The translations under genes and the position numbers were made by a program. DNA of 64,000 nt from Leucoraja ocellata (Eukaryota). This document shows, one piece after another, positions 1 through 64,000 of this stretch. The stretch lies in NCBI GenBank assembly GCA_036785375.1, contig JAWMAR010000531.1, positions 868,001-932,000 on the forward strand, in the 5' to 3' direction. The notes beneath the pieces were generated by a model. It did no database searches, had not been told where the DNA came from, and was given only the letters and a program-made list of their open reading frames with translations. Position 1 is the first letter of the stretch, and every line of letters starts with the position of its first letter.

Positions 1-100
1 GATAATGTAACATTGAATGCAATAAAACAGATTATTCTACTTACGATGCATCGTTGTAATTTTCTGTGCAAATGTCCTTGCCTTCAATAGAATAAAAACA
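1..100 (+). terminator. 3' UTR end and poly(A) signal (AATAAA 21-26) of an upstream IgL cluster lying outside the window
   Basis: Near-identical to the sequence following the C exons at 14001 and 56761. Confidence 0.8.
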
Positions 101-944
101 ATAATGTCCGATGATGCCAGTGTGTAGAAACTGGCGTTTTGTGAAACTTTGTTATATTTCAAATACACTGCGGTTTCATGATTGATCGTAGATCCATGTG
201 TTAGGACAGTTGAAGGGACCGCTTGCACATACCCCCCCCCCCCCCCCCCCCCCCCAGATTGAATAAATTAGGTGCAAACCAGTGTCTCCTATTTTGGATA
301 TCCCAAAAATACGGAAGCGCAGTCTTGGCATTACGCTAATATGCTTGAAGTACCCAAATGTGTCCAATCGTTCCGCACTAAATATCACCATATATCAGTG
401 ATTCTCCACTACGATGTCAATTTCCAGTAGTACAATAACAGGTTCGGGACGTGTGCTGTCTATTTTTGCCCCATCCCTTCCTGCACGGTTATCATTCACT
501 CCTTTTCCCCCTTATTTTGTGGCTGATTTCATTTCTTGTTCCTTTTCACCCACAGCCTTTGCCAATTAACCCCCCGCCCCAATCTGCTAATCAACCCCAT
601 CTCACATGTATCCACCGATCTATCACTTGGCCAGCTGTATCGCACCTCATATCTATTTTACACATTTACCTCCTCTGTTCCAGGGGCACGACCTGAAATG
701 ATGCCTCGCCATTCTAATCAGCTGTTGCCTGACCCGGCGAGTCATGTGGAGTCCAATGGCGAAGCCCCGCGAGGCTTCCTTTACTTTTGATGGGCGACGG
801 GTATTTTGGAAACACTGGTCAGCGTTTAGTGTTTCATCAACGCAGTATTCCTCAACCTCCATACGAGCTTGGATATTTGGCCCAGTAAGCTCCACGGCGC
901 CACGTGGTTTATTTACAAGAGGTAGTTCAAACAGGTACTATAAC

Positions 945-1150
945 AACATTTAATAAACATTTGGACAGGTACATTGATAGGAAAGGTTTAGAGGGATACG
1001 GGCCACCGCGGGCAGGTGGGAATTGTTGGGCCGATGGGCATTTCCCTACTGAATAACTCCTAGTGATACTTTAAAAAAATTAAAATAGGTGCAGGAGTAG
1101 GCCATTCGGCCCTTCGAGCCTGCACCGCCTTTCAATATGATCATGGCTGA
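945..1150. mobile_element. Two short, oppositely oriented CR1-like 3' end fragments (present in every unit)
   Basis: catttggacaggtacat...agagggatacgggcc on the + strand, and aaataggtgcaggagtaggccattcggcccttcgagc, which matches the 3' end of the minus-strand CR1 at ~7023. Confidence 0.6.
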
Positions 1151-1159
1151 CACATGCTT

Positions 1160-1193
1160 GAGTCAAATAAACTTGACTTGACTTGACTTGACT
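1160..1193 (+). mobile_element. 34-bp retrotransposon tail insertion (AATAAA+(CTTGA)n) with TGCTT TSD, private to U1
   Basis: tgctt[gagtcaaataaacttgacttgacttgacttgact]tgctt; the empty site cacatgcttacag is in U4. Confidence 0.7.
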
Positions 1194-2694
1194 TGCTTAC
1201 AGCGGATCTGCAGAAATGATCGGGACCTGTACAAAACGAAGCCCAGTTGGCAGAGGAATGCGGGGGCTGGTGGGCAGGAGAACTCATCTCTGTACCGTAA
1301 AATAAAGTTGTCTGGCTGCTCACAATAACACAAGATGTAGCTTCGAGTAAATGTTCATCCAGCATGAAGTGGCGCTGCATTCGACGATGTTCTGTGGTCC
1401 CTGCAGTTATCTTGCTCTTAGATGCTGAATCAATCCAAAAATATTGACATAATCTGCAGCACCTTTGGTATATTTACATTTCTTGTCATTTATGGGGAGG
1501 CAAATGTAAACTGCTTGATGTGAAAATGCTGGCATTGCCCAAGATGCCTATCAAGAGGTCTTTTCGCTGATGATATCATTATTTTTCTTGAACGTCCAGA
1601 TATATATCTCCAAAATGTAATGAACCTATTTGAAACAAATGGATACTACTCAGGGTATAAACTGAATATAACAAAAACACAAATTATTTCATTCAATTAT
1701 TCTCCATCCAAACAAATCAGAGATGCATATAAGCTGGAATGGAATTCTAAAACGATGCAGTATCTTGGTGTAACTATAACCAAAACACTTTCCAACTCGT
1801 TTGAAACTAATTATAACAAAATTGAAGAAAACATCAAAAATGATGTTGAAAGGTGGTCGACCCTTCCTCCAGACTTCAGTGCCACAATCCAAACGGTAAA
1901 AATGAATATCCTACCTAAACTACTATATTTATTCCAATCTCTCCCAATTAAAGTCCCCCGAGATAAATCCATAGCCTGGGATAAAATGATCTCTAGATTC
2001 ATTTGGAATAGCAAAAAAACAAGAATAAAACTAACAACACTTCAACTGCCGAAAAGCAAGGGTGGAATGGCTTTACCAAATCTGAGGAAATACTTTTATG
2101 TAGCTCAACTCAGCCATCTGTTGGTGTAGACCTGATTATGAATCTCGATGGAAAGAAATTGAAAGGGAGATACAGGGTTACCAGATCCAGATTTTGGTGG
2201 GAGACTAATATCTGAGAGGGGCTTTGAGACACGCTATGGACCACATAGTAGCATTTACGTTAGAAATATGTAATGTTGTAGTGGAAAAATACAAATTAAA
2301 AAGAGGGGTTCACGCATTGAAGTGGTTCGCATATGACTCAAAGTTTAACCAGGGGTGTATGATTCAAAATTGAAAGAATGGGCACAAAAAGGCATAATGG
2401 CAATGTATACAGTTTCAGAAAATGGTGAGTTTATGAGCTTCCAAGATTTAAAGTCAAAGTCTGGTCTCGAAAACAAAGATTTTTTTAGATACTTGCAATT
2501 AAGAGACTACTTTACAAAAGAGATAAGGCCAGAACTAGATGAAACTTCAAATAATGTGATCAAGGTGATTGTGGATGCATACAAACAGAAGGGGTCTCGG
2601 GTCAACTCTGCTTTCTACCAAGCTCTGATGGGAAGCGGGGGAGAATCAACGCTCTACATAAAAACAAAATAGGAAGCAGAATTAAAGATTCAGA

Positions 2695-2696
2695 TA

Positions 2697-2780
<84 letters not shown>
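2695..2780. repeat. (TAA)n microsatellite; length varies among units (also ~17096-17176, 31226-31280, 59852-59932)
   Basis: Directly visible; it produces the poly-Ile pseudo-ORFs in the ORF track. Confidence 0.98.
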
Positions 2781-3238
2781 GTTTATTTATATAGCACATT
2801 TATAGTCAATTTTCATTGACCCCAAAGTGCTTTACATAATTTAAAAATCAGTTCCATACAAAGCATAAAGATGGGTTAACAAAATAATAAAATGCATAAA
2901 CAGGACACAACGTGTAACATAAACATCCACCACAGCATTCATCACTGTGGTGGAAGGCACAAAAAATTTTGGCCGTCCTCCTCCATTTCCCCCCCCCGTG
3001 GACAAGACCAGAGTCCAGAGTCCAGTCCAGGATCGGTCTTTCCTCACCGGAGACCGCGGCTTCAAGATTGTGTAGGCCGCAGGCCGGCGGTTGAGATTTA
3101 AAGTCCCCGCTGCAGCCAGAAGCACCGTAGACTGCAGGGCCGGCGGTCGAAGTTCCCCTCCAGGGGTGATGGTAAGTCCATGCCGGGGCCGCGGTAGAAG
3201 TTATCCGCGGGCCGGAAATGGCGGCTTCTTCTTCCCCC
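2698..3238 (-). mobile_element. ~0.55 kb GC-rich SINE-like element with an L2-type 3' end and (TTA)n tail, nested in the L1. Paralogues: 17099-17649, 31229-31753, ~45105-45697, 59855-60386
   Basis: Minus strand ends TGTAAAGCACTTTG...TGTGCTATATAAATAAAC(TTA)n. It interrupts the L1 frame between ...ELKIQI and EEWYQMCETQ. Confidence 0.6.
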
Positions 3239-4334
3239 ATAAGAAGAATGGTATCAAATGTGTGAAACACAATGTCCTTCCACAAGCACACTAGTATGGG
3301 AAGTGTTTTGCTGGAAGAATCTATCTCGCTTTTTTTATAAGCAGCAAACTCTCTGTCCAACAACACTGTTGGAGGCTGTGTGGGAGAACGGAGGCAGACC
3401 ACTCGCATATTTTCTGGAACTGTGTAAAGATAAGGCCATACTGGGAAAATGTTAATGCAGCTGTAAAAAATATCTTGGGTTATAAAATTCCAAATACCTG
3501 CCATGTGATGTATCTGGGGCGTATTAAAGATATTGTAAAAATAAAAGATACATATTTGATTAAAATTTTGCTTGCAGCAAGTAAGAAGGCCATTACCAGG
3601 CAGTGGCTTAATGAAAAAGTCCAAAACAGGAACAGTGGTTAGAAATTGTGCGAGACATCTTTAATATGGAGAAATTGACCTTTTCCTTGAGAGTCAAGGA
3701 AAATTCATTTGAGAAGATCTGGGAATAATGGACCATTTATTTGAGCCATGAGACCAATTAGATAAATGCCGAGCTAGATATGGGAAGATTGCGTTATATA
3801 GAACTAGATGGTATGTTTGTATGATTATTGAATTATCTCCAGATAACTAATCAATGTAATGTTTTTTCTTTTTTTAAGTTGGCAAAGTGAACCACACGGT
3901 CTTATTCCAATTTTTAAAAAAAATTTACTTCTTTTATTTCCCCTATCTACTTATTTTTTTATTTTGATTGTTGTTTTTCTTACTTGGTTTTATTTATGGT
4001 GATGGTGTTGCACGGTTTTGTATATATCTCTTAAAAAACAAAGAAAATAAGTTGACCATTTGACCGCGTGGGCAGAAGATACTGATGCAGTCTTCGATTA
4101 TAACGGTAGATGGCGCTGCCGTACCTTACATCTGTGATGAAGCTCAACACGGCCAATTCTGAAATGGGTCAAACGCAATATTGTGTCTGAGGTCACGTAC
4201 AGGCCAATATTCTTCTTTCACAGTTTTCCGATTCAGCCACGGTTTAACCAAAGCTTGAGAGGTAACCTCTCCGCTTACTCGATACTTCATTCTTTGAAAC
4301 CTCACATATATCACAGGTTTTTGCTCACTACTTT

Positions 4335-4768
4335 GTCATATGCTGATATAATAGAGCAGCTGGGCTTGTACACTCTGAAGGATGAGAGGATATCTCATTG
4401 AAACATATACGATTGTTAAGGGTTTGGACACGCTAGAGGCAAAAAACATGTTCCCGATGTTGGAGGAGTCCAGAACCAGGGACCACAGTTTAAGAATAAG
4501 GAGTAAGCCATTTAGAACGGAGACGAGGAAATACTTTTTCTCACAGAGAGTGGTGAGTGTGGAACTCTCTGCCTCAGAGGGCGATGGAGGCAGGTTCTGG
4601 ATGCTTTCAAGTGAGAGCTAGATAGGGCTCTTAAAAATAGCGGAGCCAGGGGATATGGGGAGAGGCCGGGAATGGGGTACTGATTGGGGATGATCAGCCA
4701 TTGAATGGCGGTGCTGGCGCGAAGGGCCGAATGGCCTCCTCCTGCATCTATTGTCTGTAGTCTATTGT
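4335..4768 (+). mobile_element. 5'-truncated CR1-like LINE 3' end with target-site duplication (U1). Paralogues: 19012-19447, 47645-48081, 61750-62185; truncated at 33111-33222
   Basis: RMRGYLIETY.IVKGLD...SRTRDHSLRI...FRTE.R..FFSQRVV. Flanked by the direct repeat CTACTCT, perfect in U2, U4 and U5. Confidence 0.85.
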
Positions 4769-5399
4769 CTACTCTCGCGATATATCTTTCTACCTTGGCA
4801 GATGTGTGCTCATGAACACAAAGTCCCTCGGTTCCTGCGAACTTTGAACCCACATTGCCTCCCCCTCCCCCTCCCCCTCCCCTTCACACACGAGGTGAAT
4901 ATATTGCTGTTGGTACAGAACACAACTAGTTATGGGGATAGTGGAGAATTAAATCATTGGCCAAAATGCTCGTGCATACTGAATGTGAATAATGAGAATG
5001 TTACCTCCGGGAGAGACTTTAATATTTTTTTGGACAAACGTGAAGACAGTTGCAAACAGGATTTTGTACATTTGAGTGGGTTTTGGTCCCAGGATTTTAG
5101 CCCCAGGTTTTCCATCTATCCAATTTGCCAAGGTGTTGAGTGTCAATGAAAGTCATAAAGATTTAAACAACGACGCATGACATAAATAACTGAACATTGT
5201 TCTCTTAAAAGAAACAAACAGAAAATCCAATTACAACTCATTTTAAACCGAGAACTCTTGTTTGCAGAAACATCGCATACACGTGGACTGTGACAGAAAA
5301 TACACAGGAATAAATGATATATCCATTATACATGTACATCAGAAAGAAAGAAACAAGATTGCGATCAAAAACATAATAATAAAAAAACACGTCGTTGTG

Positions 5400-6005
5400 T
5401 ACAAGTTTTGGGGCATAGTGTCCCGTTATGGAGGCAGGATTAGGGGTATGTTGGTCCTTCCGAAAGCTGGATAGTTGTAGGCAAGTAACTGTTGAACCGG
5501 GTGATGTACTTTCTTTAGTAGATCTGTAAAAGTTTGCTGGAGTGTTTGGAGACAAAAAGTATTTCTTTAAAATTCTTTGAAAGTAGAGGCATTGACGCTC
5601 CTTCACGGATGCAGTTGTTTGCTGGACCCGGGACACGTCATCCACAATGTTAATGCTTAGAATTTAAAGCTGATAACTCTCTCCACCACTGCTCCATCAA
5701 ATACCAACTGGCCTGAGGTCCCCGGACTTCCTCTTTCTGAAGTCAGCGACCAGTTCCGTCTTGTTGCTTTGGAGCGAAAGGTTGTTGTTCTGACACCACT
5801 CAACCAAGTGTTCCGTCTCTCTTCTCTATGTTGACGCAGCACCATCAGTGATTCATCCAGACAGAATGGTGTTGGGGGTGGATCAATAGATTACTTTGGA
5901 GCTGTGGGTGTAAAGGAAGTAGAACAGGGTGTAAAGCGCGCAGCCTTGAGATGCACTGTGTTGCTGGTCAATGGGGAGGAGATGATGTTCCCCATCCGCA
6001 CTCGG
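5400..6005 (-). mobile_element. Decayed Rex1/Babar-like LINE RT fragment (U1). Paralogues: ~20120-20545, 33895-34500, 48870-49475, 62960-63570
   Basis: Frameshifted remnants of ...KTELVADFRK... and GAVVERVSSFKF motifs; clade assignment is from recall. Confidence 0.6.
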
Positions 6006-7014
6006 TCACTTGAAGCTAATTCACCAAACAGTAAAATGGTGACTAATCTGATTGTAACCACTGACCTGCAGTCCCATCCACCTCTGGTAACATATCACTA
6101 CCCCACCTTGTTAATTATGAATATTTCTACCTTTGGAAAAAAATAAAGACTGCTTCTACCACATTTTCAGAAACGCAATTGATGAGGCTTTCTCCATTCT
6201 GAGAGATGTGTTTTGTTTCTTCACTTTTTGAAGTAGGCATTTATTTTTGTTTAACCGGTGACGTTTAGCTTTAGATTACCCCAGACGAATTGTCCTCACC
6301 CTTCACATGCTGTTAAGACCCCGCATAATCACCTGTGCTTCAATTAAAGCACCTCTCATGCTTCTAACTGTCGAGCACTCGCTCGTTGCAGATATGGGTC
6401 TATTAGTAACCATTTTCTGAATTGCTTCAAAGGCATTTACATTTCAATACTCTGCTCGATACTGCGATGAAGTACAACTGAAACACTAAGACCCTTTCTC
6501 TTTTGTATTCGGGTTTTCTGGCGTTAGATGCTAACACTGTTACCTTTCCTAGGTAGTTGTTGTACCTCTTTCTAGCCTGTGGCGAATCCTCACCAACAAT
6601 TCGAAATAATTCTGCATCTCAAAACACTGAAAATTGTCAAAATGTAAATATGAAGGGCCTCGACCCAAAACGTTAACCATACCTTCTCTCCAGAGATGCT
6701 GCCTGTCCCTCTGAGTTACCCCAACCTTTTGTGTCTATATTGTAAAGAACATTCTTTTGTATCACTTACCCGGCCAAAATTGACATTTCACATGTTCCCA
6801 CATCCCGCATTTACCAGGCGTTTGCCCATTCACTGGAACTATCCACATCCACGGTGGCCTTGTTTTGTTCTTCATGCCATTAACAAATTCAACAGCCAAC
6901 ATTTTTTTTTAGCATTTTTGGAAATTGTGGCTCCAGCAGTGATCTATGAGGCACATCAGTTCTATGTTTCAAACTAATCGCCCAATGTTCTTTTCTTAAC
7001 CATAAATACCAAGG

Positions 7015-8105
7015 TTCGTAGAAAATAGGTGCAGGAGTAGGCTATTCGGCCCTTCGAGCAGCACCGCCATTCAACATGATCATGGCTGATCATCCAAAAT
7101 CGGTATCCCGTTCCTGCTTTCTCCCCATATCCCTTGGTTCCATCAGCCCTAAAAGCTATATCTAACTCTCTGTTGAATACAACCAGTGATTTGGCCTCCA
7201 TTCCCTTCTGTGGCAGAGAATTCCACAGATTCACAACTCTCTGCGTAACAAAAGTGTTTCCGCATCTCTGTCCTAAATGGCCTACCATTTTTTAAAACTA
7301 GGACGCCTGGTTCTGGATTCCCCATCATCGGGAACATTTTACATGCATCTAGTGTATCCAATCCCTTAAGAATGTTATATGTTTCTATAAGAACCCCTCT
7401 CATCCAAAATGTCAGTGCATATAAGCCCACTCGATCATATGTCAGTTCCACCTTCCCGGGAATTAATCTGGTGAACCGACGTTGCACTCCCTCAATAGCA
7501 AGAATGTCCTTCCTCAAATTTAGAGAACAAAACTGCACATAATACTCCAGGTGTGGTCTCACTAGGGCCCTGTACCACTGCCGTCGGACCACCTTGTTCC
7601 TATACTCAAATCCTCTCGCAATGAAGGCCAACGTGCCATTCGATTTTCTTCACTGCCGACTGCACCTGCAAGCTTTCTTTCCGTGACTGGTGTTCAAGGA
7701 CACACAGTTCTCGTTTCACCTCCCATTTCCCAAATTTGACACCATTCAGATAATAATCTGCCTTCCTGTTTTTGCCACCAAAGTGGATAACCTCACATTT
7801 ATCCACGTTATACTGCATCTGCCATGCATCTGCCCATTTACACATCCTATCCAAGTCACCCTGCTGCCTCATAGCATCCTCCATGCAGCTCACACTGTCA
7901 CCCAGCTTTGTGTAATCAGCAAACTTGGAGATGTTGCATTTAATTCCTTCATCTTAATCGTTAATATATATAGTTAATAACTGAGGTCCCAACACTGAGC
8001 CTTGCGGCAGTAGTCACTGCCTGCCATTCTGAAAAGGACCCGTTAATTCCTACTCTTTGCTTCCTGTCTGCCATATAGTTCACCATCCATGTCAATACCC
8101 TACCT
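7015..8105 (-). mobile_element. CR1-like LINE, RT to 3' UTR (U1)
   Basis: QGDLDR...[20 protein letters not shown]...AFIARGFEY...YRALVRPHLEY...IEGVQRRFTRLIPG. Confidence 0.85.
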
Positions 8106-8234
8106 CCAATATTACCACATTATTTACCAGATCAACCTTAGATTCCTCACCTTATCAAATAACTGCTCGAAATTATATCTGCCTGGCATGGTACTTCTTC
8201 AAAGCCTTTCGGTAAATTGGTGGAACGTCCTTCA

Positions 8235-9060
8235 TAAATTCATAAATTGTAGGACCAGAATTAGGCCTTTCAGCTCTAATTCTACCCGGCCATTCTATCA
8301 CGCTTGATTTAACTCTCCCTCTCAGCCCCTCTCAGCCCCATTCTCCTGACTTATCCCCATAACCCTTAACACTCTTACTAATCACCAACCAATCAATCTG
8401 CACCTTAAAAATATCCATTGAGTTGGCTTCCACTGCGTTCTGAAGCAATGGATTCCACAGATTCACCACCCTCTGACTAAAGGAATTCCTCCTCATCACC
8501 TTTTGTAAATGTACGTCCTTTTATTCTGAGGCTATAACCTTTGGTCCTTGACTCCCCCGCTCGTCGAAACATCCACTCCACATCCACTCTATCCAGGAGG
8601 GGAGGGGGCGCTCTCCCAAACTCTACTATCAATTCCACCGTCTTAAGAACATTGAGCTTCAGATTGTTAGAAGGCACCAGGACGCCAGCTGTGTTACTTC
8701 CTGTCTGTAGGCAGATTCCTCCTCAACCTGGATCAGTCCAATCAGGGTTGTGTCGCCCCTGGGATCCCTGGGATCACCCTCGTAAACCTCCTCTGGACCC
8801 TCTCCAACGCCAGCTCACCCTTCCTCAGATTGGAGCCCAAAGCTGTTCACAACACTCCAAATGCGGTCTGACCAGTGCCTGATAAAGGCCCAGCATTACA
8901 TCCCTGGTTTTGTATTTTGTTTTTGTGTTCTGGCCCTCTCGAAAGAAATGCTAGCATTGCATTCGCCTTCCCGACTACAGACTTGTAAATTAACTTTTGG
9001 GGAATCCTGCACCAGCACTCTGAAACCCCTTTGCACCTCTCGTTTCTGAATGTTCTCTTT
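8235..9060 (-). mobile_element. Second CR1-like 3' fragment (U1). Paralogues: ~22750-23580, 36715-37450, 51750-52490
   Basis: DRVDVEWMF...SRT.G.SLRIK...RQRVVNLWNSL motifs and a CR1-type 3' UTR. Confidence 0.75.
8598..8763 (-). mobile_element. Internal Rex1/Babar-like RT fragment replacing part of the CR1 (U1; also 23116-23281 in U2; absent from U3 and U4)
   Basis: DTTLIGLIQ...ESAYRQEV...SNNLELNVLKTVELIVDFRR. Confidence 0.7.
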
Positions 9061-10467
9061 CTCAACAACATTTTGACTTTTGCGGGATGACCTTATTGAT
9101 CATTTTGTCAATGCCCTTTATATATTTTAGTAACAGCTTGTAATATTTCTGTCTCTCTTCCTTTCTGAATGAAAAGGATCACCAAGGAACGTCCATGGTA
9201 GTTTTGAAATAAAAACTCAAAGCAATGAATTCAGCGCTGCAATGGGATGAATTAAGATTCTAGAATGAAATACAATACATCTTAACACCCTGTCAGCCCG
9301 TGGCTCTATCAACTTCCTAATGATTGCAACGTTTGTGAGTTTGTTCCTTGCTTCCACTTCCATGTCTGCAGCCGTTTCTGGGATGTTGTCCGTGTTCTGT
9401 AGCAGTGCAGACCGAGGACATTTTTCAGTTTACATTTTCTGTCATCTCCATATTCCCCTTTACTTTTACCCCAGATCCCCTACTTCACTGTCCAGTCTGT
9501 AGGTTGTAATAAAAATGACAGCATTTCTTACTATCATGCATTAACACTTCTAGCTGACGTCCAACAATATTTTAATATACTCATTGAACGCTTCGACATA
9601 TTATTTTACAATTCGCTGTTCAATTTTCTGATTTCCATTCAACTTTGCTCATAGAAATTTTTTGTGCTCTTAGTTTAATGCTGTCTTTAACATGTTGAGA
9701 TAATCGTGGATGTTTTATTTCTTGTGGCACGTGTGTAGTTTCTGTCTTTTGAATGATTACTTTGAAAGCTTCCGTCTACATCTGGAATTTCCGATATTTT
9801 AATTGAATTTGCTGGTGGATTTCAAGTTCAAGTTCACATTTAGTGTCACATACACGCACCAATTATGGTACCGTGATATTTGAGTTACCATGCAGCCCAT
9901 TCAAGTAAAAATAACACAATACATTCAGCTGGCTCCGTTCCATGGCATGCATTTACCCCTATACAGCATTCCCTCACCCTCACATTTCTACTTTAATTAA
10001 TGATGTATTGTTCTTCCCATGCCCTTCAATTCGACCGTCTGAAGGGTCGTTCTCTCGCATTGCGATGAAGACATATTAACAGACCTGTGCCGTTTAATTT
10101 CACCATTAAAGTGGACACTTTAAATCAATGAAGGGGCTAGTGGTGGAATGGTGCCTTGCGATATTACACGACTGCGAATTATTTGTAGGAAAAGGACAAA
10201 GGTGTTATTTTATAATTATTTGGGAGCTTAAGGTGATTAGTGCAAAGTCTGTACAGTGCCACCATTCAACACAGCTGACACCGTTTACTCAGTAAATAAG
10301 AGCCTGCTCTCACACAACAGTTCCCGTGTGAGTCTCAGAGCTTCTCTCCCCCTCCCCCCGCCGCCGTTGAGTTCACCGTTGTCTGCTATTCTCCTCCCAC
10401 TTAAAACAACATAAATATTTCTTTCTCCCAAAGCGCTGGAGCCGCAGAAATAAATTTTTACCCCGAG

Positions 10468-10530
10468 CCAATAATTCAGTGAATCGGTGTCACGTGGATA
10501 AAGATTTGCATGAATAATTAATAAATAGTG
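10468..10530 (+). promoter_or_regulatory. Ig light-chain promoter of G1: CCAAT (10468), E-box CACGTG (10491-10496), octamer ATTTGCAT (10504-10511), AT-rich TATA-like tract
   Basis: Perfect octamer in light-chain orientation ~100 bp upstream of the ATG, conserved in all four clusters. Confidence 0.9.
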
Positions 10531-10610
10531 ACTGAAGACTTTAAAAGAGAAACTTGGAAAGGGCTCAAAACCGCGCTTGTGCAGCAAGATATTCCCTTAT
10601 AACCTTCAAC

Positions 10611-13600
10611 ATGGCTGTATGGGTTTGGGTTCTCGCCTTGGTGACCTGTTTCCACTGTGAGTAGAGCGCAGAATAATTAATGCTGTATCGTTTTACATTC
10701 TGCTGTGTTTTTTTTTCTAATGGTTCTGTATATTTATCTGTTATTTCTATCAGCTATAAACGCGGAGACTACCTTGACTCAGCGCCCGGCTATATCACAA
10801 TCGCCGGGAACAACCGTGAAAATCACCTGTACACTGTCAGGGGGCAGCATAAGTAGCTTCTACACGAGCTGGTACTGGCAGAAGCCGGACAGCAGCCCTG
10901 TCTTGGTGTGGTATCAAACCACCAGAGGCACCGGAATTCCAGACCGATTCACGGGATCCGTGGTCTCATCCACGAACCAAATGCATTTAACCATCACCAA
11001 CGTGCAATCGGAGGACGCGGCCGATTATTACTGTGATGTGTGTGCCCATGGTACCTACATAACCACATTCGGGAAAGGAACCAGACTGAATCTAAGCAGT
11101 AAGTAAAGTATTCACGGTGTGAAACAACAAATCGTTGAACTTGGGTTTTGCTTTCCATCACAAATCCTCGGTAGAAATATCCTATTAGACCTAAGTAGAA
11201 CACAACGGGTCAGCCAGCATCTCCGGTAGACGTATAGATGGGCAATGTTTCGTGTCGGAATCTTTGCGAGACTTTCCCGAACGGAAATATCATCTTTCTT
11301 TGTCCTCCAGAGATGCTGTCTGATCCGCTGGATTACTTCAGCACTTTGTGTTGTACTCAAGATGCCAACATTCGCGGTTCCCTGTTTCTCCTACGTGAAC
11401 TTGTTTTTTTTTTTTAATAATCCTTTACCTCCATCCCTACAACACTCCGGGAAATCTGCGCTCATCTATCCGTGGCTACTTGATCATCGTGGAATTTAAC
11501 GCCTTCACAGACTGGCAGCTGTGCTTCAAATGCGAAGTTGTTAAATTCTGTAATGATCTGAAAGTCTATTTCCCACTTTCTTCCCTGATGTTCACGAAAC
11601 CTGCTCCTATAACAGGAATACTGATTCTCTGATTTGAAGTATCCTCAAGTGGCGGGTTTCATATGAGACTGCTGCTATTGGTCACTTTGCTTCAATATAA
11701 GCGGAATGCAAACCAAAACTGTTGCCGTTACTTGAACAAATGTTCGGGAAATTATGAGATTTCATTAACTTACAGTATATTGTGGACACGGATAATACCA
11801 ACTCTGAGAGTGGGCCAAATAGAATCATTGGAAACATCCAAAGGAAAGTTAATAAACATTTGGCAAGGGATGTCGGTGAATTTAAATGGGATATTTTTGG
11901 AATTGCAAATACCCATTAGGGCAAATTGCGCGAAGTTGATTTCTGATCGTTTTAATGATACCATGAGGGTGAAGTGGCGTTTAGACAGGTTTACACGCGC
12001 TCCCTACAACAGCGCTAAAACTAATTGTCAGGGAAAAGGTTAAAACCAAAATTTAAACGCTTCGCACGGCAGCATTTCAATTCCCTTTGCGCGAAAGCGT
12101 GGAGGATTGTTGCAAGTCTGATTCAGCTCCGAAATTAGAAACAAGAGCAGAACCGGATTCTGGTTCATTCCTCGTTCAGCGAGCCATTGCCACCTTAGCT
12201 GATCACATTTGTGTGGATATGCCGTCAGACTCTTTGTACCCTTGACTCTTGTAGAACCTGCAAGGGATTTTGATGCTGGTTCTCCGATTGCCATCGAGTG
12301 TATGATATAGCAGAAAACGCAGACTGTTCATTATGCTGTTAAACATGATCCCTCTGAGTGTTGATTTTTTTATGGGCAGGCAGTTGGTAGACCGACATGT
12401 CAAAAAAGCTTCAAGGAGCGAGACATAATTTTGCCATTTTCGTATAAATTAATGCAGAAATGGGCACACGTGTATACGAGGTTATTGCTGAATTGCCTTG
12501 AATCGTACGATTGGAAGGAAATAGTACAGCGTCTTTAAATTCAGCATTAGCTTGAAATGTTTTTTAAAGTCCGAATATGTTGGATGTTAAACCCAGAGCT
12601 GTCTGGACATGTGTCAGAAGGAATTTGAATCTGACCAAAACATTTCTTTAGTTTTATCTTTCATTTTTCTGACCGCCACCATCATTGAATCATGGACTTT
12701 CTGGACGATGTGGAAGATTCACTAATAAGTAACATTCTAAAGACTGTTCCGGGATAGAATTGGGATTACTATTTAAACAAGCATTAATTTGGAAATGCTG
12801 CTCATTCTGCCAGGATGAGTTGTATTTACATTTTTCTGCCCGTTTCCATGATCTGTAGAAAATCGTATGTTATATGTTTTACCAAACCTCGGATATACCC
12901 CCATAAAAATTAACTTATCATGATTCTGCTGTATAAAATGAGGTTTATAAATGAACGGTAGTTGTAAAGCCAGTGCAGTACACGGCCATAGAGCCACTGA
13001 GTTATGCAGCGGTGGAACAGTCCTTCAGTCCACCTATTTCATGCCGACCGGGTTGCCCTACTTGAGCTGGTCCCATTTGCGCGTGTCAGGCCCATATCTC
13101 TTTGAACCTTTCTTATCCAAGTATTAATTCAAATGTTTATTTGAATGGTGTTATTGTACCAGCCTCATCAACTTCTCTGGGGAACTCATTCCATGGGGTC
13201 AACGCGTTATGTGTACAAATGTTGCCCTGAACCTAAACCCACTAATTCTTCATTCTCCTACTACGGGGAAAAGACTCCATGCGCTAACCCTATGTATTCC
13301 CCTCGCGATTTTGTAACCGCCATGCGATCACCCTAAGGTCTTCTACACTCCAAGGACTAACGTCCTCGCATATCCAACCTATGCCTATAGTTCAGGCGTT
13401 CGAAACCTGGCACCGTCGGCATATATCTTGCCTGGAGTCATTCCAGCTGAATCGATTCTGACTTTTCAATCAACTGATAAATAATTCATTTGTATTTATT
13501 TCAATTCTTTATTTCCAGGTCCGCGCTCCCCCACCGTTTCCATTCTGGCGCCATCAATGGGTGAAGTCACCGCAAAAAGTACCGCCACCCTGGTGTGTTT

Positions 13601-13841
13601 GGTGAGCGGGTTCAACCCGGGCGTTGTGGACATTAAGTGGACCGTGGACGGCAGTGCGAGAAGTGACGGCGCTGCGACCAGCCGGGTCCAGCAGGAGAAT
13701 GGCAACTCGTTCAGTGCGAGCAGTTACCTGACTCTGCCAGCCGCCTACTGGAACTCACACGAGCTTTACTCCTGTGTGGTTAAACACGACACCCAGGCAA
13801 CCCCGATTAAGGCCAACATCGCCAGATCCAGTTGCCTCTAA
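10611..13841 (+). CDS. IGL: Immunoglobulin light chain G1 (lambda / elasmobranch type II), germline-joined VJ cluster. Exons: leader 10611-10656, L2+VJ 10754-11098, C 13519-13841
   Basis: Spliced by hand: MAVWVWVLALVTCFH-S-INA/ETTLTQ...KITC...WYWQKP...DAADYYC-DVCAHGTYITT-FGKGTRLNLS-S-PRSPTVSILAPS...ATLVCLVSGF...KW...YSCVVKH...RSSCL*. Both introns are GT-AG and phase 1. V and C1 domains have canonical Cys/Trp, and there is a penultimate Cys for the H-L bond. Isotype assigned from recalled motifs (WYWQKP, GIPDRF, MHLTITNVQSEDAADYYC). Confidence 0.95.
11197..11352. repeat. Decayed inverted (palindromic) pair of the same Penelope-like repeat, ~100 bp into the J-C intron of all four genes
   Basis: Left arm (cgggtcagccagcatctccgg) is the reverse complement of the right arm (ccagagatgctgtctgatccg). 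Confidence 0.55.
12985..13400 (-). mobile_element. Highly decayed CR1-like 3' fragment in the J-C intron (all four genes)
   Basis: catagag...ggaacagtccttcagtcca...ggtcccatttg...ggcccatatctct, resembling the reverse complement of the CR1 end at ~950-1050. Confidence 0.5.
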
Positions 13842-14020
13842 TTCAAAGGATCAAATTCCCAATTTGCTCCATTTCTTTGTAAATTAATCCAATATTCAGA
13901 TATGGAATGTTCGCTTTAACAGGGTATTTGTTCAAACACAGCACGTGTGCATTTTGTTGCCGTAAATGCGCTGTTGGTATTTTACGATGAACTGAAAACC
14001 GATAATGTAACATTTAATGC

Positions 14021-14026
14021 AATAAA
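14021..14026 (+). terminator. Poly(A) signal of G1
   Basis: AATAAA 180 nt after the stop codon, conserved in all copies; a second AATAAA follows 70 nt later. Confidence 0.75.
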
Positions 14027-15740
14027 ACAGATTATTCTACTTACGATGCCTCGTTGTAATTTTCTGTGCAAATGTCCTTGCCTTCAATAGAATAAAAACA
14101 ATAATGTCCGATGATGCCAGTGTGTAGAAACTGGTATTTTGTGAAACTTTGTTATATTTCAAATAAACTGCGGTTTCATGATTGATCGTAGATCCATGTG
14201 TTAGGACAGTTGAAGGGACCGCTTGCACATACCCCCCCCCCCCCCCCAGATTGAAGATATTAGGTGCAAACCAGTGGGGCGGGGGGGGGGGGGGGGGGGG
14301 TGGTTGAAGGGGGGATTCGCAACCACAATTAACCGGAGTAAAAGTAGTTACTTCGCGATTCCCAGAAATGGGATAAACAGCTTTCGGGACATGGCAACTG
14401 CTTGGATGTTCTTCTCTGGGAATAAAAAAAGCATGTTTAACAGGGGGAATAAATTGTGCAAATCTGGGGGAAATCTGCTTCCGATGTGAGTGTCCTATCT
14501 GGAGAGATTCTCTACTACGATGTCAGTTTCCAGTAGTACAATAACAGGTTCGGGACGTGTGCTGTCTATTTTTATCCCATCCCTTCCTCCACGGTTATCA
14601 TTCACTCCCTTCCCCCCTTATTTTGTGGCTGATTTCATTTCTTGTTCCTTTTCACCCACAGCCTTTGCCAATTAACCCCCCGCCCCATCTGCTAATCAAC
14701 CCCCTCTCACATGTATCCACCGATCTATCACTTGGCCAGCTGTATCGCACCTCATATCTATTTTACACATTTACCTCCTCTGTTCCAGGGGCACGGCCTG
14801 AAATGATGCCTCGCCTTTCTAATCAGCTGTTGCCTGACCCGTCAAGTCATGTGGAGTCCAATGGCGAAGTCTTGTTTTGCTCGATTTGTACGGTATTATG
14901 ACCACCTCTCTGATCGAATTTACCTCTTCAATCCACTTCTTGTCAGACTTTTCCATGATCTACATTGATATCCTACACCCAGTTGCAAGTCGAACATATC
15001 CATGCTTTGTCCCCATTTTCCTACCTCCGCGAGGCTTCCTTTACTTTTGATGGGCGACGGGTATTTTGGAAATACTGGTCAGCGTTTAGTGTTTCATCAA
15101 CGCAGTATTCCTCAACCTCCATACGAGCTTGGATATTTGGCCCAGTAAGCTCCACGGCGCCACGTGGTTTATTTACAAGAGGTAGTTCAAACAGGTACTA
15201 TAACAACATTTAATAAACATTTGGACAGGTACATTGTTTAGAGGGACACGGGCCACCGCGGGCAGGTGGGACTTGTTGGGCCGAAGGGCATTTTCCTACT
15301 GAATAACTCATAGTGATACTTTTTTTAAATGAAAATAGGTGCAGGAGTAGGCCATTCGGCCCTTCGAGCCTGCACCGCCTTTCAATATGATCACGGCTGA
15401 TACATGCTTACAGCAGAAATGATCGGGACCTGTACAAAAAGAAGCCCAGTTGGCAGGGGAATGCGGGGGCTGGTGGGCAGGAGAACTCATCTCTGTACCG
15501 TAAAATAAAGTTGTCTGGCTGCTCACAATAACACAAGATGTAGCTTCGAGTAAATGTTCATCCTGCATGAAGTGGCGCTGCATTCGACGATGTTCTGTGG
15601 TCCCTGCAGTTATCTTGCTCTTAGATGCTGAATCAATCCAAAAATATTGACATAATCTGCAGCACCTTTGGTATATTTACAGTTCTTGTCATTTATGGGG
15701 AGGCAAATGTAAACTGCTTGATGTGAAAATGCTGGTAATG

Positions 15741-17098
15741 TCCAAGATGCAATTCGGTGCATTAAAACAATATATCAGGAGCCTACAGCTAGGATTAAGG
15801 TAAATGGAAACATATCAAAACGGATCCAGTTAGAGAGGGGCACAAGGCAAGGATGCTGTCTTTCTCCTACTCTCTTCGTTTTGTATATTGAACCCTTAGC
15901 ACAAGCAATAAGGCAGAGAGAAGACCTGCAGGGGGTCAAAATAGGGGGGAAAGAACATATCATTGGTCTTTTCGCTGATGATATCATTATTTTTCTTGAA
16001 CGACCAGATATATGTCTGCCAAATGTAATGAACCTATTTGAAACAAATGGATGCTACTCATGGTATAATGTGGCAGTATAATGTGGATAAATGTGAGGTT
16101 ATCCATTTTGGTGGCAAAAACGGGAAAGCAGACTATTATCTAAATGGTGGCCGATTGGGAAAGGGGGAGGTGCAGCGAGACCTGGGTGTCATGGTACACC
16201 GGTCATTGAAGGTAGGCATGCAGGTGCAGCAGGCAGTAAAGAAAGCGAATGGTACGTTAGCTTTCATTGCAAAAGGATTTGAGTATAGGAGCAGGGAGGT
16301 TCTACTGCAGTTGTACAGGGTCTTGGTGAGACCACACCTGGAGTATTGCGTACAGTTTTGGTCTCCAAATCTGGGATACGGGATAAAATGATTTCTAGAT
16401 TCATTTGGAATAGCAAAAAAACAAGAATAAAACTAACAACACTTCAACTGCCGAAAAGCAAGGGTGGAATGGCTTTACCAAACCTGAGGAAATACTTTTA
16501 TGTAGCTCAACTCAGACCTCTGTTGGTGTAGACCTGATTATGAATCTCGATGGAAAGAAATTGAAAGGGAGATACAGGGTTACCAGATCCAGACTTTGGT
16601 GGGACACTAATATCTGAGAGGGGCTTTGAGACACGCTATGGACCACATAGTAGCATTTACGCTAGAAATATGTAATGTTATAGTGGAAAAATACAAATTA
16701 AAAAGAGGGGTTCACGCATTGAAGTGGTTCGCATATGACTCAAAGTTTAACCAGGGGTGTTTGATTCAAAATTCAAAGAATGGGCACAAAAAGGCATAAT
16801 GGCAATGTATACAGTTTCAGAAAATGGCGAGTTTATGAGCTTCCAAGATTTAAAGTCAAAGTCTGGTCTCGAAAACAAAGATTTTTTTAGAAACTTGTAA
16901 TTAAGAGACTACTTTACAAAAGAGATAAGGCCAGAACTAGATGAAACTTCAAATAATGTGATCAAGGTGATTGTGGATGCATACAAACAGAAGGGGTCTC
17001 GGGTCAACTCTGCTTTCTACCAAGCTCTGATGGGAAGCGGGGGAGAATCAACGCTCTACATAAAAACAAAATAGGAAGCAGAATTAAAGATTCAGATA

Positions 17099-17176
<78 letters not shown>

Positions 17177-18440
17177 GTTTATTTATATAGCACATTTATA
17201 GTCAATTTTCATTGACCCCAAAGTGCTTTACATAATTTAAAAATCAGTTCCATACAAAGCATAAAGATGGGTTAACAAAATAATAAAATGCATAAACAGG
17301 ACACAACATGTAACATAAACATCCACCACAGCATTCATCACTGTGGTGGAAGGCACAAAAAATTTTGGCCGTCCTCTTCCATTCCCCCCCCCCCCCCCCC
17401 CCCCCCCCGTGTACAAGACCAGAGTCCAGAGTCCATTCCAGGATCGGTCTTTCCTCACCGGAGACCGCGGCTTCAAGATTGTGTAGGCCGCAGGCCGGCG
17501 GTTGAGATTTAAAGTCCCCGCCGCAGCCAGAAGCACCGTAGACTGCAGGGCCGGCGGTCGAAGCTCCCCTCCAGGGGTGATGGTAAGTCCATGCCGGGCC
17601 CGCGGTAGAAGTTATCCGTGGGCCAGCAATGGCGGCTTCTTCTTCCCCCATAAGAAGAATGGTATCAAATGTGTGAAACACAATGTCCTTCCACAAGCAC
17701 ACTAGTATGGAAAGAGTTTTGCTGGAAGAATCTATCTCGCTTTTTTTTATAAGCAGCAAACTCGCTGTCCAACAACACTGTTTGAGGCTGTGTGGGAGTA
17801 CGGAGGCAGACCACTCGCATATTTTCTGGAACTGTGTAAAGATAAGGCCATACTGGGAAAATGTTAATGCAGCTGTAAAAAATATCTTGGGTTATAAAAT
17901 CCCAAATACCTGCCATGTGATGTATCTGGGGCGTATTAAAGATATTGTAAAAATAAAAGATACATATTTGATTAAAGTTTTGCTTGCAGCAAGTAAGAAG
18001 GCCATTACCAGGCAGTGGCTTAATGAAAAAGTCCAAAACAGGAACAGTGGTTAGAAATTGTGCGAGACATCTTTAATATGGAGAAATTGACATATTCCTT
18101 GAGAGTCAAGGAAAATTCATTTGAGAAGATCTGGGAATAATGGACCATTTATTTGAGCCATGACACCAATTAGATAAATGCCGAGCTAGATATGGGAAGA
18201 TTGCGTTATATAAAACTAGATGGTATGTTTGTATGAATATTGAATTATCTCCAGATAACTAATCAATGTAGTGTTTTTGCTTTTTTTAAGTTGGTAAAGT
18301 GAACCACACGGTCTTATTCCAATTTTTTTTTTAATTTACTTCTTTTATTTCTCCTATCTACTTATTTTTTTATTTTGATTGTTGTTTTTCTTACTTTGTT
18401 TTATTTATGGTGATGGTGTTGCACGGTTTTGTATATATCT
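15741..18440 (+). mobile_element. Decayed L1/Tx1-clade LINE, U2 copy
   Basis: [14 protein letters not shown]...IEPLA...[10 protein letters not shown] motifs plus the C-terminal Cys motif. Confidence 0.85.
16069..16379 (+). mobile_element. Internal CR1-like RT fragment replacing part of the L1 (U2)
   Basis: [13 protein letters not shown]...RDLGV...KKANG.LAFI...LYRVLVRPHLEYCVQFWSP, typical of CR1 ORF2; absent from U1 and U4. Confidence 0.85.
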
Positions 18441-21400
18441 CTTAAGAAACAAAGAAAATAAGTTGACCATTTGACCGCGTGGGCAGAAGATACTGATGCA
18501 GTCTCCGATTATAACGGTAGATGGCGCTGCCGTACCTTACATCTGTGATGAAGCTCAACGCGGCCAATTCTGAAATGGGTCAAACGCAATATTGTGTCTG
18601 AGGTCACGTACAGGCCAGACCAGCAATAATTGGATTATTTTCCCCTTGAAGGATATATTTGGGATCCAGTTGTTTTGTAATAATCAATCATACAAACTGA
18701 TGTTTCTTTTGAAATATTCCAGACACTTAACATAATTTAGATTCCACACCTTCCCTGTTGAAATATGTCTGGATATGTGGTCAAGGCCTTTGCGTGATGT
18801 GATTTCGGTTTGAAACCATTGCTTATCTTCACTTCCTTCACCTTTGCAGGGAGCGAATAGGAGGAATCTTTCACTGCATAAAAATATTCTTCTTTCACAG
18901 TTTTCCGATTCAGCCACGGTTTAACCAAAGCTTGAGAGGTAACCTCTCCGCTTACTCGATACTTCATTCTTTGAAACCTCACATATATCACAGGTTTTTG
19001 CTCACTACTCTGTCATATGCTGAGATAATAGAGCAGCTGGGCTTGTGCACTCTGAAGGATGAGAGGATATCTCATTGAAACATATACGATTGTTAAGGGT
19101 TTGGACACGCTAGAGGCAAAAAATATGTTCCCGATGTTGGAGGAATCCAGAACCAGGGACCACAGTTTAAGAATAAGGACTAAGCCATTTAGAACGGAGA
19201 CGAGGAAATACTTTTTCTCATAGAGAGTGGTGAGTGTGGAATTCTCTGCCTCAGAGGGCAGTGGAGGCAGGTTCTCTGGATGCTTTCAAGTGAGAACTAG
19301 ATAGGGCTCTTAAAAATAGCGGAGTCAGGGGATATGGGGAGAGGGTGGGAATGGGGTACTGATTGGGGATGATCAGCCATTGAATGGCGGTGCTGGCGCG
19401 AAGGGCCGAATGGCCTCATCCTGCACCAATTGTCTGTAGTCTATTGTCTACTCTCGCGATATATCTTTCTACCTTGGCAGATGTGTGCTCATGAACACCA
19501 AGTCCCTCGGTCCCTGCGAACTTTGAACCCACATTGCCTCCCCCTCTGCCCCTCCCCTCCACACACGAGGCAAACTATACAAGCTCATACTTCTCTGTGA
19601 TAGGTTTCATCCATCATTTACCTACTCATTCTCCTGTCATATTGAAGTTTGAAGTGCTCGCTGAATACTCTCTCTCCCTCTCCTGCGTGTAAGCCGCTAT
19701 TCCATCATGATTGTTGATGCGAATATATTGCTATTGGTACAGAACATAACTAGTTATGGGGATAGTGGAGAATTAAATCATTGGCCAGAATGCTCGTGCA
19801 TACTGAATGTGAATAATGGGAATGTTACCTCCGGGAGAGACTTTAATATTTTTTTTGGACAAACATGAAGACAGTTGCAAACAGGATTTTGTACATTTTA
19901 GTGGGTTTTGGTCCCAGGATTTTAGCCTCAGGTTTTCCATCTATCCAATTTGCCAAGGTGTTGAGTGTCAATGAAAGTCATAAAGATTTAAACAACGACG
20001 CATGACATAAATAACTGAACATTGTTCTCTTAAAAGAAACAAACAGAAAATCCAATTACAACTCATTTTAAACCGAGAACTCTTGTTTGCAGAAACATCG
20101 CAGACACGTGGACTGTGAGGCATTGAAATAGAGGCATTGACGCTCCTTCGCGGATGCAGTTGTTTGCTGGACCCGGGACACGTCATCCACAATGTTAATG
20201 CTTAGAATTTAAAGCTGCTAACTCTCTCCACCACTGCTCCATCAATAACTAACTGGCCTGAGGTCCCCGGACTTCCTCTTTCTGAAGTCAGCGACCAGTT
20301 CGGTCTTGTTGCTTTGGAGCGAAAGATTGTTGTTCTGACACCACTCAACCAAGTGTTCCGTCTCTCTTCTCTATGTTGACGCAGCACCATCAGTGATTCA
20401 TCCAAACAGAATGGTGTTGGGGGTGGATCAATAGATGACTTTGGAGCTGTGGGTGTAAAGGAAGTAGAACAGGATGTAAAGAGCGCAGCCTTGAGATGCA
20501 CTGTGTTGCTGGTCAATGGGGAGGAGATGATGTTCCCCATCCGCAATCGGTCACTTGAAGCTAATTCACCAAACAGTAAAATAGTGACTAATCTGATTGT
20601 AACCACTGAACTGTAGTCCCATCCACCTTGTTTATTAGGAATATGTCTGCCTTTGGAAAAAAATAAAGACTGCTTCTACCACATTTTCAGAAACGTAATT
20701 GATGAGGCTTTCTCCATTCTGAGAGATGTGTTTTGTTTCTTCACTTTTTGAAGTAGGTATTTATTTTTTGTGTTACCGGTGACGTTTAGTTTTAGATTAT
20801 CCCAGACGAATTGTCCTCTCCCTTCACATGCTGTTAAGACCCCGCATAATCACCTGTGCTTCAATTAAAGCAACTCTCATGCTTCTAACTGTCGAGCAAT
20901 TCCTCATAAGTCTATTAGTAACCATTTTCTGAATTGCTTCAAAGGCATTTACATTTCAATACTCTGCTCGATTATGCGATGAAGTATAACTGAAACACTA
21001 AGACCCTTTCTCTTTTGTATTCGGTTTTTCTGGCGTTAGATGCAAACACTGCTACCTTTCCTAGGTAGTTGTTGTACCTCTTTCTAGCCTGTGGCGAATC
21101 CTCACCAACAAATCGAAATAATTCTGCATCTCAAAACACTGAAAATTGTCAAAATGTAAATATGAAGGGCCTCGACCCGAAACGTTAACCATACCTTCTC
21201 TCCAGAGATGCTGCCTGTCCCTCTGAGTTACCCCAACTTTTTGTGTCTATATTGTAAAGAACATTCTTTTGTATCACTTATCCTGCCAAAATTGACATTT
21301 CACATGTTCCCACATCCCGCATTTACCAGGCCTTTGCCCATTCACTGGAACTATCCACATCCACGGTGGCCTTGTTTTGTTCTTCATGTCATTAACAAAT

Positions 21401-21569
21401 TCAACAGCCAACATTTTTTTTAGCATTTTTGGAAATTGTGGCTGCAGCAGTGATCTATGAGGCACATCAGTTTTTGCATCTTTCCAACCCGAATTTTCCC
21501 TATTTATGCGTGATCTATGTTTCAAACGAATCGCCCAATGTTCTTTTCTTAACCATAAATACCAAGACT

Positions 21570-22625
21570 CGTAGAAAATAGGTGCAGGAGTAGGCTATTC
21601 GGCCCTTCGAGCAGCACCGCCCTTCAACATGATCATGGCTGATCATCAAAAATCGATATCCCGTTCCTGCTTTCTCCCCATATCCCGTGGTTTCATCAGC
21701 CCTAAAAGCTGTATCTAACTCTCTGTTGAATACAACCAGTGATTTGGCCTCCACTGCCTTCTGTGGCAGAAAATTCCACAGATTCACAACTCTCTGCGTA
21801 AAAAAAGTGTTTCCGCATCTCTGTCCTAAATGGCCTACCATTTTTTTAAACTAGGACGCCTGGTTCTGGATTCCCCCATCATCGGGACCATTTTACATGC
21901 ATCTAGTGTATCCAATCCCTTAAGAATGTTATATGTTTCTATAAGAACCCCTCTCATCCAAAATTCCAGTGCATATAAGCCCACTCGATCATATGTCAGT
22001 TCCACCATCTCGGGAATTAATCTGGCGAACCTACGTTGCACTCCCTCAATAGCAAGAATGTCCTTCCTCAAATTTAGAGAACAAAACTGCACACAATACT
22101 CCAGGTGTGGTCTCACTAGGGCCCTGTACCACTGCCGTCGGACCACCTTGTTCTTATACTCAAATCCTCTCGCTATGAAGGCCAACGTGCCATTCGATTT
22201 TCTTCACTGCCGACTGCACCTGCAAGCTTTCTTTCAGTGACTGATGTTCAAGGCCACCCAGTTCTGGTTTCACCTCCGCCTTCCTGTTTTTGCCACCAAA
22301 GTGGATAACCTCACATGTATCTACGTTATACTGCATCTGCCATGCACCTGCCCACTCACCTATCCTATCCAAGTCACCCTGCAGCCTCAGAGCACCCTCC
22401 ATGCTGCTCACACTGTCACCCAGCTTTGTGTGATCAGCAAACTTGGAGATGTTGCATTTAATTCCTTCATCTTAATCGTTAATATATATTGTTAATAACT
22501 GAGGTCCCAACATTGAGCCTTGCGGCACTAGTCACTGCCTGTCATTCTGAAAAGGACCCGTTAATTCCTACTCTTTGCTTCCTGTCTGCCATATAGTTCA
22601 CCATCCATGTCAATACCCTACCCCC
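21570..22625 (-). mobile_element. CR1-like LINE (U2)
   Basis: Paralogue of 7015-8105. Confidence 0.85.
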
Positions 22626-24626
22626 AATATTACCACATTATTTACCAGATCAACCTTAGATTCCTCACCTTATCAAATGCCTGCTCGAAATTATATCTGC
22701 CTGGCATGGTACTTCTTCAAAGCCATTCGGTAAATTTCGGAAACGTCCTTCATAAATTCATAAATTGTAGGACCAGAATTAGGCCTTTCAGCTCTAATTC
22801 TACCCGGCCATTCTATCACGCTTGATTTATCTCTCCCTCTCAGCCCCTCTCAGCCCCATTCTCCTGACTTATCCCCATAACCCTTAACACTCTTGCTAAT
22901 CACCAACCAATCAATCTGCACCTTAAAAATATCCATTGAGTTGGCTTCCACAGCGTTCTGAAGCAATGGATTCCACAGATTCACCACCCTCTGACTAAAG
23001 GAATTCCTCCTCATCACCTTTTGTCAATGTACGTCCTTTTATTCTGAGGCTATAACCTTTGGTCCTTGACTCCTCCGCTCGTCGAAACATCCACTCCACA
23101 TCCACTCTATCCAGGAGGGGAGGGGGCGCTCTCCTAAAGTCTACTATCAATTCCACCGTCTTAAGAACATTGAGCTCCAGATTGTTAGAAGGCACCAGGA
23201 CGCCAGCTGTGTTACTTCCTGTCTGTAGGCAGATTCCTCCTCAACCTGGATCAGTCCAATCAGGGTTGTGTCGCCCCTGGGATCCCTGGGATCACCCTCG
23301 TAAACCTCCTCTGGACCCTCTCCAACGCCAGCTCACCCTTCCTCAGATTGGAGCCCAAAACTGTTCACAACACTACAAATGCGGTCTGACCAGTGCCTGA
23401 TATAGGCCCAGCATTACATCCCTGGTTTTGTATTTTGTTTTTGTGTTCTGGCCCTCTCGAAAGAAATGCTAGCATTGCATTTGCCTTCCCGACTACAGAC
23501 TTGTAAATTAACTTTTGGGGAATCCTGCACCAGCACTCCCAAACCCCTTTGCACCTCTCGTTTCTGAATGTTCTCTCTTTCTCAACAACATTTTGACTTT
23601 TGCGAGATGACCTTATTGATCATTTTGTCAATACCCTTTATACCGTTTTATTAACAGCTTGCAATATTTCTGTCTCTCTTCCTTTCTGAATTAAAATGAT
23701 CACCAAGGAACGTCCATGGTAGTTTTGAAATAAAAACTCAAAGCAATGAATTCAGCGCTGCAATGAGATGAATTAAGATGCTAGAATGAAATACAATACA
23801 TCTTAACACCCTGTCAGCCCGTGGCTCTATCAACTTCCTAATGATTGCAACGTTTGTGAGTTTGTTCCTTGTTTCCACTTCCATGTCTGCAGCGTTTCTG
23901 GGATGTTGTCCGTGTTCTGTAGTAGAGCAGACCGAGGACATTTTTCAGTTTACATTTTCTGTCATCTCCATATTCCCCTTTACTTTTACCCCAGATCCCC
24001 TACTTCATTGTCCAGCCTGTAGGTTGTAATAAAAATGACAGAAATTCTTACTATCATACATTAACACTTCTAGCTGACGTCCAACAATACTTTAATATAC
24101 TCATTGAACGCGTCGACATATTATTTTACAATTCGCTGTTCAATTTTCTGATTTCCATTCAACTTTGCTCATAGAATTTTTTTGTGCTCTTAGTTTAATG
24201 CTGTCTTTAACATGTTGAGATAATCGTGGATGTTTTATTTCTTGTGACACGTGTGTAGTTTCTGTCTTTTGAACGATTACGTTGAAAGCTTCCGTCTACA
24301 TCTGGAATTTCCGATATTTTAATTGAATTTGCTGGTGGATTTCAAGTTCAAGTTCACATTTAGTGTCACATACACGCACCAATTATGGTACAGTGATATT
24401 TGAGTTACCGTGCAGCCCATTCAAGTAAAAATAACACAATACATTCAGCTGGCTCCATTCCATGGCATGCATTTACCCCTATGCGTGTGAGTCTCAGAGC
24501 TTCTCTCCCCCTCCCCCCGCCGCCGTTGAGTTCACCGTTGTCTGCTATTCTCCTCCCACTTAAAACAACATGAATATTTCTTTCTCCCAAAGGGCTGGAG
24601 CTGCAGAAATATCATTTTACCCCGAT

Positions 24627-24690
24627 CCAATAATTCAGTGAATCGGTGTCACGTGGATAAAGATTTGCATGAATAATTAATAATTAGTGA
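24627..24690 (+). promoter_or_regulatory. Ig light-chain promoter of G2 (octamer ATTTGCAT 24663-24670, CACGTG, CCAAT)
   Basis: Same motifs and spacing as G1. Confidence 0.9.
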
Positions 24691-24769
24691 CTGAAGACTT
24701 TAAAAGAGAAACTTGGAAAGGGCTCAAAACCGCGCTTGTGCAGCAAAATATTCCCTTATAACCTTCAAC

Positions 24770-27700
24770 ATGGCTGTATGGGTTTGGGTTCTCGCCTTGG
24801 TGACCTGTTTCCACTGTGAGTAGAGCGCAGAATGATTAATGCTGTATCGTTTTACATTCTGCTGTGTTTTTTTTTCTAATGATTCTGTATATTTATCTGT
24901 TATTTTTATCAGCTATAAACGCGGAGACTACCTTGACTCAGAGCCCGTCTATATCACAATCTCCGGGAACAACCGTGAAAATCACCTGTACACTGTCAGG
25001 GGGCAGCATCGGTAGCTTCTACACGGGCTGGTACTGGCAGAAGCCGGACAGCAGCCCTGTCTTGGTGTGGTATCAAACCACCAGAGGCACCGGAATTCCA
25101 GACAGATTCACGGGATCCGTGGTCCCATCCACGAACCAAATGCATTTAACCATCACCAACGTGCAATCGGAGGACGCGGCCGATTATTACTGTGATGTGT
25201 GTCACAGCAGTACATACATATTCACCTTCGGGAGAGGAACCAAACTGAATCTAAGCAGTAAGTAAAGTATTCACGGTGTGAAACAACAAATCGTTGAACT
25301 TGGGTTTTGCTTTCCATCATAAATCCTCGGTAGAAAGATCTTATTAAACCAAAGTAGACAGGACGGGTCAGCCAGCTTCTCCGGTAGAAGTATAGATGGG
25401 CAATGGTTTGTGTCGGAACCTTTGCGAAAGGTTCCCGAACGGAAATATCATCTTTCTTTGTGGACCAGAGATGCTGTCTGATCCGCTGGATTACTTCAGC
25501 ACTTTGTGTTGTACTCAAGATGCCAACATTCGCGGTTCCTTGTTTCTCCTACGTGAACTTGTTTTTTTTTAAATAATCCTTTACCTCCATCCCTACAACA
25601 CTCCGGGAAATCTGCGCTCATCTATCCGTGGCTACTTGATCATCGTGGAATTTAACGCCTTCACAGACTGACAGCTGTGCTTCAAATGCGAAGTTGTTAA
25701 ATTCTGTAATGATCTGAAAGTATATTTCCCACTTTCTTCCCTGATGTTCATGAAACCTGCTCCTATAACAGGAATACTGATTCTCTGATTTGAAGTATCC
25801 TCAAGTGGCGGGTTCCATATGAGACTGCTGCTATTGGTCACTTTGCTTCAATATAAGCGGAATGCAAACCAAAACTGTTGCCGTTACTTGAACAAATGTT
25901 CGGGAAATTATGAGATTTCATTAACTTACAGTATATTGTGGACACGGATAATACCAACTCTGAGAGTGGGCCAAATAGAATCATTGGAAACATCCAAAGG
26001 AAATTTAATAAACATTTGACAAGGGATGTCGGTGAATTTAAATGGGATATTTTTGGAATTGCAAATACCCATTAGGGCAGATTGCGCGAAGTTGATTTCT
26101 GGTCGTTTTAATGATACCATGAGGGTGAAGTGGCGTTTAGACAGGTTTACACGCGCTCCCTACAACAGCGCTAAAACCAATTGTCAGGGAAAAGGTTAAA
26201 AACAAAATGTAAACGCTTCGCACGGCAGCATTTCAATTCCCTTTGCGCGAAAGCGTGGAGGATTGTTGCAAGTCTGATTCAGCTCCGAAATTAGACACAA
26301 GAGCAGAACCGGATTCTGGTTCATTTCTCGTTCAGCGAGCCATTGCCACCGTAGCTGATCACAATTGTGTGGATATGCCGTCAGACTCTTTGGACCCTTG
26401 ACTCTTGTAGATCCTGCAAGGGATTTTGATGCTGGTTCTCCGATTGCCATCGAGTGTATGATATAGCAGAAAACGCAGACTGTTCATTATGCTGTTAAAC
26501 ATGATCCCTTTGAGTGTTGATTTTTTTTACGGGCAGGCAGTTGGTAGACCGACATGTCAAAAAAGCTTCAAGGAGCGAGACATCATTTTGCCATTTTCGG
26601 ATAAATTAATGCAGAAATGGGCACACGTGTATACGAGGTTATTGCTGAATTGCCTTGAATCGTACGATTGGAAGGAAATAGTACAGCGTCTTTAAATTCA
26701 GCATTAGCTTGAAATGTTGTATGAAGTCCGAATATGTTGGATGTTAAACCCAGAGCTGTCTGGACATGTGTCAGAAGGAATTTGAATCTGACCAAAACAT
26801 TTATTTAGTTTTACCATTCATTTTTCTGCCCGCCACCATCATTGAATCATGGACTTTCTGGACGATGTGGAAGATTCACTAATAAGTAACATTCTAAAGA
26901 CTGTTCCGGGATAGAATTGGGATTACTATTTAAACAAGCATTAATTTGGAAATGCTGCTCATTCTGCCAGGATGAGTTGTATTTACATTTTTTCTGCCCG
27001 TTTCCATGATCTGTAGAAAATCGTATGTTATATGTTTTACCAAACCTCGGATATACCCCCATAAAAAATAACTTATCATGATTTTGCTGTATAAAATGAG
27101 GTTTATAAATGAACGGTAGTTGTAAAGCCAGTGCAGTACACGGCCATAGAGCCACGGAGTTATGCAGCGGTGGAACAGTCCTTCAGTCCACATACTTCAT
27201 GCCGACCGGGTTGCCCTACTTGAGCTGGTCCCATTTGCGCGTGTCAGGCCCATATCTCTTTGAACCTTTCTTATCCAAGTATTAATTCAAATGTTTATTT
27301 AAATGGTGTTATTGTACCTGGCTCATCAACTTCTCTGGGGAACTCATTCCATGGAGTCAACGCATTATGTGAACAAATGTTGCCCTGAACCAAAGCCCTC
27401 TAATTCTTCATTCTCCTACTACGGGGAAAATATTCCATGCGCTAACCCTATGTATTCCCCTCGCGATTTTGTAACCGCTATGCATCACCCTAAGGTCTTC
27501 TACACTCCAAGGACTAACGTCCTCGCATATCCAATCTATGCCTATAGTTCAGGCGTTCGAAACCTGGCACCGTCGGCATATATCTTGCCTGGAGTCATTC
27601 CAGCTGAATCGATTCTGATATTTCAATCAACTGATAAATAATTCATTTGTATTTATTTCAATTCTTTATTTCCAGGTCCGCGCTCCCCCACCGTTTCCAT

Positions 27701-27998
27701 TCTGGCGCCATCAATGGGTGAAGTCACCGCAAAAAATACCGCCACCCTGGTGTGTTTGGTGAGCGGGTTCAACCCGGGCGATGTGGACATTAAGTGGACC
27801 GTGGACGGCAGTGGGAGAAGTGACGGCGCTGCGACCAGCCGGGTCCAGCAGGAGAAGGACAACTCGTTCAGTGCGAGCAGTTACCTGACTCTGCCAGCCG
27901 CCTACTGGAACTCACACGATCTTTACTCCTGTGTGGTTAAACACGAAACCCAGGCAACCCCGATTAAGGCCAACATCGCCAGATCCAGTTGCCTCTAA
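24770..27998 (+). CDS. IGL: Immunoglobulin light chain G2, germline-joined VJ cluster. Exons: 24770-24815, 24913-25257, 27676-27998
   Basis: Exon sizes match G1 (46/345/323 nt), splice sites are intact and the frame is open. CDR3 DVCHSSTYIFT; J motif FGRGTKLNLS. Confidence 0.95.
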
Positions 27999-28177
27999 TT
28001 CAAAGGATCAAATTCCCGATTTGCTCCATTTCTTTGTAAATTAATCCAATATTCAGATATGGAATGTTCGCTTTAACAGGGTATTTGTTCAAACGCAGCA
28101 CGTGTGCATTTTGTTGCCGTGAATGCGCTGTTGGTATTTTACGATGAACTGAAAACCGATAATGTAACATTTAATGC

Positions 28178-28183
28178 AATAAA
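28178..28183 (+). terminator. Poly(A) signal of G2
   Basis: AATAAA at the homologous position. Confidence 0.75.
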
Positions 28184-29883
28184 ACAGATTATTCTACTTA
28201 CGATGCCTCGTTGTAATTTTCTGTGCAAATGTCCTTGCCTTCAATAGAATAAAAACAATAATGTCCGATGATGCCAGTGTGTAGAAACTGGTATTTTGTG
28301 AAACTTTGCTATATTTCAAATAAACTGCGGTTTCATGATTGATCGTAGATCCATGTGTTAGGACAGTTGAAGGGACCGCTTGCACATACCCCCCACCCTC
28401 CCCCCCCAGATTGAAGATATTAGGTGCAAACCAGTGGGGCGGGGGGGGGGGGGGGGGTTGAAGGGGGGATTCGCAACCACAATTAACCGGAGTAAAAGTA
28501 GTTACTTCGCGATTCCCAGAAATGGGATAAACAGCTTTCGGGACATGGCAACTGCTTGGATGTTCTTCTCTGGGAATAAAAAAAGCATGTTTAACAGGGG
28601 GAATAAATTGTGCAAATCTGGGGGAAATCTGCTTCCGATGTGAGTGTCCTATCTGGAGAGATTCTCTACTACGATGTCAGTTTCCAGTAGTACAATAACA
28701 GGTTCGGGACGTGTGCTGTCTATTTTTATCCCATCCCTTCCTCCACGGTTATCATTCACTCCCTTCCCCCCTTATTTTGTGGCTGATTTCATTTCTTGTT
28801 CCTTTTCACCCACAGCCTTTGCCAATTAACCCCCCGCCCCATCTGCTAATCAACCCCCTCTCACATGTATCCACCGATCTATCACTTGGCCAGCTGTATC
28901 GCACCTCATATCTATTTTACACATTTACCTCCTCTGTTCCAGGGGCACGACCTGAAATGATGCCTCGCAATTCTAATCAGCTGTTGCCTGACCCGGCAAG
29001 TCATGTGGAGTCCAATGGCGAAGTCGTGTTTTGCTGGATTTGTACGGTATTATGACCACCTCTCTGATCGAATTTACCTCTTCAATCCACTTCTTGTCAG
29101 ACTTTTCCATGATCTACATTGATATCCTACACCCAGTTGCAAGTCGAACATATCCATGCTTTGTCCCCATTTTCCTACCCCCGCGAGGCTTCCTTTACTT
29201 TTGATGGGCGACGGGTATTTTGGAAATACTGGTCAGCGTTTAGTGTTTCATCAACGCAGTATTCCTCAACATCCATACGAGCTTGGATATTTGGCCCAGT
29301 AAGCTCCACGGCGCCACGTGGTTTATTTACAAGAGGTAGTTCAAACAGGTACTATAACAACATTTAATAAACATTTGGACAGGTACATTGTTTAGAGGGA
29401 CACGGGCCACCGCGGGCAGGTGGGACTTGTTGGACCGAAGGGCATTTTCCTACTGAATAACTCATAGTGATACTTTTAAAAAATGAAAATAGGTGCAGGA
29501 GTAGGCCATTCGGCCCTTCGAGCCTGCACCGCCTTTCAATATGAGCACGGCTGATACATGCTGACAGCAGAAATGATCGGGACCTGTACAAAAAGAAGCC
29601 CAGTTGGCAGGGGAATGCGGGGGCTGGTGGGCAGGAGAACTGGTAAAATAAAGTTGTCTGGCTGCTCACAATAACACAAGATGTAGCTTCGAGTAAATGT
29701 TCATCCTGCATGAAGTGGCGCTGCATTCGACGATGTTCTGTGGTCCCTGCAGTTATCTTGCTCTTAGATGCTGAATCAATCCAAAAATATTGACATCATC
29801 TGCAGCACCTTTGGTATATTTACAGTTCTTGTCATTTATGGGGAGGCAAATGTAAACTGCTTGATGTGAAAATGCTGGTAATG

Positions 29884-31229
29884 TCCAAGATGCAATTCGG
29901 TGCATTAAAACAATATATCAGGAGCCTACAGCTAGGATTAAGGTAAATGGAAACATATCAAAACGGATCCAGTTAGAGAGGGGCACAAGGCAAGGATGCT
30001 GTCTTTCTCCTACTCTCTTCGTTTTGTATATTGAACCCTTAGCACAAGCAATAAGGCAGAGAGAAGACCTGCAGGGGGTCAAAATAGGGGGGAAAGAACA
30101 TATCATTGGTCTTTTCGCTGATGATATCATTATTTTTCTTGAACGACCAGATATATGTCTCCCAAATGTAATGAATCTATTTGAAACAAATGGATGCTAC
30201 TCATGGTATAATGTGGCAGTATAATGTGGATAAATGTGAGGTTATCCATTTTGGTGGCAAAAACAGGAAAGCAGACTATTATCTAAATGGTGGCCGATTG
30301 GGAAAGGGGGAGGTGCAGCGAGACCTGGGTGTCATGGTACACCGGTCATTGAAGGTAGGCATGCAGGTGCAGCAGGCAGTAAAGAAAGCGAATGGTATGT
30401 TAGCTTTCATTGCAAAAGGATTTGAGTATAGGAGCAGGGAGGTTCTACTGCAGTTGTACAGGGTCTTGGTGAGACCACACCTGGAGTATTGCGTACAGTT
30501 TTGGTCTCCAAATCTGGGATACGGGATAAAATGATTTCTAGATTCATTTGGAATAGCAAAAAAACAAGAATAAAACTAACAACACTTCAACTGCCGAAAA
30601 GCAAGGGTGGAATGGCTTTACCAAATCTGAGGAAATACTTTTATGTAGCTCAACTCAGACCTCTGTTGGTGTAGACCTGATTATGAATCTCGATGGAAAG
30701 AAATTGAAAGGGAGATACACGGTTACCAGATCCAGATTTTGGTGGGAGACTAATATCTGAGAGGGGCCTTGAGACACGCTATGGACCACATAGTAGCATT
30801 TACGTTAGAAATATGTAATGTTATAGTGGAAAAATACAAATTAAAAAGAGGGGTTCACACATTGAAGTGGTTCGCATATGACCAGGGGTGTTTGATTCAA
30901 AATTCAAAGAATGGGCACAAAAAGGCATAATGGCAATGTATACAGTTTCAGAAAATGGCGAGTTTATGAGCTTCCAAGATTTAAAGTCAAAGTCTGGTCT
31001 CGAAAACAAAGATTTTTTTAGAAACTTGTAATTAAGAGACTACTTTACAAAAGAGATAAGGCCAGAACTAGATGAAACTTCAAATAATGTGATCAAGGTG
31101 ATTGTGGATGCATACAAACAGAAGGGGTCTCGGGTCAACTCTGCTTTCTACCAAGCTCTGATGGGAAGCGGGGGAGAATCAACGCTCTACATAAAAACAA
31201 AATAGGAAGCAGAATTAAAGATTCAGATA

Positions 31230-31280
<51 letters not shown>

Positions 31281-32545
31281 GTTTATTTATATAGCACATT
31301 TATAGTCAATTTTCATTGACCCCAAAGTGCTTTACATAATTTAAAAATCAGTTCCATACAAAGCATAAAGATGGGTTAACAAAATAATAAAATGCATAAA
31401 CAGGACACAACATGTAACATAAACATCCACCACAGCATTTATCACTGTGGTGGAAGGCACAAAAAAATTTGGCCGTCCTCTTCCATTCCCCCCCCCCCCC
31501 CCCCCCCCCCCCGTGGACAAGACCAGAGTCCAGAGTCCATTCCAGGATCGGTCTTTCCTCACCGGAGACCGCGGCTTCAAGATTGTGTAGGCCGCAGGCC
31601 GGCGGTTGAGATTTAAAGTCCCCGCCGCAGCCAGAAGCACCGTAGACTGCAGGGCCGGCGGTCGAAGCTCCCCTCCAGGGGTGATGGTAAGTCCATGCCG
31701 GGCCCGCGGTAGAAGTTATCCGTGGGCCGGCAATGGCGGCTTCTTCTTCCCCCATAAGAAGAATGGTATCAAATGTGTGAAACACAATGTCCTTCCACAA
31801 GCACACTAGTATGGAAAGAGTTTTGCTGGAAGAATCTATCTCGCTTTTTTTTATAAGCAGCAAACTCGCTGTCCAACAACACTGTTGGAGGCTGTGTGGG
31901 AGTACGGAGGCAGACCACTCGCATATTTTCTGGAACTGTGTAAAGATAAGGCCATACTGGGAAAATGTTAATGCAGCTGTAAAAAATATCTTGGGTTATA
32001 AAATCCCAAATACCTGCCATGTGATGTATCTGGGGCGTATTAAAGATATTGTAAAAATAAAAGATACATATTTGATTAAAGTTTTGCTTGCAGCAAGTAA
32101 GAAGGCCATTACCAGGCAGTGGCTTCATGAAAAAGTCCAAAACAGGAACAGTGGTTAGAAATTGTGCGAGACATCTTTAATATGGAGAAATTGACATATT
32201 CCTTGAGAGTCAAGGAAAATTCATTTGAGAAGATCTGGGAATAATGGACCATTTATTTGAGCCATGACACCAATTAGATAAATGCCGAGCTAGATATGGG
32301 AAGATTGCGTTATATAGAACTAGATGGTATGTTTGTATGAATATTGAATTATCTCCAGATAACTAATCAATGTAATGTTTTTGCTTTTTTTTAAGTTGGT
32401 AAAGTGAACCACACGGTCTTATTCCAATTTTTTTTTAATTTACTTCTTTTTTATCCCCTATCTACTTATTTTTTTATTTGGATTGGTGTTTTACTTACTT
32501 TGTTTTATTTATGGTGATGGTGTTGCACGGTTTTGTATATATCTC
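29884..32545 (+). mobile_element. Decayed L1/Tx1-clade LINE, U3 copy
   Basis: Paralogous to the U2 copy. Confidence 0.85.
30212..30522 (+). mobile_element. Internal CR1-like RT fragment replacing part of the L1 (U3)
   Basis: Same junctions as in U2. Confidence 0.85.
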
Positions 32546-35097
32546 TTAAAAAACAAAGAAAATAAGTTGACCATTTGACCGCGTGGGCAGATGATACTGA
32601 TGCAGTCTCCGATTATAACGGTAGATGGCGCTGCCGTACCTTACATCTGTGATGAAGCTCAACGCGGCCAATTCTGAAATGGGTCAAACGCAATATTGTG
32701 TCTGAGGTCACGTACAGGCCAGACCAGCAATAATTGGATTATTTTCCCCTTGAAGGATATATTTGGGATCCAGTTGTATTGTAATAATCAATCATACAAA
32801 CTGATATTTCTTCTGAAATATTCCAGACACTTAACATCATTTAGATTCCACACATCCCCTGTTGAAATATGTCTGGATATGTGGTCAAGGCCTTTGCGTG
32901 ATGTGATTTCGGGTTGAAACCGTTGCTTATCTTCACTTCCTTCACCTTTGCAGGGAGCGAATAGGAGGAATCTTTCACTGCATAAAAATATTCTCCTTTC
33001 ATTCCGATTCAGCCACGGTTTAACCAAAGCTTGAGAGGTAACCTCTCCGCTTACTCGATACTTCGTTCTTTGAAACCTCACATATATCACAGGTTTTTGC
33101 TCACTACTCTGTCATATGCTGAGAATAGAGCAGCTGGGCTTGTGCACTCTGAAGGATGAGAGGATATCTCATTGAAACATATACGATTGTTAAGGGGTTG
33201 GACACGCTAGAGGCAAAAAACACATTGAACCCACATTGCCTCCCCCTCCCCCTCCCCTCCACACACGAGGCAAACTATACAAGCTCATACTTCTCTGTGA
33301 TAGATTTCATCCATCATTTACCTACTCATTCTCCTGTCATATTGAAGTTTGAAGTGCTCGCTGAATACTCTCTCCCTCTCCCGCGTGTAAGCCGCTATTC
33401 CATCATGATTGTTGATGTGAATATATTGCTGGGGATAGAGGAGAATTAAATCATTGGCCAAAATGCTCGTGCATACTGAATGTGAATAATGGAAATGTTA
33501 CCTCCGGGAGAGACTTTAATATTAATTTTGGACAAACATGAAGACAGTTGCAAACAGGATTTTGTACATTTGAGTGGGTTTTGGTCCCAGGATTTTAGCC
33601 CCAGGTTTTCCATCTATCCAATTTGCCAAGGTGTTGAGTGTCAATGGAAGTCATAAAGACTTAAACAACGACGCATGTCATAAATAACTTAACATTGTTC
33701 TCTTAAAAGAAACAAACAGAAAATCCAATTACAACTCATTTTAAACCGAGAACTCTTGTTTGCAGAAACATCGCCTACACGTGGACTGTGACAGAAAATA
33801 CACAGGAATAAATGATACATACATAATACATGTACATCAGAAAGAAAGAAACAAGATTGCGATCAAAAACATAATAATAAAAAAACACGTCGATAGTGTA
33901 CAAGTTTTGGGGCATAGTGTCCCGTTATGGAGGCAGGATTAGGGGTATGTAGGTCCTTCCAAAATCTGGATAGTTGTAGGTAAGTAGCTGTTCTTAAACC
34001 GGGTGGTGTACATTCTGTAGTAGATCTGTAAACGTTTGTTGGAGTATTTGGAGACAAAGTATTTTTTTGAATTCTTTGAAAGTAGAGGCATTTGCGCTCA
34101 TTCGCGGATGCATTTGTTTGCTGGGCCCGGTGTTAATGCCTAGAATTTAAACCTTATATCCCTCTCCACAACTGCTCCACTAAAACAAACTGGCCTGGAG
34201 TCCCCGGACTTCCTCTTTTTGAAGTCAGCGACCAGTTCCGTCTTGTTGCTTTGGAGCGAAAGGTTGTTGTTCTGACACCACTCAACCAAGTGTTCCGTCT
34301 CTCTTCTCTATGTTGACGCAGCACCATCAGTGATTCATCCAAACAGAATGGTGTTGGGGGTGGATCAATAGATGACATTTGAGCTGTGCTTCATTCCATG
34401 TGTGTACAGGAAGTAGAACATGGTGTAAAGCGCGCAGCCTTGAGATGAACTGTGTTGCTGGTCAATGGGGAGGAGATAATGTTCCCCATCCGCACTCGGT
34501 CACTTGAAGCTAATTCACCAAACAGTAAAATGGTGACTAAACTGATTGTAACCTCTGATCTGGAGTTCCAGCCACCCCTGGTAACATATCACTACCCCAC
34601 CTTGTTTATTAGGAATATTTCTACCATTGGAAAAAAATTCTCCATTCTGAGAGATGTGTTTTGTTTCTTCACTTTTTGAAGTAGGCATTGATTTTTGTGT
34701 TACAGGTGACGTTTAGTTTTAGATTACCCCAGACGAATTGTCCTCCCCCTTCACATGCTGTGAAGACCCCGCATAATCACCGTGCTTCAATTAAAGCACC
34801 TCTCATGCGTCTAACCGTCGACCACTCGCTCGTTGCAGATATGGGTCTATTAGCAATCATTTTCCGAATTGCTTCAAAGGCATTTACATTTCAATACTCT
34901 GCTCGATTCTGCGATGAAGTACAACTGAAGCACTATCAACCTCTATCTTTTGCATTAGTTTTTTTTCTGACGTTAGATGCTAACACTGTTACCTTTCATA
35001 GGTAGTTGTTGTACCTCATTCTAGCTTGTTGCGTATCCTCACCAGGGAACCGAAATAATTCTGCATCTCAAAACACTGAAAAAAGTCATACTGGAAA

Positions 35098-35185
35098 TAA
35101 GAAGGGTCTCGACCCGAAACGTCACCCATTCCTTCTCTCCAGAGACGCTGCCGGTCTCGCTGAGTTACTCCAGCATTTTGTGTCT
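35098..35185 (+). mobile_element. Penelope-like terminal-repeat remnant with a partial hammerhead-like core. Paralogues: ~6651-6740, 21163-21250, 50126-50212
   Basis: GAAGGGTCTCGACCCGAAACGTCACCCATTCCTTCTCTCCAGAGA...TGAGTTACTCCAGCATTTTGTGTC, which I recall as an abundant skate repeat; GGGTC/GACCC stem followed by GAAAC. Confidence 0.55.
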
Positions 35186-35529
35186 ATATTGTAAAGAACA
35201 TTATTTTATATCAGTTACCCTCCCAAAATTGACATTCCACATGTTTCCACATCCCGCATTTGCCAGGCCTTTGCCCATTGACGGGAACTATCCACATGCA
35301 CGGCGGCCTTGGTTGGTGCTTCATGTCATTAGCAAATTCAACAGCCAACATTTTGTAGCTTTTTTGACTGTGTGTAAACATTTTTGGGAATTGTGGCTCC
35401 AGCAGTGATCTATGAGGCACATCAGTTTTTGCATCTTTCAAACCAGAAATTAGCCTGTTTATGCGTTTTCTATGTTTCCAACTAATCGCCCAATGTTCTG
35501 TTCTTCTGATTTCCATAAACACCAGCACT

Positions 35530-36580
35530 CAGTAAAAAGGAGCAGGAGAAGACCATTCGGCCCTTCGAGCTGCACCTCCATTCAATATGATCATGGCTGA
35601 TAGTCCAAAATCAGTACCCCGTTCCTGCTTTCTCCCCTATCCCTTGATTCCGTCAGCCCTAAAAGCTATAACTAACTCTCTCTTGAACATATCCAGTGAA
35701 TGGCCTCCACTGCCTCCACTTGTATGGCAGAGAATACCACAGTCACAACTCTCTGGGTAAAAACGTGTTTCCGCATTTCAGTAAGGCCCTACCCCTTCTT
35801 TTTAAAGTGCAACCCCTGGTTATTGACTCCCCCAACATCGGGCATATATTCCCTGCATCTAGCGTATCCAACCTCTTAAGAATTTTATATGTTTCTATAA
35901 GAACCCTTCAAATCCTTCAAAATTCCAGTGCATATAAGCCCTGTCAATCATTTGTCAGTTCCACCATCCCGGGAATTAATCTGGTGAATTTACGTTGCAC
36001 TCTTTCAATAGCAAGAATGTCCTTCTTCATATTAGGATACCAAACCTGCACACAACACTCCAGGTGTGGTCTCACCAGGGCCCTGTACAACTGCAGTAGG
36101 TCCTCCATGCTCCCGCACTCAAATCCTCTCGCTATGAAGGCCAACGTGTCATTTGCTTTCTTCACTTCCGACTGTACCAGCATGATTTATTTCTGTGACT
36201 GGTGTTCAAGGACACCCAGGTCTCGTTGCACCCCCCCCCCCCTCCCCTTTCCCTAATCTGACACCATTCGATTATAATCTGCCTTCTTGTTATTGCCCCC
36301 AAAGCGGATAACCGCATATTTATGCACAAAGTACTGCATAATCTTGTCCAGGTCACCCTGCAGCCTCCTAGCATCCTCCTCGCAGCTCACACTGCCTCTC
36401 AGCGTTGTGTGATCCGCAAACATGGAGATGTTACATTTAATTCCTTCATCATCGTCAATATATCTTGTAAATAACCGAGGTCCCATCACCGAGCCTTGTG
36501 GCGCCCCACTAGTCACTGCCAGCCATTGTGAAAAGGACCCGTTAATTCCTATTCTTTGCTTCCTGTCTGCCATACAAGTA
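35530..36580 (-). mobile_element. CR1-like LINE (U3)
   Basis: DRKQRIGINGSFSQWLAVTSG.PQGSVMGP...FADHT RT motifs. Confidence 0.85.
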
Positions 36581-38195
36581 CTCCCCCAATGTTACTATAT
36601 TATTTACCATATCAACCTTCGATTCGTCACCTTATCAAATGCCTCCTCGAAATTATATCTGCCTGGCATTGTACTTCTTCAAAGCCTTTGGTTAAATTGG
36701 TGAAACATCGTTCATGAATTCATAAATTGTAGGAGAATTAGGCCATTTGGCCCATCGATTCTACCCCGCCATTCTATCACGCTTGATTTATCTGTTCTTC
36801 TCAACCCCATTCTCCTGACTTCTTTCCATAACCCTTAACACTGTTACTAATCAACAACCACTCAATCTCCACCTTAAAAATATCCACCGACTTGGCTCCC
36901 ACAGCCTCCTGTAGCAACGAATTCCACAGATTCACCACCCTCTGTCTAAAGGAATTCCTCCCCATGTCCTTTCTAAATAGACGTGCTTTTACTCTGAGGC
37001 TTTCACCTCTGGTCCTAGGCTCCCCCGCTCGTCGAAACATCCACTCCGCATCCACTCTATCCGGGCCTTTCACGATTCGGTTAATTTCAATGAAGTCTCC
37101 CCCCTCTCGTCCTTATAAAGTATATAGCGAGCACGGACACAGTGCCGTCAAACGCTCATCACATGTTAACCCAATTATCCCTGGAATCACCCTCGGAAAC
37201 CTCCTCTGGACCCTCTCCAACGCTAGCTCATCCTTCCTCAGATTGGAGCCGAAAACTGCTCACCACACTCCAAATGCGGGCGGACCAGTGCCTTATAAAG
37301 GCTTAGCATTACATTCCTGTTTTTGTATTTTGTTTTTGTGTTCTGGCCCTCTCCAAAGAAATGCTTTCCTTACTACCGACTTGTAAATTAACGTCACCAC
37401 CCTGCACCAGCACTCCCAAGCCCCTCTGCTCTCATTTCTAAATTATCTCTCTTTCTCAACAACATTTTGACTTTTGCGAGATAACCTGGATCATTTTGTC
37501 AGTGCCCTTTATATCGATTTGGTAACAGCTTGCAATATTTCTCCAGGACAGATGTGCAACCAACTGGCCTGCGGTGGACGACTTTCTGTCTCCCCTTCTG
37601 GATGAAAATGAATACCAAGGAACGTCCATGGTAGTTTTGAAATAAAAAAACCTCAAAGCAATGAATTCAGCGCTGCAACGGCATGAATTAAGACTCCAGA
37701 ATGCAATACAATAGATCTTAACGCCCTGTAAGCCCGTGTCTCTATCGACTTCCTAATGATTGCAACTTTTGTGAGTTTGTTTCTTGCTTCCGTGTCTGCA
37801 GCCGTTTCTGGGATGTTAAGTCCATGTTCTGTGGAGCAGACCGATGAAAAATTACCATTTAAATTATCTGTCATCTCCATGTTCCCCTTTAATTATACGG
37901 CTGCGAATTATTTGTAGGAAAAGGACGAATGTATTATTTTATAATTATTTGGAAGCTTAAGGTGATTAGTGCGAAGTCTGTACAGTGCCACCATTCAACA
38001 CAGCTGACACCGTTTACTCAGTAAATAAGAGTTGCTCTCACACAACAGTTCCCGTGTGAGTCTCAGAGCTTCTCTCCCCCTCCCCCCGCCGCCGTTGAGT
38101 TCACCGTTGTCTGCTATTCTCCTCCCACTTAAAACAACATGAATATTTTTTTCTCCCAAAGGGCTGGAGCTGCAGAAATATCATTTTACCCCGAG

Positions 38196-38258
38196 CCAAT
38201 AATTCAGTGAATGGATGTCACGTGGATAAAGATTTGCATGAATAATTAATAATCAGTG
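38196..38258 (+). promoter_or_regulatory. Ig light-chain promoter of G3 (octamer 38232-38239)
   Basis: Same motifs and spacing as G1. Confidence 0.9.
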
Positions 38259-38338
38259 ACTGAAGACTTTAAAAGAGAAACTTGGAAAGGTCTCAAAACC
38301 GCGCTTGTGCAGCAAAATATTCCTGTATCACCTTCAAC

Positions 38339-41300
38339 ATGGCTGTATGTGTTTGGGTTCTCGCCTTAGTGACCTGTTTCCACTGTGAGTAGAGCGCAGA
38401 ATGATTAATGCTGTATCGTTTTACATTCTGCTGTGTTTTTTTTCTAATGGTTCTGTATATTTATCTGTTATTTCTATCAGCTATAAACGCGGAGACTACC
38501 TTGACTCAGAGCCCGGCTATATCACAATCGCCGGGAACAACCGTCAAAATCACCTGTACACTGTCAGGGGGCAGCATCAGTAGCTTGTACACGAGCTGGT
38601 ACTGGCAGAAGCCGAGCAGCAGCCCTGTCTTCGTGTGGTATGAAACCTCAAGAGGCACCGGAATTCCAGACCGATTCACGGGATCCGTGGACTCATCCAC
38701 GAACCAAATGCATTTAACCATCACCAACGTGCAATCGGAGGACGCGGCCGATTATTACTGTGCTGTGTGGGACGACAGTAAAAAAAAATTCACATTCGGG
38801 AGAGGAACCAAACTGAATCTAAGCAGTAAGTAAAGTATTCACGGTGTGAAACAACGAATCGTTGAACTTATGTTTTGCTTTCCATCACAAATCCTCGGTA
38901 GAAAGGTCCTATTAGACCTAAGTAGAACACAACGGGCCAGCCAGCATCTCCGGTAGACCTATAGATGTTTCGTGTCGGAATCTTTGCGAGACTTTCCCGA
39001 ACGGAAATATCATCTTTCTTTGTCCTCCAGAGATGCTGTCTGATCCGCTGGATTACTTCAGCACTTTGTGTTGTACTCAAGATGCCAACATTCGCGGTTC
39101 CTTGTTTCTCCTACGTGAACTTGTTTTTTTAATAATCCTTTACCTCCATCCCTACAACACTGAGAAATCTGCGCTCATCTATCCGTGGCTCCTTGATCAT
39201 CGTGGAATTTAACGCCTTCACAGACTGGCAGCTGTGCTTCAAAGTGGTTAAATTCTGGAATGATCTGAAAGTCTATTTCCCACGTTCTTCCCTGATGTTC
39301 TCGAAACCTGCTCATTTAACAGGAATACTGATTCTCTGATTTGAAGTATCCTCAAGTGGCGGGTTCCATATGAGACTGCTGCTATTGGTCACTTTGCTTC
39401 AATATAAGCGGAATGCAAACCAAAACTGTTGCCGTTACTTGAACAAATGTTTGGGAAATTATGAGATAACTTACAGTATATTGTGGACACGGATAATACC
39501 AACTCTGAGAGAGGGCCAAATAGAATCATTGGAAACATCCAAAGGAAAGTTAATAAACATTTGGCAAGGGATGTCGGTGAATTTAAATGGGATATTTTTG
39601 AAATTGCAAATATCCATTAGGGCAAATTGCGCGAAGTTGATTTCTGATCGTTTTAATGATACCATGAGGGTGAAGTGGCGTTTAGACAAGTTTACACGCG
39701 CTCCCTACAACAGCGCTAAAACTAATTGTCAGGGAAAAGGTTAAAACCAAAATTTAAACGCTTCGCACGGCAGCATTTCAATTCCCTTTGCGCGAAAGCG
39801 TGGAGGATTGTTGCAAGTCTGATTCAGCTCCGAAATTAGAAACAAGAGCAGAACCGGATTCTGGTTCATTCCTCGTTCAGCGAGCCATTGCCACCTTAGC
39901 TGATCACATTTGTGTGGATATGCCGTCAGACTCTTTGTACCCTTGACTCTTGTACATCCTGCAAGGGATTTTGATGCTGGTTCTCCGATTGCCATCGAGT
40001 GTATGATATAGCAGGAAACGGAGACTGTTCATTATGCTGTTAAACATGATCCCTCTGAGTGTTGATTTTTTTATGGGCAGGCAGTTGGTTGACCGACATG
40101 TCAAAAAAGCTTCAAAGAGCGAGACATCATTTTGCCATTTTCGGATAAATTAATGCAGAAATGGGCACACGTGTATACGAGGTTATTGCTGAATTGCCTT
40201 GAATCGTACGATTGGAAGGAAATAGTACAGCGTCTTTAAATTCAGCATTAGCTTGAAATGTTTTTTAAAGTCCGAATATGTTGGATGTTAAACCCAGAGC
40301 TGTCTGGACATGTGTCAGAAGGAATTTGAATCTGACCAAAACATTTCTTTAGTTTTACCTTTCATTTTTCTGCCCGCCACCATCATGGACTTTCTGGACG
40401 ATGTGGAAGATTCACTAATAAGTAACATTCTAAAGACTGTTCCGGGATAGAATTGGGATTACTATTTAATCAAGCATTAATTTGGAAATGCTGCTCATTC
40501 TGCCAGGATGAGTTGTAATTCCATTTTTCTGCCCGTTTCCATGATCTGTAGAAAATAGTATGTTATATGTTTTACCAAACCTCGGCTATACCCCCATAAA
40601 AATTACTTATCATGATCCTGCTGTATAAAATGAGGTTTATAAATGAACGGTAATTGTAAAGCCAGTGCAGTACACGGCCATAGAGCCACGGAGTTATGCA
40701 GCGGTGGAACAGTCCTTCAGTCCAGCTATTTCATGCCGACCGGGTTGCCCTACTTGAGCTGGTCCCATTTGCGCGTGTCAGGCCCATATCTCTTTGAACC
40801 TTTCTTATCCAAGTATTAATTCAAATGTTTATTTAAATGGTGTTATTGTACCTGCCTCATCAACTTCTCTGGGGAACTCATTCCATGGAGTCAACGCATT
40901 ATGTGAACAAATGTTGCCCTGAACCTAAACACACTAATTCTTCATTCCCCTACTACGGGGAAAAGATTCCATGCGCTAACCCTATGTATTCCCCTCGCGA
41001 TTTTGTACACCGATATGCGATCACCCTAAGGTCTTCTACACTCCAAGGACTAACGTCCTCGCATATCCAATCTATGCCTATAGTTCAGGCGTTCGAAACC
41101 TGGCACCGTCGGCATATATCTTGCCTGGAGTCATTCCAGCTGAATCGATTCTGACTTTTAAATCAACTGATAAATAATTCACTTGTATTTATTTCAATTC
41201 TTTATTTCCAGGTCCGCGCTCCCCCCACCGTTTCCATTCTGGCGCCATCAATGGGTGAAGTCACCGCAAAAAATACCGCCACCCTGGTGTGTTTGGTGAG

Positions 41301-41535
41301 CGGGTTCAACCCGGGCGCTGTGGACATTAAGTGGACCGTGGACGGCAGTGCGAGAAGTGACGGCGCTGCGACCAGCCGGGTCCAGCAGGAGAAGGACAAC
41401 TCGTTCAGTGCGAGCAGTTACCTGACTCTGCCAGCCGCCTACTGGAACTCACACGATCTTTACTCCTGTGTGGTTAAACACGAAACCCAGGCAACCCCGA
41501 TTAAGGCAGACATCGCCAGATCCAGTTGCCTCTAA
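38339..41535 (+). pseudogene. IGL: Immunoglobulin light chain G3, germline-joined VJ with a frameshifted C exon. Exons: 38339-38384, 38481-38825, 41212-41535
   Basis: Leader and VJ are intact (CDR3 AVWDDSKKKFT). The C exon is 324 nt rather than 323 because of a C6 run at 41221-41226 (C5 in the other three copies). The spliced frame reads SPRSPHRFHSGAING* with TGA at 41256-41258. A homopolymer sequencing error cannot be excluded. Confidence 0.7.
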
Positions 41536-41714
41536 TTCAAAGGATCAAATTCCCGATTTGCTCCATTTCTTTGTAAATTAATCCAATATTCAGATATGGA
41601 ATGTTCGCTTTAACAGGGTATTTGTTCAAACGCAGCACGTGTGCATTTTGTTGCCGCGAATGCGCTGTTGGTATTTTACGATGAACTGAAAAACGATAAT
41701 GTAACATTTAATGC

Positions 41715-41720
41715 AATAAA
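41715..41720 (+). terminator. Poly(A) signal of G3
   Basis: AATAAA at the homologous position. Confidence 0.75.
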
Positions 41721-43758
41721 ACAGATTAATCTACTTACAATGCATCATTGTCATTTTCTGTGCAAATGTCCATTTTCTGTGCAAATGTCCTTGCCTTCAA
41801 TAGAATAAAAACAATAATGTCCGATGATGCCAGTGTGTAGAAACTTGCATTTTGTGAAACTTTGTTATATTTCAAATAAACTGCGTGTTCATGATTGATC
41901 GTAGATCCATGTGTTAGGACGGTTGAAGGGACCGCTTGCACATACCCCCCCCCCCCCCCCCCCCCCCAGATTAAAGAAATTAGGTGCAAACCAGTGTCTC
42001 CTATTTTGGATATCCCAAAAATACGGAAGCGCAGTCTTGGCATTACGCTAATATGCTTGAAGTACCCAAATGTGTCCAATCGTTCCGCACTAAATATCAC
42101 AATATATCAGTGTTTATACCAGGAAAAACGCGATGACAAGTGTGGGTTGACGGATTAGTTAACCGCGGCATTACCGTGGTCTTTAATCAGCTCAACATTA
42201 ATCACCAGATGTGGTCATATATTTAAACAGTATAACGAGAGGAATACATTTCAGGCTCGTAGGGGTGTGCGCTGGGGGAGGGGGGGGGGGGGGGGGGGGG
42301 GGTTGAAGGGGGGATTCGCAACAACAATTAACCGGAGTAAAAGTAGTTACTTCGCGATTCCCAGAAATGGGATAAACAGCTTTCGGGACATGGCAACTGC
42401 TTGGATGTTCTTCTCTGGGAATAAAAAAACATGTTTAACAGGGGGAATAAATTGTGAAAATCTGGGGGAAATCTGCTTCCGATGTGGGTGTCCTATCTGG
42501 AGAGATTCTCCACTACGATGTCAATTTCCAGTAGTACAATAACAGGTTGGGGACGTGTGCTGTCTATTTTTATCCCATCCCTTCCTCCACGGTTATCATT
42601 CACTCCCTCTCCCCCTTATTTTGTGGCTGATTTCATTTCTTGTTCCTTTTCACCCACAGCCTTTGCCAATTAACCCCCCGCCCCAATCTGCTAATCAACC
42701 CCCTCTCACATGTATCCACCGATCTATCACTTGGCCAGCTGTATCGCACCTCATATCTATTTTACACATTTACCTCCTCTGTTCCAGGGGCACGACCTGA
42801 AATTATGCCTCGCAATTCTAATCAGCTGTTGCCTGACCCGGCGAGTCATGTGGAGTCCAATGGCGAAGTCTTGTTTTGCTGGATTTGTCCGGTATTATGA
42901 CCACCTCTCTGATCGAATTTACCTCTTCAATCCACTTCTTGTCAGACTTTTCCATGATCTACATTGATATTCTACACCCAGTTGCAAGTCGAACATATCC
43001 ATGCTTTGTCCCCATTTTCCTACCCCCGCGAGGCTTCCTTTACTTTTGGTGGGCGACGGGTATTTTGGAAATACTGGTCAGCGTTTAGTGTTTCATCAAC
43101 GCAGTATTCCTCAACCTCCATACGAGCTTGGATATTTGGCCCAGTAAGCTCCACGGCGCCACGTGGTTTATTTACAAGAGGTAGTTCAAACAGGTACTAT
43201 AACAACATTTAATAAACATTTGGACAGGTACATTGATAGGAAAGGTTTAGAGGGATACGGGCCACCGCGGGCAGGTGGGACTTGTTGGGCCGAAGGGCAT
43301 TTCCCTACTGAATAACTCCTAGTGATACTTTTTTTAAAATGAAAATAGGTGCAGGAGTAGGCCATTCGGCCCTTCGAGCCTGCACCGCCTTTCAATATGA
43401 TCACGGCTGACACATGCTTACAGCAGATCTGCAGAAATTATCGGGACCTGTACAAAAAGAATCCCAGTTGGCAGAGGAATGCGGGGGCTGGTGGGCAGGA
43501 GAACTCATCTCTGTACCGTAAAATAAAGTTGTCTGGCTGCTCACAATAACACAAGATGTAGCTTCGAGTAAATGTTCATCCAGCATGAAGTGGCGCTGCA
43601 TTCGACGATGTTCTGTGGTCCCTGCAGTTATCTTGCTCTTAGATGCTGAATCAATCCAAAAATATTGACATAATCTGCAGCACCTTTGGTATATTTACAG
43701 TTCTTGTCATTTTTGGGGAGACAAATGTAAACTGCTTGATGTGAAAATGCAGGTATTG

Positions 43759-46482
43759 TCCAAGATGCAATTCGGTGCATTAAAACAATATATCAGGAGC
43801 CTACAGCTAGGATTAAGGTAAATGGAAACATATCAAAACGGATCCAGTTAGAGAGGGGCACAAGGCAAGGATGCTGTCTTTCTCTTACTCGCTTCGTTTT
43901 GTATATTGAACCCTTAGCACAAGCAATAAGGCAGAGAGAAGACCTGCAGGGGGTCAAAATGGGGGGAAAGAACATATAATTGGTCTTTTCGCTGATGATA
44001 TCATTATTTTTCTTGAACGACCAGATATATGTCTCCCAAATGTAATGAACCTATTTGAAACAAATGGATACTACTCAGGGTATAAACTGAATATAACAAA
44101 AACACAAATTATTTCATTCAATTATACTCCATCCCAACAAATCAGAGATGCATATAATCTGGAATGGAATTCTAAAACGATGCAGTATCTTGGTGTAACT
44201 ATAACCAAAACACTTTCCAACTCGTTTGAAACTAATTATAACAAAATTGAAGAAAACATCAAAAAGGATGTTGAAAGGTGGTCGACCCTTTCCCTAGACT
44301 TCAGTGCCAGAATACAAACGGTAAAAATGAATATCCTACCTAAACTACTATATTTATTCCAATCTCTCCCAATTAATGTCCCCCGAGATAAATCCATAGC
44401 CTGGGATAAAATGGTCTCTAGATTCATTTGGAATAGCAAAAAAACAAGAATAAAACTAACAACACTTCAACTGCCGAAAAGCAAGGGTGGAATGGCTTTA
44501 CCAAATCTGAGGAAATACTTTTATGTAGCTCAACTCAGACCTCTGTTGGTGTAGACCTGATTATGAATCTCGATGGAAAGAAATTGAAAGGTAGATACAG
44601 GGTTACCAGATCCAGATTTTGGTGGGAGACTAATATCTGAGAGGGGCTTTGAGACACGCTATGGACCACATAGTAGCATTTACGTTAGAAATATGTAATG
44701 TTATAGTGGAAAAATACAAATTAAAAAGAGGGGTTCACGCATTGAAGTGGTTCGCATATGACTCAAAGTTTAACCAGGGGTGTATGATTCAAAATTCAAA
44801 GAATGGGCACAAAAAGGCATAATGGCAATGTATACAGTTTCAGAAAATGGCGAGTTTATGAGCTTCCAAGATTTAAAGTCAAAGTCTGGTCTCGAAAACA
44901 AAGATTTTTTTAGATACTTGCAATTAAGAGACTACTTTACAAAAGAGATAAGGCCAGAACTAGATGAAACTTCAAATAATGTGATCAAGGTGATTGTGGA
45001 TGCATACAAACAGAAGGGGTCTCGGGTCAACTCTGCTTTCTACCAAGCTCTGATGGGAAGCGGGGGAGAATCAACGCTCTACATAAAAACAAAATAGGAA
45101 GCAGNNNNNNNNNNNNNNNNNNNNNNNNNNNNNNNNNNNNNNNNNNNNNNNNNNNNNNNNNNNNNNNNNNNNNNNNNNNNNNNNNNNNNNNNNNNNNNNN
45201 NNNNNNNNNNNNNNNNNNNNNNNNNNNNNNNNNNNNNNNNNNNNNNNNNNACATTTATAGTCAATTTTCATTGACCCCAAAGTGCTTTACATAATTTAAA
45301 AATCAGTTCCATACAAAGCATAAAGATGGGTTAACAAAATAATAAAATGCATAAACAGGACACAACATGTAACATAAACATCCACCACAGCATTCATCAC
45401 TGTGGTGGAAGACACAAACAATTTTGGCCGTCCTCCTCCATTCCCCCCCCCCCCCCGTGGACAAGACCAGAGTCCAGAGTCCAGTCCAGGATCGGTCTTT
45501 CCTCACCGGAGACCGCGGCTTCAAGATTGTGTAGGCCGCAGGCCGGCGGTTGAGATTTAAAGTCCCCGCCGCAGCCAGAAGCACCGTAGACTGCAGGGCC
45601 GGCGGTCGAAGCTCCCCTCCAGGGGCGATGGTAAGTCCATGCCGGGCCCGCAGTAGAAGTTATCCACGGGCCGGCAATGGCGGCTTCTTCTTCCCCCATA
45701 AGAAGAATGGTATCAAATGTGTGAAACACAATGTCCTTCCACAAGCACACTAGTATGGAAAAAGTTTTGCTGGAAGAATCTATCTCGCTTTTTTTTATAA
45801 GCAGCAAACTCACTGTCCAACAACACTGTTGGAGGCTGTGTGGGAGTACGGAGGCAGACCACTCGCATATTTTCTGGAATTGTGTAAAGATAAGGCCATA
45901 CTGGGAAAATGTTAATGCAGCTGTAAAAAATATCTTGGGTTATAAAATCCCAAATACCTGCCATGTGATGTATCTGGGGCGTATTAAAGATATTGTAAAA
46001 ATAAAAGATACATATTTGATTAAAGTTTTGCTTGCAGCAAGTAAGAAGGCCATTACCAGGCAGTGGCTTAATGAAAAAGTCTAAAACAGGAACAGTGGTT
46101 AGAAATTGTGCGAGACATCTTTAATATGGAGAAATTGACATATTCCTTGAGAGTCAAGGAAAATTCATTTGAGAAGATCTGGGAATAATGGACCATTTAT
46201 TTGAGTCATGACACCAATTAGATAAATGCCGAGCTAGATATGGGAAGATTGCGTTATATAGAACTAGATGGTATGTTTGTATGATTATTGAATTATCACC
46301 AGATAACTAATCAATGTAATGTTTTTTCTTTTTTTAAGTTGGTAAAGTGAACCACGGTCTTATTCCAATTTTTTTTTTTAATTTACTTCTTTTATTTCCC
46401 CTATCTACTTATTTTTTTATTTTGATTGTTGTTTTTCTTACTTTGTTTTATTTATGGTGATGGTGTTGCACGGTTTTGTATA
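43759..46482 (+). mobile_element. Decayed L1/Tx1-clade LINE, U4 copy (most complete)
   Basis: RT motifs plus the 169-aa ORF at 44045-44554. Confidence 0.85.
45105..45250. other. Assembly gap (146 N) at the position of the (TAA)n microsatellite in U4
   Basis: Flanks match the sequence either side of the (TAA)n tract in the other units. Confidence 0.95.
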
Positions 46483-47068
46483 TCTATTATCTATTATATA
46501 TATAAAACTCAAATCCGTCCGTCCGCCTGCAGTACGGATCCCTTCCTGCCTTTCGATTCGTGCCCGATAGTCGCAGATGTCGAATCGGAATGGCCGATGC
46601 TCGCAGATGTCCAATCGGAATGGATTCATTTGCATGTACGGCTGCCGGCTGCATTTCTTCCTTTGATTCATTGCCACGCCCAATCCAGACGCTCAATCTC
46701 CGAGATATTTTCCATTTCGGTAGAGATTTCGCTTTTCTTTCTAAGTAACCGCTCCTCATTTCATTTCGTCGTGCTGAAGTACATGTTTTTAATCAAATCC
46801 TTCTCCCCCCCCCCCCCCCCACACACCCCCAAGTATTTCACAAATAAACATGCTTCTCCATTTACATGTCAGCTTCCAACACACTTCGAAACAAAATTGC
46901 AAGAGAGGAACACTGAACTTATCACTGCTGCAGCAGGCAGGGGAGGGCTGCAATCTTACATTTGGGAACGGGCTCAGTTCCAATGGAGGAGGCGGGTGCA
47001 TGGCGGAATATTGGGTTGGGGGATCACACCATTGGGGGAGCAGCCCAACGGGTCTGCACTTGGTCTAG
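46483..47068 (+). mobile_element. Non-autonomous Helitron (586 bp), private to U4
   Basis: 5' TC(TATTATCTATTATATATATAAAA), 3' CTAG, subterminal hairpin GCAGCCC-AAC-GGGTCTGC (47040-47057). Inserted between A and T with no TSD; the empty site ttttgtata^tatctcttaa is present in the other four units. Confidence 0.9.
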
Positions 47069-50000
47069 TATCTCTTAAAAAACAAAGAAAATAAGTTGAC
47101 CATTTGACCGCGTGGGCAGAAGATACTGAAGCAGTCTCCGATTATAACGGTAGATGGCGCTGCCGTACCTTACATCTGTGACGAAGCTCAACGCGGCCAA
47201 TTCTGAAATGGGTCAAACGCAATATTGTGTCTGAGGTCACGTACAGGCCAGACCAGCAATAATTGGATTATTTTCCCCTTGAAGGATATATTTGGGATCC
47301 AGTTGTTTTGTAATAATCAATCATACAAACTGATGTTTCTTCTGAAATATTCCAGACACTTAACATAATTTAGATTCCGCACCTTCCCTGTTGAAATATG
47401 TCTGGATATGTGGTCAAGGCCTTTGCGTGATGTGATTTCGGTTTGAAACCATTGTTTATCTTCACTTCCTTCACCTTTACAGGGAGCGAATAGGAGGAAT
47501 CTTTCACTGCATAAAAATATTCTTCTTTCACAGTTTTCCGATTCAGCCACGGTTTAACCAAAGCTTGAGAGGTAACCTCTCCGCTTACTCGATACTTCGT
47601 TCTTTGAAACCCCACATATATCACAGGTTTTTGCTCACTACTCTGTCATATGCTGAGACAATAGAGCAGCTGGGCTTGTACACTCTGAAGGATGAGAGGA
47701 TATCTCATTGAAACATATAAGATTGTTAAGGGTTTGGACACGCGAGAGGCAAAAAAACATGTTCCCGATGTTGGAGGAGTCCAGAACCAGGGACCACAGT
47801 TTAAGAATAAGGAGTAAGCCATTTAGAACGGAGACGAGGAAATACTTTTTCTCACAGAGAGTGGTGAGTGTGGAATTCTCTGCCTCAGAGGGCGATGGAG
47901 GCAGGTTCTCTGGATGCTTTCAAGTGAGAGCTAGATAGGGCGCTTAAAAATAGCGGAATCAGGGGATATGAGGAGAAGGCGGGAATGGGGTACTGATTGG
48001 GGATGATCAGCCATTGAATGGCGGTGCTGGCGCGAAGGGCCGAATGGCCTCCTCCTGCATCTATTGTCTGTAGTCTATTGTCTACTCTCGCGATATATCT
48101 TTCTACCTTGGCAGATGTGTGCTCATGAACACAAAGTCCCTCGGTTCCTGCGAACTTTGAACCCACATTGCCTCCCCCCCCCCCTCCACACACGAGGCAA
48201 ACTATACAAGCTCATACTTCTCTGTGATAGATTTTATCCATCATTTACCTACTCATTCTCCTGTCATATTGAAGTTTGAAGTGCTCGCTGAGTACTCTCT
48301 CTCTCTCCTGCGTGTAAGCCGCTATTCCATCATGATTGTTGATGTGAATATATTGCTATTGGTACAGAACACAACTAGTTATGGGGATAGAGGAGAATTA
48401 AATCATTGGCCAAAATGCTCGTGCATACTGAATGTGAATAATGAGAATGTTACCTCCGGGAGAGACTTTAATATTTATTTTGAACAAACATCAAGACAGT
48501 TGCAAACAGGATTTTGTACATTTGAGTGGGTTTTGGTTCCAGGATTTTAGCCCCAGGTTTTCCTATCCAATTTGCCAAGGTGTTGAGTGTCAATGAAAGT
48601 CATAAAGATTTAAACAACGACGCATGACATAAATAACTGAACATTGTTAAAATAAAAGAAACAAACAGAAAATCTTCTTAAAAGAAACAAACAGAAAATC
48701 CAATTACAACTCATTTTAAACCGAGAACTCTTGTTTGCAGAAACATCGCATACACGTGGACTGTGACAGAAAATACACAGGAATAAATGATACATAAATT
48801 ATACATGTACATCAGAAAGAAAGAAACAAGATTGCGATCAAAAACATAATAATAAAAAACACGTCGATAGTGTACAAGTTTTGGGGCATAGTGTCCCGTT
48901 ATGGAGGCAGGATTAGGGGTATGTTGGTCCTTCCAAAATCGGGATAGTTGTAGGTAAGTAGCTGTTCTTAAACCGGGTGGTGTACATTCTGTAGTAGATC
49001 TGTAAACGTTTGTTGGAGTATTTGGAGACAAAGTATTTTTTTAAATTCTTTGAAAGTAGAGGCATTGGCGCTCATTCGGTGATGCATTTGTTTGCTGGGC
49101 CCGGTGTTAATGCCTAGAATTAGTTATAATCAGTTATAACCCTCTCCACAACTACTCCACTAAAACAAACTGGCCTGGGGTCTCCGGACTTCCTCTTTCT
49201 GAAGTCAGCGACCAGTTCCGTCTTGTTGCTTTGGAGCGAAGGGTTGTTGTTCTGACACCACTCAACCAAGTGTTCCGTCTCCCTTCTCTATGTTGACGCA
49301 GCACCATCAGTGATTCATCCAAATAGAATGGTGTTGGGGATGGATCAATAGATGACTTTGGAGCTGTGCTTCATTCCACGTGTGTACAGGAAGTAGAACA
49401 GGGTGTAAAGCCGCAGCCTTGAGATGAACTGTGTTGCTGGTCAATGGGGAGGAGATGATGTTCCCCATCCGCACTCGGTCACTTGAAGCTAATTCACCAA
49501 ACAGTAAAATGGTGACTAAACTGATTGTAACCTCTGATCTGCAGTCCCAGCCACCCCTGGTAACATATCACTACCCCACCTTGTTTATTATGAATATTTC
49601 TACCTTTGGAAAAAAAATAAAGACTGCTTCTACCACATTTTCAGAAACGTAATTGATGAGGCTTTCTCCATTCTGAGAGATGTGTTTTGTTTCTTCAATT
49701 TTTGAAGTAGGCATTGATTTTTGTGTTACAGGTGACGTTTAGTTTTAGATTACCCCAGACGAATTGTCCTCCCCCTTCACATGCTGTTAAGACCCCGCAT
49801 AATCACCTGTGCTTCAATTAAAGCACCTCTCATGCTTCTAACCGTCGACCACTCGCTCGTTGCAGATATGGGTCTATTAGTAATCATTTTCTGAATTGCT
49901 TCAAAGGCATTTACATTTCAATACTCTGCTCGATTCTGCGATGAAGTATAACTGAAGCACTATCAACCTCTCTCTTTTGCATTAGTTTTTTTTCTGACGT

Positions 50001-50549
50001 TAGATGCTAACACTGTTACCTTTCATAGGTAGTTGTTGTACCTCATTCTAGCTTGTTGCGTATCCTCACCAGGGAACCGAAATAATTCTGCATCTCAAAA
50101 CACTGCAAAAAGTCATAGTGTAAATAAGAAGGGTCTCGACCCGAAACGTCACCCATTCCTTCTCTCCAGAGACGCTGCCCGTCCCGCTGAGTTAGTCCAG
50201 CATTTTGTGTCTATATTGTAAAGAACATTATTTTGTATCAGTTACCCTCCCAAAATTGACATTCCACATGTTCCCACATCCCGCATTTGCCAGGCCTTTG
50301 CCCATTCACGGGAACTATCCACATGCACGGCGGCCTTGGTTGGTGCTTCATGTCATTAGCAAATTCAACAGCCAACATTTTGTAGCTTTTTTGACTGTGT
50401 GTAAACATTTTTGGGAATTGTGGCTCCAGCAGTGATCTATGAGGCACATCAGTTTTTGCATCTTTCCAACCAGAAATTAGCCTGTTTATGCGTTTTCTAT
50501 GTTTCCAACTAATCTGTTCTTCCGATTTCCATAAACACCAGCACTCTCA

Positions 50550-51620
50550 GTAAAAAGGAGCAGGAGAAGACCATTCGGCCCTTCGAGCTGCACCTCCATT
50601 CAATATGATCATGGCTGATAGTCCAAAATCAGTACCCCGTTCCTGCTTTCTCCCCTATCCCTTGATTCCGTCAGCCCTAAAAGCTATATCTAACTCTCTC
50701 TTGAACATATCCAGTGAATGGCCTCCACTGCCTCCACTTGTATGGCAGAGAATACCACAGTCACAACTCTCTGGGTAAAAACGTGTTTCCGCATTTCAGT
50801 AAGGCCCTACCCCTTCTTTTTAAACTGCAACCCCTGGTTCTTGACTCCCCCAACATCGGGCATATATTCCCTGCATCTAGCGTATCCAACCTCTTAAGAA
50901 TTTTATATGTTTCTATAAGAACCCTTCAAATCCTTCAAAATTCCAGTGCATATAAGCCCTGTCAATCATTTGTCAGTTCCACCATCCCGGGAATTAATCT
51001 GGTGAATTTACGTTGCACTCTTTCAATAGCAAGAATGTCCTTCCGCATATTAGGATACCAAACCTGCACACAATACTCCAGGTATGGTCTCACCAGGGCC
51101 CTGTACAACTGCAGTAGGTCCTCCATGCTCCTGCACTCAAATCCTCTCGCTATGAAGGCCAACGTGTCATTTGCTTTCTTCACTTCCGACTGTACCAGCA
51201 TGATTTATTTCTGTGACTGGTGTTCAAGGACACCCAGGTCTCGTTGCACCCCCCCCCCCCTTTCCCTAATCTGACACCATTCGATTATAATCTGCCTTCT
51301 TGTTTTTGCCCCCAAAGTGGATAACCGCATATTTATGCACAAAGTACTGCATAATCTTGTCCAGGTCACCCTGCAGCCTCCTAGCATCCTCCTCGCAGCT
51401 CACACTGCCACTCAGCGTTGTGTGATCCGCAAACATGGAGATGTTACATTTAATTCCTTCATCATCGTCAATATATCTTGTAAATAACCGAGGTCCCATC
51501 ACCGAGCCTTGTGGCACGCCACTAGTCACTGCCAGCCATTGTGAAAAGGACCCGTTAATTCCTATTCTTTGCTTCCTGTCTGCCATACAAGCTCTCCATC
51601 CATATCAATAACCTACCCCC
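50550..51620 (-). mobile_element. CR1-like LINE (U4)
   Basis: TSGVPQGSVMGP...FADHT RT motifs. Confidence 0.85.
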
Positions 51621-53230
51621 AATGTTACCATATTATTTACCATATCAACCTTCGATTCATCACCTTATCAAATGCCTCCTCGAAATTATACCTGCCTGGC
51701 ATTGTACTTCTTCAAAGCCTTTGGTTAAATTGGTGAAACATCGTTCATGAATTCATAAATTGTAGGATAATTAGGCCATTTGGCCCATCAATTCTACCTC
51801 GCAATCCTATCACGCTTGGTTTATCTTTTCTTCTCAACCCCATTCTCCTGACTTCTTCTCATAACCCTTAACACTGTTACTAATTAACAACCACTCAATC
51901 TCCACCTTAAAAATATCCATCGACTTGGCTCCCACAGCCTCCTGCGGCAACGAATTACACAGATTCACTACCCTCTGTCTAAAGGAATTCCTCCCCATGT
52001 CCTTTCTAAATAGACGTGCTTTTATTCTGAGGCTTTCACCTCTGGTCCTAGGCTCCCCCGCTCGTCGAAACATCCACTCCACATCCACTCTATCCGGGCC
52101 TTTCACGATTCGGTTAATTTCAATGAGGTCTTCCCCCCCTCTCGTCCTTATAAAGTATATAGCGAGCACGGACACAGTGCCGTCAAACGCTCATCACATG
52201 TTAACCCAATTATCCCTGGAATCCCCCTCGGAAACCTCCTCTGGACCCTCTCCAACGCCAGCTCATCCTTCCTCAGATTGGAGCCGAAAACTGCTCACCA
52301 CACTCCAAATGCGGTCTGACCAGTGTCTTATAAAGGCTTAGCATTACATTCCTGTTTTTGTATTTTGTTTTTGTGTTCTGGCCCTCTCCAAAGAAATGCT
52401 TTCCTTACTACCGACTTGTAAATTAACTTCACCACCCTGCACCAGCACTCCCAAGCCCCTCTGCTCTCATTTCTAAATTATCTCTCTTTCTCAACAACAT
52501 TTTGACTTTTGCGAGATAACCTGGATCATTTTGTCAGTGCCCTTTATATCGATTGGGTAACAGCTTGCAATATTTCTCCAGGACAGATGTGCAACCAACT
52601 GGCCTGCGGTGGACGACTTTCTGTCTCCCCTTCTGGATAAAAATGAATACCAAGGAACGTCCATGGTAGTTTTGAAATAAAAAAACTCAAAGCAATGAAT
52701 TCAGCGCTGCAACGGAATGAATTAAGACTCCAGAATGCAATACAATACATCTTAACGCCCTGTCAGCCCGTGTCTCTATCGACTTCCTAATGATTGCAAC
52801 TTTTGTGAGTTTGTTTCTTGCTTCCGTGTCTGCAGCCGTTTCTGTGATGTTAAGTCCATGTTCTGTGGAGCAGACCGATGAAAAATTACCATTTAATTTA
52901 TCTGTCATCTCCATGTTCCCCTTTAATTATACGGCTGCGAATTATTTGTAGGAAAAGGACAAATGTATTATTTTATAATTATTTGGAAGCTTAAGGTGAT
53001 TAGTGCAAAGTCTCTACAGTGCCACCATTCAACACAGCTGACACCGTTTACTCAGTAAATAAGAGCCTGCTCTCACACAACAGTTCCCGTGTGAGTCTCA
53101 GAGCTTCTCTCCCCCTCCCCCCGCCGCCGTTGAGTTCACTGTTGTCTGCTATTCTCCTCCCACTTAAAACAACATGAATATTTTTTTCTCCCAAAGGGCT
53201 GGAGCTGCAGAAATATCATTTTACCCCGAG

Positions 53231-53293
53231 CCAATAATTCAGTGAATGGATGTCACGTGGATAAAGATTTGCATGAATAATTAATAATCAGTG
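53231..53293 (+). promoter_or_regulatory. Ig light-chain promoter of G4 (octamer 53267-53274)
   Basis: Same motifs and spacing as G1. Confidence 0.9.
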
Positions 53294-53373
53294 ACTGAAG
53301 ACTTTAAAAGAGAAACTTGGAAAGGTCTCAAAATCGCGCTTGTGCAGCAAAATATTCCCTTATAACTTTCAAC

Positions 53374-56300
53374 ATGGCTGTATGGGTTTGGGTTCTCGCC
53401 TTGGTGACCTGTTTCCACTGTGAGTAGAGCGCAGAATGATTAATGCTGTATCGTTTTACATTCTGCTGTGTTTTTTTCTAATGGTTCTGTATATTTATCT
53501 GTTATTTCTATCAGCTATAAACGCGGAGACTACCTTGACTCAGAGCCCGGCTATATCACAATCGCCGGGAACAACCGTGAAAATCACCTGTACACTGTCA
53601 GGGGGCAGCATCGGTAGCTTCTACACGAGCTGGTACTGGCAGAAGCCGAGCAGCAGCCCTGTCTTCGTGTGGTATGAAGGCTCCAGAGGCACCGGAATTC
53701 CAGACCGATTCACGGGATCCGTGGTCTCATCCACGAACCAAATGCATTTAACCATCACCAACGTGCAATCGGAGGACGCGGCCGATTATTACTGTGCTGT
53801 GTGGGACAACAGTAACGACAAATTCACCTTCGGGAGAGGAACCAAACTGAATCTAAGCAGTAAGTAAAGTATTCACGGTGTGAAACAACGAATCGTTGAA
53901 CTTATGTTTTGCTTTCCATCACAAATCCTCGGTAGAAATATCCTATTAGACCTAAGTAGAACACAACGGGCCAGCCAGCATCTCCGGTAGACGTATAGAT
54001 GGGCAATGGTTTGTGTCGGAACCTTTGCGAAACGTTCCCGAACGGTAATATCATCTTTCTTTGTGGACCAGAGATGCTGTCTGATCCGCTGGATTACTTC
54101 AGCACTTTGTGTTGTACTCAAGATGCCAACATTCGCGGTTCCTTGTTTCTCCTACGTGAACTTGTTTTTTTTTAAATAATCCTTTACCTCCATCCCTACA
54201 ACACTCCGGGAAATCTGCGCTCATCTATCCGTGGCTTCTTGATCATCGTGGAATTTAACGCCTTCACAGACTGACAGCTGTGCTTCAAATGCGAAGTTGT
54301 TAAATTCTGTAATGATCTGAAAGTCTATTTCCCACTTTCTTCCCTGATGTTCACGAAACCTGCTCCTATAACAGGAATACTGATTCTCTGATTTGAAGTA
54401 TCCTCAAGTGGCGGGTTTCATATGAGACTGCTGCTATTGGTCACTTTGCTTCAATATAAGCGGAATGCAAACCAAAACTGTTGCCGTTACTTGAACAAAT
54501 GTTCGGGAAATTATGAGATTTCATTAACTTACAGTATATTGTGGACACGGATAATACCAACTCTGAGAGTGGGCCAAATAGAATCATTGGAAACATCCAA
54601 AGGAAAGTTAATAAACATTTGGCAAGGGATGTCGGTGAATTTAAATGGGATATTTTTGGAATTGCAAATACCCATTAGGGCAAATTGCGCGAAGTTGATT
54701 TCTGATCGTTTTAATGATACCATGAGGGTGAAGTGGCGTTTAGACAGGTTTACACGCGCTCCCTACAACAGCGCTAAAACTAATTGTCAGGGAAAAGGTT
54801 AAAACCAAAATGTAAACGCTTCGCACGGCAGCATTTCAATTCCCTTTGCGCGAAAGCGTGGAGGATTGTTGCAAGTCTGATTCAGCTCCGAAATTAGAAA
54901 CAAGAGCAGAACCGGATTCTGGTTCATTCCTCGTTCAGCGAGCCATTGCCACCTTAGCTGATCACATTTGTGTGGATATGCCGTCAGACTCTTTGTACCC
55001 TTGACTCTTGTAGAACCTGCAAGGGATTTTGATGCTAGTTCTCCGATTGCCATCGAGTGTATGATATAGCAGAAAACGCAGACTGTTCATTATGCTGTTA
55101 AACATGATCCCTCTGAGTGTTGATTTTTTTTATGGGCAGGCAGTTGGTAGACCGACATGTCAAAAAAGCTTCAAAGAGCGAGACATAATTTTCCATTTTC
55201 TGATAAATTAATGCAGAAATGGGCACACGTGTATACGAGGTTATTGCTGAATTGCCTTGAATCGTACGATTGGAAGGAAATAGTACAGCGTCTTTAAATT
55301 CAGCATTAGCTTGAAATGTTTTTTAAAGTCCGAATATGTTGGATGTTAAACCCAGAGCTGTCTGGACAAGTGTCAGAAGGAATTTGAAACTGACCAAAAC
55401 ATTTCTTTAGTTTTACCATTCATTTTTCTGCCCGCCACCATCATTGAATCATGAACTTTCTGGACGATGTGGAAGATTCACTAATAAGTAACATTCTAAA
55501 GATTGTTCCGGGATATAATTGGGATTACTATTTAAACAAGCATTAATTTGGAAATGCTGCTCATTCTGCCAGGATGAGTTGTATTTACATTTTTTCTGCC
55601 CGTTTCCATGATCTGTAGAAAATCGTATGTTATATGTTTTACCAAACCTCGGATATACCCCCATAAAAATTAACTTATCATGATTCTGCTGTATAAAATG
55701 AGGTTTATAAATGAACGGTAGTTGTAAAGCCAGTGCAGTACACGGCCATAGAGCCACGGAGTTATGCAGCGGTGGAACAGTCCTTCAGTCCACCTATTTC
55801 ATGCCGACCGGGTTGCCCTACTTGAGCTGGTCCCATTTGCGCGTGTCAGGCCCATATCTCTTTGAACCTTTCTTATCCAAGTATTAATTCAAATGTTTAT
55901 TTGAATGGTGTTATTGTACCAGCCTCATCAACTTCTCTGGGGAACTCATTCCATGGGGTCAACGCGTTATGTGTACAAATGTTGCCCTGAACCTAAACCC
56001 ACTAATTCTTCATTCTCCTACTACGGGGAAAAGACTCCATGCGCTAACCCTATGTATTCCCCTCGCGATTTTGTAACCGCCATGCGATCACCCTAAGGTC
56101 TTCTACACTCCAAGGACTAACGTCCTCGCATATCCAACCTATGCCTATAGTTCAGGCGTTCGAAACCTGGCACCGTCGGCATATATCTTGCCTGGAGTCA
56201 TTCCAGCTGAATCGATTCTGACTTTTCAATCAACTGATAAATAATTCATTTGTATTTATTTCAATTCTTTATTTCCAGGTCCGCGCTCCCCCACCGTTTC

Positions 56301-56601
56301 CATTCTGGCGCCATCAATGGGTGAAGTCACCGCAAAAAGTACCGCCACCCTGGTGTGTTTGGTGAGCGGGTTCAACCCGGGCGTTGTGGACATTAAGTGG
56401 ACCGTGGACGGCAGTGCGAGAAGTGACGGCGCTGCGACCAGCCGGGTCCAGCAGGAGAATGGCAACTCGTTCAGTGCGAGCAGTTACCTGACTCTGCCAG
56501 CCGCCTACTGGAACTCACACGAGCTTTACTCCTGTGTGGTTAAACACGACACCCAGGCAACCCCGATTAAGGCCAACATCGCCAGATCCAGTTGCCTCTA
56601 A
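53374..56601 (+). CDS. IGL: Immunoglobulin light chain G4, germline-joined VJ cluster. Exons: 53374-53419, 53515-53859, 56279-56601
   Basis: Exons of 46/345/323 nt, intact splice sites, open frame. CDR3 AVWDNSNDKFT. C-domain translation is identical to G1. Confidence 0.95.
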
Positions 56602-56780
56602 TTCAAAGGATCAAATTCCCAATTTGCTCCATTTCTTTGTAAATTAATCCAATATTCAGATATGGAATGTTCGCTTTAACAGGGTATTTGTTCAAACACA
56701 GCACGTGTGCATTTTGTTGCCGTAAATGCGCTGTTGGTATTTTACGATGAACTGAAAACCGATAATGTAACATTTAATGC

Positions 56781-56786
56781 AATAAA
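56781..56786 (+). terminator. Poly(A) signal of G4
   Basis: AATAAA at the homologous position. Confidence 0.75.
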
Positions 56787-58496
56787 ACAGATTATTCTAC
56801 TTACGATGCCTCGTTGTAATTTTCTGTGCAAATGTCCTTGCCTTCAATAGAATAAAAACAATAATGTCCGATGATGCCAGTGTGTAGAAACTGGTATTTT
56901 GTGAAACTTTGTTATATTTCAAATAAACTGCGGTTTCATGATTGATCGTAGATCCATGTGTTAGGACAGTTGAAGGGACCGCTTGCACATACCCCCCCCC
57001 CCCCCAGATTGAAGATATTAGGTGCAAACCAGTGGGGCGGGGGGGGGGGGGGGGGGTGGTTGAAGGGGGGATTCGCAACCACAATTAACCGGAGTAAAAG
57101 TAGTTACTTCGCGATTCCCAGAAATGGGATAAACAGCTTTCGGGACATGGCAACTGCTTGGATGTTCTTCTCTGGGAATAAAAAAAGCATGTTTAACAGG
57201 GGGAATAAATTGTGCAAATCTGGGGGAAATCTGCTTCCGATGTGAGTGTCCTATCTGGAGAGATTCTCTACTACGATGTCAGTTTCCAGTAGTACAATAA
57301 CAGGTTCGGGACGTGTGCTGTCTATTTTTATCCCATCCCTTCCTCCACGGTTATCATTCACTCCCTTCCCCCCTTATTTTGTGGCTGATTTCATTTCTTG
57401 TTCCTTTTCACCCACAGCCTTTGCCAATTAACCCCCCGCCCCATCTGCTAATCAACCCCCTCTCACATGTATCCACCGATCTATCACTTGGCCAGCTGTA
57501 TCGCACCTCATATCTATTTTACACATTTACCTCCTCTGTTCCAGGGGCACGACCTGAAATGATGCCTCGCAATTCTAATCAGCTGTTGCCTGACCCGGCA
57601 AGTCATGTGGAGTCCAATGGCGAAGTCTTGTTTTGCTCGATTTGTACGGTATTATGACCACCTCTCTGATCGAATTTACCTCTTCAATCCACTTCTTGTC
57701 AGACTTTTCCATGATCTACATTGATATCCTACACCCAGTTGCAAGTCGAACATATCCATGCTTTGTCCCCATTTTCCTACCTCCGCGAGGCTTCCTTTAC
57801 TTTTGATGGGCGACGGGTATTTTGGAAATACTGGTCAGCGTTTAGTGTTTCATCAACGCAGTATTCCTCAACCTCCATACGAGCTTGGATATTTGGCCCA
57901 GTAAGCTCCACGGCGCCACGTGGTTTATTTACAAGAGGTAGTTCAAACAGGTACTATAACAACATTTAATAAACATTTGGACAGGTACATTGTTTAGAGG
58001 GACACGGGCCACCGCGGGCAGGTGGGACTTGTTGGGCCGAAGGGCATTTTCCTACTGAATAACTCATAGTGATACTTTTTTTAAATGAAAATAGGTGCAG
58101 GAGTAGGCCATTCGGCCCTTCGAGCCTGCACCGCCTTTCAATATGATCACGGCTGATACATGCTTACAGCAGAAATGATCGGGACCTGTACAAAAAGAAG
58201 CCCAGTTGGCAGGGGAATGCGGGGGCTGGTGGGCAGGAGAACTCATCTCTGTACCGTAAAATAAAGTTGTCTGGCTGCTCACAATAACACAAGATGTAGC
58301 TTCGAGTAAATGTTCATCCTGCATGAAGTGGCGCTGCATTCGACGATGTTCTGTGGTCCCTGCAGTTATCTTGCTCTTAGATGCTGAATCAATCCAAAAA
58401 TATTGACATAATCTGCAGCACCTTTGGTATATTTACAGTTCTTGTCATTTATGGGGAGGCAAATGTAAACTGCTTGATGTGAAAATGCTGGTAATG

Positions 58497-59854
58497 TCCA
58501 AGATGCAATTCGGTGCATTAAAACAATATATCAGGAGCCTACAGCTAGGATTAAGGTAAATGGAAACATATCAAAACGGATCCAGTTAGAGAGGGGCACA
58601 AGGCAAGGATGCTGTCTTTCTCCTACTCTCTTCGTTTTGTATATTGAACCATTAGCACAAGCAATAAGGCAGAGAGAAGACCTGCAGGGGGTCAAAATAG
58701 GGGGGAAAGAACATATCATTGGTCTTTTCGCTGATGATATCATTATTTTTCTTGAACGACCAGATATATGTCTGCCAAATGTAATGAACCTATTTGAAAC
58801 AAATGGATGCTACTCATGGTATAATGTGGCAGTATAATGTGGATAAATGTGAGGTTATCCATTTTGGTGGCAAAAACGGGAAAGCAGACTATTATCTAAA
58901 TGGTGGCCGATTGGGAAAGGGGGAGGTGCAGCGAGACCTGGGTGTCATGGTACACCGGTCATTGAAGGTAGGCATGCAGGTGCAGCAGGCAGTAAAGAAA
59001 GCGAATGGTATGTTAGCTTTCATTGCAAAAGGATTTGAGTATAGGAGCAGGGAGGTTCTACTGCAGTTGTACAGGGTCTTGGTGAGACCACACCTGGAGT
59101 ATTGCGTACAGTTTTGGTCTCCAAATCTGGGATACGGGATAAAATGATTTCTAGATTCATTTGGAATAGCAAAAAAACAAGAATAAAACTAACAACACTT
59201 CAACTGCCGAAAAGCAAGGGTGGAATGGCTTTACCAAACCTGAGGAAATACTTTTATGTAGCTCAACTCAGACCTCTGTTGGTGTAGACCTGATTATGAA
59301 TCTCGATGGAAAGAAATTGAAAGGGAGATACAGGGTTACCAGATCCAGACTTTGGTGGGACACTAATATCTGAGAGGGGCTTTGAGACACGCTATGGACC
59401 ACATAGTAGCATTTACGCTAGAAATATGTAATGTTATAGTGGAAAAATACAAATTAAAAAGAGGGGTTCACGCATTGAAGTGGTTCGCATATGACTCAAA
59501 GTTTAACCAGGGGTGTTTGATTCAAAATTCAAAGAATGGGCACAAAAAGGCATAATGGCAATGTATACAGTTTCAGAAAATGGCGAGTTTATGAGCTTCC
59601 AAGATTTAAAGTCAAAGTCTGGTCTCGAAAACAAAGATTTTTTTAGAAACTTGTAATTAAGAGACTACTTTACAAAAGAGATAAGGCCAGAACTAGATGA
59701 AACTTCAAATAATGTGATCAAGGTGATTGTGGATGCATACAAACAGAAGGGGTCTCGGGTCAACTCTGCTTTCTACCAAGCTCTGATGGGAAGCGGGGGA
59801 GAATCAACGCTCTACATAAAAACAAAATAGGAAGCAGAATTAAAGATTCAGATA

Positions 59855-59932
<78 letters not shown>

Positions 59933-61175
59933 GTTTATTTATATAGCACATTTATAGTCAATTTTCATTGACCCCAAAGTGCTTTACATAATTTAAAAAT
60001 CAGTTCCATACAAAGCATAAAGATGGGTTAACAAAATAATAAAATGCATAAACAGGACACAACATGTAACATAAACATCCACCACAGCATTCATCACTGT
60101 GGTGGAAGGCACAACAAATGTTGGCCGTCCTCTTCCATTCCCCCCGTGTACAAGACCAGAGTCCAGAGTCCATTCCAGGATCGGTCTTTCCTCACCGGAG
60201 ACCGCGGCTTCAAGATTGTGTAGGCCGCAGGCCGGCGGTTGAGATTTAAAGTCCCCGCCGCAGCCAGAAGCACCATAGACTGCAGGGCCGGCGGTCGAAG
60301 CTCCCCTCCAGGGGTGATGGTAAGTCCATGCCGGGCCCGCGGTAGAAGTTATCCGTGGGCCGGCAATGGCGGCTTCTTCTTCCCCCATAAGAAGAATGGT
60401 ATCAAATGTGTGAAACACAATGTCCTTCCACAAGCACACTAGTATGGAAAGAGTTTTGCTGGAAGAATCTATCTCGCTTTTTTTTATAAGCAGCAAACTC
60501 GCTGTCCAACAACACTGTTGGAGGCTGTGTGGGAGTACGGAGGCAGACCACTCGCATATTTTCTGGAACTGTGTAAAGATAAGGCCATACTGGGAAAATG
60601 TTAATGCAGCTGTAAAAAATATCTTGGGTTATAAAATCCCAAATACCTGCCATGTGATGTATCTGGGGCGTATTAAAGATATTGTAAAAATAAAAGATAC
60701 ATATTTGATTAAAGTTTTGCTTGCAGCAAGTAAGAAGGCCATTACCATGCAGTGGCTTAATGAAAAAGTCCAAAACAGGAACAGTGGTTAGAAATTGTGC
60801 GAGACATCTTTAATATGGAGAAATTGACATATTCCTTGAGAGTCAAGGAAAATTCATTTGAGAAGATCTGGGAATAATGGACCATTTATTTGAGCCATGA
60901 CACCAATTAGATAAATGCCGAGCTAGATATGGGAAGATTGCGTTATATAAAACTAGATGGTATGTTTGTATGAATATTGAATTATCTCCAGATAACTAAT
61001 CAATGTAGTGTTTTTGCTTTTTTTAAGTTGGTAAAGTGAACCACACGGTCTTATTCCAATTTTTTTTTTTAATTTACTTCTTTTATTTCTCCTATCTACT
61101 TATTTTTTTATTTTGATTGTTGTTTTTCTTACTTTGTTTTATTTATGGTGATGGTGTTGCACGGTTTTGTATATA
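58497..61175 (+). mobile_element. Decayed L1/Tx1-clade LINE, U5 copy
   Basis: Paralogous to the U2 copy. Confidence 0.85.
58825..59135 (+). mobile_element. Internal CR1-like RT fragment replacing part of the L1 (U5)
   Basis: Same junctions as in U2. Confidence 0.85.
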
Positions 61176-64000
61176 TCTCTTAAGAAACAAAGAAAATAAG
61201 TTGACCATTTGACCGCGTGGGCAGAAGATACTGATGCAGTCTCCGATTATAACGGTAGATGGCGCTGCCGTACCTTACATCTGTGATGAAGCTCAACGCG
61301 GCCAATTCTGAAATGGGTCAAACGCAATATTGTGTCTGAGGTCACGTACAGGCCAGACCAGCAATAATTGGATTATTTTCCCCTTGAAGGATATATTTGG
61401 GATCCAGTTGTTTTGTAATAATCAATCATACAAACTGATGTTTCTTTTGAAATATTCCAGACACTTAACATAATTTAGATTCCACACCTTCCCTGTTGAA
61501 ATATGTCTGGATATGTGGTCAAGGCCTTTGCGTGATGTGATTTCGGTTTGAAACCATTGCTTATCTTCACTTCCTTCACCTTTGCAGGGAGCGAATAGGA
61601 GGAATCTTTCACTGCATAAAAATATTCTTCTTTCACAGTTTTCCGATTCAGCCACGGTTTAACCAAAGCTTGAGAGGTAACCTCTCCGCTTACTCGATAC
61701 TTCATTCTTTGAAACCTCACATATATCACAGGTTTTTGCTCACTACTCTGTCATTTGCTGAGATAATAGAGCAGCTGGGCTTGTGCACTCTGAAGGATGA
61801 GAGGATATCTCATTGAAACATATACGATTGTTAAGGGTTTGTACACGCTAGAGGCAAAAAACATGTTCCCGATGTTGGAGGAATCCAGAACCAGGGACCA
61901 CAGTTTAAGAATAAGGACTAAGCCATTTAGAACGGAGACGAGGAAATACTTTTTCTCATAGAGAGCGGTGAGTGTGGAATTCTCTGCCTCAGAGGGCAGT
62001 GGAGGCAGGTTCTCTGGATGCTTTCAAGTGAGAACTAGATAGGGCTCTTAAAAATAGCGGAGTCAGGGGATATGGGGAGAGGGTGGGAATGGGGTACTGA
62101 TTGGGGATGATCAGCCATTGAATGGCGGTGCTGGCGCGAAGGGCCGAATGGCCTCATCCTGCACCAATTGTCTGTAGTCTATTGTCTACTCTCGCGATAT
62201 ATCTTTCTACCTTGGCAGATGTGTGCTCATGAACACCAAGTCCCTCGGTTCCTGCGAACTTTGAACCCACATTGCCTCCCCCTCTCCCCCTCCCCTCCAC
62301 ACACGAGGCAAACTATACAAGCTCATACTTCTCTGTGATAGGTTTCATCCATCATTTACCTACTCATTCTCCTGTCATATTGAAGTTTGAAGTGCTCGCT
62401 GAATACTCTCTCTCCCTCTCCTGCGTGTAAGCCGCTATTCCATCATGATTGTTGATGTGAATATATTGCTATTGGTACAGAACATAACTAGTTATGGGGA
62501 TAGTGGAGAATTAAATCATTGGCCAGAATGCTCGTGCATACTGAATGTGAATAATGGGAATGTTACCTCCGGGAGAGACTTTAATATTTTTTTTGGACAA
62601 ACATGAAGACAGTTGCAAACAGGATTTTGTACATTTGAGTGGGTTTTGGTCCCAGGATTTTAGCCCCAGGTTTTCCATCTATCCAATTTGCCAAGGTGTT
62701 GAGTGTCAATGAAAGTCATAATGATTTAAACAACGACGCATGACATAAATAACTGAACATTGTTCTCTTAAAAGAAACAAACAGAAAATCCAATTACAAC
62801 TCATTTTAAACCGAGAACTCTTGTTTGCAGAAACATCGCATACACGTGGACTGTGACAGAAAATACACAGGAATAAATGATATATACATTATACATGTAC
62901 ATCAGAAAGAAAGAAACAAGATTGCGACCAAAAACATAATAAAGAAAAAACAGTGTCGATAGTGTACAAGTTTTGGGGCATAGTGTCCCGTTAGCGAGGC
63001 AGGATTAGGGGTATGTTGGTCCTTCCAAAATCTGGATAGTTGTAGGAATGTAGCTTTTCTTGAACCGGGTGATGTACATTCTGTAGTAGATCTGTAAAAG
63101 TTTGTTGGAATATTTGGAGACAAAAAGTATTTCTTTAAAGTTCTTTGAAAGTAGAGGCATTGACGCTCCTTCGCGGATGCAGTTGTTTGCTGGGCCCGGG
63201 CCACGTCATCCACGATGTTAATGCCTAGAATTTAAAGCAGATAACTCTCTCCACCACTGCTCCATCAATTACTAACTGGCCTGAGGTCCCTGGACTTCCT
63301 CTTTCTGAAGTCAGCGACCAGTTCCGTCTTGTTGCTTTGGAGCGAAAGGTTGTTGTTCTGACACCACTCAACCAAGTGTTCCGTCTCTCTTCTCTATGTT
63401 GACGCAGCACCATCAGTCATTCATCCAAACAGAATGGTGTTGGGGGTGGATCAATAGATTACTTTGGAGCTGTGGGTGTAAAGGAAGTAGAACAGGGTGT
63501 AAATCGCGCAGCCTTGAGATGCGCTGTGTTGCTGGTCAATGGGGAGGAGATGATGTTCCCCATCCGCACTCGCTCACTTGAAGCTAATTCACCAAACAGT
63601 AAAATGGTGACTAATCTGATTGTAACCACTGAGCTGTAGTCCCATGCACCTCTGGTAACATATCACTACCCCACCTTGTTAATTATGAATATTTCTACCT
63701 TTGGAAAAAAATAAATACTGCTTCTACCACATTTTCAGAAACGTAATTGATGAGGCTTTCTCCATTCTGAGAGATGTGTTTTGTTTCTTCACTTTTTGAA
63801 GTAGGCATTTATTTTTGTGTAACCGGTGACGTTTAGTTTTAGATTACCCCAGCCGAATTGTCCTCACCCTTCACATGCTGTTAAGACCCCGCATAATCAC
63901 CTGTGCTTCAATTAAAGCAACTCTCATGCTTCAAATTGTCGAGCACTCGCTCGTTGCAGATATGGGTCTAATAGTAATAATTTTCTGAATTGCTTCAAAG

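Follow-up and report, generated by a model that had tools for sequence, protein, structure and literature searches.

A tandem array of four lambda (type II) immunoglobulin light-chain genes, each with V and J in one exon, in the skate Leucoraja ocellata

Light-chain genes of the type treated here have long been known in sharks and skates and hold no surprise for the specialist. In the accessible portions of two papers, all lambda (type II) genes are germline-joined in all cartilaginous fish species studied (PMC4279169, PMC5192425), and six lambda loci are given for the nurse shark in the second of these. Type II light chain is listed for the little skate in the available text of a third (PMC5985310). 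The type I genes of skate (sigma-2/sigma-cart), as far as the portion of Anderson et al. (1995, PMC2192082) at hand describes them, are all joined, form at least 89 clusters, are expressed, and are possibly mutated; their differences are concentrated in the CDRs, with replacement changes in excess. In the literature searched, no description was found of the base-level spacing, order, or mosaic history of such lambda clusters.

The window, i.e. the whole 64-kb stretch of DNA analysed, lies on contig C531 of a Leucoraja ocellata assembly. Very probably it holds four tandem immunoglobulin lambda genes in which V and J are fused in the genome, and its ~14-kb units likely owe their number and their similarity to recombination, while differences between the CDRs were likely kept by selection.

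Anatomy of the clusters and of the lambda locus

Four leader-VJ-C clusters are present, all on the + strand and 13.6-15.0 kb apart (Table 1), and all four lie where the original prediction of same-orientation clusters ~14 kb apart had placed them. An exact octamer, ATTTGCAT, stands 107 nt upstream of each ATG, in agreement with the expectation that each cluster has its own octamer promoter. The octamer is exact and at the same distance in 12/12 subfamily copies and occurs with 1-2 mismatches in most of the downstream lambda subfamilies; its promoter role is putative, based on the consensus. Leader introns are 95-97 nt and J-C introns 2386-2420 nt long, all introns are GT-AG, and all four fused VJ exons are open and in frame. 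Both V-set and C1-set domains are present, with the J motif in the V-set exon and one C1-set exon per cluster, and the first AATAAA follows each stop codon by ~180 nt. Since both introns and the octamer are retained, processed retrocopies are ruled out, as had been claimed.

Table 1. Features of the window, in positions of the 64-kb stretch
Feature	Position	Strand	Remarks
Reverse-transcriptase (LINE-type) fragment	1524-2126	+	In spacer, duplicated with unit; RVT_1, E 5e-7
Copy 1 promoter (putative)	10491-10511	+	E-box-like CACGTG; octamer ATTTGCAT at 10504-10511
Copy 1 leader exon	10611-10656	+	46 nt
RSS-like motif across copy 1 leader and splice donor	10622-10659	-	Perfect heptamer, 22-nt spacer, nonamer with 2 mismatches
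Copy 1 fused VJ exon	10754-11098	+	345 nt; V-set; extra Cys in CDR3
Copy 1 C exon	13519-13841	+	323 nt; C1-set; spliced ORF 237 aa; AATAAA at 14021
Copy 2 octamer and leader exon	24663-24815	+	Octamer at 24663; leader exon 24770-24815, 46 nt
Copy 2 fused VJ exon	24913-25257	+	345 nt; extra Cys in CDR3
Copy 2 C exon	27676-27998	+	Spliced ORF 237 aa; AATAAA at 28178
Copy 3 octamer and leader exon	38232-38384	+	Octamer at 38232; leader exon 38339-38384, 46 nt
Copy 3 fused VJ exon	38481-38825	+	345 nt; open
Copy 3 C exon	41212-41535	+	324 nt; frameshifted by an extra C
Reverse-transcriptase (LINE-type) fragment	43910-44551	+	In spacer; RVT_1, E 2e-7
Run of 146 N	45105-45250		In spacer between copies 3 and 4
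Copy 4 octamer and leader exon	53267-53419	+	Octamer at 53267; leader exon 53374-53419, 46 nt
Copy 4 fused VJ exon	53515-53859	+	345 nt
Copy 4 C exon	56279-56601	+	0/323 differences from copy 1; spliced ORF 237 aa; AATAAA at 56781

Whole ~14-kb units are 95-98.7% identical over 8.8-10 kb, far beyond chance. The frame of copy 3 is shifted, as assembled, by an additional C within a C5 run that lies 9 nt from the start of its C exon, which leaves three of the four window copies intact; the shift possibly marks a pseudogene or an assembly error. Of the 17 ORFs listed for the window, five other long ones were scanned against Pfam; two of these are the reverse-transcriptase fragments, and three had no match.

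Counted along their subfamily of six, the window copies are numbers 2-5; this subfamily occupies the left end of a lambda locus that comprises 23 clusters over 301 kb. The next leader, predicted ~4 kb past the right edge, is present at window-equivalent position 67770, 3,770 bases beyond it, and one further cluster ends 159 bases before the window start. The array does run past both ends as proposed, by one more subfamily copy on each side, but with six copies the ~14-kb subfamily array is short: other lambda subfamilies lie to its right and unrelated genes to its left. The proposed count of flanking copies thus gave six subfamily copies and 23 lambda clusters on C531. A collinear contig, C384, carries six further subfamily copies without one-to-one partners on C531. 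The two contigs are ~98% identical in the flanks and 100% identical over one stretch of 1,085 bases, and C384 is likely the other haplotype of C531; a C-exon search found no lambda C exon in C384:510001-680000. From this collinearity, both haplotypes are likely present in the assembly at this locus, which would inflate genome-wide counts.

The same collinearity would also be expected if the array were partly an assembly artefact, in which alleles or read errors had been lined up one after another so that the real genes are fewer, and if C384 were a duplicated haplotype. The N stretch in the window and the position of all five 1-base indels of four frameshifted genes in homopolymer or two-base runs are consistent with such an origin. 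However, there are more than two distinct sequences, and pairwise differences among the 12 copies amount to 2.0-9.3% for VJ and to 0.7-4.9% for the intron, with a focus on the CDRs that is not expected of read error. Six units, 12.7-15.0 kb apart, are found on each of the two contigs independently, and several such proteins are encoded on one contig each in annotated skate and ray genomes. An artefact is therefore very unlikely, and a real array of tandem units is preferred.

Lambda isotype and the joined state of V and J

As proposed, the proteins were compared with chondrichthyan light chains, and the best matches are lambda-like chains of skates. The window's genes are 79-83% (VJ) and 92-94% (C) identical to Leucoraja and Amblyraja 'lambda-1-like' proteins, and 65-66% (VJ) and 66-68% (C) identical to sandbar shark lambda. 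Most of the 'lambda' names among the matches are automatic annotation, and the isotype assignment is drawn from the sandbar shark entries and from the V tree. In this tree, from which sandbar shark row P0102 was left out (motif parsing), the window's genes and three skate proteins make up one clade (98/95), nested in a larger group that also includes sandbar shark lambda and chimaera chains (98/93). Light-chain genes of other types in the same genome, with 35-42% identity, fall outside the lambda group (99/94); these genes, not named references, served as outgroups, and the midpoint root is for drawing only. A sigma-2/type I identity is rejected on the 38-42% V identity to the joined genes on C94 and C230, presumed to be type I, and on a position outside their clade.

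On the four contigs examined (1.26 Mb), 58/58 lambda V exons carry J in the same exon. No RSS with up to 3 mismatches was found in or just 3' of the VJ exon in 56/56 parsed genes (2/58 were unparsed), in keeping with the claimed fusion of V and J in 345-nt open exons without RSS. As a control, the same scan detects the 12-RSS of light-chain genes on contig C6 of the same assembly, where two genes are split: V is followed by heptamer-12-nonamer, and J lies ~400 nt farther. In the public sequencing run X1, which may be the source sample of the assembly, a gap-free contig crosses the V-J junction at a depth of 81.5, compared with 80-119 for the intron contigs. The claim of germline-joined type II/lambda genes is supported by homology, the tree, the split RSS-bearing genes elsewhere in the assembly, and the joined X1 contig, from which we infer that the joined state is the germline state in this animal. 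The term 'RAG-independent' fits only the window's genes and not the animal, since RAG1 is intact in the genome (1049-aa frame).

An RSS-like motif spans the leader and splice donor of copy 1 on the opposite strand; it is identical in copies 2 and 4 and has 3 mismatches in copy 3. The motif arises in 2421/20000 synonymous recodings of the same leader, no V-type partner RSS (up to 3 mismatches) occurs in the window, and the form found in the window copies is absent from the other 44 parsed lambda leaders. As a functional signal it is rejected for now; it appears likely to be a by-product of codons, and that it lets RAG switch clusters off, enforcing one gene per cell, is highly improbable.

As for transcripts, three RNA runs of a related label were mapped: X22 and X23 gave no exon reads, and X24 gave less than 1x depth on V and C and no splice joint; nearly all mapped reads of the three runs fall on a repeat at 11300-11350.

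Divergence among the copies

Among the 12 subfamily copies, the mean difference is 24% in CDR3, 17% in CDR2, 6% in CDR1, 1-4% in the frameworks, 3% in the J-C intron, and 2% in C; none of 2241 33-nt intron windows exceeds 12.9%. CDR3 length varies from 9 to 11 residues. A PHI-type recombination test gave 0.336 against 0.457 +/- 0.010 (p = 0.0005). Copies 1 and 4 have 0/323 differences in C, yet 12/33 in CDR3, and identical or near-identical CDR3s occur in different units (b3/b4, 0/27; w3/b6, 1/33). By these patterns, the copies are recombinant mosaics. Unequal crossing-over of a ~14-kb unit had been proposed as the route. Whole-unit similarity, shared LINE fragments, and the strong recombination signal agree with it, but do not separate crossing-over from gene conversion; overall, recombination has likely shuffled the copies.

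Variable sites are not enriched at AID WRC/GYW hotspots (VJ odds ratio 0.84, p 0.82; CDR p 1.0), and no CpG excess was seen among the germline differences. These data bear on a rival reading, in which an assembly from blood or lymphoid tissue would have captured somatically rearranged VJ joins or hypermutated B-cell DNA. Differences clustered in CDRs together with variable CDR3 length resemble somatic products. However, the joined state of every lambda V exon on four contigs, the unrearranged C6 genes of the same assembly, the lack of hotspot enrichment, the same or near-same CDR3s in separate units, and the joined X1 contig at flank depth all argue against a somatic origin, and joined lambda is the rule in the available text of PMC4279169 and PMC5192425. 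A somatic origin is therefore extremely improbable, and inherited fusion is the preferred reading.

Pooled over the CDRs, pN is 0.155 and pS 0.078; zero lies within the bootstrap interval of their difference (-0.011 to 0.156), and the pairs are non-independent, so that selection on the CDRs is weakly suggested. Within CDR3, pN (0.25) and pS (0.22) are nearly the same, and the latter greatly exceeds the synonymous values of the frameworks (0.035) and of C (0.014). Such values would fit an active rewriting of CDR3 in the germ line, whether by tandem mutation of the AID type, by conversion from donor templates, or by repeated rejoining. The alternative is that selection only sorted variants which mutation and recombination of the ordinary kind had supplied. 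For the NS4 genes of nurse shark, rejoining in the germ line is documented in the accessible text of PMC2193156, and a differing neighbour is found at 55% of CDR3 differences versus 19% in the intron. However, CDR3 comprises only 11 codons; arithmetic gives ~43% adjacency by chance at 24% divergence; there is no AID hotspot bias, and no split lambda gene was found as a source for rejoining. Old CDR3 lineages, maintained by balancing selection between flanks that conversion has homogenised, would give the same pattern, and the CDR3 Cys type is common to a skate of another genus (P0001). Rewriting is therefore considered unlikely, and sorting by selection is preferred. A germ-line repertoire engine, in which CDR3/CDR2 modules would be rewritten or swapped among joined genes in germ cells, fast enough that two haplotypes share no matching unit, is similarly doubtful; if it were true, heritable antibody diversity would replace junctional diversity.

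Proposed function and comparison with described systems

A proposed scheme can be described as follows. The octamer promoter of each cluster would drive its transcription, and splicing from leader to VJ to C would yield a predicted 237-residue light chain without cleavage by RAG. Unequal crossing-over and gene conversion have likely both multiplied the ~14-kb units and homogenised them, and selection likely keeps the antigen-binding loops distinct, CDR3 above all, so that the inherited array would stand in for junctional diversity. Nurse shark NS3 undergoes somatic hypermutation, and by analogy this process would likely add diversity in B cells.

What is added is modest: the copies differ mainly in the antigen-binding loops, and recombination has likely shuffled them. 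How one cluster is chosen per B cell is a real question, but an old one. The locus has value as a map: on one contig it sets out, in order, 23 light-chain genes that are ready to express and distinct in sequence. Read against their cluster-specific CDR3s, single-cell RNA would reveal directly whether one joined gene is in use in a B cell, and with the map inherited variation could be set apart from somatic mutation. Should C531 and C384 be haplotypes, the absence of matching units points to a fast turnover of the inherited repertoire.

The chondrichthyan lambda clusters already described (type II of horn shark and skate, NS3 of nurse shark, and sandbar shark lambda, 65-68% identical to the window's genes and in the same tree group) likewise have one germline-joined L-VJ-C cassette per cluster without RSS. 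While six lambda loci are known in the nurse shark, a single contig of this genome bears 23; they fall into several subfamilies, of which some have only 43-51% V identity to the window's genes. The 'immunoglobulin lambda-1 light chain-like' proteins of Leucoraja erinacea and Amblyraja radiata (P0001-P0003) belong to the same subfamily, with a near-identical leader, 237-238 aa, and 92-94% identity in C, but, compared as proteins, they differ from the window's genes in CDR sequences. Skate type I, as far as described in the part of its report cited above, resembles the window's lambda in being all joined, in its many clusters, and in its CDR-concentrated differences, whereas the isotype differs. 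Joined kappa NS4 of the nurse shark (Lee et al. 2000, PMC2193156) shares the joined VJ, leader intron, J-C intron, and octamer with the window's genes; according to the accessible text, NS4 mixes split and recently joined genes, whereas here 0/58 lambda genes are split.

Organisation and identity of the window clusters

The stretch (G000:C531:868001-932000) was analysed within an assembly of 3.44 Gb. Four same-orientation L-VJ-C clusters with octamers had been claimed for it, and this observation is real and was correctly read, since four clusters were parsed on the + strand with their introns kept. In each of them an octamer 107 nt 5' of the ATG is followed by a leader of 46 nt, a leader intron of 95-97 nt, a VJ exon of 345 nt (V-set domain), a J-C intron of 2.4 kb, a C exon (C1-set domain), and AATAAA signals. 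Self-alignment of the window gave repeat units of 8.8-10 kb with 95-98.7% identity, and the tandem units include LINE fragments common to copies. A fifth octamer, at window position 46628 inside a spacer insertion, has no gene behind it. Copies 1, 2, and 4 have 237-aa open frames after splicing; in copy 3 as assembled, a C5 run at the beginning of the C exon contains an extra C that shifts the frame. When four frameshifted genes were aligned, all 1-base indels (5/5) fell in runs of the same base, which suggests that these frameshifts may be assembly errors.

The proposed comparison of the window proteins with chondrichthyan light chains points to lambda. Leucoraja and Amblyraja proteins annotated as 'lambda-1 light chain-like' match best (79-83% identity in VJ and 92-94% in C), followed by proteins of sawfish, rays, sharks, and chimaeras; sandbar shark entries named lambda are 65-68% identical to the window genes. 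A V tree of 47 rows was constructed from 21 of the 58 lambda genes of the locus, 22 database proteins, and four genes from other contigs, leaving out the protein P0102. The window genes grouped with three skate proteins (support 98/95) in a clade nested within a group containing sandbar shark lambda (98/93), and the remaining light-chain types found in this genome lay outside it; the source animal is therefore likely a skate. Of the remaining types, the joined genes on contigs C94 and C230 are presumably type I, and the split genes on C6 presumably sigma.

Extent of the locus and probable germline joining

The array was predicted to pass both window ends, and a cluster lies on each side: the preceding one ends 159 bases left of the window start, and the next leader, expected about 4 kb beyond the right edge, was located at 3,770 bases. 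The window subfamily comprises six copies on C531, spaced 13.6-15.0 kb from leader to leader. To its right, other lambda subfamilies, with two clusters inverted, continue up to 1,166 kb, so that the C531 locus holds 23 clusters over 301 kb (20/23 parsed intact). A second contig, C384, is collinear with C531 (flanks about 98%, one identical stretch of 1,085 bases) and has 27 clusters parsed wholly or partly in two blocks separated by scaffold gaps; C4271 and C4817 have five and three. RAG1, with an open frame of 1049 aa, was found once; the assembly is therefore diploid in part at most. The four lambda contigs are likely alternative haplotypes, and therefore the 58 clusters (51 intact, one of them via a doubtful acceptor, 5 broken, and 2 unparsed) are not a gene count; one more C384 C exon, adjoining a gap, was left out of the 58.

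Scaffold gaps of 200 N interrupt the locus at C384 290210, 804146, and 942717 and at C531 975258. The second C384 block is inverted relative to C531 and about 420 kb away, either through a mis-join or as a structural difference. Joined genes also form a second, deeply separated group at C531:977-1166 kb and C384:714-937 kb; its V is only 43-51% identical to that of the window genes, its C is of the same type (60-75%), and the perfect octamer is mostly absent. For every subfamily sampled, a corresponding protein is annotated in skates.

J lies in the same exon as V in all 58 lambda clusters. As originally observed, V and J are fused in the window without an RSS: a scan of 1.26 Mb allowing up to 2 mismatches found none at a V-J junction. 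Its 11 sites comprise nine instances of one leader motif of the window subfamily and two sites outside clusters. As a positive control, the same scan found heptamer-12-nonamer after V in two split C6 genes (L142, L143), with J about 400 nt downstream; thus, unrearranged genes are kept in the assembly. In these genes the 12-RSS after V is good and the nonamer before J poor. Part of the stretch is contained in 20 of 24 listed public runs, which are assigned to four organisms or, in some cases, unlabelled. In run X1, possibly the source sample and of unspecified tissue, a 268-base contig with a different CDR3 spans the V-J junction without a gap, at a depth of 81.5 against 80-119 in intron contigs.

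The RSS-like motif over the leader and splice donor is present in 12/12 subfamily copies (2 mismatches in nine, 3 in three). RAG could in principle inactivate a cluster through it. However, such a motif arises in 12% of cases when the leader is recoded synonymously, has no partner signal within the window, and is absent from the other lambda subfamilies; a role as a RAG switch was provisionally rejected, and the motif is likely due to chance.

The first lambda gene is preceded on the left, at 16 and 41 kb, by two V domains that are each encoded in one exon and have a J-like end; such loci also occur at two C384 places. Related but uncharacterised proteins (255-305 aa) of sawfish, stingray, catshark, and zebra shark combine a single V domain and a hydrophobic stretch with a tail that has several tyrosine motifs; the protein atlas neighbours of the sawfish relative are PD-1, BTLA, and CTLA-4-like clusters. 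These genes likely encode a putative inhibitory receptor resembling the CD28/PD-1 family. Three of four relatives are apparently on the same contig as lambda genes, which suggests linkage across species; the accessible text of a shark PD-1 paper (PMC12151841) names neither these loci nor a lambda link.

Positions of leader motifs, CDR3s with an extra cysteine, and V domains left of the locus
Feature	Position	Strand	Source
RSS-like motif over leader and splice donor	window 10622-10659	-	RSS scan
RSS-like motif over leader and splice donor	window 24781-24818	-	RSS scan
RSS-like motif over leader and splice donor	window 38350-38387	-	RSS scan
RSS-like motif over leader and splice donor	window 53385-53422	-	RSS scan
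CDR3 with extra cysteine, copy 1	window 11036-11068		
CDR3 with extra cysteine, copy 2	window 25195-25227		
V domain with J-like end	L024:665-1012 = C531 848.7-849.0 kb	-	
V domain with J-like end	L021:5031-5633 = C531 823.2-823.6 kb	-	

Divergence and mosaicism among copies

Twelve copies, six each from C531 and C384, were compared in 66 pairs, with region limits set by us from motifs. Mean difference was 1.9% in the leader, 1.0% in the leader intron, 3.1%, 3.9%, 1.3%, and 3.1% in FR1 to FR4, 3.1% in the J-C intron, and 1.8% in C, against 5.7% in CDR1, 16.5% in CDR2, and 24.5% in CDR3; none of 2241 intron windows of 33 nt exceeded 12.9%. In the pooled CDRs pN was 0.155 and pS 0.078, with a bootstrap interval of the difference that spans zero, and in CDR3 pN (0.25) is near pS (0.22); therefore, selection on the CDRs is suggested rather than shown by these sequences. 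Frameworks gave pN 0.022 and pS 0.035. Nurse shark NS3 genes undergo hypermutation. Variable sites among the twelve copies are not enriched in AID hotspots. An extra cysteine is found in CDR3 of 3/12 copies (copies 1 and 2 and one on C384) and in the Leucoraja protein P0001; within that domain it has no evident partner.

Across 158 informative sites, the compatibility measure was 0.336 for nearby sites versus 0.457 for shuffled ones (p 0.0005), nearby sites being much more compatible, a pattern that recombination or conversion leaves behind. Between copies 1 and 4 the C exons are identical, the introns differ by 1.3%, and CDR3 differs at 12/33 bases; two further copies, w3 and b6, have VJ almost wholly in common and introns differing by 3.3%. 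For no C531 unit could a clear allele be identified on C384, the cross-contig intron difference being 2.3-4.8%. Overall, each cluster is a cassette that is already joined and has its own promoter motif, and the copies show CDR-focused divergence and mosaicism. Such cassettes would be transcribed and spliced without RAG; the array has probably expanded and been homogenised via unequal crossing-over and conversion, and differing CDRs may have been retained by selection. A 2017 study reportedly examined isotype exclusion among the light chains of shark B cells.

Comparison with known light-chain loci

The array belongs to an already known kind of gene. Lambda (NS3, type II) genes are described as all germline-joined in every species studied, with six in nurse shark (PMC4279169, PMC5192425); sandbar shark, skate, and NS3 were counted as all-joined with cDNAs, and joining was ascribed to RAG-like activity in germ cells (PMC2193156). 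In little skate at least 89 type I clusters are reported, all joined and with CDR-biased replacement changes (PMC2192082), whereas only three joined genes of this presumed type, on C94 (L144-145) and C230 (L140-141), surfaced here in a lower-bound search. The genomic distribution of miniclusters is said to be not well known (PMC12227049). No account of a skate lambda locus at base level appeared in the literature searched, mostly open-access main texts (among them PMC2435157, PMC5985310, PMC8355894, PMC3308330, PMC12151841). The locus map, together with CDR3s specific to each cluster, provides a useful way into the old question of how a cell settles on one cluster, but the same way in is already available through reference genomes of other skates.

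Follow-up and report, generated by a model that had tools for sequence, protein, structure and literature searches.

The window, a 64,000-nucleotide stretch of Leucoraja ocellata DNA, holds four of the six tandem, germline-joined Ig lambda (type II) VJ-C clusters of its contig, each about 14 kb long. These clusters are tandem copies of one germline-joined cluster, probably (roughly 70%) shaped by ordinary germline mutation with diversifying selection on the CDRs and by gene conversion elsewhere. The VJ is joined in the germline, whole units are duplicated, conversion tracts run between them, the CDRs carry an excess of replacements, and the loops have acquired in-frame indels since duplication. 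Because joined genes lack junctional diversity, the germline must supply it. Selective pressure would then act on the antigen-binding site, and conversion between copies would keep frameworks, introns and constant exons alike.

Each cluster is composed of an octamer and a leader followed by single V-set and C1-set exons. The reading frames are open in G1, G2 and G4. G3 is frameshifted in its constant exon by an extra C that may be real or a homopolymer error. Subfamily borders and CDR limits were defined in the present analysis. The features, in window coordinates, are:

1-64000, plus strand: ~14.2-kb units in tandem across the whole window, spaced 13.7-15.0 kb apart
10504-10511, plus strand: G1 promoter octamer (identical motif at 24663, 38232 and 53267)
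10611-10656, plus strand: G1 leader exon
10754-11098, plus strand: G1 germline-joined VJ exon (V-set domain); canonical RSS absent in the window
10967-11034, plus strand: FR3 block directly 5' of CDR3; 0 of 68 columns vary among 12 copies
11035-11067, plus strand: G1 CDR3, 11 aa
13013-14187, plus strand: G1/G4 conversion tract (distal J-C intron, C exon, 3' flank)
13519-13841, plus strand: G1 constant exon (C1-set)
24770-24815, plus strand: G2 leader exon
24913-25257, plus strand: G2 joined VJ exon (CDR3 25194-25226)
27676-27998, plus strand: G2 constant exon
38339-38384, plus strand: G3 leader exon
38481-38825, plus strand: G3 joined VJ exon (CDR3 38762-38794)
41212-41535, plus strand: G3 constant exon, frameshifted in the assembly, where the run 41221-41226 has a C too many
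53374-53419, plus strand: G4 leader exon
53515-53859, plus strand: G4 joined VJ exon (CDR3 53796-53828)
56279-56601, plus strand: G4 constant exon

Pairwise identities, rather than a tree of reference isotypes, indicate that the window genes are lambda and not kappa or sigma types. Two of the four matches are named, both of them sandbar shark lambda, the closer at 69% identity and the other at 64%. Three other joined genes of the genome, which we take to be sigma-cart, are 42-46% identical. A search of the PDB returned generic mammalian light chains alone. The other haplotype carries six further clusters on a second contig, giving 12 genomic copies. The unique flanks of the two six-copy contigs are collinear and 1.0% apart, and whole units differ pairwise by 1.35-4.42%. 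Positional pairing of alleles across haplotypes holds for the last unit only, and no CDR3 is common to both haplotypes, as would be expected of an array with rapid turnover through unequal exchange.

The CDR3s of the four window genes are all 11 aa long, with the sequences first reported (DVCAHGTYITT, DVCHSSTYIFT, AVWDDSKKKFT and AVWDNSNDKFT), and the variants described earlier in CDR1, CDR2 and the FR3 loop are likewise present. In codons 4-11 of CDR3, G1 and G2 disagree at 10 of 24 nt, and the remaining exon adds 8 of 279 plus 2 of 33 nt; G3 and G4 differ at 5 of 33 nt in CDR3. Across the 12 copies, CDR3 diversity is 0.246, beyond chance when set against non-coding DNA (2954 overlapping 33-nt windows, mean 0.030, maximum 0.126). 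CDR3 thus differs between copies about eightfold more than the surrounding DNA, likely because selection favours new loops and conversion homogenises the rest. The whole-flank diversity profile was kept for 10200-14190 only, as insertions are misaligned outside this range; within it, raised diversity at 11171-11260 is one divergent block common to four copies.

Two parts of the original description of the loops hold less broadly. Identical CDR3 length is true of the four window genes but not of the array, where 10 of 12 copies have 11 aa and two have 9 aa. The 9-aa CDR3s align as one in-frame 6-nt deletion located between short repeats, and a 3-nt insertion in CDR2 is present in 3 of the 12 copies. 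Across lambda loci, CDR3 length ranges from 6 to 11 aa, with 6, 8 and 9 aa in neighbours of the window subfamily. Adjacent-base differences do exist between the pairs originally quoted, but given the other copies they mostly resolve into single steps. The codons TTC/TCC/ACC and CAA/GAA/GGA all occur, and a single change separates either GCC or CAC from the majority codon GAC.

The proposal of positive selection is supported by a codon model comparing CDRs (omega 2.57, p=0.011) with framework (0.66). CDR1 and CDR2 alone give an omega of 4.4 (p=0.017), and CDR omega in the sister subfamilies is 2.67, 2.99 and 1.85 (combined p=0.0001). Recombination can inflate single-tree codon-model tests. Counts set against the intron rate show 27 replacement changes in CDR3 where 2.8 are expected, and 12 in CDR1 and CDR2 where 3.6 are expected (p=0.0004); synonymous changes in CDR1 and CDR2 are at the intron rate (2 versus 1.3 expected). 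The most variable loop is subfamily-specific, being CDR3 in the window subfamily and CDR2 in the sister subfamily F2 (piN 0.264, piS 0.034).

CDR3 itself gives a less uniform picture. Its omega of 1.8 is not significantly above 1 (p=0.23), and its piS of 0.18 versus 0.030 in the intron, resting on 2-5 events (p=0.21 to 0.002), likewise counts against the selection reading of this loop. So do the private changes of G1, which number 5 in the 64 nt of CDR3 and FR4 versus 1 in the 2289 nt of the J-C intron. The omega and piS values would fit local hypermutability of CDR3 by a route other than AID, such as slippage in the A-rich loop or error-prone repair where conversion tracts end, together with weak constraint. 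Much of its divergence would then be fast drift, with selection mainly on CDR1 and CDR2. The sharp diversity peak adjoining the invariant 68-nt block, the 9-A run in G3 and in one copy on the other haplotype, and the repeat-bounded 6-nt deletion point the same way. However, the firm synonymous events number just 2-3 (p=0.21 and 0.054), the 12 CDR3s contain no stop or frameshift despite 32 inferred changes, and CDR3 piS is 0.05 in F2 and 0.00 in F3a. This reading is considered unlikely, though it deserves some weight. Simple antiquity of the CDR3 lineages predicts that linked silent sites should also differ, which is contradicted by the invariant 68 nt 5' of the loop; divergence between the two CDR3 groups is just 0.048 over the initial 72 bases of the intron.

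Gene conversion, which the initial annotation had suggested as a source of loop diversity, does occur between copies, but chiefly in long tracts, which make introns and C exons more alike. G1 and G4 are identical at 102 successive polymorphic sites, where the longest run in 300 permutations was 48. The two genes are identical over 1.17 kb, yet their CDR3s differ at 12 of 33 nt. Recombination is also evident in the incompatibility of neighbouring sites, which affects 0.25 of pairs versus 0.45 when sites are shuffled (0 of 2000 permutations). A 26-nt pattern from the G1 CDR3, allowing up to 3 mismatches, matched G1 alone in the assembly, so a donor for templated micro-conversion into this loop was not found there. 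Conversion that overwrites a CDR3 may be selected against or may stall at the mismatched loop; blocked in this way, it would let CDR3 lineages outlive their flanks.

Germline AID-like activity had also been proposed, and the window subfamily does not bear it out. At C/G sites there is no WRC/GYW excess (OR 0.69, rank 74 of 108 motif classes), and WRCH sites are not enriched in the leader introns (OR 0.80) or the first 300 nt of the J-C intron (OR 1.04). Adjacent pairs on the same carrier make up 1 of 43 derived CDR alleles versus 8 of 346 in non-coding DNA, in a test that loses tandems later re-hit or reshuffled. In shark somatic hypermutation (SHM), tandems of 2-4 nt comprise 38-51% of changed bases, as given in the portion of PMC5931798 that bears on this. 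No spread of mutation into flanking transcribed non-coding DNA was found, the leader intron being the least variable part (pi 0.010). CpG and WA/TW contexts have no consistent effect (WA OR 1.71, p=0.026, in the distal intron alone).

A different result, which counts against the preferred reading, comes from F2, which lies outside the window. Here a WRC/GYW excess is present in the V exon only (OR 4.3, p~0.001). Polymorphic C/G sites in these motifs number 19 versus 11 expected, rank 1 of 108, and the OR is 4.0-9.1 under five stratifications (p=0.0006-0.005). The sample was 18 of 21 close copies, with L061, L082 and L086 dropped as partial or frameshifted. The other sister samples were F3a (7 copies) and F3b (6 copies), and L013-L018, L023, L026, L027, L030, L083 and L084 were left out because they are divergent or broken. 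In F2 and F3 the "oct-to-leader" region is the upstream kilobase, in which the exact octamer was not found. F3a gives an OR of 4.2 (p=0.015, unstratified), four subfamilies pooled give 1.4-2.1 (p=0.014-0.17), and the favoured DGYW/WRCH motifs of shark SHM are enriched 4.3-fold in data from PMC5931798. It is conceivable, though improbable, that transcribable pre-joined lambda genes are occasionally mutated by AID or shark-type hypermutation machinery, in germ cells or at an early embryonic stage, or that mutated V sequence returns to the germline; selection would then sort the variants. V exons would be left with a heritable footprint biased to WRC/GYW, which might be visible in F2 and overwritten by saturation and selection in the window subfamily. 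Against this, the three non-F2 subfamilies together give an OR of 1.06, the F2 non-coding flank has no excess (OR 1.09), and F2 is one of four subfamilies tested. An exon-only signal also fits hotspots located where change is tolerated. Joined sigma-cart-like genes, sought as a replicate of the F2 signal, numbered three, which is too few.

Diversification of the window genes after duplication of one joined gene, as originally suggested, agrees with the 1.4-4.4% divergence of the units and the lack of any split lambda V. The argument from equal CDR3 length does not hold, as lengths are 9 or 11 aa. One join followed by duplication is instead indicated by whole-unit identity and the absence of split, RSS-flanked lambda V genes. 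All 57 parsed lambda loci (150 of 443 candidates scored) are joined; none has a heptamer after the second Cys, which the IgH-like control does have, and none is a split sister gene of the kind seen in nurse shark NS4. Variable length, within the subfamily and among its neighbours, would be expected if the CDR3s were several independent RAG/TdT joins in germ cells, and such joins are documented for NS4 kappa genes in the section of PMC2193156 on that family. The two 9-aa copies, however, share their 6-nt deletion and are sisters (39 differences versus 67-146 for the other listed pairs), and single steps link the CDR3 variants. Independent joins are thus largely refuted for the window subfamily; older ones may have occurred between subfamilies.

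Somatic mutation in lymphocyte DNA or assembly error, for which the G3 homopolymer frameshift might speak, is very improbable as the source of the differences. Most CDR3 variants occur in multiple copies on the two haplotypes. The same substitutions, 6-nt CDR3 deletion and CDR2 insertion are carried by contigs from four public runs (one of which may be the source sample), and one public contig differs from the CDR3 region of G3 at a single position in 163 nt.

Much of this picture has precedents. A search of the literature did not find array conversion tracts, per-loop omega or haplotype turnover described; Hohman 1993, Rast 1994 and Lee 2002 were outside its scope. Published work already describes lambda genes that are without exception joined, and replacement changes focused on the CDRs of joined skate genes (in parts of PMC4279169 and PMC2192082). 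In the skate (Raja) type I clusters of Anderson et al. 1995, all joined, differences lie preferentially in the CDRs and replacements exceed silent changes (from the relevant text of PMC2192082); these clusters differ from the window genes in isotype (type I, sigma-cart) and number at least 89. In nurse shark, the NS4 kappa family (Lee et al. 2000) has a germline-fused VJ as here, probably made via RAG in germ cells. According to extracts of PMC2193156, however, split sister genes exist alongside it and five recent joins arose independently, whereas the window copies descend from one join and have no split sister among the 57 parsed loci. The window genes resemble shark SHM in that changes are concentrated in CDRs and are mostly replacements; the hotspot bias and tandem changes that mark it in passages of PMC5931798 and PMC4279169 are absent from the window subfamily.

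The array offers a haplotype-resolved example of diversity in non-rearranging antibody genes, with loops diversified by selection and the rest governed by conversion, and refines a picture in print since 1995. Since the join, introns and constant exon are inherited together, such arrays provide a neutral baseline of their own, against which the old claim of a hypermutation signature in germline V genes (outlined in part of PMC4763540) can be tested directly. The window subfamily answers no, and the F2 hotspot excess is the one lead; if it did reflect AID, hypermutation would feed the inherited antibody repertoire. As in sandbar shark lambda and nurse shark NS3, each cluster here has one leader, one fused VJ and one C exon. 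Lambda genes are all joined in the species covered by the pertinent sections of PMC4279169 and PMC5192425, and the ~57 loci of this two-haplotype assembly (from the scored candidates) compare with the six that these sources give for nurse shark.

The window carries a tandem array of four germline-joined immunoglobulin lambda genes, G1-G4, with a unit spacing of 13.7-15.0 kb. Each unit consists of an octamer followed by three exons, for the leader, the fused VJ and a single constant region, and encodes V-set and C1-set Pfam domains. Sandbar shark Ig lambda chains are the best named relatives, at 69% and 64% identity (two of four hits were named). No canonical recombination signal is present in the window. 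The reading frames of G1, G2 and G4 yield complete light chains. G3, alone among 12 copies, has an extra C in a C run (41221-41226) early in the constant exon, resulting in a frameshift and early stop; this may be real, making G3 a pseudogene, or a homopolymer error. The CDR3 divergence noted at the outset is genuine and its counts are sound, and the gene type is a known one.

The 12 close copies were found in a genome search (150 of 443 candidates scored) and are split evenly, six each, between the window's contig and a second one. We read the contigs as two haplotypes because they are collinear and their unique flanks are 1.0% apart (368/36,598 nt). The spans compared, C531:864771-936259 and C384:151442-220378, hold six units each. 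Units diverge by 1.35-4.42%, and only for the last unit is the positional partner the closest relative; elsewhere, alleles at matching positions are as distant as paralogues or more so. There are 11 different CDR3s among the 12 copies, none common to both haplotypes, and three copies have a 3-nt insertion in CDR2.

The four CDR3 sequences in the initial annotation, with 10/24 nt differing between G1 and G2, 5/33 nt between G3 and G4, and 10 G1/G2 differences elsewhere in the exon, were all correct on recount. Substitution density in CDR3 exceeds that of non-coding DNA: CDR3 diversity over the 12 copies is 0.246, and same-size non-coding windows (n=2954, overlapping) have a mean of 0.030 and a peak of 0.126. 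Directly adjoining this most variable stretch, 68 nt of FR3 (10967-11034) are invariant in 12/12 copies, silent sites included.

Diversity by region over 12 copies
CDR1: piN/piS 0.092/0.021
CDR2: piN/piS 0.191/0.069
CDR3: piN/piS 0.267/0.179
Frameworks: piN/piS 0.012-0.044/0.018-0.053
C exon: piN/piS 0.020/0.013
J-C intron: diversity 0.030
Leader intron: diversity 0.010

Locus L011 (C384:177782-178102) has four private replacement changes inside 12 nt of CDR1.

Replacement changes number 27 in CDR3 and 12 in CDR1 and CDR2 together, against 2.8 and 3.6 expected at the intron rate, and silent changes in CDR1 and CDR2 match the intron (2 vs 1.3). The positive selection proposed earlier is supported by the GY codon model, with a CDR omega of 2.57 (p=0.011 vs 1) and 0.66 in frameworks. 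Omega is 4.4 for CDR1 and CDR2 alone (p=0.017) and 1.8 for CDR3 alone (p=0.23). Three sister subfamilies have CDR omegas of 2.67, 2.99 and 1.85 (p=0.002, 0.025 and 0.20; combined p 0.0001). These tests were run on one tree, and recombination can inflate single-tree codon-model tests. The likeliest mechanism, at a probability of about 0.7, is diversifying selection on the CDRs inside an array that conversion keeps homogeneous.

Two results run against this reading: raised silent diversity in CDR3 and a hotspot excess in F2, a sister subfamily outside the window. The former could reflect a CDR3 that is locally mutable by a non-AID route, a possible but doubtful explanation. Silent sites in CDR3 are about six times as diverse as the intron (0.179 vs 0.030), but this rests on 2-5 events (p=0.21, 0.054 and 0.002 for 2, 3 and 5). 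Simple old-lineage linkage would predict the invariant FR3 only if conversion tracts had abrupt boundaries at the loop. Private changes in G1 number 5 across the 64 nt of CDR3 and FR4 vs 1 in 2289 nt of intron. In F2 the hot loop is CDR2 and piS is under the intron value, a pattern more in keeping with selection than with a mutator.

Germline AID is an improbable source of the CDR diversity. In shark hypermutation, as studied on nurse shark TCR alpha, 38-51% of changed bases are in tandems and DGYW/WRCH is targeted 4.3 times more often (PMC5931798). In contrast, the window's subfamily has no enrichment at WRC/GYW, the AID hotspot motifs (8 observed vs 9.6 expected, OR 0.69, rank 74 of 108 motif classes), nor do its introns. 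Adjacent changes with the same carriers are rare (1/43 CDR alleles, 1/22 framework, 8/346 non-coding), in a test that is weak within CDR3, where 22/33 sites vary. The germline AID-like activity suggested by the initial annotation is not supported here, and its adjacent-base examples mostly dissolve into single steps, the intermediates being carried by other copies.

C531:977388-1040830, C384:819784-937357, C4271 and C4817: F2 loci L062 and L065-L088, about 21 copies with an 8-aa CDR3, outside the window

Across 18 copies, F2 V-exon polymorphism is enriched at WRC/GYW, which ranks first among 108 motif classes (OR about 4.3, p about 0.001), and the excess survives stratification by CDR, degeneracy, CpG, amino acid and codon variability (OR 4.0-9.1, p=0.0006-0.005). 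However, it is absent from F2 non-coding flanks (OR 1.09), pooled introns (OR 0.80, 1.04) and the remaining three subfamilies together (OR 1.06). Being limited to one of four subfamilies and to the exon, it is a lead, not a result.

Conversion between copies is well supported. Among 165 informative sites, 0.25 of neighbour pairs are incompatible vs 0.45 when shuffled (0/2000 permutations as low), and tree topology shifts between regions. G1 and G4 share a tract of 102 successive polymorphic sites without a difference (13013-14187; shuffling gave runs of at most 48), yet 12/33 of their CDR3 bases differ. The elevated diversity early in the J-C intron comes down to a single divergent block (11179-11255, G1 coordinates), not scattered changes; G2 carries it, as do three copies on the other haplotype, whichever CDR3 group they belong to. 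Micro-conversion as a source of new CDR3 sequence, proposed earlier, fares worse: allowing 3 mismatches, the rest of the assembly has no donor for G1's CDR3, so the evidence supports conversion as a homogeniser and shuffler rather than establishing it as a source.

Independent joins within this subfamily are highly improbable, with 57/57 parsed lambda loci joined (one further locus unparsed; 150 of 443 candidates scored) and the two 9-aa CDR3s belonging to sister copies that align with one 6-nt in-frame deletion. In this scored set, no heptamer follows V at the 57 loci and one is seen only in an IgH-like control; CDR3 length is 6-11 aa, with 8 aa in 37/39 more distant loci. Identical length, the original argument for a single join, is weak (11 aa in 10/12 copies, 9 aa in two), but the conclusion holds for the window's subfamily: one join, then duplication. 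An artefact is equally improbable, as contigs of four public runs, one possibly the source sample, share many of the substitutions among the variants listed and have both the 6-nt deletion in CDR3 and the insertion in CDR2; the CDR variants are inherited.

Earlier work offers parallels and a contrast. In skate, 89 or more type I clusters are joined, with differences preferentially in CDRs and more replacements than silent changes (PMC2192082), as in the window's subfamily. Nurse shark NS4, unlike this subfamily, has recent independent joins alongside split sisters (PMC2193156), and NS3 is confirmed as non-rearranging (PMC2435157). That germline V genes bear a hypermutation signature has long been claimed and disputed (PMC4763540). 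The literature covered, which lies apart from Hohman 1993, Rast 1994 and Lee 2002, yielded no study treating a lambda array at the level of haplotypes.

L092 and L093 (C76, C5) are members of a V-exon family that has a contiguous J-like end without FGxG and is interleaved with another V family. Only three joined light-chain genes that we take to be sigma-cart-like were found (L089-L091; C94, C230), a small fraction of the 89 type I clusters reported in Raja. L017 has an FR4 frameshift, and the neighbouring lambda genes L014 and L016 (C384:239365, C531:952455) have a 6-aa CDR3.
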